Of a stretch of DNA of 64,000 nt, positions 1 through 64,000 are shown one piece after another; positions within the stretch are counted from its first letter, which is position 1, and the number at the start of each line of letters is the position of its first letter. Origin of the DNA: Octopus sinensis (taxonomy: Eukaryota); contig NC_043008.1 in NCBI RefSeq assembly GCF_006345805.1, forward strand, positions 34,720,001 through 34,784,000, read 5' to 3'. The notes beneath the pieces are model-generated. The model had not been told where the DNA came from, did no database searches, and was given only the letters and a program-made list of their open reading frames with translations. The position numbers and the translations under genes are program-made.

Positions 1-191
1 CTGCAAAGACATCACAAAGAATAACAAAAAAATTGCTACTCAGATTTTCTCATTCCCATTCGCCAGACAGAGTCTCATGTTCCCCTTTGTTGGGCAGAGT
101 TTCACGCTCCTGTTCATTCAACAAATAGGAACGGGAAACTTTGAGTAGTAGTTTTTTGTGATGTTTCTGCAGCTTTAATAATAAAGTATCT

Positions 192-203
192 ATATGTATA
201 TAT

Positions 204-237
<34 letters not shown>

Positions 238-243
238 ATATAT

Positions 244-300
<57 letters not shown>
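192..300. repeat. (TA)n microsatellite
   Basis: Direct reading. Confidence 0.95.
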
Positions 301-705
301 GGCGCAGGAGTGGCTGTGTGGTAAGTAGCTTGTTTACCAACCACATGGTTCCGGGTTCAGTCCCACTGCGTGGCACCTTGGGCAAGTGTCTTCTGCTATA
401 GCCTCGGGCCGACCAAAGCCTTGTGAGTGGATTTGGTAGACGGAAACTGAAAGAAGCCCGTCGTATATATGTATATATATATATGCGTGTGTGTGTTTGT
501 GTGTCTGTGATTGTCTCCTTAGCATTGCTTGACAACCGATGCTGGTGTGTTTATGTCCCCGTTTCTTAGTGGTTCGGCAAAAGAGACCGATAGAATAAGT
601 ACTGGACTTACAAAAGAATAAGTCCTGGGGTCGAGTTGCTCGATTTAAGGCGGTGCTCCAGCATGGCCGCAGTCAAATGACTGAAACAAGTAAAAGAAAG
701 AAAGA
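301..705 (+). mobile_element. tRNA-derived SINE, family A (also ~11470-11890, 13740-14170 minus, 17590-17996 minus, 42040-42450 minus, 43630-43985 minus)
   Basis: Head ggcgcaggagtggctgtgtggtaag...gggttcagtccc (A/B-box-like), internal (TA)n/(TG)n, shared tail tgactgaaacaagtaaaag. Many near-identical copies in the window. Confidence 0.85.
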
Positions 706-1365
706 AAAAGAGAAAAGAGAGATATATACATCATCGGTTATGATAACAAGGGTTCCAGTTGATCCGATCAATGGAACAGCCTGCTCAAGAAATTAACATG
801 CAAGTGGCTGAGCACTCCACAGATATGTGTACCCTCAATATAATTCTTGGGGAAATTCAGCATGAAACAGAGTGTGACAAGGCTGACCCTTTGAAATACA
901 GGTACAACAGAAACAAGAAGAAATTTTGAGAGAAAGTTATGGTGAAAGAGTGCAGCAGGGTTCACCACCACCCACAGCCGGACCCTCATGAAGATTTAGA
1001 TTTTTTTGCTCAATAAACACTCACAATTCCCAATCCAGGAATCAAAACTGCAATCCTATGTCCACAAATCTGCTGCCCAAACCACTTGGCAATTGCGCCT
1101 AAATATATATATATATAACATTAGGGAATATTATTCCAAACTTACAGGGAAAAATTCAATTTAGTAATACTAAATCAAATTTCACAAAATATAATATATG
1201 TATATAAATTAGAAAAAAAATACCTTTTATCAATTCAACAATGAAATAATTAAATTATACCATATAGAAAAAAATTAAATATAAGATAAAAATATATACC
1301 AATGATTAAGTAATGTACAAAATAATAAATAAAAAGTATATAATTGGTAAAAGGACGTATATATA

Positions 1366-1680
1366 TCATCATCATCATCATCATCATCATCGTTTAACGT
1401 CCGTTTTCCGCGCTAGCACGGGTTGGACGGTTTCGACCGGGGTCTGGGGAGCCAGGGCTGCCCCAGGCTCCAGTCTGGTCTGGCAGTGTTTCTACAGCTG
1501 GATGCCCTTCCTAACGCCAACCACTCCGCGAGTGTAGTGGGTGCTTTTTACGTGCCACCTGCACAGGTGCCAGAGGGGTCTGGCATCGGCCACGGTCAGT
1601 TGGTGCTTTTTATGTGCCACCTGCACAGAAGCCAGTCGGGGCGGTGCTGGCATCGGCCACGTTCGGATGGTGCTTTTTAT
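1366..1680. mobile_element. (CAT)n-tailed interspersed repeat, family B (also ~5090-5390, 9290-9765, 10305-10640, 20785-21150, 44020-44470, 61200-61470, 61975-62130)
   Basis: Shared catcatcgtttaacgtcc...catgggttggacg...gatgcccttcctaacgccaaccac block with internal gtgcttttacgtgccacc sub-repeats. Confidence 0.8.
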
Positions 1681-2444
1681 GTGGGGGGGAGGGTGCAGAA
1701 ATATAGGGGAGCACCAGTGGGGAGGGGTGTTCGGAGAAACGATGACAGGTTCTAGACAAGTAGAACGTAGGGTATCACGAGAGGGGTAATGCATGGTGAA
1801 ATAGCGTATTGAAGAGCGGGGTTCGAAGAGTAGACACCTATAATGGTGGTGGGAGAAGCGACATCCGGTATAGATGGAGCAAAAATATAGAGATATCCGG
1901 TATTGGTGGTGGGGGTGGACAAGGGCGGGTGCACCGGGAATATGCGAAGGTTGAACTTGACGGGCTGGCTTAAAAATGCTCTTAGCAATGGAAGGGGGGA
2001 AAGGAAGAGGGGGAGGGCATACAACGTAAAAGAGGGAGAGAGAGAGAGAGAAGGGAATAGTGGAACCCCGCAAAAATCGGCCGCCATTGAAAAAATCCTG
2101 TATGGAGAAACTCAAATATCTATTCTGTATTTAGCGAGACACGAGGCCGGAAAACCGATGGTCAACAATAACTAATAAATTATACAGAATATGCAATACG
2201 AGGCAAAATAATAATACTAATAAACAAGGGTCAAAGGGATAATACTAATACTAATAATAATAAACAGCTTAACCACTAGAGATCAGACAAATTTGCATGA
2301 GAATATTACTGGTACAGATTACGGAATGGATTAGATTAGAAAGATTTTCTTATCTTGGGAACATTTCGTTTTTCGTCCTGACACGACGAATATGCGAGGT
2401 TGAACTTGACGGGCTGGCTTGTGTGTGTGTGTATGTGTGTATAC

Positions 2445-2512
<68 letters not shown>

Positions 2513-2559
2513 ATGTATATAAAGAACATTAATACTCAGGAGAGTTATTAATGCTAGTG

Positions 2560-4030
2560 GTAAATTGTTAGAAAGGATCACAAAAGTGCAGTTCCCAAAA
2601 TTACTGCAGAGCTTAATGACTACCTCATGAACTCAGTTTCCACAAAAACTGTTTGCTGGGAGCTGCACAAAGCCAGATTTCATAGGTGGGCAGCAAATAG
2701 AAAACCACTACTTTCAAAAACAAATGGTGCAAAGTGTTTAGAGTGGAATAAAAACCTACAGAATTGGTCCCTAGAGCAGTAGAAGAATGTTATTTTCTTG
2801 GATGAGTCATCCTTTACCTTACTTCCGACCACCGGCCAAGTATACATGTGAAGACATCCAAAAGAGTATTTGACCCAGACTGCCTTCTTCCAATTGTTAA
2901 GCATGGAAGGCGGATCTGTGATAATCTGGTGGGGACTATATCTTGGAAACCCACCAGCCCAATGGTTTCCCTTCATAGCAGAATTAATAGTCAAGACTAT
3001 TTAAGCATTTTATCTGATCAAATTCATCCTATGGTTGTGGAACTGTTTCCAGAGGGCAATGCAATCTTTCAGGATGATAATGTACTATAGCGATTTAGCA
3101 ACCAAGTTTCTCTTATGTTATATATTATAGCGTATATTTTCTAGTTAGTTTGCTTACAGTTAATGCAACGCTACTTATTATGTTTCCTATTTGGAAATAG
3201 ATAAAATTATTTAGCTTTTAAAGTAGGGATATATAATGATAAAACCGTCACTTAAAACTTACTTAAGTGTTATCATTATATGCAGGTCCTAACTACAGCT
3301 ATATAAATGCCATAGAGAAATATACTTTCTGGAACGCTAACGAACATTAGCGGGCATGTATGTTAAATATATTTTCGTGTTCTTTTAACCACTATAAAAA
3401 AATACAGTTTAATAATTGCAGAAATACATTTTATATATAGTTGAAGAACATGAAGAAAGAGAAAATATTCTCTTAATTAATTTTTATTATATACATATAA
3501 CATTTTTATATTATATACATTTTGAAGAAAAGTAAATTTCGTCGTAGAGAATTATGACTATATATTTTAACTATCTAATTTCTCATTCTAGCTAATATTA
3601 AATCTCAACAATTCAAATAAAACTTGTTGGATTTTCCTTGGACATGGCATGAAAAATCATCAATGTCTCAAAGGAGTGAGTGTCGCAGTATTTAGTTACA
3701 TCCAACAAACACTGAAATTTTTCCCAAAATCCAGGGTTTTTATAACTGCTCAACTTGACTTTAAAGAATCGAAAATACATACAAATATTCTTTAACTAAT
3801 TCTTAGAATTCCTATATGAGCAGTTATATTAACCAATGGAAAAGCGACAATAATATTTCTTCGGCAATATGACATTATGTGAAATTGCCAGGTACCACAA
3901 ATTGGTGCACTTATTTAAAAATGGCTACTTGCTACAGTAACAATTCACACAGCTAAAGTTGTTACTGAATGGCACGAGGAACATTCTAGTGAAGTTGAAC
4001 ATCTTATCTGGTCACCACAGTCCCTAGTTT
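2560..4030 (+). mobile_element. Decayed Tc1-family transposase, split by an ~860-bp insertion (3083-3939)
   Basis: Pieces translate to VIFLDESSF, VKHGG.SV..WG and AIFQDDN (to 3082). The frame resumes at ~3941 with IHTAKVVTEW...HLIW.PQS; stops and frameshifts are present. Confidence 0.85.
3083..3939. mobile_element. Nested AT-rich insertion with imperfect terminal inverted repeats (tactatagc.../...gctacagta)
   Basis: Interrupts the Tc1 DDN-APIH motif exactly. The termini are approximate reverse complements, with TA at both ends. Confidence 0.5.
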
Positions 4031-4438
4031 TATTTAACTTGCTTTGCAGGAAGGATTGTTTTAATGAAGTCGTGTCTTGTCCCTACCTTCGAAACATGGA
4101 GTAGTTGAAACAGGGGACAACTGACGAAGGGAATGTTCTTTATGTTGCTTGTCTTGTTTCTCTATTTGTTTCTTTCATTGTTCGAAAAAATGTTCGTTTT
4201 CTATGTTTTTGTTTTTTATGTTCTCGTTTCTCATTTTGTCTACATGTTTTTGATGTCCTGTACCTATGTATGCATGTATATATACATATATATGTAGGTA
4301 CATACATATATGTATGTATATATGCATATATTTATATATTATCTATATTATATATACATATATATACATATATAAATATGGTGGATTCTCTCATCGAAGA
4401 CGATGAATTAGGGTTCAGTAAATAACTTTCAACAACTC

Positions 4439-4640
4439 CTAAACCTTGTGACACCGCATGTGTACTTTCAATCCAGTCTTGCACACTTTCTCACAAATGG
4501 TACACTTGCATGTATTCGTTGCTTCAAAATGTCTTCTCGAGTGGACAGCTAACCCAGCTTTGCTTTGTGCTTTGAACCCACAGTGACACACACAGTCATT
4601 GTTTGGTGGATTTTGCTGATGCGTTGCTTTCAAATTTGCA
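4439..4640 (-). mobile_element. 3' fragment of an RTE-like LINE with C2H2-like zinc fingers
   Basis: Minus translation CHCGFKAQSKAGLAVHSRRH...CTICEKVCKTGLKVHMRCH. Isolated, bordered by (TA)n, no splice context. Confidence 0.5.
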
Positions 4641-4648
4641 TGAAGGGT

Positions 4649-4685
<37 letters not shown>

Positions 4686-5420
4686 CATATATGATATATA
4701 TATATATACATACATATATGATATATATATATATATTGGGCAAGGGTCTTCTACTATAGCCACAGGCCAACCAATGCCTTGTGAGTTCATTTGGTAGATG
4801 GAAACTGAATGAAGTCCGTCAATTGTATGTATATATATATATGTATGTGTGTGTATATGTTTGTGTGTATGTGTTTGTCACCCCTCCCTCCCACTATCGC
4901 TTGACAACAGATGGTGGTGTGTTTACATCCCCATAACTTAGCAGTGCACCAAAAGAGAACGACAGAATAAGTACTAGGCTTACAAAGAATAAATTCTGGG
5001 GTCAATTTGTTCAACTAAAGGCGGTGCTCCGGCATGGCTGCAGTCAATTGACTGAAACAAGTGAAAGAGTAAAAGAGTTGGCACGTAAGCGAACTATCCG
5101 AATGTGGCCGTTGCCAGCCTCGCTTGGCCCCCATGCCGGTGGCACGTAAAAAACACCATCTGACCATGGCCGTTTGCCAGCCCCGTCTGGCACCTGTGCC
5201 AGTGGGACGTAAAAAGCACCCACTACACTCACAGAGTGGTTGGTGTCAGGAAGGCCATCCAGCCATAGAAACATTGCCAGGTCAGACTGGGCCTGGTGCA
5301 GCCTTCTGGCCTCCGAGACCCCAGTTGAACCGTCCAACCCATGCTAGCATGGAAAGCGGATGCTAAACGAAGATGATGATGATGATGATGATATATATAT
5401 ATATATACAGAACATATATA

Positions 5421-5487
<67 letters not shown>

Positions 5488-7734
5488 TATAGACAGAGAG
5501 AGAGAGAGAGAGAGATGTTCAACTATTACCCCCTTGCAATCTTTTTCTTTCATTTGCTCTCTTCTCAGAAATCTTACCCCATTGCACTTCTTGTTTGTTT
5601 GCCTTTTTTTCTCGCTCTAACCACCTCCCCTGTCATTATGAGACAATTATTAGCAGGAGAATGCGGCAACCATATCTTACTGCCCAACAGACACACCGAC
5701 GGACTGACTAACTGAAGACACAAATACCAAAACTATAGCAACTAGTGACCACTGCCACTTAAACAGCATTAATCATTGACAATAGTAACTTACATAGCAA
5801 AACTTCAGTTGCTTTTTAGCTTGACAACGCATATCCACCACCCTTCCACTCCCTTAACATCATTCACTCCCCTTGCAAATCTTTCACTTTTTCTCTCTCA
5901 CTGTCTTTCTTTCTATCGCCATCTATGTCAACCTCTGTCCTCTCTCTTTCTCTCAAACTCTGACTTCCATCCCTCTCTTACCTCAGTTGATCTCTTAACC
6001 TTCCTCTCTCTCTTTCTCCCTCTGTGTGTGTCTATACACACACATACTTATAGAGAGAGGGGGATAAAGAGAGAGAGAGGGGTTAAGAGATCATGTGTGT
6101 GTGTATGTGTGTTCCTTCTTCCCCTGTCTCTTCTCTTCTCTTTCACCTTTATTTCACATATTCTATCTTTCTTTCCCACACTTGATTTGGCAGAACCCTG
6201 TCACTCTCTTTCTTTCCTCCACTCTTTCCTTTCGCCTTGTCTCATAAATTCTTGCCATGCACATTAATTGAAAGAACTATAATTTTGTTTTTACTTTTTG
6301 AATTGTTTTGTATTGTCTCTTCCAAAACAAGTTGAAGTGGCCAGAATTTAATTGTGCTAAAATTATTCAAGATAGATATTTAAGACAAAAATTAGAAGAA
6401 GAAGGAGAAAGAATTTTTGTTTTCACCCACTAATAACATGTTATTCAAAAATAATGATGACACATTTTTGAGTGAACTGGTGGCCAACTTTCAAAAACTT
6501 GACGCTTACTACAAACTATCCTTCACGATAATTTCCAAAAACACAGGAACAAACTGGAAATCACTGCATGTAAGTTTTCAAACTTTTAACATAAGTCTTA
6601 ACCAAGTTTGTAAATATTGTCTTTAAGTTTGTTTCAATTTTACACATTCATTATAAACCTTATCTTTGCGGGTAGAGAGGGAGGTGTTGCCTTCTTGCAA
6701 ATATGAAAAGTTTGAGTATGTGTCTATACTGGTGCATGTGAGAAGGCTAGTGGTCGGGTTTTGTCTAGAAATTGGTCGAGAGGAAGCAACTGCCCAGAAT
6801 GCAGGATGGTTGGGGATCTTGGTATTACATGATTCTGTTTAGGTGGCATTTCCCACCCTACAGTGGGTATCTCTGTTTGCTTTTGTTATATATTTGTAAT
6901 GTTTTCCATATTTATATTGTGTTTTTACTCCTCCCATTATTATTGTATATGTAATGTACACTCCAACGCATTTTGATTATATGCGTGAGGGCTTCTGTAG
7001 CCAAAGAAGGAAGTATTGCCATAATGATGTTGTTTTTTTGGGGTTTTTTTGAGCTGGAAGGATCATTAGTACATCAGATAAAATGGTAAATAGCATCTCT
7101 TTTGGTTCTTTATGTTCTGCCGAGGTCAACTTTGCTTCTTATCCTTTTATAGTCAACAAAATAAGTATTTGGGTTGATTTTATCCAGTGGTTCTCAACTA
7201 TTTTTTGCCTATGGACATCTTCAGTTCCTCTTTTACTCTGGTGGACCCCCATAGCCAGTTACTGAATGAAAAGTTATACTGTATTTCTATAATTAAATAT
7301 TTTTAGGAATTGTATAAAAAAAAAAATTGAAATATTTTATGTATTGTAGAATTATAACCAATTTATTGAACATAAATAAAATATTTTATGAACCCCCAAG
7401 GGCCATATGAACCCCAGTTGAGAATCACTGATTTAATCAATTAATCATATCCTACTAAAATTGCTGGCCTTGCGCAAAAATTTGAAACAATTATTATTGT
7501 GATTGCTGTTATTGTTAGGGTAATTTGGCGGAATCATGAGAACATTGGACAAAATGCTGAGCAGTATTTTTTCAGGCTCTTTATGCCCAGGGTTCGTGGT
7601 CAACATTTACTTTCATCTCGCCCACCCCATTCCCAGGATTGATGAAATAAAATTCCAGTTAAGAATAGGGTTCAATTTAATCAACTAACACCCTACTCCA
7701 TAGAATTGCTAGTCGTGTGCCTTATTCAGAAACA

Positions 7735-7785
<51 letters not shown>

Positions 7786-7896
7786 TAGTTTTATTTTAAT
7801 AGCGTGCTTTCACTTCACTCTCTGTGTGCCTTGGGTATGTGCTGTGATTTGTTGTGGTGCTCTGATGGTTACTGTATTGATTATTATTATTATTAA

Positions 7897-7949
<53 letters not shown>

Positions 7950-7953
7950 ATTA

Positions 7954-7988
<35 letters not shown>

Positions 7989-8000
7989 CATTATTATTAT
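7735..8000. repeat. (ATT)n microsatellite cluster
   Basis: Direct reading. Confidence 0.95.
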
Positions 8001-11000
8001 AGTTGTCGTTAGGTTAGTAGATAGGCAGAATCATTTGAGTGTTGTCAAAATTCAACATGGTACTAATTTTGACTCTATGTTCTGGGTTCAAATCTTGCTG
8101 AGGTCACCTTTACTTTTCATCTGCCTGTGGTCAATAAAATAAAGTACCAGTCAAGAACTGAAGGTGATTTAATTGGCTACACCCACCCTCACTCTGGTCT
8201 TATGCCTAAATCAGAAATTATTGTTATTAAGGACAATAAATTAGTAGACTCATTAGCATAGAGGACAAAATTCTTTGCAATATTTCTTCCAGCTAAGACA
8301 GTGAACTGGCAGAAGCATCAGCATGCCAGGCAAACCGCTTAGCAGCATTTCAGTCATCTTTATGTTCTGAGTTCAAATTCTGCCAAGGTTGACTTTTGCC
8401 TTTCATCCTTTTGGGATCAATAAAATAAATACCAGTTGAACACTGGAGTTAATGTAATCGATTCATTCATTCTCCGAAATTGCTGGCCTTCAGCCAAAAC
8501 TTGAAACCAATATTTCTTCCAGTTCTTTACATTCTGGATTCAATTCCTACCAAGGTCAGCTTTACCTTTTATCCTTTCAGAGTTGATAGCATGAAGAACC
8601 AGTTAAGTATTAGGGTCAATGGTAGTGACTAATCCCCTCCTCCCAAAAATTGTTGGCCTTGTGCCTAAATTTGAAAAACAACTGTTATTATCATCATATT
8701 TTTGGCAGTTTTTAATGAGTTTCTTCTGCCTTTCCTAGTCATGGCACAAGGCCAGTCGTTTTAGGGGGAGAAGATAATTGCATCAACTCCAGCGCTTGAC
8801 AGTTACTTATTTTTATTGGTTTCAAATTTTGGCACAAGGCCAAGATTTTAGGGGAAGGGGTATATGTTGATTACATTGACCCCAGTGTTCATCTTAGTTA
8901 CCTATTTTATCAACCCTGAAAGAATGAGAGGCAAAGTCGACTTCAGCAAAATTTGGACTCAGAATCTAAAGATGGACAAAATGCTTCTAATGATTCTCCT
9001 AGCTCACCACATTAAAGTTGCCTATTTTATTGGCCCCCAAAAGGATGAAAGGCAAATTTGACCTTTGTGGGATTTGAAATATAGAACTGTGTTTGTGTTG
9101 CTTCAGTTTGGGTTTGGTGTAGGATTTGCTTTGTTATTTTTGGTGTTATTTTAGTGTCTTATATGTTGTGTGAGAACATGTGCAATGCAAGATATGTTAT
9201 TTTGTTGCTTGGTGTTTGTGTTTTGTATGTGCTGTATTGTTGTTAGTATTATGAATTTATTGGAGATCGAAATCGAAATCAAATTTGATGACTGGCATCC
9301 ATGCTAGTGGGGCACTAGGAGTACCATACAAGCGAGATTGTTGCCAGAGCAACAAGCTGGCCTCAGTGCCAATAGCACATAAAAAAAGGAAGAAAAAAAT
9401 CACCATTCAAGCGTGATCATTACCTGTGTCACCTTACTTGCACTTGTGCTGGTGGCACGTGAAAAAACATTCGAGCGAGGTCATTGCCAGTGCTGCTGGA
9501 CTGGCTCCTGTGCAGGTGGCACATAAAAAAATACCATTTGAGCATGGCCATTGCCAGTACTGCCTGACTGGTCCTCGTGCTGGTGGCACATAAAAGCACC
9601 CAATATACTCTCAGAGTGGTTGGCATAAAGAAGGGCATCCAGCTGTAGAAACTCTGCCAGATCAGATTGGAGCCTAGTGCAGCCATCTGGTTCGCCAGAC
9701 CTCAGTCAAATCATCCAACCCATGCTAGCATGGAAAGTGGACGTTAAACAATGATGATGATGATGGTACTAGAGTTTGGGTTATAATGTATTAATGGATA
9801 GTAACTGCATAAAATATGAATTATATGTCTTGTTGGTGTTACAATGTCATGTATTATGTAAGAGTTTGTCTTGTTTTATTTTATTAGGTGGTAAGTTATT
9901 ACAAAAAATGTGTGGTGTTATATTGTTTAGTAGTGCATGTATGTTGTATCAGTTGTGTTATATTATGGAGTGATAACAGCATAGAATATGAGCATTGTTG
10001 ATGTATTGTATGCCATGATGGACCGTGAAGTCTGGCGTAGCATGGTAAATTCCATTGTCTCGACCACGGTCGAACAATGATGATGATGATTCAGCCACTA
10101 GTTCAGCAATTTTGATGGGGTGATTGTGGTGGTAAGCCTATTACATCAATTCCGGTACTTGACTGGTGTTTATTGTATGAGCTCTGAAAGGATGAAAGGC
10201 ACAGATGAATTGAACTCAGAACATAAAGAGTTGGAAGAAATGCTGCCAAGAATTTTTGTCATGCAAATGATTCTGCCAGCTTGCCACCTTTTGTTCTACC
10301 AAAATCATCATCATCATCATCATCGTTTAACGTCTGCTTTTACATGCTGGTATGGGTTGGACGGTTTGACTGAGGGCTGGCGAGCCAGATGGCTGCACCA
10401 GGCTCCAATCTGATCTGGCAGAGTTTCTACAGCTGGATGCCCTTCCTAATGCCAACCACTCCAAGAGTGTATTGGGTGCTTTTACATGCCACTGGCACTA
10501 GGGCCAGTCAGGCAGTACTGGCAACGGCTATGCTCGAATGGTGTTTTATACGTGCCACCCACACGGGAGCCAGTCCAACGGCACTGTCAACGATCTCACT
10601 TGAATGTTGTTTTTCACATGTCACTGGCACAAGTGCCATCAAAATAATAATAGATATGACAATAATGTTGTCTAACATTAGCATAAAACATCACTTTCTT
10701 GAAATTAGGTTATAGCCAGTTATATAATTTGTGTGTATGTGTGAAAAAGCAAAAATCCCACCACCACCCTGAAAAAGAAGAAAATCAGTGCTCTTGAAAT
10801 AAAGTCCTTTACATTGTTTGTTCTGCACTGAGTTGCATAGACATTCCCTAGCCAATCCTGCTATCAGTAGTGTAGTAAAGCAAAGATTAGCTCATTGGAA
10901 ACTTTTAATCTTCAAAACCAATGTTCACTAACTGTGATATAAATAAATAAAATCTAATGTTCACGAAAATGTAAATATTTATCTTTCAATAGTTTGTTTG

Positions 11001-11616
11001 AGGATTCATTGTTAAAAAATCAGTAAACACATTTAAATTTCCTTCTATTGTATAACTTCTCGCTACTTAAGAGGAATTAACTTTGAATTACATTTAAAGC
11101 ACTTTCATACTAATATTCCTCTTGTAATTTTAATCTATTCATTCAATCAGTAACCGTTGCTTAGAAATAGTCTAGGTGTTATTGATACAAGAAGTAACCA
11201 AATTTGAAGTATGGTGTTAATCTTGTAGGTATTAGTGTCAGCAATAGAACTGACAAGAGTTGATAGTATAGAGATTTTAGGAATTCCATTCACAGGAGCT
11301 GGACTGTATAGTTGTGTTTATAGTAAAGTTGGTGCTTCAAGCATACTTGCTGCATTAGGCCAAGAAAATGCAATTAAAATTATGATTTTAATAACATGAA
11401 TAATAAATGTATAAATATCTAACTCTGGTAAAAAATAAATAAATAAAATGTTAATTTTTTTTTAAAAAAGCAGGTGTGATTAAGAAGCTTGCTTCCCAAC
11501 CTTATGGTCTTAGGTTCATTTTGGGTAAGTGTCTTCTACTATAGTCCTGGGGCAATCAAAGCTTTGTGAGTGGGTTTGGTAGATGAAAACTGAAAGAAGC
11601 CTGTCATATAAATATG

Positions 11617-11618
11617 CA

Positions 11619-11681
<63 letters not shown>

Positions 11682-11712
11682 TGTGTGTGTGTGTGTGTGA
11701 GTGTGTGTGTGT
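11617..11712. repeat. (GT)n microsatellite
   Basis: Direct reading. Confidence 0.95.
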
Positions 11713-12563
11713 TTCTCTCTCACCACCACCTGACAACCAGTATTGGTTCATTTCCATCCTTGTAACTTAGCACTTTAGCAAAAGAGGGTTGATAGAATAA
11801 GTACCAGTCTTAAAAATTAAATACTGGGGTTGATCTGTTTGCCTTAAAACTTTAAGACAGTGCTCCAGCATGGCCACAGTAAAAGATAAAAGATAAACAA
11901 ATTAGAACTAAATGAATATGGTGGGGATTTTGCTTCTGATATCCTGAATTAATTTGCTGAATTTCTGATATCCTGAATTAGTTTGCTTCTGATATCCTGA
12001 ATTAGAAGGATTTAGCTGGCAGAGCTGAGCCAACAAGGGATCATCTTCAGGGCTGTTTAACTTGCTAGAAGTAGCAACCAAATTATCTCATATGATGCTT
12101 AAAAAAGAAGAGCCTCTACAATAATGTGTACTAAAAGCTGGCATGGGCATGTTTTGGATAGCTTTGATCAGAGATTAGTTTAATCAGGGCTTACCTGGGA
12201 CCACATAGCAACAACTCGATAACAAATAGAAAGATTAAGGTAAAAAATTATTGAATCTTTCATGTATGTTATACATGTAAGAGAAATAGCGACATACATA
12301 AAATAAAATAGTCCCTCAGTCATAATAATAATGTTTCAAATTTTGGAACAAGGCCACAATTTTAGTGGAGATGGAGAGGCAAATTCATTATATCAATGCC
12401 AGTACCTGATTGGTATTTTATTTTATTGACCCTGAAAGGATGAATACAAAGTTGATCTCAGCGTTATTTGAACTCCTTATGTAAAGAGCTTGAAAAAATG
12501 TCTCTAAGCATTTTATTTGACATGTTAATGACTCTGCCAGTCCACTGCCTTAATAACAACAAC

Positions 12564-12632
<69 letters not shown>

Positions 12633-12634
<2 letters not shown>

Positions 12635-12967
12635 CTCAAACAATACCTGTTGTCATAGGTGCCCTGGGAATGATAGCAAAAGGGGCTGATTGCTACCTAG
12701 CTCAGATACCAGGAAACCCAAAAATGGCAGAAATTCAAAAGATAGTGCTCATGGGAACTGCTCATATCCTACGCAAAATACTTTCTATGTAATCTCAAAT
12801 TTCAAAAGAAACATAATTTTCTTATGGTTTCTTAAATATTCACTAGTACAACACAAATATATGGCACCCTAGGCATAACAACAACATGAACTTCCAACTT
12901 GTTGTCTCTTGAGGTCTCTGGGTGAGATTTGGAGCCAACTTGTACAAACGTAAAGCAAAAGTCAAAC

Positions 12968-13027
<60 letters not shown>

Positions 13028-13277
13028 TAATAATGCTCATGGGAACTGCCCGTATCGTATGTAAAATACTGTCTATATAATCTCAAATTTTAAAACGAAC
13101 TCATAATTATCCTTTGCTTTCTTAAACATTCTCTAGCACAACACTAAGTACAAAACCAAATATATGACACCCTAAGCATAACACCAACATGGACTTCTAA
13201 CTTGTTGTTTCTTGAGGTCTTTGGGTGAGACTTGGAGTCAACTTGTACAAATACAAAACAAAAATCAAACATATAAA

Positions 13278-13341
<64 letters not shown>

Positions 13342-13610
13342 GCGATAAGGAAGAAAGAAAAGTCAAGAGATATGACAGGTTAGTTTGGGAAGGTAGCAGT
13401 AGTACCAATAATTGTCGGGAACAGTGAGCAAAAATCTTGAGAAGTACGTGGAACAAATAGGGGTTGCAATAAGGGTGAAGCACTTGCAGAAAACAGCACT
13501 GCTTGGAATTGGTCGAATACTCCGGACGCTACTCGAAAAATAAGAGGTGTTACCTTAATTCACTGGTAGTGAACAGCTGACATCTCATGCTAGAAGCTGT
13601 GCAAAGGCAA
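12633..13610 (+). mobile_element. Three stacked 5'-truncated R4/Dong-clade non-LTR 3' ends (12633-12969, 13035-13277, 13339-13610) separated by (AAT)n
   Basis: Translations TIPVVIGALGMI...IQKIVLMGTAHILRKILSM* and VPII.G...LQKTALLGIGRILR* are typical R4-clade C-termini. Each piece is bounded by (AAT)n. Confidence 0.75.
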
Positions 13611-13983
13611 TAATAATAATAATAATAGTTTCAAATTTTGGCATGCGGCCACCATATATATATATATATAATATAAAGTGTTATATAAAATCTGACATAT
13701 AGAATTCTTTCATTCTTTATTTTTTCACTTGTTTTGGTCACTGGACTGTGGTGATATTGGAGTACAGCCTTGAAGCATTTTACTTGAGTGAATTGACCCT
13801 AGTACTTAGTTGGGTTTTTTTTTTTTAAGCGTGGTAATTATGCTATTGGTCTCTTGCCAAACCGCTAAGTTATGGGGACATAAATACACCAACACTGGAT
13901 GTCAAGTGGTGGTGGTGGGGACAAACACAGCTACAAAAACACACACACACATATAGTAATATATATATATGTGACAGGTTCTG

Positions 13984-14022
<39 letters not shown>

Positions 14023-14535
14023 TTTCTGTCTAACCAAATTCACTCACAGGGCTTTGGTTGGCCCAAGGCGATAGTAGAAGACACTTGTCCAAGGTGCCAT
14101 GCAGAGGGATTGAACCTGGAACCTGGTTAGGAAGCAAACTTCTTACCACATAGCCGTGCCTGCACCTATATATCATTGTTTTTTTTGGTTTTTTTATAAA
14201 ACTCAAAGTGCATCATATATGCTGGTTTCCTATGATATCATTTACATGAATATAAAAGAAACATTTCTTGTAAAGAATGGATTGTAAATTGCTTGGAAAT
14301 TATTCTTTTTTTTTTCTTTTCTTAGCATGGTATATGTAAGATATGCAGTGCAAAAGTTCCACGACTTCCTAATGTTAAATGGAATATTCCTGGAATGGAT
14401 GTCTTATAAATAACTTATGCTGAGCTGATGGTGAATTCTACACTGGATTATTGTAATGGAAACATGTAATCAGGAGGAAATCTTACCTTAAAATATCAGT
14501 GATGTGACCAATTTTGGCTTGGCTATATTTGTTCT

Positions 14536-15468
14536 ATGGAAATGGAAACACACAGAACCAACTTTGCATTCATAACAGTCAACTTCATCTTTTCTTCAAT
14601 TGGTGCTTTAATGTGTTTTATTTCACTTGTGTACAAACTTTGCAAGGGAATATCTTTACCAAAATTGTGGAAATATTCTATTTGTTTACTTGATACTTCA
14701 GCATTATTCTTTGGAATTGGTCTGGTGATGCATCTGTGTATTTTAGTACTCAATGGTACAACTCCCAAATTCCTTGTGTTGGCATCATCGAGTTTAATGT
14801 TGTTTGGATATATGGATGGTTTGTGCTCCTTTATTACATTCCAGACAATTCTATTATTTGTACAGAATCCGAGAAAGATATCCAGTACATCAAGCCATCA
14901 GCTTGGTTCCTCAATAATAGTACTTACTGGTATAAAACTTGCTTGTCTGCTCCTTTCTATTTTGCCAGTCATTCCTAAACAAGACCAACTCAAACCTTCC
15001 AGGAGCAATCTCTTCCCTCTTTATGACCCAAAAGAATCTGGGGGTACTTACACTTCTCTGTTAGTAATTTGCTTCTGGATAGTCATCGTGACCACGTTTA
15101 TTTTCAGTATTATTGGATTAGTGAAATCCCAGAAAAAAAACAGCTTGGTACATGATTCCAGTGAAGATGTCCATGTTTCTGTAATATCACAGGGACAGTT
15201 ATTACACAAAATACTCCTGGTCGAACAATGTATCTATACTATCGTAAGTATCATGATAACACGACTACTTTTTCGGCAATCCGTTTCACAGACAACCAAC
15301 AATGACCATGACACATCAATTATCACAGTTAGCATTTATCTCACACTCCATGGAATTTTCACTAACCTTGGCAATTTTCTGTGGATGAAGAAAGAATGTT
15401 GTGGAAAACCAAGTGACATTTCACAGGAATCTCGTCAACTAAAACGACTGGAACTCTTACGAACTGAG
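14536..15468 (+). CDS. 7TM-pseudokinase exon 1 (aa 1-311): seven hydrophobic segments, divergent GPCR-like domain
   Basis: ORF track 14536..15531. Hydrophobic runs at about aa 10-33, 47-72, 79-109, 125-146, 172-196, 226-246 and 262-283. NGT sequon in predicted ECL1; KECC after TM7. Donor GAG|GTAAAA at 15468/15469, phase 0. An in-frame TGA at 14500 lies upstream of the ATG. Confidence 0.85.
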
Positions 15469-15869
15469 GTAAAATATTACATTGTTTCTGTTATAGTTGT
15501 TTTTGTTATTTTTTTCTTTAATTATAATTGATGCTCCAATTATTATTGGTGCAGTTTTTAATTTCATGCCCTAATATCCTTCTTATTTCAATTTCACTGT
15601 GAATCTGTTAGACTGAATTACAATCTGGGAAAAATGAGTGGTACTTGCAATTCAAAGGACAGACCTAGTCCATTTAGTATCATTTTTCTTTTGTTTTTAA
15701 TACTTCCTGTAATGATTCACAATTCTCTTTATACCTGTTATTTCTGATAACAGAAATAGGTTGCTTTTTTTTTCTATCTTTCTTCATATTTTATAACTAT
15801 TTGCATTAGTTCCCATTTGTTATTTACAATATATATTTGTAATCCAAAGAAAAAGAAAAAGAAAAGGGA

Positions 15870-16440
15870 ATGAGATTAAGCAGCAGAAGGACGGGAAATT
15901 CCATGTTCAGTTGCACCCTGTGGACAAGACTGTGATGCTGTTGCCATGGAGAATAGCCTGCAACACTCATGGCAGTGGCCACCCCATCTTGCATGGCTTG
16001 TTTCTCAGACAGGCTGCAGTTATCCCAATTTTTTGGAGGAAATTGGCTGTGCATGGTCCAAAAACACCTTATTGGCTTGATGGTGACAGTCAGGCTCCCA
16101 TATTTGTTTGTGCTTCTCTCCTCTGCGTTATGGGCAGCAATATCTGGGTTTGTGGCTGATGCAACAAGGTTGGAGCCAGAGAACATGTTGCTGCACATCA
16201 TGTCCCAGGCTAGGGATCTACCTCCCTTGTATGGGGAAAGAGTTATTCCATCAGAGTGCTTTCCATACCTGCAGTTGAGGCCTACTGGCTCAGTTGAGAT
16301 GGGAAGCCAGTGACATCAAGGCCCCTTCTAATTATGTCATTCAGAGCAGCATATAGCTGCAGGAAAATGGCTGCAGGCTGAATTCATCAAGTACTGCTCC
16401 ACAATGGCATTTTTCCAGCACACACACTTGGAGACTGAGG
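15870..16440 (-). mobile_element. Decayed restriction-like endonuclease (RLE) region of a CRE/NeSL-type non-LTR retrotransposon
   Basis: Minus translation LNDIIRR.LDVTGFPS..EPVGL...GKHSDGITLSPYKGGRSLAWD.MC...AAHNAEERSTNKY fits the EP.GL..DGKRPDG.TL.PW..G..L.WD pattern. Confidence 0.7.
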
Positions 16441-19179
16441 TACTGGGTCACTCTGATCTTAGTGGACAAGACCTTTTGTGATTTGTGTTTGCATTATTTT
16501 TTTAGTGTGCATATTCCATAATATAGGTGTATGGCTTCCAGTACATGAAATCTATCTGGATGATAGATTATTTAATCAGTTACCTAATTAACATCATCAC
16601 AACCACCACCACCACCACCCAACTGGCCCTTGGTTACCTTTAGTGGAATGCACTCATTCACAAATATCTGAATCAGGTCTCCAGCATAAAGGTAACTTTA
16701 TTTTTTTTAGTTTCGAAAGTCATGTAAAAAGTTATGGGTACTGTCTTCCTCTTCTGACTAAAAACTTTGAATAGTTTGGTTAATATATTCTTTTTGTGAA
16801 GGCACGTGGTTAAGTGGTTAGGGTAATCAGCTCTGATTGTAAGGTCATGAGTTCAATTCCTGGCAGAGCAAGACATTTTTTGATTTCATGTTGCTCCAGT
16901 CTACTCAGTTGGCAAAAATGAGTTGTACTTGCAATTCAAAGGACAGACCTAGTCCATTTGGTATCATCTTTTTTTGTTTTATTTTTAATACTTCCTGTAA
17001 ATTCTCTTTATAGCTGTTATTTCTGATAACAGAAATAGGTTGCTTTTTTTTTCTATCTTTCTTCATATTTTATAACTATTTACATTAGTTCCCCATTTGT
17101 TATTTACAATATATATTTGTAATCCAATAGCAGATATTTTATAATAATTTTATAACTGCTGACAACCTCTGCCTCTTTGTACTTATGGGAATATGCATTA
17201 CTTCTTAGTCAGATACTGGGTGATGTCTTCCATATGCATTCATTATTTTACCTGTTTTGTTTTGACAATTCACTTGACCTCCTGTTGAAAATATAACTAT
17301 AACTTATTACGAGTGTAGCTAAACCTTCAATACACAGTATCTTAACATTCACTTTCATTTTAAGAGTAATCTACTACGTCCCTAACATCCTTTACCAATT
17401 GTTTTCTTCCATTTTTTAAAACTCCATCTACCACATTTTTCAGTATAGAAGTCACTGAAGTATATAGTGTAAACATGTAAATATCATCCCTATCTTATCA
17501 AATCCTTCTGTATTTCGCATGGAAATATTGGTCCTCCAGATTTTTGTTCTTTTGGTTGTAAATTTTGATCTGAAAAATTCAACTTGTTTACCAGAAAATA
17601 GAGTACTCTTTTACTTGTTTCAGTCATTTGACTGCAGCCATGCTGGAGCACCACCTTTAGTCGAGCAAATCGATCACAGGACTTATTCTTTGGAAGCCTA
17701 GTACTTATTCTATCAGTCTCTTTTGCTGAACTGCTGAGTTACGGGGGACGTAAACACACCACCATCGGTTGTCAAGCGATGTTGGTGGGGACAAACACAG
17801 ACACACAAACATATACACACACATACATATATACATATATACGACGGGCTTCTTTCAGTTTTCATCCACCAAATCCACTCACAAGGCTTTGGTCGGCCTG
17901 AGGCTATAGTAGAAGATACCTTCCCAAGGTGCCACGCAGTGGGAATGAACCTGAAACCATGTGGCTGGTAAGCAAGCTACCTACCACACAGCCACGAATT
18001 CATTAAATTCTAAGTATTTGTAAGAATTTAATTTTTTTTACTCCATCTCGTTCATTATTTCTCGAGTATTTGTAAGTTTGTATTTGGCCTAGATCTGTTA
18101 TCATAATTTCTGAATCTAACATGGTATTACTAATCACATTAATTCTCCACTCTTTAAAGTAGCTTTGGTTTATTTTCCCAAACTGAATTTCATGCCATTT
18201 CCCCTTATAAAATCTTTTTCATGTTTGTCATTTGCAGCACACAACTTGAGGCCATCAAGAGACCATTGATTATCTCCACTCCATAGCATTTTTATCTGCT
18301 TCCACTGTAGGTGCATGGCTTAGTGGTATTTGACTCACAATCATAAGTTTGTGAGTTTGATATCCGGTAGAGCATTGTGTCCTTGGGCAAGACACTTTAT
18401 TTCAAGTTGCTCCAGTTCACTCAGCTGGCAAAAATGAGTAGTATCTGTAAATCAAAAGGCCAGCTTTGTCACATGCTGTGTTACGCTGAATCTCCCTGAG
18501 AACTACACCAAGGGTACATATATCTGTGGAGCGCCCAGTCATATGTGCGTTAATTCCATAAGCAGGCAGTGCCATTGCTCAGATCAACAGGAACCCTTAT
18601 TGTTGTAACAAACAGTGTGTCAGTTTAACAAATTGGTTAAAGAGTATAAGTTCCAGAAAGAAAAGAAAAGAAAGAAGAGTAAGATAAAAAGAGAGAGATA
18701 GAGAGTCCTTTTGGAATATTTCCTGTGACAGAGACTAATTTTTTTCACAGATCCCTATTTTGATAAGATCTGTTTTAATGTCTTCTGTTAATCATGGCAT
18801 GTTTTATTTACCTGGTTGTTATTAATGCTACCTTACTCATAACTAATATCATGAATTTACAGGTAAAGAAGATAGTGAAAAGCCCACAGTTAATCACTAA
18901 GTAACATGCTCAGACCATTCTTTCCTTTACAACGGTTTTGAATTATGATTTTGATTTTTGTTATCAGGTATACATTTGCATGAAACTTTTCAGCATCTTT
19001 TCTGTTTTACTGGGTGTGCACCTATTTTTTATAATTAGATTGTCATTAAAGGTTTTTACATTAACAGGAAGCAGGTTATGACCAAGAAGTTTGCGAGGAT
19101 TTTGAGGAATTAGAATGTCTCCCTTTATGAAGCTAGGCTCATCCTAACAAGAAACTCTGAAAGTGAAAAACACCCAATT

Positions 19180-19640
19180 GATTCTACTGTTATCCCGTAC
19201 CCTACTAGATCTGGATTTATTCTACTGTTATCACATACTCTAGCACCAGATGTATTCTGCTGTTATCACATAGCTTAGCACCAGATGTATTCAAGTACTA
19301 TTACATACCCTCCTAGCATTGGATCTACTTTACTTTTATCATATGGATCCATTCAACTGTTATAATATAGCCCAACACCAGATTTATCCAACTGTTATGA
19401 TATACCCTAGCATGTGAAATATTTTTCTGTTATCCCACATCCTCCTAGCACTGAATCTATTCAAGTGTTATCACATACTTTCCTAGTGCTGACTGGATCT
19501 ATTCTACTGCTATCACACACCCTAGCACAAGATGGACTCTATTATTATCACATACCCTCCTAGTGTCAGATCTATTCAGCTCTTATCACATACCTTAATC
19601 TGGATCTATTCTGCTGCTCTGTGATAACCCTGCTATTGGA
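19180..19640. repeat. Degenerate ~40-bp tandem repeat (~10 copies)
   Basis: Recurrent ctactgttatcacataccctagcac...atctatt units. Confidence 0.75.
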
Positions 19641-20784
19641 ACTACTCTAGTGTTATTGAATATGCTATACTTTTTTTTTATTTGAACTTTTCATTCAATT
19701 TTCAATTTCACCTCAGATGCTTCTTATTATTTTCCATCTTCTAAATCTGTGATATGATGAAATGTATTGTATATTGAGTTTTCCATATATATTTGTGAAG
19801 TAGCCTTTAGGAGATATAAAGAATAATACCTACTGATTGGCTTTAAAAGGCTGCTACACACAGGTTTAGTCCTCCAGGTTGGATGTAGGGTTAGTAGTCT
19901 TATTGTACAAAGGATTTCTTATTCCAAAAATATTAGCAGAAAACAAAACAAACTTATTGTTTTGATACAAAGGGAGTTTCCTTGTTCCAGAGACTAACAT
20001 CATCTGAGCAAAGAAATTCATTCAAAGGAAGAAAGGTGAACTGAAACACACTCTGACCTCCAGAATAGGTGGATTGCACATGTGTTGAGTAATGAATGGC
20101 ATACAGAAGATCCAAATTTCTTGGGCACTAACAGGGCCAACAATCACATCAGAAATACTCAAGATAAGTAGGATCAAAAGAACTACAGGGCAATGGGTGA
20201 AGGAGAAGAAGGAAAAGAAGGAGGAGGAGGTTATGGTGGTGGTGGTGGTGATGATAATCCATTACCTATTTTGTATAGTATATTTCATTCTTCAGTTGTT
20301 TTAATGCCATCACCACCCAGCCCTTATTTGCTTGTAGTAGAGTCCAATGTTGCAACTACTGAGTTCAGGTCTTCTGTCTGAATTAAATCATCCTTATTCC
20401 CACATGTTCCAATGTTCTAACAAATGTCCATGAATGCTGATTCTTACAATTCTGATGAAGCTATATTATTTTATTTTTTTAATTTATTTTCCTTTTTTGT
20501 CAATATGTCTTGTAGTTGAAACTTTCTATGTTTTGATTTCAAATTCCACAGACTGCTGCTCTTCATTCTTGTTCATAAAATAAGTACCAGTCAACTACTG
20601 GGAAGCAATTTAATTGACTACTTTTGCCTTGCCCCTTTTCCACATTTATCATTTCATTAGGAAGAAATCCTTACTTTTCCATGTCTATTTATTTCTTTAA
20701 TTAATTTAATTCATTTCTCAGTTATGGCTAGAATTACAATCTAATTACAGTCAAGTGCTTTCATTAGTTTTTATATATATATAT

Positions 20785-20823
<39 letters not shown>

Positions 20824-21904
20824 GTTTAACATCTGTTTTCCATGCTGGCACAGGTTGGACAGTTTGACTGAGGTTTGGAGAGCCAGAGGCTGCACCTGGC
20901 TCCTGTATGATCTGGCAATGTTTCTACAGCTGGATGCCCTTCCTAATGCCAACCACCATGGCTTTGATCATGTATGGATAGTGCTTTTTACGTGCCACTG
21001 GCATAGCCCACATTCAGATGGTGCTTTTTCATGCCACCGGCACAAGAGCCAATCAGGCAGTCCTGGCATCGATCATGTTCAGATAGTGCTTTTTACATGC
21101 CATGGGTACAGGAGCCAGTCTGGGGGTACTGGCATCGACCACATTTGGATTATATATGTATATATATACTTCCTGCAGACTTTGTGGCATGACTACATAA
21201 CATATTACTGTACTATCACTAACTTGCACCAGAATGTAATCATACACTGATTAAATTTGGATTTTTATGAGGCATCTTTTTGAAGAAAAACCCATCTTTT
21301 AATAATTCAATTTCGAGCTAAATATATTAATAATAGATTGCTCATAAAAAGTACAACTAGACTGAGCTGCAACAAGAATTCTCATTACGTTTTCACAAGT
21401 AATTCAATGATTTACATTATTAGTGACAGAAGTAGGTTTAATTCAGAAAAGCAATCAGTATATCTTACTTAATGTGGATATAGTGTAAGAAAGCCACAAC
21501 ACTACAGTATTCATCTTGAGAAAGCGTCTCATTTAGACATATAGATATAATGTTTTTAACCACTGGTCTGTTCAGTCAGAACTAGTCTATGAACAAACAA
21601 CAATTCATACAAACTCATATTGCGTGAGTGTATGTGTGTGTGTGAGCATGTGTGTGAGTGTGTGTTTGTGTCTCCTTGGCTTGGCATCTCATGATAGTTG
21701 TAAATGATTGTCACTGTCATACATGCAGTGTCATTCATCACCAGCATATTGCAAGAACATGCCTGGCCATGGAGAAATTATGCTGCTATTTGTTATGGAT
21801 TTCATTAGAACTATTTTTATTCTTGATATGTGTCTGGAAAAGGTAAGTCCTGATTGATTGAGAGAATAGCTTATATCAGAAGATATTTCATTGTTATTTT
21901 ACAG

Positions 21905-22146
21905 CACTCTGGTAAACATCACTTCTTAGCTTCTTGGATCGACAACAAGAAATTCCTTCAAACAGGTCTAATGAAAACCTACAGTCAAAATTGGCAGAAA
22001 CTGTGGGCACAAGAAATCATGGTTCTTGGAATGTTACGAAAGGTGAAACACCCAAATCTATTGCAGTGTCTTTGGACAAGCAACACTAACCCTTATTATG
22101 AAATTGTTTCTTTACTCAGTCAAGATACAGTTTCTAGTGATTCAAG
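21905..22146 (+). CDS. 7TM-pseudokinase exon 2: kinase N-lobe (HSGKHHFLASW...GLMKTY...WAQEIMVLGMLRKVKHPNLLQCLW)
   Basis: Acceptor ttgttattttacag|CAC (phase 0), donor TCAAG|GTATTG (phase 2). Contains the beta3 Lys (21974-21976), the alphaC Glu and an HPN-like subdomain IV. Confidence 0.88.
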
Positions 22147-22214
22147 GTATTGCTGTTTTTATTATTCTACCAAATAAAATAATAATGATAATAATAATGA
22201 AATTATTGTATACA

Positions 22215-22455
22215 GTACTCAGGTGCACCACAACTTGTCAAAAGTGTGTATAAAGCATATGCAGTAATGTACAAATGTCTGGAAAGTGAACAGTGTATGA
22301 GTCAGATACATGCTTGCGTGTGTATGGAGGGGAGAAAATCAGGTGTAGTGTTGGTGAATCTCAGGAAGCATCGAAGTTTTGAAGGATGCTGTGCTCCGAC
22401 AACTAATAACTGATGCCGGCAGTTTCTTCCATACTTCAGCAACTCTTGTCATGAA
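22215..22455 (-). mobile_element. CR1/L2-type LINE 3' end
   Basis: Minus translation resembles RVAE.WxKLPASV.SC...SFKT. Same family as 50640-50860. Confidence 0.6.
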
Positions 22456-23164
22456 ATAAAAAAACCCCACCAAAGATTCAGGTACATCTATTACACACTA
22501 GCAGTCACTATATGCAACACACTACTATATACTACATACTAACACCCCAATGCAGTCATGGGTAAACTGCAAGCTGTGGGGCTCTCTGAATAGCATGCCA
22601 AATGAAACATTATGTTCAATTTATTTAGTTGTGCAGTCCACCCTGATGATGAACCATGTCTCATGTGGCCTGCTTCTCAAAAAAGGTTACCCATGCCTAA
22701 CCTAGTGCAACGGTTAATAGACTATCATTTACAATACACCACTTCCATTTACAACACTACCAACATAAATATTGCTTTCAAATTTTGGCATAAAGCCAGA
22801 AATTTCAAGGAAGGGGTTAAGTTGATTACATTGACCCAGTGCTCACAGTGCTCAACTGGTTCTTATTTTTATTGACCCTGAAAGGATGAAAAGGAAAGTT
22901 GACCTTGGCAGAAATTGAACTCAGAAAGTAAAAATTAGCAAAATACCACTTAGCATTTTTCCTGGCATGCTAACAATTCTGCTAACTCACCACCTTGTAT
23001 CAACATAAATACTACCACAATATACAACATGCTATCACTATATGAAATGTACAGGCACAGCATCAATTTTCTGCAACCTTTGGTTCCATAGTCATTCTGA
23101 ACAACTGATTTTTCCAAACCAGCAGTAGTTATACTCTAAATTGAACAAATATTAAATTTACTTA

Positions 23165-23581
23165 GGCGCAAGAGTGGCTGTGTGGAAAGTAGCTTGCTTA
23201 CCAACCACATGGTTCTGGGTTCAGTCCCACTGCGTGGCACCTTGGGCAAGTGTCTTCTACTATAGCCTCAGGCCGACCAAAGCCTTGTGAGTGGATTTGG
23301 TAGTCGGAAACCGAAAGAAGCCCGTCGTATATATGTATATATATATATGTGTGTGTGTGTATATGTTTGTGTGTCTGTGTTTGTCTCCCCCCACCCCAAC
23401 ATCGCTTGACAACCAATGCTGGTGTATTTGCATCCCCATAACTTAGAGGTTTGGCAAAATAGACCAATAGAATAAGTACTAGGCTTACAAAGAATAAGTC
23501 CCGGGGCCGATTTGCTCGACTAAAGGCAGTGCTCCAGCATGGCCGCAGTCAACTGACTGAAACAAGTAAAAGAGTAAAAGG
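23165..23581 (+). mobile_element. SINE family A copy (intron 2)
   Basis: Colinear with 301-705. Confidence 0.85.
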
Positions 23582-24538
23582 TAATTAAATGAAATACAGG
23601 TACATTATTATAAATAACACAATTTTATCAATTTAGTACCATGCAAGGTACCAGTAGACTAGTCTGGCAGCTGCAGGAATCTGAAGTTTCTGTTCATATA
23701 TTAGTGAAGATTATGAGTTTCCAGATCACCAAAATCTGAAAAGTCGGTGTTCTACCTGTACTAATATATACAAAATTCTACTACCATCTACCACAAAACA
23801 TTACCACCTAATGCAAAATATGCTACCAGTATGTACAACACTCTATTATTATGTACAGCACATTAGCACCGTGTACAACACTTTATTCCTATATATAGAT
23901 CACAACCACCACATGCATCACGCTACGTACAACACCCTACTAACAAGTACAATACAATAAAAAAAATGATAAACATCGCCCTTTTCAAGCCTAGCCAGGC
24001 TTATGGGCCTGGTTTCCAGTTTCTGTGGCGTATGTGTTCCCCCCAGCTGGACGGGACGCCAGTCCCATCGCAGCATTACTCAAGAAACAGGAAGAGAGAG
24101 TGAGAGAAAGTTGTGGCAAAAGAGTACAACAGGGGTCACCACCACACCCTGCCGGAGCCTTGTGGAGCTTTTAGGTGTTTTCGCTCAATTAATACACACA
24201 ATACCCGGTCTGGGAATCAAAACTGCAAGTTTGCTGCCCTAACCACTGGGGCATTGTGCCTCCAGAACAAGTACAATACACAACATACTCAATGTACCAC
24301 CTAATGCCATACAGTACCGCTATGAACAAATATTTTTATGTGTTGTACTTTAATGGTAGTGTGTTGTATATTGTTTATGTTAGTAGTGTATAATATGTGG
24401 TAGTAGTGTGTTGTGTGTACAGTGATAGTGGTTTGTATATCTCTACCCTCTTCATAATTTATTGATTGTATCATTATTTAAAAACATTTTTATACTATAT
24501 TAAACAAAGAATAAAATTTATTCTATTTTGCTTTTAAG

Positions 24539-24734
24539 GATTATCTGCATGGAATTTCCTGAATATGGATGTCTACGGGAATATCTTAAGAGTATGGAAA
24601 CTCCACTGTCTGCAGCAACACAGTGTATGATTATAAGCGATGTATCACAAGGTCTGCAACAGCTACACCGGCTCGACATTCTGCACAAACATCTCTCTTC
24701 AATCAGAGTTTACCTTCGAGGCAACAATGGGAAT
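24539..24734 (+). CDS. 7TM-pseudokinase exon 3: hinge and catalytic-loop region (IICMEFPEYGCLREYL...ISDVSQGLQQLHRLDILHKHLSSIRVYL)
   Basis: Acceptor ttttgcttttaag|G (phase 2, completes AGG Arg), donor AAT|GTAAGA (phase 0). Clear subdomain V-VIb pattern with HKH at 24684-24692 in place of HRD. Confidence 0.9.
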
Positions 24735-24802
24735 GTAAGATGTTTAATATTTTACAGAATTTTTTGCAAAAAAAAATGTAAATTTGTTTTATATTTGTAA
24801 GA

Positions 24803-25220
24803 CTCTTTACTCTCTCTTTACTCTTTTACTTGTTTCAGTCATATGACTGTGACCATGCTGGAGTACCACCTTTAGTCAATCGAGCAAATCGACCCCAGGA
24901 CTTATTCTTAGCCTAGTACTTATTCTATCAGTCTCTTTTGCTGAACCGCTAAGTTACAGAGACGTGAACACACTACCATCGGTTGTCAAGCAATGTTGGG
25001 GGGGACAAACACAGACACGCAAACATATACACACACATACATATATATACATATATACGACGGGCTTCTTTCAGTTTCCGTCTACCTAATCCACTCACAA
25101 GGCTTTGATCGGCCTGAGGCTATAGTAGAAGACACTTACCAAAGGTGCCACACAGTGGGACTGAACCCGGAACCACGTGGTTTGTAAGCAAGCTACTTGC
25201 CACACAGCCACTCCTACACC
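24803..25220 (-). mobile_element. SINE family A copy (intron 3)
   Basis: Reverse complement is colinear with 301-705. Confidence 0.85.
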
Positions 25221-25655
25221 TACCTCATTACTTGAAACCACTTCAATTGACTGCCATCCTTCATTCTTACATCGTCCTATTCATTCACATTTTACATTGA
25301 TTACTCCACTTTTCTATGTTATAAAATTACATCACCCTCTATCTTTCCACTGAATAAAATCAGACTATAGGAATTTAACTCAATTCCATTATAATTGCTG
25401 AAGTATTGCAGATGAAATGTTAATAGCCCTATCCAAATCTCACCCTTCCCTAGATCTTTTAGCACTAGGAGGAGTATACCTTAGTATATCACAAGCTTTG
25501 CTACTCCTATTCACACATACAAATGAAGAATACAGTGTCATTCTTGCGTTTCATATGTAAGTGTTATATATAGAGATAAAGAATTTCTGTGTGTAGACAT
25601 ACCCATAATTACCATATGATGATGATTAAGCATGAAATTATTTCTTTCATTTCAG

Positions 25656-28208
25656 AATTCGTTGTTTCGTGCTGCCCTTGGGGATTTTGAATATGTAAGC
25701 ATATTTGGGTCTCTACTACAAGGAGCAGATAACCCAACATGTAAGAGTCGTCAAACATTCTTCCTTCCGGACATTCGATCTTTCGCTCTGATTACTCTGG
25801 AAATGATTCTGTCAGTATGTGACAAATTAGTCCAAATGCCAAAAAAGAATCGATATCAAAATGTAAAGACACAGAAGTCTAATCCACAAAGTATATCTGA
25901 TGCAATGTTCAACAAGGCAACTCAGTGGCAACCATTAGTTAAACCCGAGAATAAAACTGTTGTAAAGGGTAAATTGGGTTTTTTTCCTACGGCAAGTGAA
26001 GAGAGTTTACATAAGAACTGGAGTGAAATGAATCCAAATTCATTAGATAAAAGTAAAATTCCTCAGACACAGCAAAGAATAAAAACAATTTTTGTAGCTC
26101 CGGCTAATAATGCAAACATTGTGCCATCAGAGTTTTCTACAGGATTTTCAAGGCATTCTTCAATTTCACCTGGAAATGAAGATTCCCTTAGCAGCAACAT
26201 CTCTATGCTTGTAGAAGCTGGGAAGGATAGTGACAGTGAAATCAGTCCAACTGAATTCAATGACTTTATTTCACCATATGAAGATAACAAACAAGATGAC
26301 TTTATCTCAGAAAATAAGTTCATTGATAGGAAAACATCAATAGATTCTGATCCTTATAATTATCACTGGAGCTTTTTCACAAATAAACATAATTATAGCC
26401 CTCACAGCTTCTTTTTCAATGAACAATTCTCTAAAAGCTTTTCTGAAGAAAATAATTTAAACACACCAGAAAGTAGTAAAGATGACACACATATGAGTGG
26501 TGAAACAGCAGCTTTTCATGAGAAAATTCAGAGCCACCCAAGGAAAGATGTCAATAACATAGTTGATCAAGATTATATTTCAGAAGAAAATCACTTGAGA
26601 AAAGTTCAGAGAAAGAATAAAGCAAGAATGAATTTACAGAAAACACTGACTTCTCGAGGAATGGCTTTTAATAATGTTTCATCTCAAAAACAAATAAAAG
26701 ATACCTTTAAAAAAAAGAAACAATTTAATGATACACAGTCTCAAAAACCATCTCTAACTCATATTAATTCTTCTAATTCAGTATTGCCAGGGAATAAAAC
26801 CATTCTTTCTAATCCTAATAACCATTGTAGACCTTTTAATAATAAAGTCAACAATGAGTTCAGGGAAAATACAAATGATTATCAGTTCAGTTGTTCCAGC
26901 AGTTATCAAACCAACAACAGCTCTGATTTGGAATCATCTCAGAATTTTTCTTGTGATTACACTACTGATATATCTTGTCTTTCTTCAGCAACTGAAGCTT
27001 TAACTCGAAAAATTCTAAGGGAAGAAAAGTCATTATTTCAAAGGAATAATTCAGCTGACGATATACACAGGAAAATCATTGACAGTGGTTTTGAAACGGA
27101 ATCTAATCCTTCCAACACTTCTAACCAAATAATATGCCATCACAACTCTGAGAAACAGCAATGGCTGGAGAACTGCTTTGACATGAAAACAAAAGAGGCG
27201 GAATTCTTACCAAGTTCAGATGATTATTTATATATATCTAACAATAATTTCAGTATGCAAAAGAAATCATGTTTAATGTCCAACCAAGATAGTCCCATCT
27301 ATAGTCCTTCAAATAAGAGCAGATTTGTTTATCCAACATCGAGAAATGGTAATAGTTGTTCAAGAAGTGATGAAGTATTTGAGACAAGTTCTTATAGAGC
27401 CTATGATAACAAAGTTAGTAATTCTGAACTTCCATTAATGAAATCTGAATTACAGAATAGCAACAATGCTTCAAAACGATACAGAGAACTTAAACGTAAA
27501 GGTGTACCACTGAAAATATCAATTGTGTCATCAAATACTTCTTCAAATTTTAACCATTTCTCAAACTGTTCACCCAGTATATCAGCATGTTCAGAAGTCA
27601 CAACACCGGACATGGATTCCAAAAACATATTTTTCCCTCAACAAATGTCACCATACTCAACAAACGAGCATTATGATAGAACATATGATGATTACCAAAG
27701 AAAAAATAGTGCCAGTTTATTTAAACAATCACTTGGAGACAGCCCAGTATTTACAACTAAAGTAATTGGCAGCCCTTGCCCACCCACACCAACAACTACT
27801 ATCCCTAGCTCTCTATTCATGACAACAGAGAGACCAATCCTTGAATCTCGTATCAGTTGTAGTGACGTTCCAGATTTTGGTGGGAACTGGAAAATTGGAC
27901 CAAAAGGGAACAATGTGCAAAATCAAGACACAATTTCAGTTCCCAGTCGGCAATTGAGTCGACTTAACAGTGGAAGTTTATCTCACTGCTCCTCTTTATC
28001 TCACCTCAGTTTGCCAGGGAAAACCATTCAAGGAAAATACAAACTTTTACCTGGAGTAAATGAACATCATCTGGGTTATTGCATTGATCTAGTGGAAAAA
28101 CAATCCTTCCTCTCTATAGATGATTTATTACCTGCTTCACAAAGTGCCTTTAATCATCTTAAAGACAAGCTCAGTGCAACAGGTGAACTAACAAATGCAG
28201 CTAAACAG
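25656..28208 (+). CDS. 7TM-pseudokinase exon 4 (851 codons): DFE motif, alphaF-like PDIRSFALITLEMI, then a long Ser/Asn-rich low-complexity insert
   Basis: ORF track 25632..28262. Acceptor tttcatttcag|AAT (phase 0), donor CAG|GTAAGG (phase 0). AALGDFE (DFE at 25683-25691) matches the AKIGDFG position. Confidence 0.9.
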
Positions 28209-28824
28209 GTAAGGAACTTTGTAAATCTTATAACTCTTCTAGCATTTATCCTGCTTGTGTAGGGTTCACTTATTCTACTAATATATATAGATGTTGGTTC
28301 AATCAATGTATCATTCAGTCTGATCTGTGAGGCCTGTCACCACCAGTCATGCCTTGCAGGACCCGTTTCTCACCATAAGGAGGTCACCACTACGAGGCAG
28401 ATTCTGAACTCAGAATGCAAAAAGCCATTTCAGGTATCACAAGGAATCTTGTTCAATGCTGTAATAATTCCTCCTTCACTGCCTTTGTGTTTTATTTATT
28501 AACCCCCAAACAGATAAAAAGCAAAGTTGATCTCAGTGGAATTAGAACTCAAAGAGCACAGAAATCTGTAACAAATGACCTCATAGTATTTTATCAAATG
28601 CTGTATGATCCCTGAAAAATCACTAACTTTGATTTATATAAAAATTAAATTTGCTTTGATTGTGTTATAAACAGTTGAAGTTGACAAAGTAATGTTACTG
28701 TAGTGACACACAGAGGCTTAGTGATGAATGGGATGGGTGAGTGGGGGAATCTGTTTTCTTTTTCCTGGGTGGAGGTGTTAAAAGCACAAAATTCTTTCTA
28801 TCCATCTATTTTCCATCTTCTCTG

Positions 28825-29058
28825 TCCATTATTCCTGGAAGGGTTATAAGGATAGAGTCCTATAGTACCTCCTCCATAGGGTCCCATTATTCCTGGAAGG
28901 GTTATGGGGATAGAGTCCTATAGTACCTCCTCCATAGGGTCTCATTATTCCTGGAAGGGTTATGGGGATAGAGTCCTATAATACCTCCTCCACAGGATCC
29001 CATTATTCCTGGAAGGGTTATGAGGATAGAGTCCTATAGTTCCTCCTCCATAGGGTCC
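28825..29058. repeat. Minisatellite, 4 x 58 bp
   Basis: cattattcctggaagggtta... recurs at 28827, 28885, 28943 and 29001. Confidence 0.95.
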
Positions 29059-31070
29059 TATCAGAATCCACCTTCATTTGATTTTTTGGTTGAATTCTCA
29101 AGTATAACCAACTGAGACTATGGATATTATCCATTCATCTCATTCTTGGTCTACCCTAGGTCACCTGCAGGTTGGCTTGTCTTGAAGAATCTGTTCTGCT
29201 ATTCTTTCCTGTAACTTTTTTTATCACATGTTCATAGCACTGGAGCTCTTTCAGTCATTACTCAATATTCATGACCATAGATGAGGATAAGCATGAAAAG
29301 TGAATTGAAGACAACAACTTTGGCTTTTTTACCAACCTCTTCTCTCCTGAGAATCGAATGCTGGATCTGGTGCATTATTATGCTAGCAACTGTAATCCTA
29401 GCATCCAATTAAGCCTCTTGCCTTCCATCTCTTATGAATAAATCCCCAAGAAACTTAAAATCTCATCTTGCCTTAGTGGTGTTCCACTAATATGCAGAGG
29501 GCACTGAGATGAGTTTCTTGAGAGGATCAATGTCTCAGTCTTTGAAATACTAATTCTCAGCCCTGCCTTACAGCACTCAGCATTGAACCTGTTCAATATA
29601 TCTTGCAGATCACCATCTAATGACCCAAGTAGCCCCATACCATCTGCAGATATCAGCTGCTTGGTCCTACATTCATTGATTGTGATACCACTTCCATAAT
29701 GGCTGCACATGCTAATCCAGTTTATAAAAATTATGAAAAGGTGAAGTGACATTACACACACTAGCCAAAGTTCAACGCCCACGTTAAAGGGTTTTGGCAT
29801 AGCACCATTTACCCAAATTCAGACAAATGGGCATTTATGAAGGAACTTAAAAGCAACCACAAGTTGCCCATTAATCCCAAACTCTTGTAAAACCCTCCAC
29901 AGCATGTCCTGTGATACCTGGTCATATGAGTTTTTGAGGTCTACAAAGTAAGTGTACACCTCTTTTAATAGTCCCATGATTTCTCAAAGACCTTCCATAG
30001 AGTGATTACCTGGTTAGTTGTGCTGCTTCCAGGATGGAAACCACACTGTTCTTCAGCAAGCTTTGGGTTCAACAATTTCCCTACATTTCTTTTCCAGATA
30101 CCTAGTGTAAATTTTACCAGGAAGACTCAAGGAGAGGATTCTTCTATAACTAGAGCACTCATTCATGTCCCTCTTTTTAAAAATTGGGATTATCATCCTG
30201 GATTGCCATTGCTTTGGTATCTTTCCAGAAGTCCAAACCACCTGCCTTACACAAATCAATCAGAGAATATCTTTGATATTTAAAGCTGTTAACATCTCAG
30301 GTCAAATTTAATCTTCTCCAATGGCCTTACTGTGTTTGAGCATTTTAATCACTTCTATAACTACAGTGTCTTTGAGGTTAGTCTTCACTCCTTGATGTAC
30401 TTCGTATCCACCAGAAGATTTTATCATGACCAGATTTAAGAGGTCAGCAAGGTATTCTCTTTACCTCTTAAGAATGCACCTCTCTGCAGAGAGAACTCCA
30501 TCCTGGTTCTTAATGGTATGTGTGGGATAAGACTTCTTGGGCGTAACTTCGGTATACGTACCGGAAGTACCGGATGCATTTCAGCGAAATGATTTTTTTT
30601 ATATATATGGGGGGTTAGGGTTGGGGTTTGTGTTAGGGTTAGGGTTAGGGTTAGGGGTGGGAGAAAAGGGTTTCTGTTATCTTCAGAAATGTAAACAAAG
30701 CCACTTCCGGTACTTACAATACGTATACTGAAGGATCACCGACTTCTTGTTATGAAATTGGCAGATGGTTTGCCAAAATACTTTATTGGCCAATCTAAAA
30801 TCAGAACCCAGCTTAAACCCAAAGTCCTTAAAAACTTTTGGCACCTCAGTGTACTGCTTGTGCAAAAGAGATTTGTTTCCAAGCCAAGCTTTGTAAGTTC
30901 CCTTCTTTGCTCAGTTGGCATTTTTAACTTCCTGGTTAAATCAGGGGTTTCTTTTGTCACCCGGTGTCACATTGAGTTGCTTTCATCCTCAGCATTTTAC
31001 AGCCAAAGAATAAACTACCAACAAAGCAATCTCCACTCCATTTTGACATCCTCAGTCAGTTTCTGAATCT
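29050..31070 (-). mobile_element. Decayed RTE-like LINE reverse-transcriptase region in intron 4 of the 7TM gene
   Basis: ORF-track pieces 30053..30259 (IPKQW..MIIPIFKK.D..ECSSYR.I.L.SLPGKIY) and 29432..29800 (LISADGMGLL, the YADD position; GL.IS.SKT; FLG). Frameshifted. Confidence 0.85.
30540..30740. mobile_element. Merlin-like MITE with internal TTAGGG repeats, inserted into the LINE
   Basis: 9-bp direct repeat gacttcttg at 30531-30539 and 30741-30749. TIRs begin GG (ggcgtaacttcggtatacgt / revcomp ggtgatccttcagtatacgt). Confidence 0.75.
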
Positions 31071-31313
31071 GGATGCAACAGTGACTGCACATTTCCTCCT
31101 TTACATAATTATGCCTGTTAATTACAAGGTGAGCAAGTTAAATATGTCTTTGTCCCCAAGCACTGAAAACCTTTGCTATGCCACTGAATACGCACATGGT
31201 AGTGGCAATGGTAGTGGTGGGGACGATGGTAGTGGTGTTGATATTAATGGTCATAGTAGTACTGTTAATGATGGTCGTGAAACTAAGTGTTGGGAGTAAT
31301 TCTTGCTGGTAAA

Positions 31314-31440
31314 AGCAGTAGCAGCAGCAGCAGCAGTAGCAGTAGCAGTAGTAGTAGTAGTAGTAGCAGCAGCAGCAGCAGCGGTGTTGGTTGTGGTGGT
31401 GGTGGTGGTGGTAGCAGTGGTGTTGTTGCTGGTGGTGATA
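31314..31440. repeat. Mixed (GCA/GTA/GGT)n trinucleotide repeat
   Basis: Direct reading. Confidence 0.9.
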
Positions 31441-34400
31441 CGAGAAGGTTGATCATGGATGAATAACACTAATTTCCTCTCTTTTTTTAGCATCATGGAT
31501 ATATGCTGAGTATAATGTATAATAATCAGTTGTATATAGCTCAGTATTTATAACAACAACAACAACAATCATTCTTTCTACTTTAAGCACGAGGCATGAA
31601 ATTTTGGGGTAGAGGTTAGTTGATCCCATCAACCCCAATGCTCTACAGGTACTTATCTTTATTGACCCTGAAAGGATAAATGATAAAGTTGACCTTGAAC
31701 TTAGAATGTAAAAGCCATAACTAAAAATTGTATTAATCCTTTCTACTAAAGGCATGACATTTTTGAGAGGGGACCAGTTCATTACATTGACCAACAGTAT
31801 TTCACTGGTACTTATTGACCCCAGAAGGATGAAAGGCAAAGCCAGCCTCAGCAGAATTTGAACTCAGAACATAAGAACAAACGGAATGCCGTGAAGCTTT
31901 TTGCCCAGTGTGCTAACAGTGTGTGTGTGTGTTCCTGATGCATTTGAAAACTGAGTTGCCGGTTTTGATGTATGGGGAGTCAAAAGATTCAGTAATCTTT
32001 TGGCTACCAAATAAACTTTATTTTCATTTACATATTTTCTATGTTATCTCAGCAACCATTTATAGTTATTTGAAAGACACTAATAAAGTCTAATCCACAA
32101 AGTATATCTGATGTAATGTTCAACAAAGCAACTCAGTAGTGCTAAAAGATCTAGGGAAGGGTGAGATTTGGATAGGGCTATTAACATTTCGTCTGAAATA
32201 CTTCAGTAATTATAATGGAATTGAGTTAAACTCCTAAAGTCAGTGATTTCATTCAGTGGAAAAGTAGGGGGAGAGGTAATTTTATAGCATAGAAAGGTGG
32301 AGTAATCGATGTAAATTCAGTAATGAAATAGGCTTCATTAGAAAGTGAAAGTAGCTTCACACTTTCAATTTGAACAAAAATTACAAAGTATTGCATTACA
32401 AGAGTGACAATGTGTGAATAATGAAAGTAATATTTTTCAGAATTAGTCACTTACTACAAGACATCCATTTCTCTATATGTTATGAGAAAATACAGTCACT
32501 CACTCTCTCTCTCTCATGCACACATACATACAAAAAAATATTTATGTATGTGTATATGAAAGATAATATGTGTATGTGTGTGTGTGTGTGAGAGAGAGAA
32601 AGAGAGAGCGTAATTGAGTGTCACACATACATGCAAAAGAATACATACATGACAACACACACCTTCACTCACTCATTTTCTCTCTCTCCTCTCTCTCCTT
32701 CCCCTCTCTCTCTCTCTCCCACATGCACAAGCGCGCACACACACACACATCCATTCCATATACACTCTCTTTCACTTTCTGCTCTCACTTCAAAGCAAAT
32801 GTCACCTTTCCACTTTCTCCTCTCTTCAAAGCATAAAGAAATAAAAAATTTTTACAGAAATAAACGAACAATCATTTGATTCCATATGATCGACCATATG
32901 ATCAAGTTGACAACTTTGCTGCTTCAAATGAATGCCATAAAATAACTTCCTTTCACAGATACACACACATACACCCCCACCCACACACAATAGGTAAAAC
33001 CTCTGTACAAATTATGCTATTTCTTGCTGTGTGTACATATAAAAATTACAGCTCAAATCCAATTGAAATGATCTTTTTCTATTCTGTAATTCATATTTGT
33101 GATGAGCATATTTAAAAACCTGTTCTTTGCTATAAACTTAAAAGGAAGTTTTCCCAGAAATCCTGTCCTTTACCTGTTATTTCTAGCATGTCCAAGGTGA
33201 CATTTGTGCTCCCTATCCTTATCTTTTCCTAAATTTCTTCCGATTCCTGTTTTCGATATAGAAAATCAGTATTTCACCCAAAAATATGTTCTCAATATAT
33301 TTTCTCCCTTCTGACCCCAATTTCTTCATTTTTTTACTTTTTTCCAAATTTTTTCTTGGTAATCCACAGAGAAAAAACAAAGTATGAATCTTTAAGAATT
33401 TTCTTTTTCCTTTTTTCTTAAAGAAACACTAAAATCTCCTTCTCAAACATCCACCCATCACCTCACCACTTTCAAAAAGTTACAAACTCCCAATGTTCCA
33501 CTTTTAGCTATTTGGAAAGCTAGAAAGTTTCTTCAGAATAAATGTCGTTTACCTGTTGTTTCTAGCATGTCAGGTTTTCTGGTGTGGGAGGTTTTAGCTT
33601 TTTGAAAGTGGGTAGGTGATGGGTGGGTGAGGCGAGGGAAGGGGTATTGAGCATTTCTTTAAGAAAAATTAAACTTTTAAGCATAAATATATTTCCTAGA
33701 TTTGTAATGTTTTTCTACGTGGGTAAAAAAAAAAAATTTGAAAAACTTACAAATTAAGAAATTGCAATGGGGACAGGGGGAAATTAAAATTTTGAAAATG
33801 TGATTTCTGAGCAAAATTGTTATATGATGAAATAATACATAATTTGTGATCCTTCCTAAGAACAGAACGCACTTTCATGCAAATCTATGCAAATTGTACC
33901 CTCCCTCGCTTCACTTTTAAACAAACAATAACTTCCATTATGCCAGTAATCTACTTCACTATATATCAGCTGTGCCAATTCTACCCATAAGAAAAGAACG
34001 AATAATACAATGTGACTGTAAGTCATAACACTTGGGCATAAAACTAACTATTTATCATCTGTAGATTATTTTTAAGTAACCACTAATTTCAATATAAATA
34101 TGAAGTCTTTAGTATGTTGTTGTTTTCTATATAATTGTAGGCATATTTTAGTTGTCAAATGATAAAGAACAAAGATTTATTCAATTAATTGCTACTTGTA
34201 ATTAATTATAAAATTGAACATTTATCTTCTGCTGATTTTTCACAACAACCTCTAATTTTAATATAGATATGAACTTTTTAATATAAGCAACCTCAGATAA
34301 GCTGGATTTTAAAAGAGATAATATAAATTATAGGCCAATCTAAAATCAGAACCCAGCTTAAACCCAAAGTCCTTCCAACTTTTGGCACCTCAGTGTACTG

Positions 34401-34659
34401 TTTGTGCAAAAGAGATTTGTTTCCAAGCCAAGCTTTGTAAGTTTCCTTCTTTGCTCAGTTGGCATTTTTAACTTCCTGGTTAAAATCGGGAGTTTCAAAC
34501 AAGTCATCAGTTTGTCTTGACCAATTATATTCATTAGAAATCAACCACCACTAGCAATATTCCATAATACCCAATGAAGTCATTAAGACACCACAGAGAA
34601 TTCTATTTTCCTTTAGTCAGATTCAGTAGCAGATACACTGAAGTAATTCATTGATATAT

Positions 34660-35260
34660 TGTTGTCATTTTGCTAGTCTTGTTTGGGGCATGCAAATGCC
34701 AAAAATTTTAACAACTTTCACTAAACTGCCAGAAAAAAATTCTCATCATCAGGTGGCAGGATAAAATTTCCAATACTCCTGTGCTCAAAAGAGCTAATAT
34801 ATCAAGTATGTATGATTTCCTAAGCAAATTCCTGGTATGGTGGAGTGAACATGTAATACACATGCTTGACTTCAGACTTTCTAAACAGATCTTCTTTAGT
34901 GAACTAGCATCTGGCTCTCAGTCATGTGGCAAACCACAAGAGAGATATAGAGACATGCTCAAGACAATGTTGAAAAAAGCTCAACTTAAAGTAGTCTGTT
35001 TTGGAACATTTTGTTCATGATCGCTCACTGTAGAGTAGTACTGTGTACTTTTGGAGGCCAGCACTCAGAATGAGTTATGATCAGATAAGCTAAAGAGACA
35101 AGAGCTGCAAGGAAAGCAAAAAAAAAAAAAATCCCACTGGGTCATGACTCTGTTAAAATGTGCCCCTGTTGTAACTGTGGATTTCATGCTGAAATTGGCC
35201 CAGTAAGCCACCTCAGAACCCATAAATTGTAAAGCTGATAATCTGGTTATCTTCAGAGGC
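34660..35260 (+). mobile_element. RTE-like LINE 3' fragment
   Basis: ORF 34781..35020 (W..HV..M.D.RL.KQIFFSEL..G....GKP..RYRD.LK) followed by a C..C..H..H-like finger. Confidence 0.7.
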
Positions 35261-35868
35261 ATGAAGGACAAACCCTAATATTCTTGTTTAGCTCCTGATT
35301 GATTAGAATATAATGAAAAACATCCCAGTTATGATGACCATAACTCATCTTTCCCTTTCTTTTTCTTGATATAAACCTACATTATCCTATATCTCTTTTT
35401 CTTTCTTTTTTTTACCAAGTTGGTATGATGGGGATATGACTGATATTTTTAGCAGGTTGAGAGACTGCTTAGAGGCTCACTCATTGGCATTGGCATATGG
35501 TAAAAATTGATTCCAGTACTACAAGTTAACAATACACTCTCAAGTATAAACCAAAGAGGGAACATCTCTGCAGTCACTCAGCTTGCTAGAAATAACATTC
35601 AAAATATTCCTCAACTCACACCCTACCTTCTTTAATAAAGAAGGACACAACAGACAATGCAGTCTCTGGAAAGCAAAAGAAAGGATAATCACAGCTAGAA
35701 TGCCTTTGACCATAGTTCTGCTTGACCAGAGCTTTAAAAATTGTTAGTTTTATGTTTGGATTAGAAATATGCATCATAAATATATTAATATATTCTACAT
35801 ATGATTGTGTCAGTTTATGAAAATGTTGATATATTCTATATATTCTTTCTGTATTTTTTTTACTGCAG

Positions 35869-35970
35869 TTGATGGACATAGTGGTATCATGCTGGTATGT
35901 TGAATCACCTCCATTGGCAGCTAAACTATGTGAACAGCTGAAGGATCCAGTTATGGAAACAACTGTTTGA
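35869..35970 (+). CDS. 7TM-pseudokinase terminal exon 5: LMDIVVSCWYVESPPLAAKLCEQLKDPVMETTV* (kinase subdomain XI-like plus PDZ-binding tail)
   Basis: Acceptor gtattttttttactgcag|TTG (phase 0). Translation resembles the LYDLMxxCW...LxxxL kinase C-terminus. TGA at 35968-35970 is followed by TAA. Too short for the ORF track. Confidence 0.8.
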   Translation: MMDIVVSCWYVESPPLAAKLCEQLKDPVMETTV

Positions 35971-36664
35971 TAATCACATCTGTTTCATTTTGATAATTTT
36001 GTCTATTTAATATAATTCATATTGATATTAATATTGATACTTCCTTTCTGGTACTTGTAAAGAAACTCAAGAAATTTCTGGAGCAAATGTACCATAATAA
36101 GACTAAACAGTTAAACAAGGCATCGGCAAGCTTTCCATGGCAGTAAGTTTTATGAGATATTGCTTGTCATAATTAGACTACATCACTTTAAAATAATTAA
36201 ACAAATATGGCATATAATCCTGACTACTCTGAATATCATACAAAGCAAATCATACAAAATATATTAGAATCAGATCTAAAGATTTGTTTGTTCATTTTGC
36301 CTTTGATTGTCCTTGGGAGATACTTGAGGTAGGGTTTTTATGGCTGGATGCTCTTCCTGCCATCAACACTTACCTATTTTTCAAATATTTCTCTGACTCC
36401 AGAAGAATTCAAAAGTGGAGGGACAGAGGACAATTTCTTGAAAGGAAATGTCAATCAACATCATTATTTGTCACCAGCTACAAATAATGATGTCACCACT
36501 TAAAGCCCAGTAATAAATTGTGATGTCACCTCTCATTAGCATAGTTCACTGGAACTTCTAAATATTCACACTGATGCCCCGTCCAACCCGTGCTAGCGCG
36601 GAAAACAGACGTTAAACGATGATGATGATGATGATGATGCCCATATGCACATGTACGCATACAC

Positions 36665-36699
<35 letters not shown>

Positions 36700-36866
36700 C
36701 ATGCATACACATGAGCACACACATATATCTATGTATACATATACATATATATATATATGTATAGTTAATCCAAACATGAAAACACAAGTAGAAAATGCAA
36801 CAATGCGAGGATGTGGAACAAGTATAGTGTTATTGGACGCTCAGGAAAGGAAAGAAAGAAGGAGGA

Positions 36867-36899
36867 TTTAACATTTCGAGCGGAGCTCTTCGTCAGAAA
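36867..36899 (-). ncRNA. Minimal type I hammerhead-ribozyme-like motif of the Penelope-like-element kind
   Basis: Minus strand reads ttt CTGACGA a gagc tcc gctc GAAA tgtt aaa: conserved core boxes, 4-bp stem II and short stems I/III. The T after GAAA is probably a CpG-decayed C. Confidence 0.65.
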
Positions 36900-37110
36900 C
36901 ATAGAAAAAGGAAAGGTCCAAGGAAGGGAAGACAGAGGAAGAAAATCACCAACGATACACATATATATATATAAATTTAAATTTAAAATAATAAGGGCGA
37001 AAAATTGAATGTTAATTTGATTTATATCAATTTAAAACCAGTGGTGTAGCATATAGAAGAATCTGAAGATTCAGAAAAATCATATTACATACATCCCTCT
37101 TATATGTATG

Positions 37111-37152
<42 letters not shown>

Positions 37153-37161
37153 ATATATATA

Positions 37162-37556
37162 CTAGCAGTATCGCCCGGCGTTGCTCGGGTTTGTAAGGGA
37201 AATAATTATATAAGCATTTTTAGAGATGTAAAGTATAATAGCCATCTCAATATGGCTAACCACAAAGGGGGAGGGGTGTTACTGTAGCTTTTTACGTTCT
37301 GAGATTTAATAATAAATTTTAGAGAGTTACTTCCCTTATATATGTCAAAAATGGATTAAAAATGGGAAAAATTGATGGTAAATTTTTTTTTAAATCGTAG
37401 ACTCATCGTAGATGCGCGCTAATACCCAGACGGTCTCGATATGAATCACGACTATAAGATACCCGGTTTTGGTTAAACTGCACCGCAAAATGTGGGAGTA
37501 GTTAGGAATCTAAATCGTAGGAGAGAGACACACAACCTCACTTTTATATATAAAGA
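37162..37556 (-). mobile_element. Non-autonomous Helitron
   Basis: On the minus strand: 5' A|TC (atctttatatataaaag), 3' hairpin cccgagcaacgccggg followed by CTAG|T. Confidence 0.8.
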
Positions 37557-37733
37557 TTTCCTCTATTTACATAATATTGAGGTCTCTTTCTTTCTTTTGT
37601 TATCTTACTGTTTTTACCAATATACATATATATATATAATATATATATATATATATAAATATATATATAGTTACAGAGATGTACTTGCATAGCAAGTGAC
37701 TTGATCTGAGATCGTGTGCTGGAACGAAAACAG

Positions 37734-37991
37734 TTGCAGCGTTGAAGGTGTTTATAAGCCATTTAAGAAACACACAAAAACCGTTAGATTCACTTCAACA
37801 TTTTAATTTAATTTGTCAAAATATTTTCGTCGCTTTGAGACTGCGACCTGTTAGCACGATATTTTTGTCAGTGAACAGGTCGCGGTCTCAAAGCGACGAA
37901 AATATTTTGGCAAATTAATTTAAATGTTGAAGTGAATGTAACGGTTTTTGTGTGTTTCTTAAATGGCTTAGAAACACCTTCCAGGCTGCAA
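37734..37991. repeat. Inverted repeat (arms ~37734-37852 and ~37874-37991) of a probable Penelope-like terminal repeat containing the hammerhead-like motif
   Basis: The arms are reverse complements over ~118 bp with few mismatches, around a 21-nt spacer. Confidence 0.8.
37864..37914 (+). ncRNA. Hammerhead-like motif with G3:C8 covariant core
   Basis: tttgtca GTGAACA g gtcgc ggtctcaaa gcgac GAAA atattt tggcaaa: stem I tttgtca/tggcaaa, stem II gtcgc/gcgac, palindromic AATATT stem III. Confidence 0.5.
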
Positions 37992-38357
37992 TATATATAT
38001 ACACACATATATATATATGTATGTATGTATGTATGTGTGTATATGTGTATGCATGTATGTGTGTGTGTGTGCGTGTCTGTGCTTGTGATTGTCCTCCACC
38101 ACTGCTTGACAACGAATGTTGGTTTGTTTACATCCCTGTCACCTAGTGGTTTGACAAAGGAAACAGATAGAATAAGTACAATGCTTACAAAAATAAAACT
38201 GGAGTTGATTCATTAAACTACAATTCTTCAAGGCATTGCCCCAGCATGGCCACAGACCAATGGCTGGAAAAAGCAGAAGAATAAAAGAATACATTCTCTG
38301 CTTTGGTCTTATGTTCAAGGCATGAGAAAGCTTGAGTTTACATGAGAAGGCCTAACA

Positions 38358-38836
38358 GACCTGGTAGAAACAGCAGCCAAATCTCCCTCAAATCACACCT
38401 TACTGTCTTATGTATGTATATATATATGAGCCAATGAGGAGGACCTCTACATGGTAGCTAGACCTGGTAGAAATAGCAGCCAAATTTCCCCCAAATCACA
38501 CCTTACTGTCTTATCTATGTATATATGTATGTATGAGCCTATGAGGGAGACCCCTACATGGCAGCTAGACCTGGTAGAAATAGCAGCCAAATTTCCCCCA
38601 AATCACACCTTACTGTCTTATCTATGTATATATGTATGTATGAGCCTATAAGGGAGACCCCTACATGGCAGCTAGACCTGGTAGAAATAGCAGCCAAATT
38701 TCCCCCAAATCACACCTTACTGTCTTATCTATGTATATATGTATGTATGAGCCTATGAGGGAGACCCCTACATGGCAGCTAGACATGGTAGAAATAGCAG
38801 CCAAATCTCCCTCAAATCACACCTTACTGTCTTATC
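38358..38836. repeat. Minisatellite, ~4.5 x 107 bp
   Basis: Identical short ORFs recur at 38451, 38558, 38665 and 38772 (period 107). Confidence 0.95.
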
Positions 38837-40397
38837 TTTCTGCTACTTGGATATAGGTGTTATATTCATCGTAAAAAACTTTCCTGTCACACACTCACGC
38901 ACACGCACACACACACACACACACACACACGCGCACACCCACACATACCCACTCACACACACGCACGTTAGCTTACAATTTTATTTATATATTTGCGTGT
39001 CTATGTGTTGAAAGAGGAAGTGGGAGGCAGAGTGAAAGAATCACTCACTACAGTAAGTCAATTACTTTCATTTTATTCGTTGCCCACTGTGTGTGTGCGT
39101 TTGCGTGTGCTGTAAACCAGACTAAGAAAAGCATTTGACACACACACCAGAATGTGAGTTTTCTGTAAATTTTGCTTAATTGGAGTTTAAATTTTAAAAA
39201 CTGGACCTGGCATGACGCGATGCATTGTACTCTTAAAAATGCAAGGTAAATTGTAATTGAAGAAATCCTATATTGTAGATTTGTATAACTCCCAAAGGGA
39301 GGCAGATAAAATCTGCCTTTTATAATAAGAGATGTATATATGTATATATAAGTAAATAAATGGAGTTGAATGGATATGTTATTCAAATTCTTTTACTTTC
39401 GAGATATGTTTCGAAGACAACATTGGTTTTACTCCAAAGGAATAAACGGTGTGTATATATGTATGTATATGTATGTATATGTATGAGTGTGTGTGTGTGT
39501 GTGTGTGTGTATTAGTGACAGAGCCAGTATTAATACCGAAGGATAATATTTAACCCCACTTAAATGTAGCTGTTCTGTTAGATAACATGAGAGAACCTCT
39601 CATATTGGCTTTTGGTGCAAAATGCACTCTTGTTGATATTGCTAGAGGGGAGATAAATCCCTCAGAGAAGGGAAGACAGAGGAAAAAAATCGCCAATGGT
39701 ACACACGAGGTCACATTTTGAAAAACATATATATATATATATAATATATGTATGTACTTATACTTATTCCACAAAGTTTACATATGTAATGTAAAAACTG
39801 GAAAACATACAATATATAAGTGTATAATTTTCTCCACTATACAAAGACAATAAATATAAAACATTATTAAGAACAAATAACCTATTCTTTGGTACAAACA
39901 CACTCGTGATATTTGTTCTGCCTGAGTTGCACAGACATTCCCTTATAAATCTTGCATTCATATACTGTGTGAGCTAACAATGCTGTTACTCACAAAATGT
40001 AATATAACTGAGTAAAATGTCAAAAGTTTGATATTAAGTTCAATATAATAAAAAATAAAAGAGAAATTTGCCTAATTCTGATGTCTTTATGCATTTTGTT
40101 TAATCTGTGTCTTTTACCATTTACCTGTTTCAGTCATTAGAGAGCAGCCACACTAGAACACAGCCTTAAAAAGTTTTAATCAGAGAAATCAACCTTAGTA
40201 GTTGCTTGTATTTCTTTTCTAAATTTGGTACTTATTCCATCAATCTGTTTTAGCCAAACCACAAAGCTACTAGGACATAAACAAACCGATACCAGCTGTC
40301 AAGACATGGGTAAGAGGACAAACTCAAACACACACAGACACAAACACACGCACGCACACAAACATACACACACAGATAGTTAGATAGATAGATAGAT

Positions 40398-40630
40398 AAG
40401 GTGGCGAGCTGGCAGAAACGTTAGCACACCGGGTGAAATGTGTGGCCGTATTTCGTCTGCCATTACGTTCTGAGTTCAAATTCCGCCGAGGTCGACTTTG
40501 CCTTTCGTCCTTTCAGGGTCGATAAATTAAGTACCAGTTACGCACTGGGGTCGATGTAATCAACTTAATCTGTTTGTCTGTCCTTGTTTGTCCCCTCTGT
40601 GTTTAGCTTCTTGTGGGTAGTAAAGAAATG
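40398..40630 (+). mobile_element. SINE family C (also ~53400-53590, 45290-45490 minus, 41635-41840 minus, and several at 7000-9060)
   Basis: aaggtggcgagctggcagaaacgttagc...gagttcaaattccgccgaggtcgactttgcc, multi-copy in the window. Confidence 0.8.
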
Positions 40631-40661
<31 letters not shown>

Positions 40662-41179
40662 GATGGCTTCGTTTAGTTTCTCTCTTCCAAATACACTCAC
40701 AAGGCTTTGGTGGGCCTAGGGCTATAATAGAAGACACTTACCTAAGATGTCATGTAGTAGGACTGAACCTGTAACCTTGTAGTTGGAAAACAAACTTCTT
40801 ATCACCGGCCACATCTTTGTCTGTTCATAAAAATAATCTAATACTCATTCTTAGAATTTTGCTGATTATTTCTTCTTTTAATTATATTTAATGATTTTAC
40901 TTTCAAGAGAAATTATGCAGTTCTATTTTGAATCAAAAGTCAGTTTATTCCTTCTATGATATTTTTTCACTGGTTCCAGTCATTGGACTGCAGTCACAAG
41001 GTGTTATGTATGCCAGCTTCTTGTATATATTGAATTTTTCCATGGCACCCAGCCCTAGCTAGAGCAGCATTATAATAAGTTGCATGTGATTCGAAAATTT
41101 TATTATTGGCAGATAATCTAGAGATTCTTGTAGAAATATTCTTAATTAGTCCCCATATAATCAAGGGTGGATGGTTGGA

Positions 41180-41540
41180 TGCAGAGAAAGATCAAAATGT
41201 CCTTTGATGAATCTTTGTATGAGTACAAATCTTGTATATAAATGTACCATTCACACAAGGTGAGGGCCGTGTGTTTACATTGGGTAGACAGGTGATTCAT
41301 TTAAGAATCGTTATTGCAACCATGTTGCCAGCTTTAAGACAATCAATAAGAGACATTCAACATCTTTGGCAGATTTTGTATGGCGGCTGAAGAAGGATAA
41401 AATGAAATACAGAATGAATTGGTCCATAGTAAGATATGCGAAAACATACAATATAATTTCCAGGAGATGCCGTCTCTGCTCTGAGGAATCCCTTTCTATT
41501 CTGTGGACTAACGATAAGATCATTAACAGAATTTCTGAAT
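41180..41540 (+). mobile_element. Penelope-like element GIY-YIG endonuclease remnant
   Basis: One frame reads CRERSKCPLMNLC...LVYKC...VYIG*TGDSFKNRYCNH..SF...HSTSLADFVW.LK...W.IV...Y....RC.LC.EE, with two internal stops. Confidence 0.8.
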
Positions 41541-42258
41541 GACTCTCCAGATGCCTACAAGCATATAAATGTACTTTCGCACAATGCAGTGAGAATGAAT
41601 TTTTATTTGTTTTTATGTTCAGTTATAATCCTTTCTACTATAGGCACAAGGCTTGAAATCTTGAGGGTGGGGTTAAGTCAATTTTTTTGACCCCAGTACT
41701 CAAATGATACTTAATTTATAGACCCTGAAAAGGTGAAAGGCAAAGTCAACCTCAGCAGAATTTGAACTCAGAATGTAAAAGATGGACTAAATGCCACTTA
41801 GCATTTTGCCTGGCATGCTAACGATTCTGCCAGCTCACCTCCTTTTGTTCAGTTATGATAAAAATACAATTTTACATTAATCTGATGAGTTACTCTCAAG
41901 TCCGACAATGGTTTAACTGGCCAAAACTTCGAAGTCACTGCCAACAACATTCTTGTATAATAACAATACATACATATATACATACATACATAACACCTAC
42001 CTACACTACCTACATACCTTCATACAACACACACACATGTATACTCTTTAACTCTTTTATTTGTTTCAGTCATTTGACTGTGGCCATGCTGGAGCACCGC
42101 CTTTAATCAAGCAAATCAACCCCAGGACTTATTTTTTGGAAGCCTAGTATTTATTCTATCGGTCTCTTTTGCTGAACCACTAAGTTACGGGGATGTAAAC
42201 ACACCAGCATTGGTTGTCAAGCGATGTTGCAGGGACAAACACAGACACACAAACATAT

Positions 42259-42291
<33 letters not shown>

Positions 42292-43305
42292 CATATATAT
42301 GATGGGCTTCTTTCAGCTTCCGTCTATCAAATCCACTCACAAGGCTTTGGTCGACCTGAAGCTATAGTAGAAGACACTTGCTCAAGGTGCCATGCAGTGG
42401 GACTGAACTCGGAACCATGTGGTTCGTAAGTAAGCTACTTACCACACACCCACTCCTACACCCACTTTATATGCCTACTTTATAAGTACTAGGCTTACAA
42501 AGAATAAGTCCTAGGGTCGATTTGCTTGACTAAAGTATAAGTTTCTTCATAGTTTACATCTTCTAAATTTGACTGACAAGGGAATAGTAAACTCAAGGTT
42601 GAAGACAGTTGCACAAGGCACTGCACAGTTGCACCTTGAACCAATGCACATTAGTGTAAAGTGAACTTCTAAATCGAACAGCGACGCACATGCTGATTAG
42701 TGCAAGATTTTAGCAGAAAAGCATTAAAAATATTGATGGAGTTACTGTTTTAATGATATCATATATTTTGATAATTGGGCAAGGTAATGTTGATATATTT
42801 CATACAGAGAGCATTAAATAAGCAAACTAGAAATGATTGAGAGAAAAAAAAAAAAGAAAGGAATTATAAACCTTTTAATACCATTTCACCTGAATCTGCT
42901 TGTATTTCTTATTATACAAAATTTGCTATCTTAAACATTCATATTTAAACTGAAACATCTCATCACAATTTTATGTAAGAATCTTTTATTAAGTTATGTT
43001 GCAAACAATAGTTCAATATACCAAAATAGAAAAAGCTAGTTATTTTGATAAAGCTCTTCAAATTTTTCATTATTTTCAAAACTAATTGAACCAACAGGAA
43101 GTTGTCATCATCATCATCATCAGCAGCAGCAGCAGCAGCATCATTACCACTTTAACATCCACTTCTTTTGCTCAAATTTAGGTTAAATCAGTGTTTCTTA
43201 AAGGGGAGGCCTATGGGATGGTCGGACAAGTTGTTTTGAGAAAATTTGGTTTAAATGTTTGATAAATGAGCACCGTCCATTGGACAGGGGGATGGGCGTT
43301 TTGCT

Positions 43306-43309
43306 CGTA

Positions 43310-43357
<48 letters not shown>

Positions 43358-43628
43358 TATGTATATACATACATATATATATATGTATATATACATATAT
43401 ATGTATACACATATATACATATATATGCATATGTATATACATATATATACATATATATATATATATGTACATACATATATATGTATATAAATGTATATAT
43501 ATATGTATATATATATATATATATATACATGCATATATAATATATATATATATGTATATATATGCATATATATGAATATATATGTATATATATGTGTGTG
43601 AGTGTGTGTGTATACACATATACACACA
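43306..43628. repeat. Complex (TA/TG/CA)n microsatellite
   Basis: Direct reading; source of many spurious IY/YI ORFs. Confidence 0.95.
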
Positions 43629-46104
43629 CATTTGTTTCAGTCATTTGACTGCAGCCATGCTGGAACACTGCCTTTTGTTGAAAAATTAACCCCAGGATTA
43701 TTCTTTGTAAGCCTATTACTTATTTTATCAGTTGTTTTTGCCAAACCACTAAGTTATGAGAATATAAACACAAACATCGGTTGTCAAGTGATGGTGGGGA
43801 ACAAACAAATACATAGATATATATATACAACAGGCTTCTTTCAGTTTTCATCTACCAGATCCACTTATATGGCTTTGGTCAGACCGAGACTATAGTAGAA
43901 GATACTGGCTCAAGGTGCCATGCAGTGGGACTGAACCCGGAACCATGTGGTTGTGAAGCAAGCCTCTTACCACACAGCCACTTCTATATATATATAGATA
44001 GATAGATACATACATACATACATCATCATCTTTATCATCGTCATCGTTTAACATCCACTTTCCATGCTAGCATAGGTTGAATGATTTGACTGAGGTCTGG
44101 CGAACCAGATGGCTGCACCAGACTCCAATCTGATGTAGCAGAGTTTCTACAGCTGGACGCCCTTCCTAACGCCAACCACTCCGAGCGTGTAGTGGGTGCT
44201 TTTACGTGCCACTGGCATGAGGGCCAGTCAGGCAGCAACGGCCATGCTCAAATGGTCCTTTTTATGTGCTACCTGCATAGGAGCCAGTCCAGCAGCACTG
44301 GCAATGATCTTGCTCAAATGTTTTTTCACGTGCCACCAGCATAAGTGCTAGTGGGTGATGCAGGTAACGATCATGTTCAAATGGTGTTTTTAACGTGCCA
44401 TTGGCACTGAGGCCAGCTTGTTGTTCTGGCCCCAATCTCACTCGTATGGTTCTCTTAGCGCTCCACTAGCACGGATGCCAACATACATACATACATATAT
44501 AGATGCATAGATGCAACAGGTTTCATTCAGGGACCCTCTACCAGATTACTTACAAGGTTTGGGCAGCCTGGTGCTCTAGTAGAAGACACTTATTCAAGCT
44601 GCCGTGCAGTGGGACTGAACCTGAATCCACATGATCAGGAAGCAAGCTTCTTCATTGCAAGGTCACACCTGAAAATACCTCATAATATAGTCATGAAAAG
44701 GTCAATAAATTAAAATTGTAGAATTGGTAAAACTACAGGCAAATTACCTTGTAAAATTAGACCATTTTCTGTGTTTAAATTTCACTATGTTTCTTTTCAT
44801 ACTTCAAAGGGTTGATAAAATGAGTACCAACCATGTCCTTAAGTCAGTATAATCAACTGTTCTCTCCTTTCTCCCTAAAAGAAATGTCTTAACTTCATAA
44901 AATGAAATAGTGCAATACATGACTGTCAAAAAACTTTAAGAAGCTTATAAACGTGTAGAAAAAGATAAAATTATATGTGTATGCTCTGTATACTTTCTTA
45001 AGGCTTTGATGTAAAATCCAAATTTTCAAGTCTGCCTCCATTTAACTTAATCCAGGACAGATTGTCTCCCCTACAACCGGTGATCGCCAAGAGTACACCA
45101 CATGTTAGAAATTAGTATTTTCAATTTTCAGGTAAATAGAGGAAACAACATTTAAACAAACTTAACGTTAGTTCAAATATGTTTGTGATGTATTTTAACT
45201 TCTAGAGACAAAAATCACAGCATTTTATCAAGAAAGGAAAAAAATCCTTGCTTTTGGTGATATGTGTGAAAATAATAATAATAATAATTCTTTCTACTAT
45301 AGGCACAAGGCCTGAAATTTAGGGGAGAGGTAAGTCGATTATATCGACCCCAGTACTCAACTGATACTCAATTTATCAAGTCCAAAAGTGTGAAAGGCAA
45401 AGTTGATCTTGGTGGAATTTGAACATAGTGACAGACAAAATGCCATGAAGCATTTTGCCCGGTGTACTAACATCTCTGCCAGCTCACCAACTTCACAATA
45501 ATAATAATAATAATAATAATAATATGCTTCACAGAAAGGGTACAAGAGAAGACACAGCATGCCATCAAAGTGACACTGGGGTAAAATATACGAAGTCCAG
45601 TATATCTATCATGACTACCTGTCTGATAAGGGTGCACCAGGCACATGCATCCCAACCATATGTGCATGACATGGTGATCTCATATCAAGATTAACACCTT
45701 GCAGGTGGGGGCCCAGTTAGAATTTTCTTCAGGTTGAGTAGCCCATCCCACTCAAAAAGTCCCTGATTAAAAGTTGTTTAAAGATGCTGAATGAAACACC
45801 CATGTTTCCAGAGGTGAATTATCCAAGCTCCAAAGAATTCCTCTCAACACATGTCTATGATGCTCTCCCACTATTTCTGCTTGTGATCAGTCAGAGATGC
45901 ACATATAATCAGCCTCTAAGGGACATGCTCAACTGGTTAAGGTCAAACAACTGACAAGCAAATCTGTAGTATAGAGCAGAATATTTGCTGTAGCCCATCT
46001 TTTATACCAAAACAAAACAACATACATGATAACACTTCCAATCAGTTAAGATGAGAAGTTATGAAAGCCACTACCTGGTACTGCATCAGGGCATTAATAA
46101 TAAT

Positions 46105-46555
46105 AATATGCTTGTACAGAAAGGGTATATGAGAAGACACAGCAGCATTGCCAGATTGGTTCGCTGGAGGCTCTGTCTTAAGTATGATGTAAGGGGAAGT
46201 AAGAAATGGTATGGGCACCAACTGGAAAGAGTTGTTGAAAATGAACAATATAAGATGTACTGGAACATGACCATCCGGTGCATAGGTAGAAGACTTGACA
46301 TTGTTGTCATAGGACAGAAGAAGAACAAAGCAATTACTGTGGATATTGTTTCACCAGGGAACCACAGGGTGAATGAGAAGGAAAGTGAGAAAGTTGAGAA
46401 ATATCAGGAGAGGGAAATCAGGAAACTATGGAGATCTGGCACTTAAAAGTCGTACTGGTAGTGGTTGGTGCACTATGAATAGTTAGTAAAAGATTTGATG
46501 CATGGGTTGAGAAGTTAGGAATTACCATCAGGATGGGACTTTTGCACAAGGCCAG
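46105..46555 (+). mobile_element. R4/Dong-clade RLE domain fragment; a second short piece with the same start lies at ~45520-45565
   Basis: ORF 46051..46446 (RRH..IAR.V.W.LC.KY....KWY.HQ.E.V.ENE..K.YW...LDIVV...VDI..P...V.EKE.EK.EKY). Both pieces begin right after (AAT)n. Confidence 0.8.
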
Positions 46556-46937
46556 CAATTTCAAGGAAGGGGTAAGTTGATTACATTGACCCCAACCAAT
46601 GCTCAACTGGTACTTATTTCATCAACCTTAAAGGATCAAAGGAAAAGTCAACTTTGGTGGAACTTGAACTTAGAATGTAAAGACAGATGAAATCAGATCT
46701 TTGTCAGAAATGGGGTTTTGAAGTTAAAATTACATGGTATAACCATCAAGTAGGAAGAGCACATGCAAGATTTTGTGGAATTTTCTAGTTCAAGCAGATC
46801 AATAATAGACAAGGAAGAGCAAATTTGTTTACTGGTTGACCTATCATGTCTATTTGATTCCAGGATTGTGAAACATTTAAAAAATACAACCCCTTAAAAT
46901 TTGAGATTGTAGGGATTTGGAACATGAAATTTGTAAA

Positions 46938-47406
46938 GGTTATGTCTGTAATAATTGGTGCATTATGGATAGTGAGTGATGACAAAGACAAATGAATATA
47001 AAAGATTTAGTGGCAATAGTTTACATATGATGCAAATGGATGTCATCTTTTAAGCCACTTAGAATTGCTTGCTATAGTCCAGTGTCTAGAACTGATAATC
47101 TTTTTGTTGGGGTGTTTGGATGAGTAATCAATGTTAATCTCAATGTAATGATGAATGGAGTTTACTACATGTTGGATATTTTCTATATCATAAAGTTACA
47201 TTGAGATTAACATTGATTACTCATCCAAACACCCCAACAAAAAGATTATCAGTTCTAGACACTGGACTATAGCTAGAAATTGTAAGTGGCTTAAAAGATG
47301 ACATCCATTTGCATCATATGTAAACTATTGCCACTAAATCTTTTATATTCATTTGTCTTTGTCATCACTCACTATCCATAATGCACCGATTATTACAGAC
47401 ATAACC
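46938..47406. repeat. Long near-perfect inverted repeat: arms 46938-47148 and 47196-47406 (211 bp each), 47-nt spacer
   Basis: Manual comparison finds about 4 mismatches between the left arm and the reverse complement of the right arm. Confidence 0.92.
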
Positions 47407-48030
47407 ATCCTTCATGCCATCCTTATCAAGAGTTGGGTCTAGACAAAGCAGCAATCATCACAATGGAAGAGCTTGTCATCTCTATGACTGAAGAAGGCAC
47501 AACACAGCCACTGCTCAACCGAGAGCATGCTCATCATTTTTTCCAACATCAGTGGTATTGTGTATTGAGAATTCCTTCCCCAGGGTCAGACCATCAGCAA
47601 AGAGTGCTACATTTTGAAGCATTTGAGGGAAGACATTTGGTGAAAGCAACAAGATCTGTTGAACATAAAGAATTGGATTCTTCATAAGGACAATGTATTC
47701 AATCACTGAGCTCTCCTCACTTCTGAGTTTCTTGCCAAAAGCAACATGGTACTGCTTCTGCACCTGCCCCTATTTGCCAGTTTTAATTCCTGTGGACTTC
47801 TATCTCTTCCTCAAGATGAAAAGGCAGCTCATAGGTCACTGCTTTAACACAGTTGTCAAGATCCAGAGTGAATTGCAGAAGGTCCTCAACTCGCTTTTGG
47901 AAAATGACTTTCAAAGTGGATTCAAAAGATGGCAGCAATGCTGCACAAGGTGACAATTTTGAAGGAGATGATGTTAAAACCTAGGTAAATAACTAGTCCT
48001 AGAACTGTTTGATACCACCTCATGTGTACG
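47407..48030 (+). mobile_element. Decayed mariner-family transposase (3' half)
   Basis: Translates to GIV..EFLPQGQTI...WILHKDN...HLPYLPVLIPVDFYLFLKMK, the decayed HPPYSPDLAP.DF.LF motif. Confidence 0.8.
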
Positions 48031-48812
48031 TGTGTGTGTACGCACACGCGTGCGAGTGTTTGTGTGTGTGTAAATCAAAGTATGCAGTGTTGTAGATACA
48101 TTTCAGTCAATCTTATGAATGTTTTACACTGGACATTAGATAACTAGATATTAGATAACCGTACAGTTAAGTAATACCACATGCTCTTCAGAGTTGCTAT
48201 CTCTGAAGAGCACATGGTATTACTAAACTGTGTTGTTAATAATGGTTATCTAATACCTTGTGCAGGATCAGTTAGTATGATTGACAAATATACAAGTGTA
48301 TATTCTTCCCCCCCCCCCCACACACACACACATACACATGTGAATATACTCCTATACATTGGATATTCCTTAAGATTTTGATACTATGAAAATAATTTAA
48401 CTGAAGGATTATTCTTTTCTTCTAGTCACACGTTAATATTGCTAGGAAACCAATAATAATACAAATTAATTTTTATTGTAATTGTAACCTATATTTCCTC
48501 ATTAGACAAAAGCAAATGACTTTATGACCACAGAAGAGCGAAAGTCTATGAGTGTTCATATTTGATCATGTAATAGTTTCGTCATGACTCAAAATATATC
48601 TAACATGTACAGACCCGCTCTTTTAATGGCAACAGATCTAATTACAGTGCTCTCCCCTTTCTTTACTATTTTACTGCCCTCTTATTAAAAGGAGTTGCAT
48701 TTAACAAAGCACTCTTTTTTATTTCTTTCCTGTCGCTTCCGTTCATCTGTAGAAGACTTAAACAACGTTTTCATTGTAGATTTTTTTTTTATTTACGCTC
48801 AATTCTCTGACT

Positions 48813-48979
48813 ATGAGTTGTTATTCTGTCACGAGTGGCTCAAAGTCACTTGTCGATCCTTCATGGGAATATATCGATCCAACACCTGATATCTTCGCAA
48901 TGTTTCAGGAATTCGATAGAACCTTCTTTGGAGGAACATTGTCTCGCGTAGAACTGAAGTGGAGCAAACGAATGACATC
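48813..48979 (+). CDS. SPRTN: Spartan (SprT-family DNA-protein crosslink protease) exon 1: MSCYSVTSGSKSLVDPSWEYIDPTPDIFAMFQEFDRTFFGGTLSRVELKWSKRMT
   Basis: Recognised similarity to the SPRTN N-terminal SprT region (SLVDxSWExxDPTPD...F...FF...VExKWSxRMT). Donor TC|GTAAGT, phase 2. The start ATG is less certain than the rest. Confidence 0.9.
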
Positions 48980-49283
48980 GTAAGTTGCCGTCTTGTTATT
49001 GTTCGTCAACCCTGCTTCCTCCCCTCCATCACTCTGCACTGACGTTCTTATGATCGTCCCATATTTCTGGATATTCAAGACTACACTGTCTGATTTTTTT
49101 ATTAATTTATTTATTAAAGTTGTAGGATGTGGTTTGAGGAAAATTTAGTCGCTATTTTTCTTGAGTATTATAAATATAAAGTAAACACTCTTCACAAGGG
49201 AAGCCCTGAAAACGAAGTCCCATAGCAGTTCAAATTCGCGCATAATTATCTCTCTCGATGACATGTTAATCTAGAGCTGTGGT

Positions 49284-49650
49284 GGAGGCGCAATGGCCCA
49301 GTGGTTAGGGCAGTGGACTCGCGGTCGTAGGATCGCGCTTTCGATTCCCAGATCGGACGTTGTGAATATTTATTGAGCGAAAACACCTAAAGTTCCAGCA
49401 GGAGGTGGTGACGAATCTTGCTGTACTCTTTCACCACAACTTTCTCTCTCACTCTTTCTGTTTCTGTTGTACCTGTATTTCAAAGGGCCAGCCTTATCAC
49501 ACAGTGTCACGCTGAATCTCCCCGTGAATTACATTAAAGGTACACGTGTCTGTGAAGTGCTCAGCCACTTGCATGTTAATTTCACGAGCAGGCTGTTCCG
49601 TTGATCGGATCAACTGGAACCCTCGTTGTAACCGACAGAATGTCAAGATC
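49284..49650 (+). mobile_element. tRNA-derived SINE family E (also 729-1099 minus, 18310-18620, 16800-16950)
   Basis: Head ggcgcaatggcccagtggttagg...ttcgattcc; shared body gctgaatctccc...gatcggatcaactggaaccctcg. Confidence 0.8.
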
Positions 49651-50639
49651 TACAGCTGTTATGCTTTAATTCTGTTTATATTTGTGATAGTTTCATTGGC
49701 TACGATAATGCATAATTCGGTTAACAGGGTTTACAGTTGCAATTCGATAATGCATGATAATATATAATTCATGATGATCTTAAATAAAGCGTCGTTAAAT
49801 AGAATGAAACTGACATAAACAAGGAATGTACAGAAATAATTTTGCTATTCCGAATGACGAAAACGAATAAGTAAATGCTTACGAAAACAAAACAAAAAAA
49901 ACAGTCTGCTGGGTGTTAACAACTGTGTAGAAAAACGAATATGAAAAAAGAAATCGCGCAAACGATCCAGGAGGTGTGGAGAGGACTTTCGGAAAATTCA
50001 TAAGATCCGATTTTTCCCTCATAACATTCAGGAAAATGGATATATATTGAAAAAAAAAAAAAACACACACCCTCCCCTCTCAAAATCAAGCAGGCTATCC
50101 ACAAGCTAGAAATAACAGCCAAATCTCACAAAACTGCGGTTTTTTTTTTTCATATTCGTTTTCTACACAGTTGTTGACATCCAGCAGGGTGGGTTTTTTT
50201 GGGGTTTTATTAACGGGTGATCTTTATATTGACCTAATTTTTTTTTACCTTAGATCAGTTTCACTTTGTGGAACCCACTTATTTAATGTGTCTTTGGTAA
50301 ACTTGTTGAATATGCTATATAACGGTAATTAGGTTAATTTATTTTAACTCTCTGAGCGAGGGATATACAGTAACAATACCTAATCTTATTTAGCCCCAGG
50401 AAAACATATTTTCCTGTGTGTCGGTAGCCAACTGGATAAGATATTTTCCTGGGGCTAAAATAACTAACATTTCCCTTGTATAGGACTGCCACATTATGCT
50501 GGCAAATAAATTTTACTAAGTTAATTTAATTAGTCTCAGTAATCACTGTTTACATTGCGCGTGTGGGATTTTTTAATGTCTACAAAACTTCCAAAATGTG
50601 TTTTTTTTTTTAAACACCCACAAGATTATCCACTATCTT

Positions 50640-50860
50640 TCCAACAACAGCCTTGGGCACCTTTTTGAATTCCATATGTCAAACACTCGTGGACATGCCC
50701 ACAAAATAAAAAAAAAAAAAACAACAACACAGCACACATGACTTCCAGGAACATTTTTTTCACACTCAGAATTGTTGAAGCATGGAATATCGCCCTACTT
50801 TCATCAGTTGTTAGTTGTCGAGACAATACATCCTTTGAAACTTCCACGCTTCCTGAAATC
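50640..50860 (+). mobile_element. CR1/L2-type LINE 3' end in SPRTN intron 1
   Basis: TRGHAHK...FF TLRIVEAWN pattern. Confidence 0.6.
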
Positions 50861-52835
50861 CGCCAACAGTACACCTGATGGTCTCCCCACCGCCTTCTTA
50901 GTTGTAGTGCACCTGAGCACTGTATACAACAGTTTCATTCATTTCTAGATTAGGACTAAATTATTCTGTTCAGCAGAACTTTTTTTTTTAAGTGTGTGTG
51001 TGGGGGGGATCAGTTCCTAATAAAATGACATCCGTCCCCAAGTAAATTATTTCGGAAAGCAAACAAAAATATGTTTATTTGTTTGTTTGAAAGTTTTCGG
51101 AAAAGAAATTTATGAATGAAGCTGTTTGCCCTGACAACAGTTAATCGTATGTTACAAGGTCTCATGATATATAAAAGTGAAGATAAATTTTGAAAAGATG
51201 CAGCTTCCTAGATATCATTTCAGTTCATCACACCACCAAAATTCGAAAATCTATACCCGAAGTATTTATTTATTCGTTTCGATAATTACAGGATAGCCAT
51301 GTTAATTTTGTCCGTCCTCCATTATTATTGGTGGTATTGTAATTAACATTCACCTACGCTGTTTTCAATGTCTTAACGATGCTGGTTTTAATTTTATGTA
51401 TAACTTTCATGCGTATTTCATCTATATTTTTACGATGATTTAATTGTGTCTGTGATGTAAGATCCGGAATTCTAGGAAGCTGGTATTTATACAGCATCAG
51501 CGAAAGTTTATTCATAAAAATTGCAGTGTTTTCATTGGCAGGCATTATAAATATATATATATTTTTTTTTTTTCTCTTCGAACTTTGACGACTGTCAGTC
51601 ACATCACCCATTTATTTTTTTAATATATTCGGTTTCTTGTGTCTTCAACTGCGGAAATCAAGGTTCTGTAAAGAACTTGCACTTCAAAATTTTAAACCAC
51701 CCCTAAATTATTATTATCATTATTTGATGGGGGTAACTCTTCGAAACTTTAATTAAACGTTTTAAATACAAAGATTGCAATTTTGAAATAAATAAATTAT
51801 AAAATATTATAAAATTGTTCAAGGTTGAATTTGCTAAATATTCCGCTCCACGAACTTTTGGAATAACCAATCCACTCGACATGTCACAGAGTTGACTACG
51901 AGCAAGGGAGGTTTGAATGAGGTCGCTCGACCTACTTAGAGAAGAGCCAAATTTCCCTTCAAACCACAAAATTGTTTTATAAAATGAAGAACACATTGAA
52001 CAATAGTCAAAGATAAACAGAAATATTGTCCCCACCACCACCCCAAAAAAAAAAACATTATAAAAAATACAGTAATGATTTAAGACCAAAACATAATTTA
52101 GGCAGTGCACCTGTGAATTTCTTAAATTAAATATTACTAGGCTTGGCTGTGAGAGAAGCGTAAGAATATTAGTACATTTGCACTTTCCTTCTATGCTTTT
52201 GCTGTGTGAAATAATAAAGAGGGAGAGTCTCCTGATGGACTGGTTTATGACCTGGTGTCTTTATGAACTTTTATGGGCTTGCATTTGCTCCCTACACAGA
52301 CTATAACCACCACCCCCAGTAGCAGTTCCTTTAATGGCTCTCACCATAGTCTTATATAAGCCATTCACATCCAAGATACAATATATAGATATAGATATAA
52401 GGGTAGGTAGGTAGCCTTTTCAGTACCAGTGGCAAACTCAAATTGCTTAAGAAACTCTATAACCCTTCTGTGATCACACCAAACAACTTTAATTCAAATA
52501 TTATAAAGCATTAATGACCAGATAGTTTTACAATACTTTAACCCTTTTGATACCAACCCACCTGAGACTGCCCCAAGTTCTATGACATAAACTGACTGTT
52601 TTAAAGTGGTCTAAGTTATAATCTTCATTCTAAATTTTGGGCTACATTATTCCAGACCCCAACTTAATAATTATAAAGTTATTTTGCTAAATCCTTCCTT
52701 ATTTTTAAAATGAATTGAAACAAAGGCAGCATATGTTAACAGAAATATAGTCACAAAAGAGTTTAATACTGGAACACCAAAGGTTCCATTGAGTATAATG
52801 GGATCTTTTTGGATTGAACGGCAGTTTTTTCTAGC

Positions 52836-53003
52836 GGTGTCATATGAAATTGTCACCCATAATTATGACCCTCGTATTGATCTATTGCATTTCAATCTGT
52901 TTTAGGGTTAGGGTTAGGGTATATTTTTTCTTCAGAAATGTAAATAAACCCAATCTGTTGCTTAAACGAGGGACATTTTCATACGGGACAGAATATTTTC
53001 ACC
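52836..53003. mobile_element. Related TTAGGG-containing MITE
   Basis: Both ends read GGTG with imperfect TIRs; (TTAGGG)3 inside. Shares cttcagaaatgtaaa with the 30540 element. No clear TSD. Confidence 0.5.
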
Positions 53004-55280
53004 TCAATAGACGTCATTGATTGGTTGAAATTGCAGAACTCTATGAAAAAAAACCAACAAATATCTTACAAACCATAGAATTTTCTCAATAAAGCCGAGC
53101 GAAAAATGTTTTATAAACACATTCTACCAGTATATGAAGTTTAAAAGTGTTTAGATATGTGGAAATTATTTTTAAAAAACTGCTGTTCAAGCCGAAAAGA
53201 TCCATATAATGTTGAAATTTAATGAGAAATTTCAGTGTTTCAAGCTATAATTATCTACGATAACTTAAACAGTATGTAAAATGAAATTTGTTATGGTATT
53301 ATTTTCCAGGTATAGGGTACTCCATACTAAAATATCCTATGTGTCCAGAAACTGAAGGATAATTATTTGGCTACAAAGAAATATCTTGTCTAAAGTATTA
53401 ATGTCAGCAGAATCGTTAGCACGCCGGGCGAAATGCCTACCGGTATTTCGTCTAGAGTTACGTTCTGAGTTCAAATTCCGCCGAGGTCGATTAAATAAGT
53501 ACCAGTTACGCACTGGGGTTGATGTAATCAACTTAACCCCTTTGTCTGTCCTTGTTTGTCCCCTCTATGTTTAGCCCCTGTGGGCAATAAAGAAATAAAT
53601 ATATACATTTTTGTCTGTGGACACAGCACTGACAAGATATATGAATTCATCATCATCACCCTATGTCCATTTTCAATGGGTTGGTGAGCCATAGGGCTGC
53701 ATCATGCTCCATGTCAGCTTTGACATGGTTTCTACAACTACATGCCTTTCCTAATGCCAACCACTTAACAGTGTGTACTGTGTGCTTTTTTTCATGCCAC
53801 CAGCACTAGTTGGGTTACCAAGAAACTTGCAAGGCAGAAAAGAGAATGGGGGAAAGGGAAAGGCCTTTGACTAAATGGGTGAAGTATTTCCGTAGGTGGT
53901 GAGGAGATTTTATGCCAAGGACAGCTAGAGGTGTTGTGCTATGGAGAAGTTACATGGCTGCCCAACATTTATATACGGATGGTTGGGAGTATCTAGGGGG
54001 AAAAAATAAGATTTTAGCTATGGGTTGCCAGAGCAAAATCCTCTAGAAGCATGAAATGAAATAGGCAGTGGATAGTAACAGCTGGTTATGGTCAGATATT
54101 GAGGTAGAGGCAGGTGTAGATTGTGATGAACAGGTGTGGAGGTGTCGCTTGAGGGGAAATATCAGTATGAGGTGAAATTCTTTTGTGCACATAAAGTAGG
54201 TGAATTTAACCATTTAGCACTCATTTTACTCTGTTAATTTTGATGCTTATTTATTCACATAGTTTTGAATTTATCATGCATTATCTTATAAACTCAAGAT
54301 TTCTATAATTTGATTGTTTATTTTTAGAATGATATAGTAGAGTAAATGTGAGAAGCTCTGTGTAGCCAATTTCATTATAAAATAGGTAGACTATTATGGC
54401 CGGATTCTGAGACCCCCTTCAGTCACGATACAGACCATGGGATTGCACCTAGAAAGTTACCCTCCCAGGCACAAGTCTGGGCAAGGTTGTTTCTGGAAGA
54501 CCAACAGTCGCCCATGCATACCGGCCTCCCTTCTCCACGCCACCAGTGTTATCCAACAGAAAGGCAAAGAGGATGATACAGCTCGGCACCAGTGATGTCA
54601 CAATTCAGACATGAAGGATGCGGCGTAGACAGAGATGATCGAAGGATTCTAGAGGAGATACTTGGCTAACTTAGTAGGATAAAGAAGGAGAGAAAGTGGA
54701 TATATACATATGTATGTAGATATGTATATAGATGGTGAGGTGATTCTCATAGAGCACCTGTAATGTCTCACCAGGCAGTGAAGCAGCTCTGTAGATGTTT
54801 GATCCCTTCAGCCGCAACACCAGAGCTATCCAGGGCCAGCCACCAATGCAGGTGGCAAAATTACCACACAGCTTTGTTGAATTAGGTATTGTGACTCTGG
54901 GCCTGATGTTTCTGCCATCCTCAGTGCTTATTCTTCCTGCACCAATCATCTTACTTTCTTAGTAGCTTCTGACAATTTTCTGGTAACATCTGTTGTCTCC
55001 CTTGCAGCTGATCCCAAGATCCCTGAGCATTGAGTATGTAAAATGAAATTTGTTCCAGCATATCCTCTAACATTTCTCTCTAAAGAGATGAAGAATATTA
55101 CTAAAAATCTAATTTTCTTCCTCTCCTTTACCAAAATAAATCAACACTTTTCCCATCCACAATGAATAATTCTAAAGCAAGAACTGGGAAAGTATGATGT
55201 AAAAACATTAGTGTTGCTAAAATATTAGATATTTCTAAATATTCTATTAATAATAATTATTGTTTTACTTCTTTGTCAAG

Positions 55281-55392
55281 GTGTGCTGGTTTGATGTCAC
55301 CATTAGAAGGTAAAGGTGGAGCCTGTTCAATACGCTTGAGTGAGCCACTTCTCAAATTGAGACCACGAAAAGACTTGGTGGAAACATTACTT
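55281..55392 (+). CDS. SPRTN: SPRTN exon 2: CAGLMSPLEGKGGACSIRLSEPLLKLRPRKDLVETLL
   Basis: Near-identical to the conserved SPRTN peptide SIRLSEPLLKLRPRKDLVETLL. Acceptor ctttgtcaag|G (phase 2), donor CTT|GTAAGA (phase 0). Confidence 0.95.
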
Positions 55393-56971
55393 GTAAGATA
55401 TTCAAACTTTTCATTTTCATTTTAATCTAATACTCTAACAAGGGAAAATAATAAATTTCAATATTGAGAGCAAAATTTTAGCCAGAAATAGTGAGCCTTT
55501 TTAAACTGAGAGAAATTTTAATAATTCTTTAATAGTTATTGCCTGAAGAACATTCTTCTCTTCATGTGCCATGCCTACAGGTGTTGTTTGTATTAGACCT
55601 CCATATTAAGGTCTCAACATTCATAATTTTTCATGGGAAAGAGACTGCAGTGATTTCCTATTTCTGATATATATACAGTTACTCTGCTGGTTTGCTGCTC
55701 ACCCATGCTTAACCATGAGGCAACAAAACTGGTTCACATGACATCAGGGTATGTCCACACACCAGCTGGCTTGCATAACTCCTGCCTAAGGCCAGCCATT
55801 TGTCCTGTAAGTTTTATATGCCTTAGTCGCTAAATTATTTTCTGCTATTAATCACACAACTGGTACCCTTGACAGGTACTACCACCTTGGATCAAAGTAG
55901 ATTTGGAAATAGTGATGACTAAGAGTTAACTCCTTAAACCCCTATGCACTTGAGCTGGAGCCTCATTGCTAGCTATAATTACTTGTCTTGCCCAAGACAA
56001 GTAGAATAATACTCTTCTTTTGGTTTTTCTTCTTTTAATGATTGAAAGAAGGCAATACTCATCATCCAATTTTCATGGCCTCAGTAACTCAGGTGGGGAA
56101 AAACTTATGTGCAGAATTGGTTTGAATGTTTGCAGCAGAGTGGGTTCAACTCAAGAGCTGGTTGATGGATTAAGTCTACCTTCGAAAATTTTGGTATGAA
56201 TAGAATCTAGGACTCAGAACAATATGAGACTTACTCCTTTCAGTACTATAAATCTATTGAAATATGCTACCTGAGTTTCAAGTAATTTTGAAAATGGCAT
56301 TTCAGTAAAATAACTTTGTTGTTATAATGCTGGTTTTTGGAACATAAATTAAATTGAAATTGTTCTGGGATGATTTAAATCCAGTCATTTTAAAATGGAA
56401 GTTTCTATTATAGAATCAAGGGTGATCTCATCAAGTATGACTCTGATACCTCTGCTGAATCAGTACAGGAGAACAAGCAGAGAATAGAGAAAACAACTAA
56501 CCATTTTAAGTGTTTATTTATAATTTACTTGATAACACAGTTATACATTGCAGAAAATCAAAAATTTCTTAACAAATTATTCCTTTCTCAGAGTAAGCAA
56601 AAAAGTATTTTGATTTTGATAATGATACTGCTTCCAAGAAATTATTACCATTATCTATGTACTTAGAATTATGTTATTCTGTGTTATGGAATAATCTCCT
56701 ATATAAATGATAAGAATATTTGTGTTGTCTCCCTCTGATATCTTTCAGAGAGTGGGGGAAGATAAAATAAAGTATTAGTTGAATACTAGTGTCAATTTAA
56801 ATGACTATATTATGCAGTCTTGTGCCCATGTTAGAAATTATTATTAAAAACAAACAATAAAATATATCGGTGGCAGTCAACACCCCCAAAATATGGAAGA
56901 ACATGTTTTTTTATTTAATTGGCACAGAAGAAATATTTAACATTTTAGCACTCAGATTATTCTATCAAGTG

Positions 56972-57314
56972 TTCTGAGACCCCTCTCCGGTCACGACACA
57001 GACCATGGGATTGCACCTAGAAAGTTACCCTCCCAGGCACAAGTCCAGGCAACGTTGTTTATGGAAGACCAGCAGTCGCCCATGCATACTGGCCTCTCCT
57101 CTCCACGCCACCAGTGTTATCCAAGGGAAACACAAAGGCCGATACAGCTTGGCACCTGTGACGTCACAATTCATTTCTACAGCTGAGTGAACTGGAGCAA
57201 CGTGAAATAAAGTGTCTTGCTCAAGAACACAACATGCAGCCCGGTCCAGGATTTGAGCTCACAACCTCACAATCGTAAGCTCAACGCTCTAACCACTGAG
57301 CCATGTGCCTTCAC
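56972..57314 (-). mobile_element. SINE with 12-bp target-site duplication (partial second copy ~54410-54600)
   Basis: ttctatcaagtg (56960-56971) and ttctatcgagtg (57315-57326) flank the element. Confidence 0.75.
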
Positions 57315-57594
57315 TTCTATCGAGTGTAATGCTTATATATTCACAGTTTTGAATTAATCATACATTATCTTGTAGCTTTGAGATTTTGATGATATTATTG
57401 TTTATTTTTAGAATGACAATGCAGGGTAGTTGTGAAAGGCTCGATCTGGTTGGTTTGCACATAAAACAGGTAGAATATTTGGGCTGGTTGAGGCTGGTTT
57501 AAATGCTGATATTGAATATTTGTGTTCTGAGTTAAAATTGGCTAAAACTATAAAGGGTGGTTGTTTGCTATTGGAATTGAGCTATGATGATGTG

Positions 57595-57957
57595 TGTTTA
57601 ATAATGGAAGGCAAGGTTTACGATATCGGAAGAATATCGTCTCCTTCCGTCATCCTTTTGTTCTTCAAGTAGTTCGGGCTTTCGGCAGGCGAAGAGAGAA
57701 AACTTCAAGTACAACCGCTATTTACTTACAGGATTTACAGGATAGGGGTAGTGTGCAGCAAGTCGCTTCTGTGTAGTGGCACCAAAGAAGAGAGAGATTT
57801 GAAGAGGGTTTTCCCTTTATATAGTTTCTATCACGAGCCTTATTGTGATCTCGCACTTGGCAAATGGATGCTGGTGAGGTCTTGCTCCAGTCTTGGAGAT
57901 GGCAATGGCTGCCGCGAGATCATGTCCAATATGGCACTGACTGCTTGTGCCGCTACA
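57595..57957 (-). mobile_element. Possible solo LTR
   Basis: Minus strand starts TGTAGC and ends ...AACA, is CpG-richer than its flanks and contains tatataaa. TSD not convincing. Confidence 0.3.
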
Positions 57958-58424
57958 AGTGTTATTAATTATTTAATATTATTTTAGATTTTGACTATTC
58001 ATGTTAGGCAGTGAGCCCCTTTAGTCTTGTTGGCGATAACCTTTTTAGTTCTAGTAGCACAATAAAATGCCTTCAGTCCATACTGTAAACTGGTTTGTAA
58101 CTGGAGGGGCATCCAGTGGTAAAATCTGTACCAAAAATAATACATACAGTAACAGATTTGGCTGTTTTTTATCTTGCATGTGTATGTGCAAAAGATGGCA
58201 AAGGACCTTAGTGAGTGCTTAGCTCTGGTAAGCTGATGCACTTTGAATGTAGTTTCATGCAGTATTGTGATGAAAATAAATGGTAACAAGAGTGAGGATT
58301 GTTAGATGTGAAAGGGGAAGTAGATTAAGAAAGTTCTGTACCCTTATATGAATCCTGATGGAGCAGACCTATACCTATCATCAGAAATAAACTAGTTATG
58401 AACATTCTTTTTTTTTTTTTTTAA

Positions 58425-58645
58425 CCCTTTAGTGTTCACATTATTCTGCCAAAATTAATGCTTCTTTATCCACATTGTTTTGAATTAATCATGCATTATC
58501 TTGTAGCTAGGAGATTTTGATGAGGTAGCTGTTAATTTTTTAAACAATATTGTAGGGCTGGTGTGAGAGACCAGATCTGGCCAGTTTGAACATAAAACAG
58601 GCAGAATACTTTTGGCCGGATGTGGCCGGTTTAAATGCTAAAGGG
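58425..58645. mobile_element. piggyBac-like MITE
   Basis: TTAA flanks (58421-58424, 58646-58649); TIRs ccctttag/ctaaaggg. Related degenerate copies lie near 54200-54410 and 56940-57500. Confidence 0.75.
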
Positions 58646-58917
58646 TTAAGGATATCTAGGACTTGGGACTATTTTATATAATGAGTCCTTCCATTTTGTT
58701 TTTAAATGGGTGTAAATTGAGAGTGATCTGACTACTATTTCAAGCAAGTCAAAAGAACTAGAAATTCCCTCGTTGACTCAGTTTATGAAAATAGTATTGA
58801 TTGAAAAGGATTACAGTTAACAGAGAAACTGATCAGATGAGGAATCTGTGTTTTTATGACATTTATTAACTGCTAAAATATACAATTGAAAAACAATTAA
58901 AAATTTATTATTTTCAG

Positions 58918-58959
58918 CACGAAATGATACATGCCCACCTCCATGTCACCAAATGTCGA
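58918..58959 (+). CDS. SPRTN: SPRTN exon 3, 42-nt micro-exon: HEMIHAHLHVTKCR (HEXXH zinc-metalloprotease motif)
   Basis: Acceptor ttattttcag|CAC, donor CGA|GTAAGT, phase 0/0. Supplies the HEMIH expected directly after LVETLL. Confidence 0.93.
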
Positions 58960-59775
58960 GTAAGTATAGTTAGTTTTTGTCTTCACTCTTCTCTTGAACC
59001 AGACTAGTTCAGTTCAAATAACTTCATATATATATATATATATATAAGTTCAGCAAAAATTTAGATTCAAATGAATATGGTACTTAATTTAGATGCACCA
59101 GAATTCTCTATGGTGTTATCCATAAAAATCCGTGGGGTGATTATAATCAAAATAAGCAACAAGGATGACTCTGGTAATTTGGTACGATCGTTTCGTACTA
59201 CATCATTTTATTAAATGTTGTAAGTATTACAACAGTTTTAAAATGCTGAGCACTCATCAGCCAATTATAGAGGTTTTCTATTAATACAAAAATTTTCATA
59301 TCAAGTGGCAACATTATAGAGAAGGTAGATATATAGACAAAGATGTGGATTTAAATTTTAAGAACATTTGAGGTAGTGGAGCCCATCAACTGACTGACCT
59401 ATATATATATATACGCATGTATGTATGTGAATGTGTTTATGCTTGTCTCCTTGTCTTGGCATCACATGATACTTGTAAATGAGTATCACAGTATCACAAA
59501 CGGTGTCATTCATTCTCAGTCAACTGTGAAACGATGTCTGGCCATGAGGAAATATTACCTTACTTGGAAACAGGTGCAAGCTGATGACAGGAAAAGCGAC
59601 TGGCTGTAGAAAATCTGCCTCAGTAAACTCTGTCTGACCCATGCAAGCATTGGATAAGTGAACATTAAAATGATGATGATGAGTGTGTCATTTGAGGGAG
59701 AACTGATTGCTATTTCTACTAACTTACAGTGGGGTTGTACCGAGAACCATGTTGTGAAATGTACTTCTTAACCAT

Positions 59776-60152
59776 GCGCAGGAGTGGTTGTGTGGTAAGT
59801 AGCTTGTTTACCAACCACATGGCTCCGGGTTCAGTCCCACTGCGTGGCACCCTGGGCAAGTGTCTTCTACTATAGCCTTGGGCCGACCAAAGCCTTGTGA
59901 GTGGATTTGGTAGACGGAAACTGAAAGAAGCCCATCGTATATATATATATATATATATATGCGTGTTTGTCCCCCTAGCATTGCTTGACAACCGATGCTG
60001 GTCTGTTTATGTCCCCGTCACTTAGCGGTTCGGCAAAAGAGACCGATAGAAAAAGTACTGGGCTTACAAAAGAATAAGTCCCGGGGTCGAGTTGCTCGAT
60101 TAAAGGCAGTGCTCCAGCATGGCTGCAGTCAAATGACTGAAACAAGTAAAGA
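59776..60152 (+). mobile_element. SINE family A copy, ~100 nt upstream of SPRTN exon 4
   Basis: Colinear with 301-705. Confidence 0.85.
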
Positions 60153-60247
60153 GTATGCATTGACTGCCTCTTGTTGTTGTAGTTTAAGCTACTCATTTTG
60201 CTATTCTCTTTATTTGTATTATTTATTGAAATTATTTTTCTCATCAG

Positions 60248-60322
60248 GAAAGTGACCCCCATGGTCCAAAATTCAAGGAACACATGAACCGTATAAACAA
60301 AGCTACCGGTGCCAATATAACT
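60248..60322 (+). CDS. SPRTN: SPRTN exon 4: ESDPHGPKFKEHMNRINKATGANIT
   Basis: Matches the SPRTN HGPxF..HMxRINxxTGANIT segment (third Zn ligand His). Acceptor tttttctcatcag|GAA, donor ACT|GTGAGT. Confidence 0.95.
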
Positions 60323-61531
60323 GTGAGTACTTGACCCTTTAGCAATTGAACCAGCCATATCTGACCAAAATATTCTATCTGTTTTATATTAAAAACAGCC
60401 AGTTCTGGCCTCTTGCACATATTCTACAATGTCATTCTAAAAATAAACAATCACATCATTAGAATCTCAAAGCTGCAAGCTAATGCATGATTTATTCAAA
60501 ACAATGTGAATAAATGAACATTACATTTGACAGTGTAATCTGAATACGAAATGACGTAGTTGGGAAGTGAACTTCTTTACCACAACGGTTATTCTTATGG
60601 TTGGCTGTTTAAAATGTCTGCAACTAAATAGTTTTGGATTCAGTCCCACTATGTCTTGGTACATTAAGCTGGTATTTTCTACCATGACTTTGTATCACCA
60701 AAAGATTTGTGAGTGAATATAGGAAATGGAAACAGTGACCTTGATTAGAAGGTTTAATCTATTACCTGGTTTAACATCACTACCTGGCCCTTGGCAGATT
60801 CCAATCTGTTGCAAGCATTCTGACCAAAATTCTGATCTGAAGATAATTTCTCGTTAGTCACGGTCTCTCTTTAAAAAACCATGTATTATGCCTTGGTTCC
60901 TCTGACTAATCCATTAAAAAAAGTCTGCTCAATCAAAACTCTCCATGCGTTAAACAATAATGTTAATCTACAAATGGTGTGACGTTTTATCACCATTGAA
61001 CATCAGTTTTCTGTGAGCTGGTTTAACAGGTGCCATTGCACCAAGTTCCAACATCTTTGGTATGGTTTCTGTGGTTGGATGCCCTTCCTTATGCCAAGCA
61101 CTTTACAGAACATATAATAATACTAAGTTTATAACTTGAGATTCACCTTCACAGCAAATCAACTGAGACTTCTGGTGGTTTGCTGTGCTTGAGAAAACAA
61201 GTCAAGCTAAGTGAAATCATGGTTGTGACTAGTGCTGGTGAGTCATAAAAGGCACCAGTGCTGGTGATATCTAAAAGGTATCTGTGCTGATAATACGTAA
61301 AAGACACCAGCACAGTCTGTAAAGTGGTTGGTGTTAAGAAGGGTATCCAACTGTAGAAACCAAGCCAAAACAGACTGGTGCCTGATACAGCCCTCTGGCT
61401 TGTCAGCTCCAGTCTAACCATCCAACCCATGCCAACATAGAAAACAGACTTTAAACAATGATGATGATGATAAATATCTTTTGATATTTTTGTGTTTAAT
61501 CAATTGGTTTGTTTCTTTTATTTCTATCTAG

Positions 61532-61778
61532 ATTTACCACAACTTTATTGATGAAGTCAACCTTCATAAACAACATTGGTGGCGTTGTAATGGACCTTGT
61601 CAAAACTGGAAACCATTTTATGGTTGGGTGAAACGAGCCACGAATCGAGCACCTTCCAAGAATGACTTTTGGTGGGAACGGCACCGTATGACATGTGGAG
61701 GACAGTACATTAAAGTGAAAGAACCAGAAGGTTATGGTAAAAAGAAAGAAAGTAAAGTTTCAAAAACAGACAAAAAAT
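61532..61778 (+). CDS. SPRTN: SPRTN exon 5: zinc-binding subdomain (IYHNFIDEV...HWWRCNGPC...YGWVKRATNRAPS..DFWW..H..TCGG.YIKVKEPE) and basic region
   Basis: Strong recognised match. Acceptor tttctatctag|ATT, donor T|GTAGGT (phase 1). Overlaps ORF track 61628..61861. Confidence 0.95.
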
Positions 61779-62134
61779 GTAGGTTGCTCCTTAAAATATC
61801 TTTAAAATCAAAATGGTTACAGATGTTTGTGGCTTCTTTGTACATTTTATTTTGCAATTAATGAAAATTAGTGATACTGGTTACAGTTTTCCAATGGATG
61901 AAACATTAGTTTACTGCATTTTTGATGATGAGTGAAAAGATAGTGTCAGTAACTTGGTGTTGAGCAAATTTTCTTGGACAGGTTCTGGTGTTAGGAAGGG
62001 CATCCAGCTGTAGAAACACTGCCAGATCAGACTGGGCCTGGCGCAGCCCTCTGGCTTCCCAGACACCAGTTGAACCGTCCAACCCATGCTAGCATGGAAA
62101 ACGGACGTTAAACGATGATGATGATAATGATGAG

Positions 62135-63002
62135 GTTCAAAGGGAGTTTGAAACAGGAATGTGCTGTGCGACCACCACTTAGAGTTGCAGCTATTCCACT
62201 TAACACCACAGATCACATTGGCATAATTTGAAGAAAGCTGTTAAAGTGATTTCTGGTGGGTTCAGAACTACGTTTCAAGCATTGTCTTCTGTGGAATATA
62301 CACACTGGCCATTTTTAAGATGTACAGATAGTTACCACTGTTGGATGCCATTTGTGGATTTCGAAGCCCAGAATGCACCACATTGCCTCATTAGAGGAAA
62401 TATACCTGCCAACTTACGTTGTTGAATTTCATCTGCCTGCCCTCCTGTTCAAGTCCAAAATCCACCATCTCTGGGCTCTTATTGATGTATTTACATACAT
62501 ATTTAATACTTTTTATAGAGTTGCATGACTCAACATGGGCCTGCAATGTTTTAGACAGCAGTGGGTTGTAGGGTACGATCCACCTGTTGTCAATTTTCGT
62601 CCCTTGACCATTAACTTTGAGCTTGGTAATATTTCCACCATCTTCTGGTTTTCGGCACCTGTCGAGTGGGTAATCGTCGTGTCCCTTACGTGTCTCGTGG
62701 ATAAATTCCGTGGGGAACCTGATGCACTTCATGCGATCAAATGAAAATGAATGGGTTATTTCCCTTGGTTAGGAAAATGAAAGGGTTATTTCCCTTGGCT
62801 GTTAAAGGAAAATATATATGGGTTATATGTGAGGACCCCTTCTAGGGGCCCTAGCCATCCAGTTATAGATTTTTATTAAACTTCAATGAGCCTAGTAACA
62901 AACTGGATGTTACTTTAACATGTTTTCAAAGTTTCACGAAAATTCATTAATGGATGTAGACAGTAACTTGACACAGACAACTCACATTTATATATGTATA
63001 GA
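62135..63002 (-). mobile_element. Internally deleted Helitron (Rep C-terminal plus helicase fragments) in SPRTN intron 5
   Basis: Minus translation YPL.R.R.PEDGG...IDNRWIVPYNPLLSK...SIKSIKYVCKYINK, then EA.W.I.GF.IH and SGIAATL..GGRTAHS.FKLP. Candidate 5' A|TC end at 63002. Confidence 0.85.
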
Positions 63003-63008
63003 TGTTTG

Positions 63009-63042
<34 letters not shown>

Positions 63043-63447
63043 CCTTTGTATCTATGATTGTCCCCCACTACCACTTGACAACCGGTGTTGGTGTGTTTAT
63101 GTTCTCATAACTTAGCAGTTTGGCAAAAGGGACTGACAGAATTAATACCAGTCTTAAAAAAATAATAATGGAGTTGATTCATTCAACTAAAATTTCTTCA
63201 ATGCTGTGCCCCAACATGGCTGCAGTCTAATGACTGAAATGAGTAAAAGATAAGTAGTGGGGTCAATAAACTGCTGGATGATGTACATTGGCTAGATGTG
63301 TAATGTGACTGTCAGTTGGCATTATGATGGTCAAGAAGAAAAATTGGTAGAATTGAAATTTTTAGATATCTTCAATTTTCAAATTGTTGAAAGCTTCTTT
63401 ATGATGATAATAATTAATCTTTTTTTTTTTTTTTTTTTTCAATACAG

Positions 63448-64000
63448 CTCCTATGAAGAATGGAAATATTTTGGCAATGATTAAAAAGAAGTATAATTTG
63501 AACAAGCCAAAACCCACAGTGATATCATCTAATACTACAAACAAATCCGAGAAAAGTTCATCCAAAGGATCAGGCATCCATTCTCCATTAAAGAAACACA
63601 ACAGTTCAGTCCTTATCAAGAGTGCAAGCTCTACCATTTCTTCATGTAATACTCCAGAATCCTCATCAAGTTTTTCTAAAGATGTTAAAACAGTTGGTAA
63701 AAGTACAAGTCAATCATCCATGAATAACTTCTTGGGACAGCTTCATAAAGATAAACTGCAACGGAAGAACATGTCTCAGACTAATGGATATAGTTCATTT
63801 ACAGCAGCAAATAAAGATACTATGGAGAAGAAACGTCCAAGTGTAAGTGAAAGCCGAGCGAACTACAGTACCTCAGTTGTTAAAAAAGCAATGTCAAGCT
63901 CTTCTACTTCTACATATGATACCTCAGAATCCTTGCCAAGTTCCTCCAAAGATGCTAAAACTGTTGGCAGAGGTACAAGTCAGTCAGCCATGAATAACTT
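63448..64000 (+). CDS. SPRTN: SPRTN exon 6 (runs off the window): Ser/Thr/Lys-rich disordered region with an internal repeat
   Basis: Long polypyrimidine acceptor ...ttcaatacag|CT (phase 1, matching exon 5). The frame is open to the window end. Confidence 0.8.

Follow-up and report, generated by a model that had tools for sequence, protein, structure and literature searches.

We found that a locus of the octopus Octopus sinensis is one real gene encoding a multipass membrane protein, in which a seven-helix domain, a short linker, and a kinase fold follow each other in a single polypeptide. Profile comparisons assign the seven-helix part, which is strongly diverged, to the relaxin/glycoprotein-hormone (LGR) branch of class A GPCRs, and the kinase part, which is interrupted by a long insert, is predicted to be a pseudokinase. 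On the basis of this architecture, we propose that the protein probably acts as a noncatalytic receptor scaffold. All positions refer to the window, i.e., the whole 64,000-nt stretch analyzed (assembly GCF_006345805.1, NC_043008.1:34,720,001-34,784,000, forward strand).

Gene model and transcript evidence

The gene comprises five exons on the + strand (14536-15468, 21905-22146, 24539-24734, 25656-28208, and 35869-35970), which are preceded by AG and followed by GT wherever splice borders are expected. Their lengths of 933, 242, 196, 2553, and 102 nt combine in frame into 1341 codons and a stop, and the spliced product matches the NCBI entry "uncharacterized protein LOC115217889 [Octopus sinensis]" along its full length with 100% identity. 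Exons 4 and 1 lie in open frames far longer than any other in the window (878 and 342 aa, respectively, read stop to stop), and comparison with a second Octopus species gave a dN/dS of 0.28 for exon 4, which together argue that these exons are not chance ORFs. None of the other long ORFs in the 64-kb window has a significant Pfam match. The sequence from the second species (P0003, 85% identical) was considered as a transcript and rejected because it is exon 4 on a genomic contig, read from stop to stop; its use was confined to the dN/dS estimate.

The exon junctions are based on the NCBI model and on cDNA-like contigs of a cephalopod orthologue (P0004), which has an unbroken 4182-nt ORF on contigs of 4.5-5.3 kb from four sequencing runs. 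When mapped to the window with tblastn, this orthologue aligns in five collinear segments, which correspond to the five exons. Thus, splice borders, reading frame, database identity, and orthologue mapping agree with the proposal of the earlier note that five exons with matching phases encode one 1341-aa protein. The 6.4-kb intron between exons 1 and 2 might nevertheless suggest that a receptor gene had been wrongly joined to a kinase gene downstream of it. Against such an annotation artefact, exon 1 itself encodes helix 7 together with the first kinase strand and the conserved LKRLEL motif, both parts lie within the unbroken ORFs of the cDNA-like contigs from the four runs, bivalve homologues (P0013 and P0017) are found at full length on Logan contigs that are only 6.2-6.5 kb long, and the same architecture is independently predicted in at least nine invertebrate lineages. 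We consider an artefact of this kind exceedingly improbable and already close to refuted. The features of the protein are collected in Table 1.

Table 1. Features of the octopus gene and its product (positions in the window; domain assignments are predictions)
Feature	Positions	Strand	Residues (aa)	Exon	Basis
Seven-transmembrane domain, class A GPCR-like, putative LGR/relaxin-receptor lineage	14536..15399	+	1-288	1	Hydropathy, AlphaFold, Foldseek, profiles
Juxtamembrane linker CGKPSDISQESRQLKRL	15400..15450	+	289-305	1	Translation, alignment
Kinase strand beta1 (ELLRTE)	15451..15468	+	306-311	1 (end)	AlphaFold, alignment
Remainder of kinase N-lobe	21905..22146	+	312-392	2	Alignment invariants, AlphaFold
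Hinge, alphaD/alphaE, degenerate catalytic loop	24539..24734	+	392-457	3	Pfam, PDB profile matches
D-F-E in place of DFG, activation-segment remnant, alphaF	25656..25844	+	458-520	4	Alignment, AlphaFold
Low-complexity insert of 720 aa in kinase C-lobe	25845..28004	+	521-1240	4	Composition, motifs
Conserved C-terminal block LLPGV...DLLPA...LKDKL	28005..28208	+	1241-1308	4 (end)	Conservation, AlphaFold
CW...PP motif and C-terminal tail	35869..35970	+	1309-1341 and stop	5	12-member alignment

The seven-helix domain and its ancestry

The extracellular N terminus is only about 10 aa long, with TM1 starting at about residue 10. Hydropathy analysis and alignments revealed seven hydrophobic segments that are kept in all mollusc homologues, and AlphaFold models corresponding helices at residues 2-36, 43-72, 78-108, 120-145, 165-199, 213-247, and 255-288 (pLDDT 73-92). 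In a Foldseek search of the PDB, all of the best 50 matches are class A GPCRs (E values of 3e-5 to 4e-4), with target TM-scores mostly between 0.54 and 0.75 and lower only for chains with a large ectodomain or a fusion partner. These three lines of evidence concur on the seven hydrophobic helices described in the earlier note. The Pfam 7tm_1 model does not match the octopus protein; its best score in the family, 27.8 bits in the sea urchin Diadema setosum, falls below the cutoff of 30.5, and a fragment limited to exon 1 (P0094) scores 17.7 bits.

A topology with the N terminus outside and the C terminus inside is supported by the distribution of Lys and Arg (16 in the inner loops and tail versus 7 outside) and by a Cys pair at the top of TM3 and in ECL2 that would have to be extracellular. 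Both cysteines are missing in all three cephalopod sequences, and the pair is present in every noncephalopod member aligned, in columns that are at least 90% conserved in the lophotrochozoan profile. The same topology had been deduced from the odd helix count and an NGT sequon (aa 73-75); the orientation stands, but the sequon is weak evidence for it, as it is conserved neither in Argonauta nor in the orthologue P0004.

The assignment to the LGR branch is transitive for the octopus sequence, whose seven-helix part has diverged too far to match Pfam or PDB sequences directly. A profile of the lophotrochozoan seven-helix domains retrieves only two matches in the PDB, both of the LGR type (E values of 0.16 and 3.6), and aligns in hhalign with the corresponding deuterostome profile with a probability of 98.6% (E value of 6e-16). 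The deuterostome profile in turn matches RXFP1 with an E value of 7.6e-24, covering the seven-helix domain end to end, followed by TSHR (1.7e-16) and LGR4 (4e-12); the TSHR, LHCGR, FSHR, and LGR4 matches range from 1e-16 to 1e-10, and the remaining class A receptors in the PDB start at 2e-6. These relationships point to a strongly diverged receptor of the relaxin/LGR branch rather than to an orphan fold. The predicted homology extends to the seven-helix domains of RXFP1/2, TSHR, LHCGR, FSHR, and LGR4-6, and the LGR subgroup and the octopus-type family have in common the TM3/ECL2 Cys pair, a P-x-R...GK motif in ICL2, and a remnant of (N/H)PxxY in TM7.

Unlike the LGR receptors, members of the family have an N terminus of only 10-25 aa without an LRR or LDLa ectodomain and carry a C-terminal pseudokinase and disordered region of several hundred to more than 1000 residues. 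No LRR or LDLa Pfam match was found in the octopus protein, TM1 begins within about 15-25 residues in complete deuterostome models, and the deuterostome members scanned with Pfam have kinase matches only, plus a single 7tm_1 match. A further difference from the LGR receptors is the loss of E/DRY at the end of TM3, where the octopus protein reads ...LLFVQNPRK; no member seen has kept this position, and the E-K-Y of RXFP1 aligns to nonpolar residues.

The clear homology of the family's seven-helix part to RXFP1, TSHR, and LGR4 might be taken to mean that the octopus protein is an ordinary class A receptor coupled to G proteins and arrestins, with the pseudokinase and tail regulating only trafficking or desensitization. 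NPxxY-like remnants in deuterostomes (NPLLY in the crinoid Antedon and HPILY in Ptychodera) point the same way, as does a conserved DSGFxS motif in the insert that could be a degradation or trafficking signal. Such coupling is, however, hard to reconcile with the loss of E/DRY in every member seen and with the state of TM7 in molluscs, where the NPxxY position reads H-G-V-V-S (LHGIFTN in the octopus). Moreover, the kinase N-lobe starts about 20 residues past helix 7, a spacing that would hardly accommodate a free helix 8 or a G-protein interface. Hence, we regard ordinary G-protein coupling as unlikely and favor the noncatalytic receptor scaffold.

The split kinase fold and the C-terminal region

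The linker is preceded by a conserved Cys cluster, CC in the octopus and CCC in bivalves, which may be a palmitoylation site. AlphaFold places a strand at model residues 11-17, equivalent to aa 306-312 (ELLRTEH), that spans the border between exons 1 and 2, and family alignments reveal the LKRLEL motif to be invariant or nearly so. As strand beta1 is encoded in exon 1, the fusion point lies inside this exon; translation and the position of the strand agree in this respect with the linker of about 20 aa and the exon-internal fusion that had been noted from the sequence.

Beyond the linker, several lines of evidence predict a TKL-like protein kinase fold. The Pfam model PF07714 matches aa 377-449, with 30.5 bits for the full protein (cutoff of 23.1), 35.9 bits for the isolated region, and up to 49 bits for relatives, and a kinase profile retrieves TYK2, LIMK1, LRRK2, RAF1, and ACVR2A from the PDB at E values of 6e-15 to 3e-10. 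An AlphaFold model of aa 1-520 from a 10-sequence alignment has a good helix bundle and a kinase part with a pLDDT of 30-45. A construct joining aa 296-520 to aa 1250-1341, with the N- and C-terminal pieces entered in the alignment as separate rows, gave a pLDDT of 84.1 and a pTM of 0.68. In Foldseek, this kinase model has at least 1988 matches at E values of ≤0.001, and all 50 of the matches listed are protein kinases; over the whole construct, TM-scores reach only 0.45-0.55, with a large RMSD. A lipid kinase of the RpkA type was also considered and rejected, as the Pfam matches are to protein kinase families only.

The beta3 lysine (K335; 21974-21976) and the alphaC glutamate (E348; 22013-22015) can be recognized in the N-lobe, which lacks a GxGxxG glycine loop. 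The catalytic loop has H-K-H (24684-24692) in place of H-R-D, with Arg at the position of the catalytic-loop Asn in the octopus, and D-F-E (25683-25691) replaces DFG. The residues D467, F468, and E469 of this motif are invariant in molluscs. Helix alphaF, with the sequence PDIRSFAL, is equivalent to subdomain IX (model helix 199-222). The loss of the HRD Asp, the catalytic-loop Asn, and the glycine loop suggests that the domain is a pseudokinase. Combined with the Pfam, AlphaFold, and Foldseek results, this prediction upholds the intracellular pseudokinase of the original description.

A true seven-transmembrane receptor kinase, atypical but active on substrates or on its own Ser-rich insert, is conceivable in that K335, E348, and D467 are invariant in molluscs, and the retained Lys, Glu, and DFG Asp would be compatible with nucleotide binding and even with weak or atypical catalysis; WNK and CASK are active despite missing canonical residues. 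Saccoglossus even keeps both the catalytic Asp and Asn in its loop (H-N-D-V-T-A-T-N). Across phyla, however, the catalytic Asp position is occupied by H (octopus), N (bivalves, gastropods, Lingula, Watersipora, and Ptychodera), R (Antedon and Diadema), L (Acanthaster), or S (amphioxus), the catalytic-loop Asn is not conserved, and GxGxxG is absent. The echinoderms also lack the DFG Asp, with SEFG, SNFT, or ANFS at this point. An active enzyme thus appears decidedly unlikely, and the predicted pseudokinase is the reading that we follow below.

The insert is disordered and 71% polar or charged (16% Ser and 11% Asn) and contains conserved short motifs, among them DSGFETES (27081-27104) and SKRYRELKRKGVPL. 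The block that follows it is conserved across molluscs and is modeled by AlphaFold as helices with a pLDDT of 70-85. We propose that this block corresponds to the alphaG region of the kinase C-lobe: in a construct of the Ptychodera N- and C-terminal pieces, the Pfam Pkinase alignment runs through it. Against this placement stand the low TM-scores of the whole construct and the HMMER searches against solved kinases, which do not align the C-terminal piece. If the placement is right, the kinase subdomains do occur in order, as had been stated, but they are not contiguous, since 720 residues separate the end of the C-lobe from the rest. The CW...PP motif resembles subdomain XI, with C1316 invariant and W1317 nearly so in an alignment of 12 members that represent six phyla. 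The protein ends in ETTV (35956-35967), which resembles a class I PDZ ligand.

Distribution, related architectures, and proposed function

Full-length relatives were recovered from molluscs, a brachiopod, an annelid, a bryozoan, hemichordates, echinoderms, and amphioxus. Accordingly, the spiralians in which the earlier note proposed to look for the architecture do have it, but it is not restricted to them. In an exhaustive profile search, none of the best 150 matches comes from vertebrates, ecdysozoans, or cnidarians. Word-indexed searches recovered only molluscs with the 12-member cross-phylum alignment and only amphioxus with an amphioxus query, and they are uninformative on the wider distribution. 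Matches of about 320-350 aa with the seven-helix part only (P0027, P0048, P0067, and P0094) were considered as free-standing paralogues; they look like calls of exon 1 alone, as the four sequences read run up to the LxxLxxL at the close of exon 1 and then continue into nonhomologous sequence. The family records are all merely "uncharacterized", in line with the suspicion of an uncharacterized receptor, and the architecture is conserved among them. The one exception in naming is an amphioxus record automatically named RXFP2, a label that hides its kinase half.

A catalytically dead cytoplasmic kinase fold, presumed to be an allosteric module or scaffold, is also present in PTK7, ROR1/2, RYK, and HER3 and, as the kinase-homology domain, in receptor guanylyl cyclases. 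These proteins resemble the octopus protein in combining a membrane receptor with a noncatalytic kinase fold in the cytoplasm. They differ from it in being single-pass receptors with large ectodomains and a contiguous kinase domain, whereas the octopus protein spans the membrane seven times, is nearly devoid of an ectodomain, and has a kinase domain that is apparently split between alphaF and alphaG.

We found no prior description of the octopus-type family in the literature. In the animal lineage, GPCR-kinase fusions have been reported to be limited to choanoflagellates and sponges, with none characterized (PMC12716839). Among these "GPCR-bigrams", GPCR-TKL/K proteins occur in acanthoecid choanoflagellates, oomycetes, and amoebae, and GPCR-TK proteins occur in choanoflagellates and sponges (PMC12716839); none of either type is reported to have been characterized functionally (PMC12716839; PMC6033456). 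Outside sponges, animal fusions appear in one passing literature remark on sea urchins and felids, and sea-urchin "GPCR-TMKs" are mentioned (PMC10463195). The earlier view that GPCR-enzyme fusions are known mainly from oomycetes and Dictyostelium is thus outdated, since choanoflagellate and sponge fusions have since been reported and sea urchins figure in one sentence. In Dictyostelium RpkA and the oomycete GPCR-PIPK, a seven-helix domain precedes a C-terminal phosphatidylinositol-phosphate kinase (PMC5784254). This order of a seven-helix and a C-terminal kinase-type domain is shared with the octopus protein, but RpkA and GPCR-PIPK carry a lipid kinase, whereas the octopus matches are to protein kinases. 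GPCR-TKL/K and GPCR-TK proteins are closer in having a seven-helix domain and then a protein kinase domain in one ORF. To judge by published descriptions, the octopus-type family is set apart from them by its bilaterian distribution, LGR-like seven-helix part, and split pseudokinase. The published fusions are reported to be confined to protists, choanoflagellates, and sponges and to have originated several times with unrelated seven-helix domains, and those of the GPCR-TK/TKL proteins are reported to cluster with no other GPCRs (PMC12716839). That clustering, set against the LGR-like affinity of the octopus-type domain, argues for an origin independent of the choanoflagellate, sponge, and protist fusions, as far as they can be compared by published description.

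In the mechanism that we consider probable, the N terminus would lie outside the cell and the pseudokinase would be cytoplasmic, immediately below helix 7. When a partner protein or a ligand, either a small molecule or a lipid, alters the conformation of the helix bundle, the change would be passed to the pseudokinase N-lobe. Instead of phosphorylating substrates, the pseudokinase would serve as a conformational switch and scaffold, with partners recruited or released at the kinase fold, the phosphorylatable insert (DSGFxS and SKRYREL..GVPL), and the PDZ-binding end. Such a receptor would carry its own adaptor and depend little on G proteins for signaling.

Kinase-fold receptors of animals are almost all single pass, and animal GPCRs are thought to act via separate G proteins, GRKs, and arrestins. 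Against this backdrop, we tentatively raise the possibility, for now the less probable one, that the family represents an undescribed bilaterian-wide class, in which an LGR-derived receptor has given up G-protein coupling for a pseudokinase switch that reads the movement of the helix bundle directly, and which was apparently lost in vertebrates and ecdysozoans. If true, the union of a hormone-receptor-type GPCR with a pseudokinase in both major bilaterian branches would be a new animal receptor architecture and a natural system for the direct coupling of seven-helix movement to a kinase fold. The family would also be a further ancient signaling gene absent from the standard models (vertebrates, flies, and nematodes). 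For annotation, the lesson is that an automatic name such as RXFP2 in amphioxus can conceal the kinase half of a fusion protein.

A five-exon gene with an internal fusion

The five exons that the earlier note had spliced into a single 1341-aa protein constitute a real gene, and the product equals the reference gene model. All five exons have canonical AG/GT borders in a splice site check, and their lengths (933, 242, 196, 2553, and 102 nt) give an in-frame open reading frame (ORF) of 1,341 codons ending in TGA. No other open frame in the 64-kb window, the G+C content of which is 32 to 41% per 2-kb window, comes close in length to exon 4 (878 aa) or exon 1 (342 aa from stop to stop). Across its whole length, the spliced product shows 100% identity to the NCBI entry "uncharacterized protein LOC115217889 [Octopus sinensis]." A cephalopod ortholog, P0004 (51% identity), is encoded by an uninterrupted 4182-nt ORF on contigs of 4.5 to 5.3 kb from four separate sequencing runs, which look like mRNA. 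A tblastn search of the window with this ortholog gave five collinear matches that coincide with the proposed exons, with 0 residues missing at the junctions, and exon 4 shows a dN/dS of 0.28 relative to another Octopus species. That the fusion in this protein, already known as an unnamed database prediction, is an annotation artifact appears extremely improbable beside this evidence.

The fusion is internal to exon 1, as had been proposed. Helix 7 runs to about aa 288, and between it and the kinase-like part lie a cluster of Cys residues and a linker of 17 residues; strand β1, placed by AlphaFold at aa 306 to 312 across the exon 1/2 border, and an invariant or nearly invariant LKRLEL motif just ahead of it are encoded together with helix 7. 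The position of β1 and the conservation of LKRLEL argue strongly against the artifactual joining of two genes. The seven-helix-only proteins from a deep search whose sequences were read (P0027, P0048, P0067, and P0094) have the same LKRLEL-type end followed by unrelated sequence; we rejected their interpretation as free-standing seven-helix proteins, as they resemble exon-1-only gene calls from other unannotated genomes, a finding that suggests an old exon 1/2 boundary.

Elsewhere in the window, an interspersed SINE-like repeat of ~400 nt with an internal TA/CA microsatellite occurs at least nine times, in either orientation, with copies 60 to 93% identical; three of the copies lie within introns 1, 2, and 3 of the gene. 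The many ORFs in the window that share an 11-residue string are translations of this repeat. An inverted repeat, the 211-nt arms of which are 98% complementary and flank a 47-nt spacer, is a candidate hairpin-forming or MITE-like element, and a tandem array comprises about five copies of a 107-nt unit that are up to 96% identical. Short ORFs in intron 4 gave no match in Pfam and, judged by eye, could be decayed mobile-element remnants.

Features of the gene, its product, and the surrounding window
Feature	Position (nt)	Strand	Residues (aa)	Remarks
Exon 1	14536-15468	+		P0004 match, 14542-15468
Exon 2	21905-22146	+		P0004 match, 21875-22165
Exon 3	24539-24734	+		P0004 match, 24537-24746
Exon 4	25656-28208	+		P0004 match, 25629-28241
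Exon 5	35869-35970	+		P0004 match, 35866-35967
Predicted helices			2-36, 43-72, 78-108, 120-145, 165-199, 213-247, 255-288	AlphaFold
Glycine loop				Absent; reads xPGKxxL
β3 Lys			335	Invariant in molluscs, at least 90% across phyla
αC Glu			348	Invariant
HRD				H-K-H in octopus; H-x-N in most members
Catalytic-loop Asn				Not retained
DFG				D-F-E
Subdomain IX				PDIRSFAL
DSGFETES	27081-27104	+	933-940	Octopus copy of D-S-G-(F/I)-x-S, in disordered insert
ETTV	35956-35967	+	1338-1341	Octopus C terminus
SINE-like repeat	285-694, 4736-5075, 11428-11679, 17605-18012, 23149-23580, 24820-25228, 40607-40830, 42046-42470, 43775-43998, 59759-60150
Short ORFs	29435-30259	-		Intron 4
Tandem array	38302-38836
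Inverted repeat	46938-47406

The seven-helix half

Hydropathy, structure prediction, and structural comparison agree on the seven-helix bundle claimed in the earlier note. The seven hydrophobic segments are conserved in position in all mollusc homologs, and an AlphaFold model of aa 1 to 520 has seven helices with a pLDDT of 73 to 92. The best 50 Foldseek matches in the PDB are all class A GPCRs, including CB2, TSHR, GPR3, S1PR1, and the β1-adrenoceptor (E = 3e-5 to 4e-4; target TM-scores mostly 0.54 to 0.75; ~12% sequence identity). Since the octopus region matched nothing in Pfam, and nothing convincing was recovered when its profile was searched against PDB sequences, we assigned it to a family through its relatives. 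The lophotrochozoan and deuterostome profiles align over 271 columns (hhalign probability, 98.6%; E = 6e-16), and the deuterostome profile in turn matches human relaxin receptor 1 across its entire seven-helix domain (E = 7.6e-24), followed by TSHR, LHCGR, FSHR, and LGR4 (1e-16 to 1e-10), with other class A receptors appearing only from 2e-6. At E < 10, the lophotrochozoan profile retrieved only two PDB sequences, both LGR-type, and the Diadema setosum member scores 27.8 bits with Pfam 7tm_1 (cutoff, 30.5). The seven-helix part thus belongs, as a highly divergent member, to the relaxin/glycoprotein-hormone (LGR) branch of class A GPCRs, the octopus link being transitive.

Several defining features of that branch have been lost. 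With TM1 beginning near residue 10, the typical leucine-rich repeat ectodomain is absent. In every family member, a nonpolar residue occupies the E/DRY position, and NPxxY reads NPLLY in the crinoid, HPILY in Ptychodera, and H-G-x-x-(S/T) in molluscs. For a class A-like bundle with these substitutions, we consider it unlikely that the protein couples to G proteins or arrestin in the ordinary way, its tail being regulatory; such coupling would be compatible with the adaptor role proposed below.

The NGT sequon (aa 73 to 75) from which an N-out/C-in orientation had been argued is present but not conserved, even in Argonauta. The orientation itself has good indirect support: Lys and Arg number 16 in the predicted inner loops and tail versus 7 outside, the tail carries cytoplasmic-type motifs, and the ancestral Cys pair (one residue at the top of TM3, the other in ECL2), which must face outward, is kept in every noncephalopod member, cephalopods having lost both residues together. 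An N-out/C-in topology is accordingly the probable one.

The kinase-like half

Pfam PF07714 matches aa 377 to 449 (30.5 bits, cutoff 23.1; 35.9 bits on the excised region). Family profiles match TYK2, LIMK1, LRRK2, RAF1, TNNI3K, KSR1, and ACVR2A in the PDB (6e-15 to 3e-10), a spread that marks the domain as TK/TKL-like with no clear subfamily. With the catalytic Asp replaced and both the glycine loop and the catalytic-loop Asn missing, its sequence qualifies it as a predicted pseudokinase by the usual definition, in keeping with the original reading. Across phyla, the catalytic position is H, N, R, L, or S, and it is Asp in Saccoglossus only. Given these losses, residual kinase activity is quite unlikely; with the β3 Lys, αC Glu, and DFG Asp kept, nucleotide binding is possibly retained.

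After helix αF lies a 720-aa insert (71% polar or charged, 16% Ser, 11% Asn), beyond which the final ~100 residues are conserved again and include a CW...PP motif that resembles subdomain XI of TK/TKL kinases. A construct joining aa 296 to 520 to the last 92 residues was modeled by AlphaFold (mean pLDDT, 84.1; pTM, 0.68) with the expected N-lobe strands, αC, αE, αF, and four C-terminal helices; Foldseek gave at least 1,988 matches at E ≤ 0.001, and all 50 best shown are kinases, bearing out the kinase fold. In the equivalent Ptychodera construct, the Pfam Pkinase alignment takes in the C-terminal piece as well and reaches profile position 247 of 263. The Foldseek TM-scores are only 0.45 to 0.55 and HMMER did not align the C-terminal piece with solved kinases, so that we regard completion of a split C-lobe by the C terminus as likely and no firmer.

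Within the insert, 19 of the 22 members, spanning molluscs to echinoderms, carry D-S-G-(F/I)-x-S, which matches the β-TrCP phosphodegron consensus and is a putative degron; SKRYRELxxKGVPL is common to molluscs. Most members end in (S/T)-x-(V/L/I) (ETTV, ETEL, VTEI, STDI, ETPL), a pattern typical of class I PDZ ligands.

A bilaterian family and its proposed working

An exhaustive profile search recovered full-length members outside molluscs in the brachiopod Lingula, the annelid Owenia, the bryozoan Watersipora, the hemichordates Ptychodera and Saccoglossus, the crinoid Antedon, amphioxus, the starfish Acanthaster, and Diadema sea urchins. Databases call them "uncharacterized," "hypothetical," or "protein kinase domain-containing," and we found no account of them in the literature, in line with the suspicion that the orthologs are not a described family. 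One public record names the amphioxus member P0091 (Branchiostoma lanceolatum) "RXFP2," an automatic name that mirrors the seven-helix part and conceals the kinase half. A further database protein, P0038 (2911 aa, ENA), matched the kinase-core part of the profile at 10 separate places along its length, a pattern suggesting that it contains many kinase-like segments in tandem.

GPCR-kinase fusions are already known as a kind of protein: a 2025 survey of GPCRs among relatives of animals reports the GPCR-TKL/K type from oomycetes, amoebae, and acanthoecid choanoflagellates and the GPCR-TK type from choanoflagellates and sponges (PMC12716839). Sea urchin "GPCR-TMKs," mentioned in a single sentence elsewhere (PMC10463195), may or may not belong to the present family. 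Literature searches for a seven-helix protein or GPCR with a pseudokinase, and for an LGR or relaxin receptor with one, did not find the present architecture, nor was it found in a survey of lophotrochozoan class A GPCRs or a paper on starfish relaxin receptors. What appears new is a bilaterian-wide family, the probable derivation of its seven-helix part from the LGR/relaxin receptor lineage (transitively so for octopus), and a kinase half that is a split pseudokinase rather than an active enzyme.

The domain architecture is shown, as are its conservation across phyla and the missing catalytic residues; the mechanism that we consider most likely is inferred. The protein would sit in the membrane with a minimal extracellular face, so that a ligand, if there is one, would be small, lipidic, or partner presented. 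The pseudokinase N-lobe would be held straight below the helix bundle, so that when helices 6 and 7 move, the kinase fold could change its conformation or its pairing. Together with the disordered insert, which could be phosphorylated, and the putative PDZ-binding end, the kinase fold would recruit or release cytoplasmic partners, making the protein a receptor with a built-in noncatalytic adaptor.

What the first reader, a model, noticed from the sequence alone, without database searches (positions are those of the whole stretch)
21905..35970. Kinase domain is catalytically degenerate and split by a ~750-aa insert inside the C-lobe
Seen: the beta3 Lys (GLMK) and alphaC Glu (AQEI) are retained. 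The Gly-rich loop is lost, HRD is HKH, the catalytic-loop Asn position is Arg (HKHLSSIR), DFG is DFE and no APE is recognisable. alphaF reads PDIRSFALITLEM. The subdomain XI-like helix (LMDIVVSCWYVESPP) lies roughly 790 residues later and lacks the invariant Arg. Between them is a single-exon Ser/Asn/Lys-rich low-complexity region. Established: loss of the HRD Asp defines a pseudokinase. Inference: the fold works as a scaffold or conformational switch presenting a huge disordered loop rich in phosphosites and docking motifs, far longer than typical RTK kinase inserts.
Basis: partly seen in the sequence, partly recalled or inferred. Interest (0 to 1): 0.7.

Follow-up and report, generated by a model that had tools for sequence, protein, structure and literature searches.

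The report
Seven-helix receptor with split dead kinase
The region holds the last four exons of a cephalopod gene for a seven-helix membrane receptor fused to a catalytically dead kinase domain that is interrupted by a roughly 735-residue floppy loop. The layout is conserved from molluscs to amphioxus, and no paper that seven literature searches turned up describes or tests the family.

Summary
Window 21905-35970 (+) contains exons 2-5 of a five-exon gene (exon 1 at 14536-15468). All junctions are GT-AG, in phase, and collinear with an Argonauta protein and with an uninterrupted transcript contig from a related cephalopod.

The kinase-like domain keeps the beta3 Lys, alphaC Glu and DFG Asp. It has HKH for HRD, Arg for the catalytic Asn, DFE for DFG, one glycine left in the Gly loop, no APE, and no subdomain XI Arg.

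After alphaF comes a 734-residue Ser/Asn/Lys-rich stretch. A conserved 85-residue C-terminal block then completes the C-lobe. Evidence: profile-profile alignment runs through the junction (E 3e-29), and AlphaFold2 of the insert-deleted construct gives pLDDT 75 and pTM 0.77.

This is not lineage-specific decay. No lophotrochozoan relative examined has the HRD Asp. Against a closer octopod, omega is 0.13 for the core and 0.30 for the insert.

It encodes a rhodopsin-like seven-helix domain, so this is a GPCR-pseudokinase fusion. The family occurs in molluscs, brachiopods, bryozoans, annelids, echinoderms, hemichordates and amphioxus, always annotated as uncharacterized.

The insert carries four conserved short motifs, one like a beta-TrCP degron. 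The protein ends in a PDZ-type ligand. A scaffold or switch function is inferred, not shown.

The parts
14536..15468 (+). Exon 1, outside the finding's coordinates: 311 aa forming a seven-helix rhodopsin-like domain, ending in a KKECCGK Cys cluster and LKRLELLRTE.
   Evidence: ORF and GAG|GTAAAA donor in phase 0. AF2 pLDDT 79, pTM 0.80 with seven long helices. The top 50 Foldseek PDB hits are all class A GPCRs. Collinear with the Argonauta protein.
21905..22146 (+). Exon 2: the kinase N-lobe. It holds the degenerate Gly loop (EHSGKH), the beta3 GLMK (21965-21976), the alphaC AQEI (22007-22018) and beta4.
   Evidence: Acceptor ttttacag|CAC and donor AAG|GTATTG in phase 2. The Lys and Glu are invariant in the 13-sequence alignment of mollusc and Lingula members.
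24539..24734 (+). Exon 3: beta5, hinge, alphaD-alphaE and the catalytic loop HKHLSSIR (24684-24707).
   Evidence: HMMER alignments to ITK, MLKL, LIMK1 and TYK2. Pfam PK_Tyr_Ser-Thr E 1.4e-8.
25656..25850 (+). Start of exon 4: GDFEY (DFE at 25683-25691), a shortened activation segment without APE, and alphaF PDIRSFALITLEM (25767-25805).
   Evidence: hhalign to canonical kinases. LIMK1 alphaF alignment.
25851..28052 (+). The insert: 734 aa, Ser/Asn/Lys-rich, hydrophilic and poorly conserved. It lies in the same exon, between alphaF and the C-terminal block.
   Evidence: Composition and hydropathy. No Pfam domain. Omega 0.30 against a closer octopod. Length varies from 696 to 1355 aa among mollusc members.
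26613..26648 (+). Conserved island 1 in the insert: KNKARMNLQKTL (basic; [RK]x[KR]ARxxL[KQ][KR]xL).
   Evidence: Conserved in all 10 mollusc sequences aligned.
26973..26996 (+). Conserved island 2 in the insert: SCLSSATE (SxLSSxA[DE]).
27069..27107 (+). Conserved island 3 in the insert: RKIIDSGFETESN. The DSG-hydrophobic-x-S/T pattern resembles the beta-TrCP phosphodegron.
   Evidence: Invariant DSGF[DE][ST] in all 10 mollusc sequences. DSG-phi-x-S is also present in Antedon and Saccoglossus, and a looser DSGxxT in Owenia. The degron reading is an inference from the published consensus.
27465..27527 (+). Conserved island 4 in the insert: NASKRYRELKRKGVPLKISIV.
   Evidence: This is the longest conserved block inside the insert.
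28053..28208 (+). End of exon 4: the first part of the conserved C-terminal block (GVNEHHLGYCIDLVEKQ...LLPA...FNHLKDKL...). It contains a family-specific helix plus the alphaG equivalent. The donor is CAG|GTAAGG.
   Evidence: Family alignments. hhalign places canonical alphaG on FNHLKDKL. Omega 0.135. The donor is conserved in a second octopod.
35869..35970 (+). Exon 5: LMDIVVSCWYVESPPLAAKLCEQLKDPVMETTV plus the stop codon. This is the alphaH-alphaI (subdomain XI) equivalent with PP in place of RP. The C-terminal ETTV (35956-35967) is a class I PDZ-type ligand.
   Evidence: Acceptor tttttttactgcag|TTG in phase 0. hhalign to the canonical CW..P..RP motif. The ends ETEL, ETEV or ETTV are conserved in molluscs.

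Best explanation
**What it is.** Window 21905-35970 holds exons 2-5 of a five-exon gene (14536-35970, + strand). The gene encodes a protein of about 1341 aa built from these parts:
- an N-terminal rhodopsin-like seven-helix domain;
- about 20 residues later, a tyrosine-kinase-like pseudokinase;
- a disordered loop of about 735 residues that leaves the C-lobe after helix alphaF;
- a conserved 85-residue block that returns to supply helices alphaG-alphaI;
- a C-terminal PDZ-type ligand (ETTV).

**Shown here.**
- The gene model.
- The motif degeneracy: HKH for HRD, Arg for the catalytic Asn, DFE for DFG, no APE, and no subdomain XI Arg. The beta3 Lys, alphaC Glu and DFG Asp are kept.
- The age and conservation of the whole layout across bilaterians.
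- Purifying selection on every part.

**Inferred.** The domain cannot transfer phosphate in the canonical way. It acts as a receptor-tethered conformational switch or scaffold.
- A change in the seven-helix bundle would be read by the directly attached N-lobe.
- The insert is a flexible hub. Its four conserved short motifs, including a DSGFxS degron-like site, and its many Ser/Thr would recruit partners and control turnover.
- The PDZ ligand would anchor the protein to submembrane scaffolds.
- Nucleotide binding may persist, because the Lys, the Glu and the DFG Asp are conserved in every lophotrochozoan member examined.
For: **Gene model.** GT-AG junctions with matching phases. Collinear with Argonauta hians GAB1606126.1 (74% identity), whose genomic locus has the same five exons. 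Collinear with an uninterrupted 1309-aa ORF on a 4263-nt transcript contig that runs from the seven-helix domain to ETTV.

**Kinase identity and degeneracy.** Pfam. PDB HMMER alignments to ITK, MLKL, LIMK1, TYK2 and LRRK2. Family alignments.

**Split fold.**
- hhalign of the 17-sequence insert-deleted profile against 15 canonical kinase domains: Prob 99.8, E 2.7e-29, query 39-295 on template 50-270, crossing the junction.
- The C-block profile alone hits the alphaH-alphaI motif with score 22.2, P 0.0077. The reversed control scored 13.7, and 1 of 30 column shuffles reached the observed score.
- AF2 gives pLDDT 75 and pTM 0.77, with 65-78 in the C-block.
- The Foldseek top hits are all protein kinases, over 311-343 columns.

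**Selection.** Omega is 0.13 (core), 0.30 (insert) and 0.135 (C-block) at dS 0.24. Against Argonauta, pN is far below pS.

**Seven-helix domain.**

**Conserved islands and PDZ end.**

**Distribution.**
Against: - No RNA from this species was available, so the junctions rest on relatives.
- Only one of the five AF2 models reached pLDDT 75. The others scored 45-59, and the alignment had only 13 rows.
- I could not inspect coordinates or PAE. The Foldseek TM-scores (0.56-0.68) do not by themselves prove that the C-block superposes on alphaG-alphaI.
- HMMER searches against Pfam and PDB never extend past alphaF.
- The C-block-only profile hit is modest, P about 0.01-0.03.
- Disorder was judged from composition and hydropathy only.
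- The degron, PDZ and scaffold readings are motif-level inferences.
- The seven-helix domain lacks the DRY, NPxxY and CWxP motifs, so G-protein coupling is unknown.
Confidence: 0.75

Rival explanations
1. The kinase-like domain really ends after alphaF. The conserved C-terminal 85 residues are a separate small helical module, for example a dimerisation or PDZ-presenting unit. On this reading the long region is a linker, not an insert inside the fold.
For: HMMER against Pfam and PDB stops at alphaF. The C-block has four to five helices where a canonical C-lobe tail has three. Four of the five AF2 models were poor. From established knowledge, helices that flank the PEAK-family pseudokinases form a separate dimerisation module.
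Against: Profile-profile alignment with default settings runs collinearly through the junction onto alphaG-alphaI. The C-block alone lands on the CW..P..RP motif at the expected place. It lands on the same region of an unsplit Nematostella kinase-like protein, P 0.024. pTM 0.77 indicates one compact domain. From established knowledge, a kinase fold lacking alphaH and alphaI would expose its alphaE/alphaF core.
Confidence: 0.13
2. The domain is a weak or atypical active kinase that uses non-canonical residues, as has been argued for HER3, CASK or WNK. The insert would then be a regulatory, autophosphorylated segment.
For: The beta3 Lys, alphaC Glu and DFG Asp are conserved in all lophotrochozoan members examined. 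The Saccoglossus relative keeps HND...N. H-x-N loops occur in HER3 and in JAK JH2 domains, which bind ATP (established knowledge). The TYK2 JH2+JH1 chain is the top profile hit in PDB.
Against: The catalytic Asp and the Mg-binding Asn are both absent in all lophotrochozoan members examined. The Gly loop keeps one glycine. The DFG Gly is lost. The APE/P+1 substrate platform is missing.
Confidence: 0.07
3. The degenerate motifs reflect recent decay of a gene that is dying in this lineage, or the five-exon model wrongly fuses separate genes.
For: the search for homologous proteins returned nothing for the kinase part. One insert slice has omega 0.72.
Against: Omega is 0.13-0.30 overall. The same degenerate motifs occur in bivalves, gastropods, brachiopods, bryozoans and annelids. 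Exon 4 is an 878-codon open frame. A single transcript ORF in a relative spans the seven-helix domain, the kinase, the insert and the C-block.
Confidence: 0.02

Closest known systems
Pseudokinases with Asp-to-Asn in the HRD motif: HER3/ERBB3 (HRN), JAK-family JH2 domains (HGN), MLKL (mouse HRN)
   Same: Tyrosine-kinase or TKL-like fold. The catalytic Asp is replaced (family consensus HNN, HRN or HGN; HKH in octopods). The beta3 Lys is kept. These are the best PDB sequence hits: MLKL for the single sequence and TYK2 for the profile.
   Different: This family has also lost the catalytic-loop Asn, the DFG Gly, the APE segment and the subdomain XI Arg. It is fused to a seven-helix domain and its C-lobe is split. 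It has no MLKL four-helix bundle, no FERM-SH2 module and no EGFR-type ectodomain.
Kinases with long inserts inside the kinase domain
   Same: A long, poorly conserved, disordered segment with conserved motifs interrupts a kinase fold that re-forms around it. Examples are the PDGFR/KIT/VEGFR kinase insert (about 70-100 aa), plant RLCK XI (199-527 aa, called 'exceptionally long' in PMC9992409), and, from my own knowledge, Greatwall/MASTL (about 500 aa) and SRPK1 (about 250 aa).
   Different: Those inserts lie between alphaD and alphaE, within the activation segment, or between the lobes, and their hosts are active kinases. Here the insert follows alphaF (between subdomains IX and X) and is 734 aa. 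It reaches 1355 aa in a relative, and the host is a pseudokinase.
GPCR-kinase fusions ('GPCR-bigrams')
   Same: [quoted passage not shown] Examples are GPCR-TKL in oomycetes and amoebozoans, GPCR-TKL/K and GPCR-TK in choanoflagellates and sponges, and a passing mention of sea urchins (PMC6033456, PMC12716839, PMC10463195). PMC12716839 states that none has been functionally characterised.
   Different: Those kinase domains were described as kinases, not pseudokinases, and no split C-lobe was reported. [quoted passage not shown] Homology to any of those families was not tested here.
Receptor guanylyl cyclases (kinase-homology domain)
   Same: A membrane receptor whose juxtamembrane pseudokinase relays a conformational signal (established knowledge).
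   Different: Those receptors are single-pass, with a cyclase output domain downstream. Here there is a seven-helix input, and the only outputs are the pseudokinase, the insert and the PDZ ligand.

Membership tests
Eukaryotic protein kinase-like superfamily (Pfam PK_Tyr_Ser-Thr PF07714 / Pkinase PF00069) | Score above the curated cut-off for the family profile | tested here: met
   PF07714 scores 34.8 bits against a cut-off of 23.1, E 1.4e-8, but only over profile positions 62-133 of 258. PF00069 scores 24.4 bits, below its cut-off of 31.7.
Eukaryotic protein kinase-like superfamily | Bilobal kinase fold | tested here: met
   AF2 of the insert-deleted construct gives pLDDT 75 and pTM 0.77. At least 1999 Foldseek PDB matches have E<=0.001, and the top 50 are all protein kinases. 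hhalign to canonical kinase domains gives E 2.7e-29.
Pseudokinase (sequence definition) | Lacks at least one of the beta3 Lys, the HRD Asp or the DFG Asp | tested here: met
   The HRD Asp is replaced by His (HKH), and by Asn or Arg in relatives. The Lys and the DFG Asp are retained.
Pseudokinase (biochemical definition) | No phosphotransfer activity | not testable with these tools
   Needs purified protein and kinase and ATP-binding assays.
Class A (rhodopsin-like) GPCR | Seven-helix fold superposable on class A receptors | tested here: met
   AF2 gives pLDDT 79. The top 50 Foldseek hits are all class A GPCRs, including CB2, S1PR1, MC4R and LPA1, with TM-scores between 0.27 and 0.72; the low values are those normalised by the length of much longer target chains.
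Class A (rhodopsin-like) GPCR | Pfam 7tm_1 above its cut-off | tested here: not met
   The window's exon 1 has no Pfam hit at E<=10. The Diadema relative scores 27.8 bits against a cut-off of 30.5, E 2e-6. Lingula has E 0.62.
Class A (rhodopsin-like) GPCR | DRY (TM3), CWxP (TM6) and NPxxY (TM7) motifs; TM3-ECL2 disulfide | tested here: not met
   Reading the sequence against the predicted helices: TM3 ends ...ILLFVQNP, TM7 reads ...TNLGNFLW, and TM6 has no CWxP. The TM3 and ECL2 cysteines are present in non-cephalopod members but both are absent in cephalopods.
MLKL family | N-terminal four-helix bundle executioner domain before the pseudokinase | tested here: not met
   The N-terminus is a seven-helix membrane domain. 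The similarity to MLKL is limited to beta5 through the catalytic loop.
GPCR-TKL/K or GPCR-TK families of choanoflagellates, sponges and oomycetes | Seven-helix domain followed by a C-terminal kinase domain in one protein | tested here: met
   Gene model, Argonauta protein and transcript ORF.
GPCR-TKL/K or GPCR-TK families of choanoflagellates, sponges and oomycetes | Sequence homology of the seven-helix and kinase domains to those families | not tested
   None of their sequences was in hand. None of the 30 named hits is from those groups.

The most novel reading that the evidence does not exclude
This may be the first recognised bilaterian-wide family of rhodopsin-like receptors that signal through a covalently fused, split pseudokinase and a giant disordered hub, rather than (or besides) through G proteins. 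On this reading a single ancient fusion was kept for over 500 million years in molluscs, brachiopods, bryozoans, annelids, echinoderms, hemichordates and amphioxus. It was not seen in vertebrates or ecdysozoans among the hits I could name.
Probability: 0.45. Interest if true: 0.8.

Novelty: new variant of a known kind. Interest (0 to 1): 0.68.

Why it matters
Pseudokinases, kinase inserts and GPCR-kinase fusions are each known. Their combination was not found in the literature I could search.

Features of the combination:
- a rhodopsin-like receptor wired directly to a dead kinase;
- a C-lobe opened by a 700-1350-residue disordered loop;
- conservation from octopus to amphioxus.

[quoted passage not shown] It adds that no GPCR-kinase fusion has been functionally characterised.

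What the family offers:
- a natural system for asking how a seven-helix bundle can drive a kinase fold directly;
- a case for what a kinase fold does when only its shape matters;
- an extreme example of how much disorder a kinase C-lobe tolerates.

It is also a candidate orphan receptor class in cephalopods and other marine invertebrates.

Tried and rejected
1. The word-indexed protein search with the kinase part returned no hit. The exhaustive search was needed.
I aligned the deleted window construct to full-length relatives instead.
3. HMMER against Pfam and PDB, with a single sequence or with the family profile, never aligned the C-terminal block. Only profile-profile comparison did.
4. dN/dS against Argonauta and against the decapodiform-like transcript was unusable as a ratio, because pS was 0.75 or more in most regions. 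It was replaced by a closer octopod with dS 0.24.
5. A regular expression meant to estimate the chance of the CW motif in six frames was mis-specified and did not even match exon 5. It was discarded.
6. Alternative donors for exon 2 (22042, 22105, 22129; all phase 0) were rejected. They do not match the phase-2 acceptor of exon 3, and the relatives read ...SSDSR|IICMEF.
7. The internal TAT|GTAAGC site just after DFEY was considered as a donor that would make the insert intronic. It was rejected because the frame stays open for 878 codons, because omega is 0.30, and because the transcript of a relative includes the insert.
8. P0047 and P0051 have an intact HRD and DFG, but they are single-pass receptor kinases and not members of this family.
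9. The RT-like ORF in intron 4 (29432-29800, minus strand) had no Pfam hit.
Full report
**1. What is in the sequence**

The window is eukaryotic: about 36% G+C, with microsatellites, SINE-like repeats and transposon debris.

Canonical splice sites with matching phases give this model:
- exon 1, 14536-15468
- exon 2, 21905-22146 (donor AAG|GTATTG, phase 2)
- exon 3, 24539-24734
- exon 4, 25656-28208
- exon 5, 35869-35970 (including the stop codon)

The conceptual protein has 1341 residues. Exon 4 lies in an 878-codon open frame. That is the longest in the window, where the mean stop-to-stop run is 16 codons, so P is about 3e-23. The insert is therefore coding sequence, not an intron.

**2. The gene model is supported by relatives**

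An exhaustive HMMER search of 1.84 billion representative proteins found 72 proteins at E<=0.001.
- The best is Argonauta hians GAB1606126.1 (1302 aa, 74% identity), labelled 'uncharacterized protein LOC115217889'.
- The next is a 1309-aa protein (68% identity). It is encoded as one uninterrupted ORF on a 4263-nt contig assembled from run SRR27666064, which means a transcript.
- Both are collinear with the model across all four junctions, including ...NAAKQ|LMDIVV....
- The Argonauta genomic locus has the same five exons with the same phases, and introns of 1647, 2078, 916 and 508 bp.
- A second octopod's exon 4 is 86% identical and keeps the CAG|GTAAGG donor.

No RNA from the window's own species was available. 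The organism is an octopod cephalopod; the exact species was not determined.

**3. The kinase domain is degenerate**

Pfam PK_Tyr_Ser-Thr matches above its cut-off (34.8 bits against 23.1, E 1.4e-8), but only over beta5 to the catalytic loop. The nearest solved structures by sequence are:
- for the single sequence: MLKL, ITK, LIMK1 and ABL;
- for the family profile: TYK2, LIMK1, LRRK2 and RAF.

Motif by motif:
- The alignments place ILHKHLSSIR on vIHRDLAARN. The HRD Asp is His and the catalytic Asn is Arg.
- hhalign against 15 canonical kinase domains places GDFE on DFG and PDIRSFAL on the alphaF motif. It finds nothing at APE.
- The Gly loop keeps one glycine (EHSGKH).
- The GLMK Lys and the AQE Glu are invariant in the alignment of mollusc and Lingula members. 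In the wider set only Diadema differs, with Gln at the Lys position.
- One profile alignment put the canonical Lys five residues upstream, at a position that is Gln in the octopus. The beta3 Lys assignment therefore rests on invariance and on the AlphaFold strand.

**4. The degeneracy is ancient and selected**

- In bivalves, gastropods, a brachiopod, a bryozoan and an annelid, the loop is HNN, HRN, HGN or HSR, and DFE is invariant.
- Among the deuterostome relatives, only Saccoglossus keeps Asp (HND...N), and it has DFT for DFG.
- Against the closer octopod (dS 0.24), omega is 0.13 for the kinase part of exon 4, 0.135 for the C-block part and 0.30 for the insert. Slices of the insert range from 0.15 to 0.72.
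- Against Argonauta, dS is saturated but pN is far below pS in every region.

Lineage-specific decay is excluded.

**5. The C-lobe is split**

After alphaF come 734 residues (window 25851-28052).
- Composition is S 16.1%, N 10.4%, K 7.8%.
- The stretch is hydrophilic and has no Pfam domain.
- It is biased rather than repetitive. Window entropy is 3.49 bits against 3.69 in the core, and there are no tandem repeats.
- Its length varies from 696 to 1355 residues among mollusc members.

The last 85 residues are as conserved as the core, and they sit at the extreme C-terminus in every full-length member.

Evidence that this block completes the fold:
- (a) With default settings, hhalign of a 17-sequence insert-deleted profile against canonical kinases gives one collinear alignment. 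It covers query 39-295 on template 50-270 (Prob 99.8, E 2.7e-29). It crosses the junction and places FNHLKDKL on alphaG and QLMDIVVSCW..PP...LCEQL on the alphaH-alphaI motif l..l...C....p..RPt..e....l.
- (b) The C-block profile alone hits that same motif with score 22.2, P 0.0077. The reversed control scored 13.7, and 1 of 30 column shuffles reached the observed score.
- (c) The block aligns to the C-terminal helix region of an unsplit Nematostella kinase-like protein that still has RP, P 0.024.
- (d) AlphaFold2 of the insert-deleted construct gives pLDDT 75 and pTM 0.77, with five helices after alphaF and pLDDT 65-78 in the block. All top Foldseek hits are protein kinases over 311-343 columns.

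Weaknesses:
- Only one of the five models was good.
- I could not see coordinates or PAE.
- HMMER never reaches the block.

I put about 0.85 on the split-fold reading. The helix HHLGYCIDLVEKQ has no canonical counterpart and seems specific to the family.

**6.

Exon 1 encodes seven hydrophobic helices followed by a Cys cluster.
- AlphaFold2 gives pLDDT 79 and pTM 0.80.
- The top 50 Foldseek hits are all class A GPCRs.
- Pfam finds nothing in the window's exon 1. The Diadema relative reaches 27.8 bits on 7tm_1 against a cut-off of 30.5.
- The DRY, CWxP and NPxxY motifs are absent.
- Lophotrochozoan and deuterostome seven-helix profiles align over 273 columns (Prob 97.6, E 3.5e-12).

This points to one ancient fusion.

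**7. Distribution of the family**

Named members come from these groups:
- Mollusca: Argonauta, Pinctada, Argopecten, Solemya, Potamilus, Patella, Lottia, Biomphalaria, Plakobranchus, Candidula
- Brachiopoda: Lingula
- Bryozoa: Watersipora
- Annelida: Owenia
- Echinodermata: Antedon, Diadema
- Hemichordata: Saccoglossus, Ptychodera
- Cephalochordata: Branchiostoma

All are 'uncharacterized', or are mislabelled LRRK2 or RXFP2. None of the 30 hits I could name is from a vertebrate or an ecdysozoan. The other hits are unnamed.

**8. Conserved motifs in the insert**

Four islands are conserved across cephalopods, bivalves and gastropods:
- KNKARMNLQKTL, 26613-26648
- SCLSSATE, 26973-26996
- RKIIDSGFETESN, 27069-27107
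- NASKRYRELKRKGVPLKISIV, 27465-27527

The third island fits the beta-TrCP phosphodegron consensus DSG-hydrophobic-x-S, which I know from the literature. Such DSG motifs recur in Antedon and Saccoglossus, and in a looser DSGxxT form in Owenia.

The C-terminus is ETTV, ETEL or ETEV in molluscs, and S/T-x-hydrophobic in several deuterostomes. That fits a class I PDZ ligand. These functional readings are inferences.

**9. How it most likely works**

*Shown:* a receptor-like seven-helix domain, a fused kinase fold without the canonical catalytic residues, a tolerated giant loop, and a conserved tail.

*Inferred:* the fold is a non-catalytic switch or scaffold tethered about 20 residues from helix 7. 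The loop and tail would recruit partners, control turnover and localise the protein.

Retention of the Lys, the Glu and the DFG Asp leaves nucleotide binding open. The rival explanations are listed separately with their weights: a separate C-terminal module, a weak atypical kinase, and decay or a gene-model artefact.

**10. Comparison with what is known**

- GPCR-kinase fusions are reported in oomycetes, amoebozoans, ciliates, choanoflagellates and sponges, with a passing mention of sea urchins (PMC6033456, PMC10463195, PMC12716839). [quoted passage not shown]
- Long kinase inserts are known. One example is plant RLCK XI, at 199-527 aa between subdomains VII and VIII, called 'exceptionally long' (PMC9992409). 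Others, from my own knowledge, are the RTK inserts of about 70-100 aa, Greatwall/MASTL and SRPK1.
- I found no description of a bilaterian seven-helix pseudokinase family, or of an insert after alphaF of this size. Seven literature searches were run.

**11. Verdict**

The object is a new variant of known kinds, with an architecture that had not been noticed and that is wider than the finding itself.

Noticed in passing
window 14536-15468 (+): Exon 1 of the same gene encodes a rhodopsin-like seven-helix domain, so the pseudokinase is the cytoplasmic part of a GPCR-like receptor. The fusion is conserved from molluscs to amphioxus.
   Followed up: yes
window 14536-15468; relatives P0001 and P0002 compared with P0003-P0009 and P0018: The cephalopod members lack both the cysteine at the top of helix 3 and the cysteine in extracellular loop 2. 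All other family members keep both. This is a paired loss of what looks like the class A disulfide.
   Followed up: partly
relative P0053/P0094 (Saccoglossus kowalevskii), residues about 373-400: This deuterostome member keeps an HND...N catalytic loop (Asp and Asn both present) but has DFT for DFG. Degeneration therefore differs between branches of the family.
   Followed up: partly
window 48780-48980 and 61532-61858 (+), probably continuing to 64000: The next gene downstream on the same strand is a Spartan (SPRTN) homologue. SPRTN_ZBD scores E 3e-25, and there is a weak SprT-like hit.
   Followed up: partly
window 38357-38837: A tandem array of a 107-bp unit, 4.5 copies at 95% identity. It stays open in one reading frame across the copies.
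   Followed up: no
window 28826-29058 (intron 4): A tandem array of a 58-bp unit, 4 copies at 93% identity, inside the 7.7-kb intron between exons 4 and 5. The same intron is only 508 bp in Argonauta.
   Followed up: no
window 13838-14071, 17738-17968, 23198-23467 (-), 24945-25184, 42199-42426: A SINE-like element with an internal CA/TA microsatellite recurs many times in both orientations, including in the introns of this gene. It was seen in the open-frame list.
   Followed up: no
window 2564-2779 (+): A remnant of a Tc1/Tc3-type transposase (HTH_Tnp_Tc3_2, E 1e-8), broken by stops.
   Followed up: no
proteins P0012-P0016 (310-333 aa; P0012-P0014 confirmed as unnamed Logan contigs): Short proteins match only the seven-helix part (E 1e-24 to 1e-33). 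They may be exon-1-only gene calls or stand-alone receptor paralogues.
   Followed up: no
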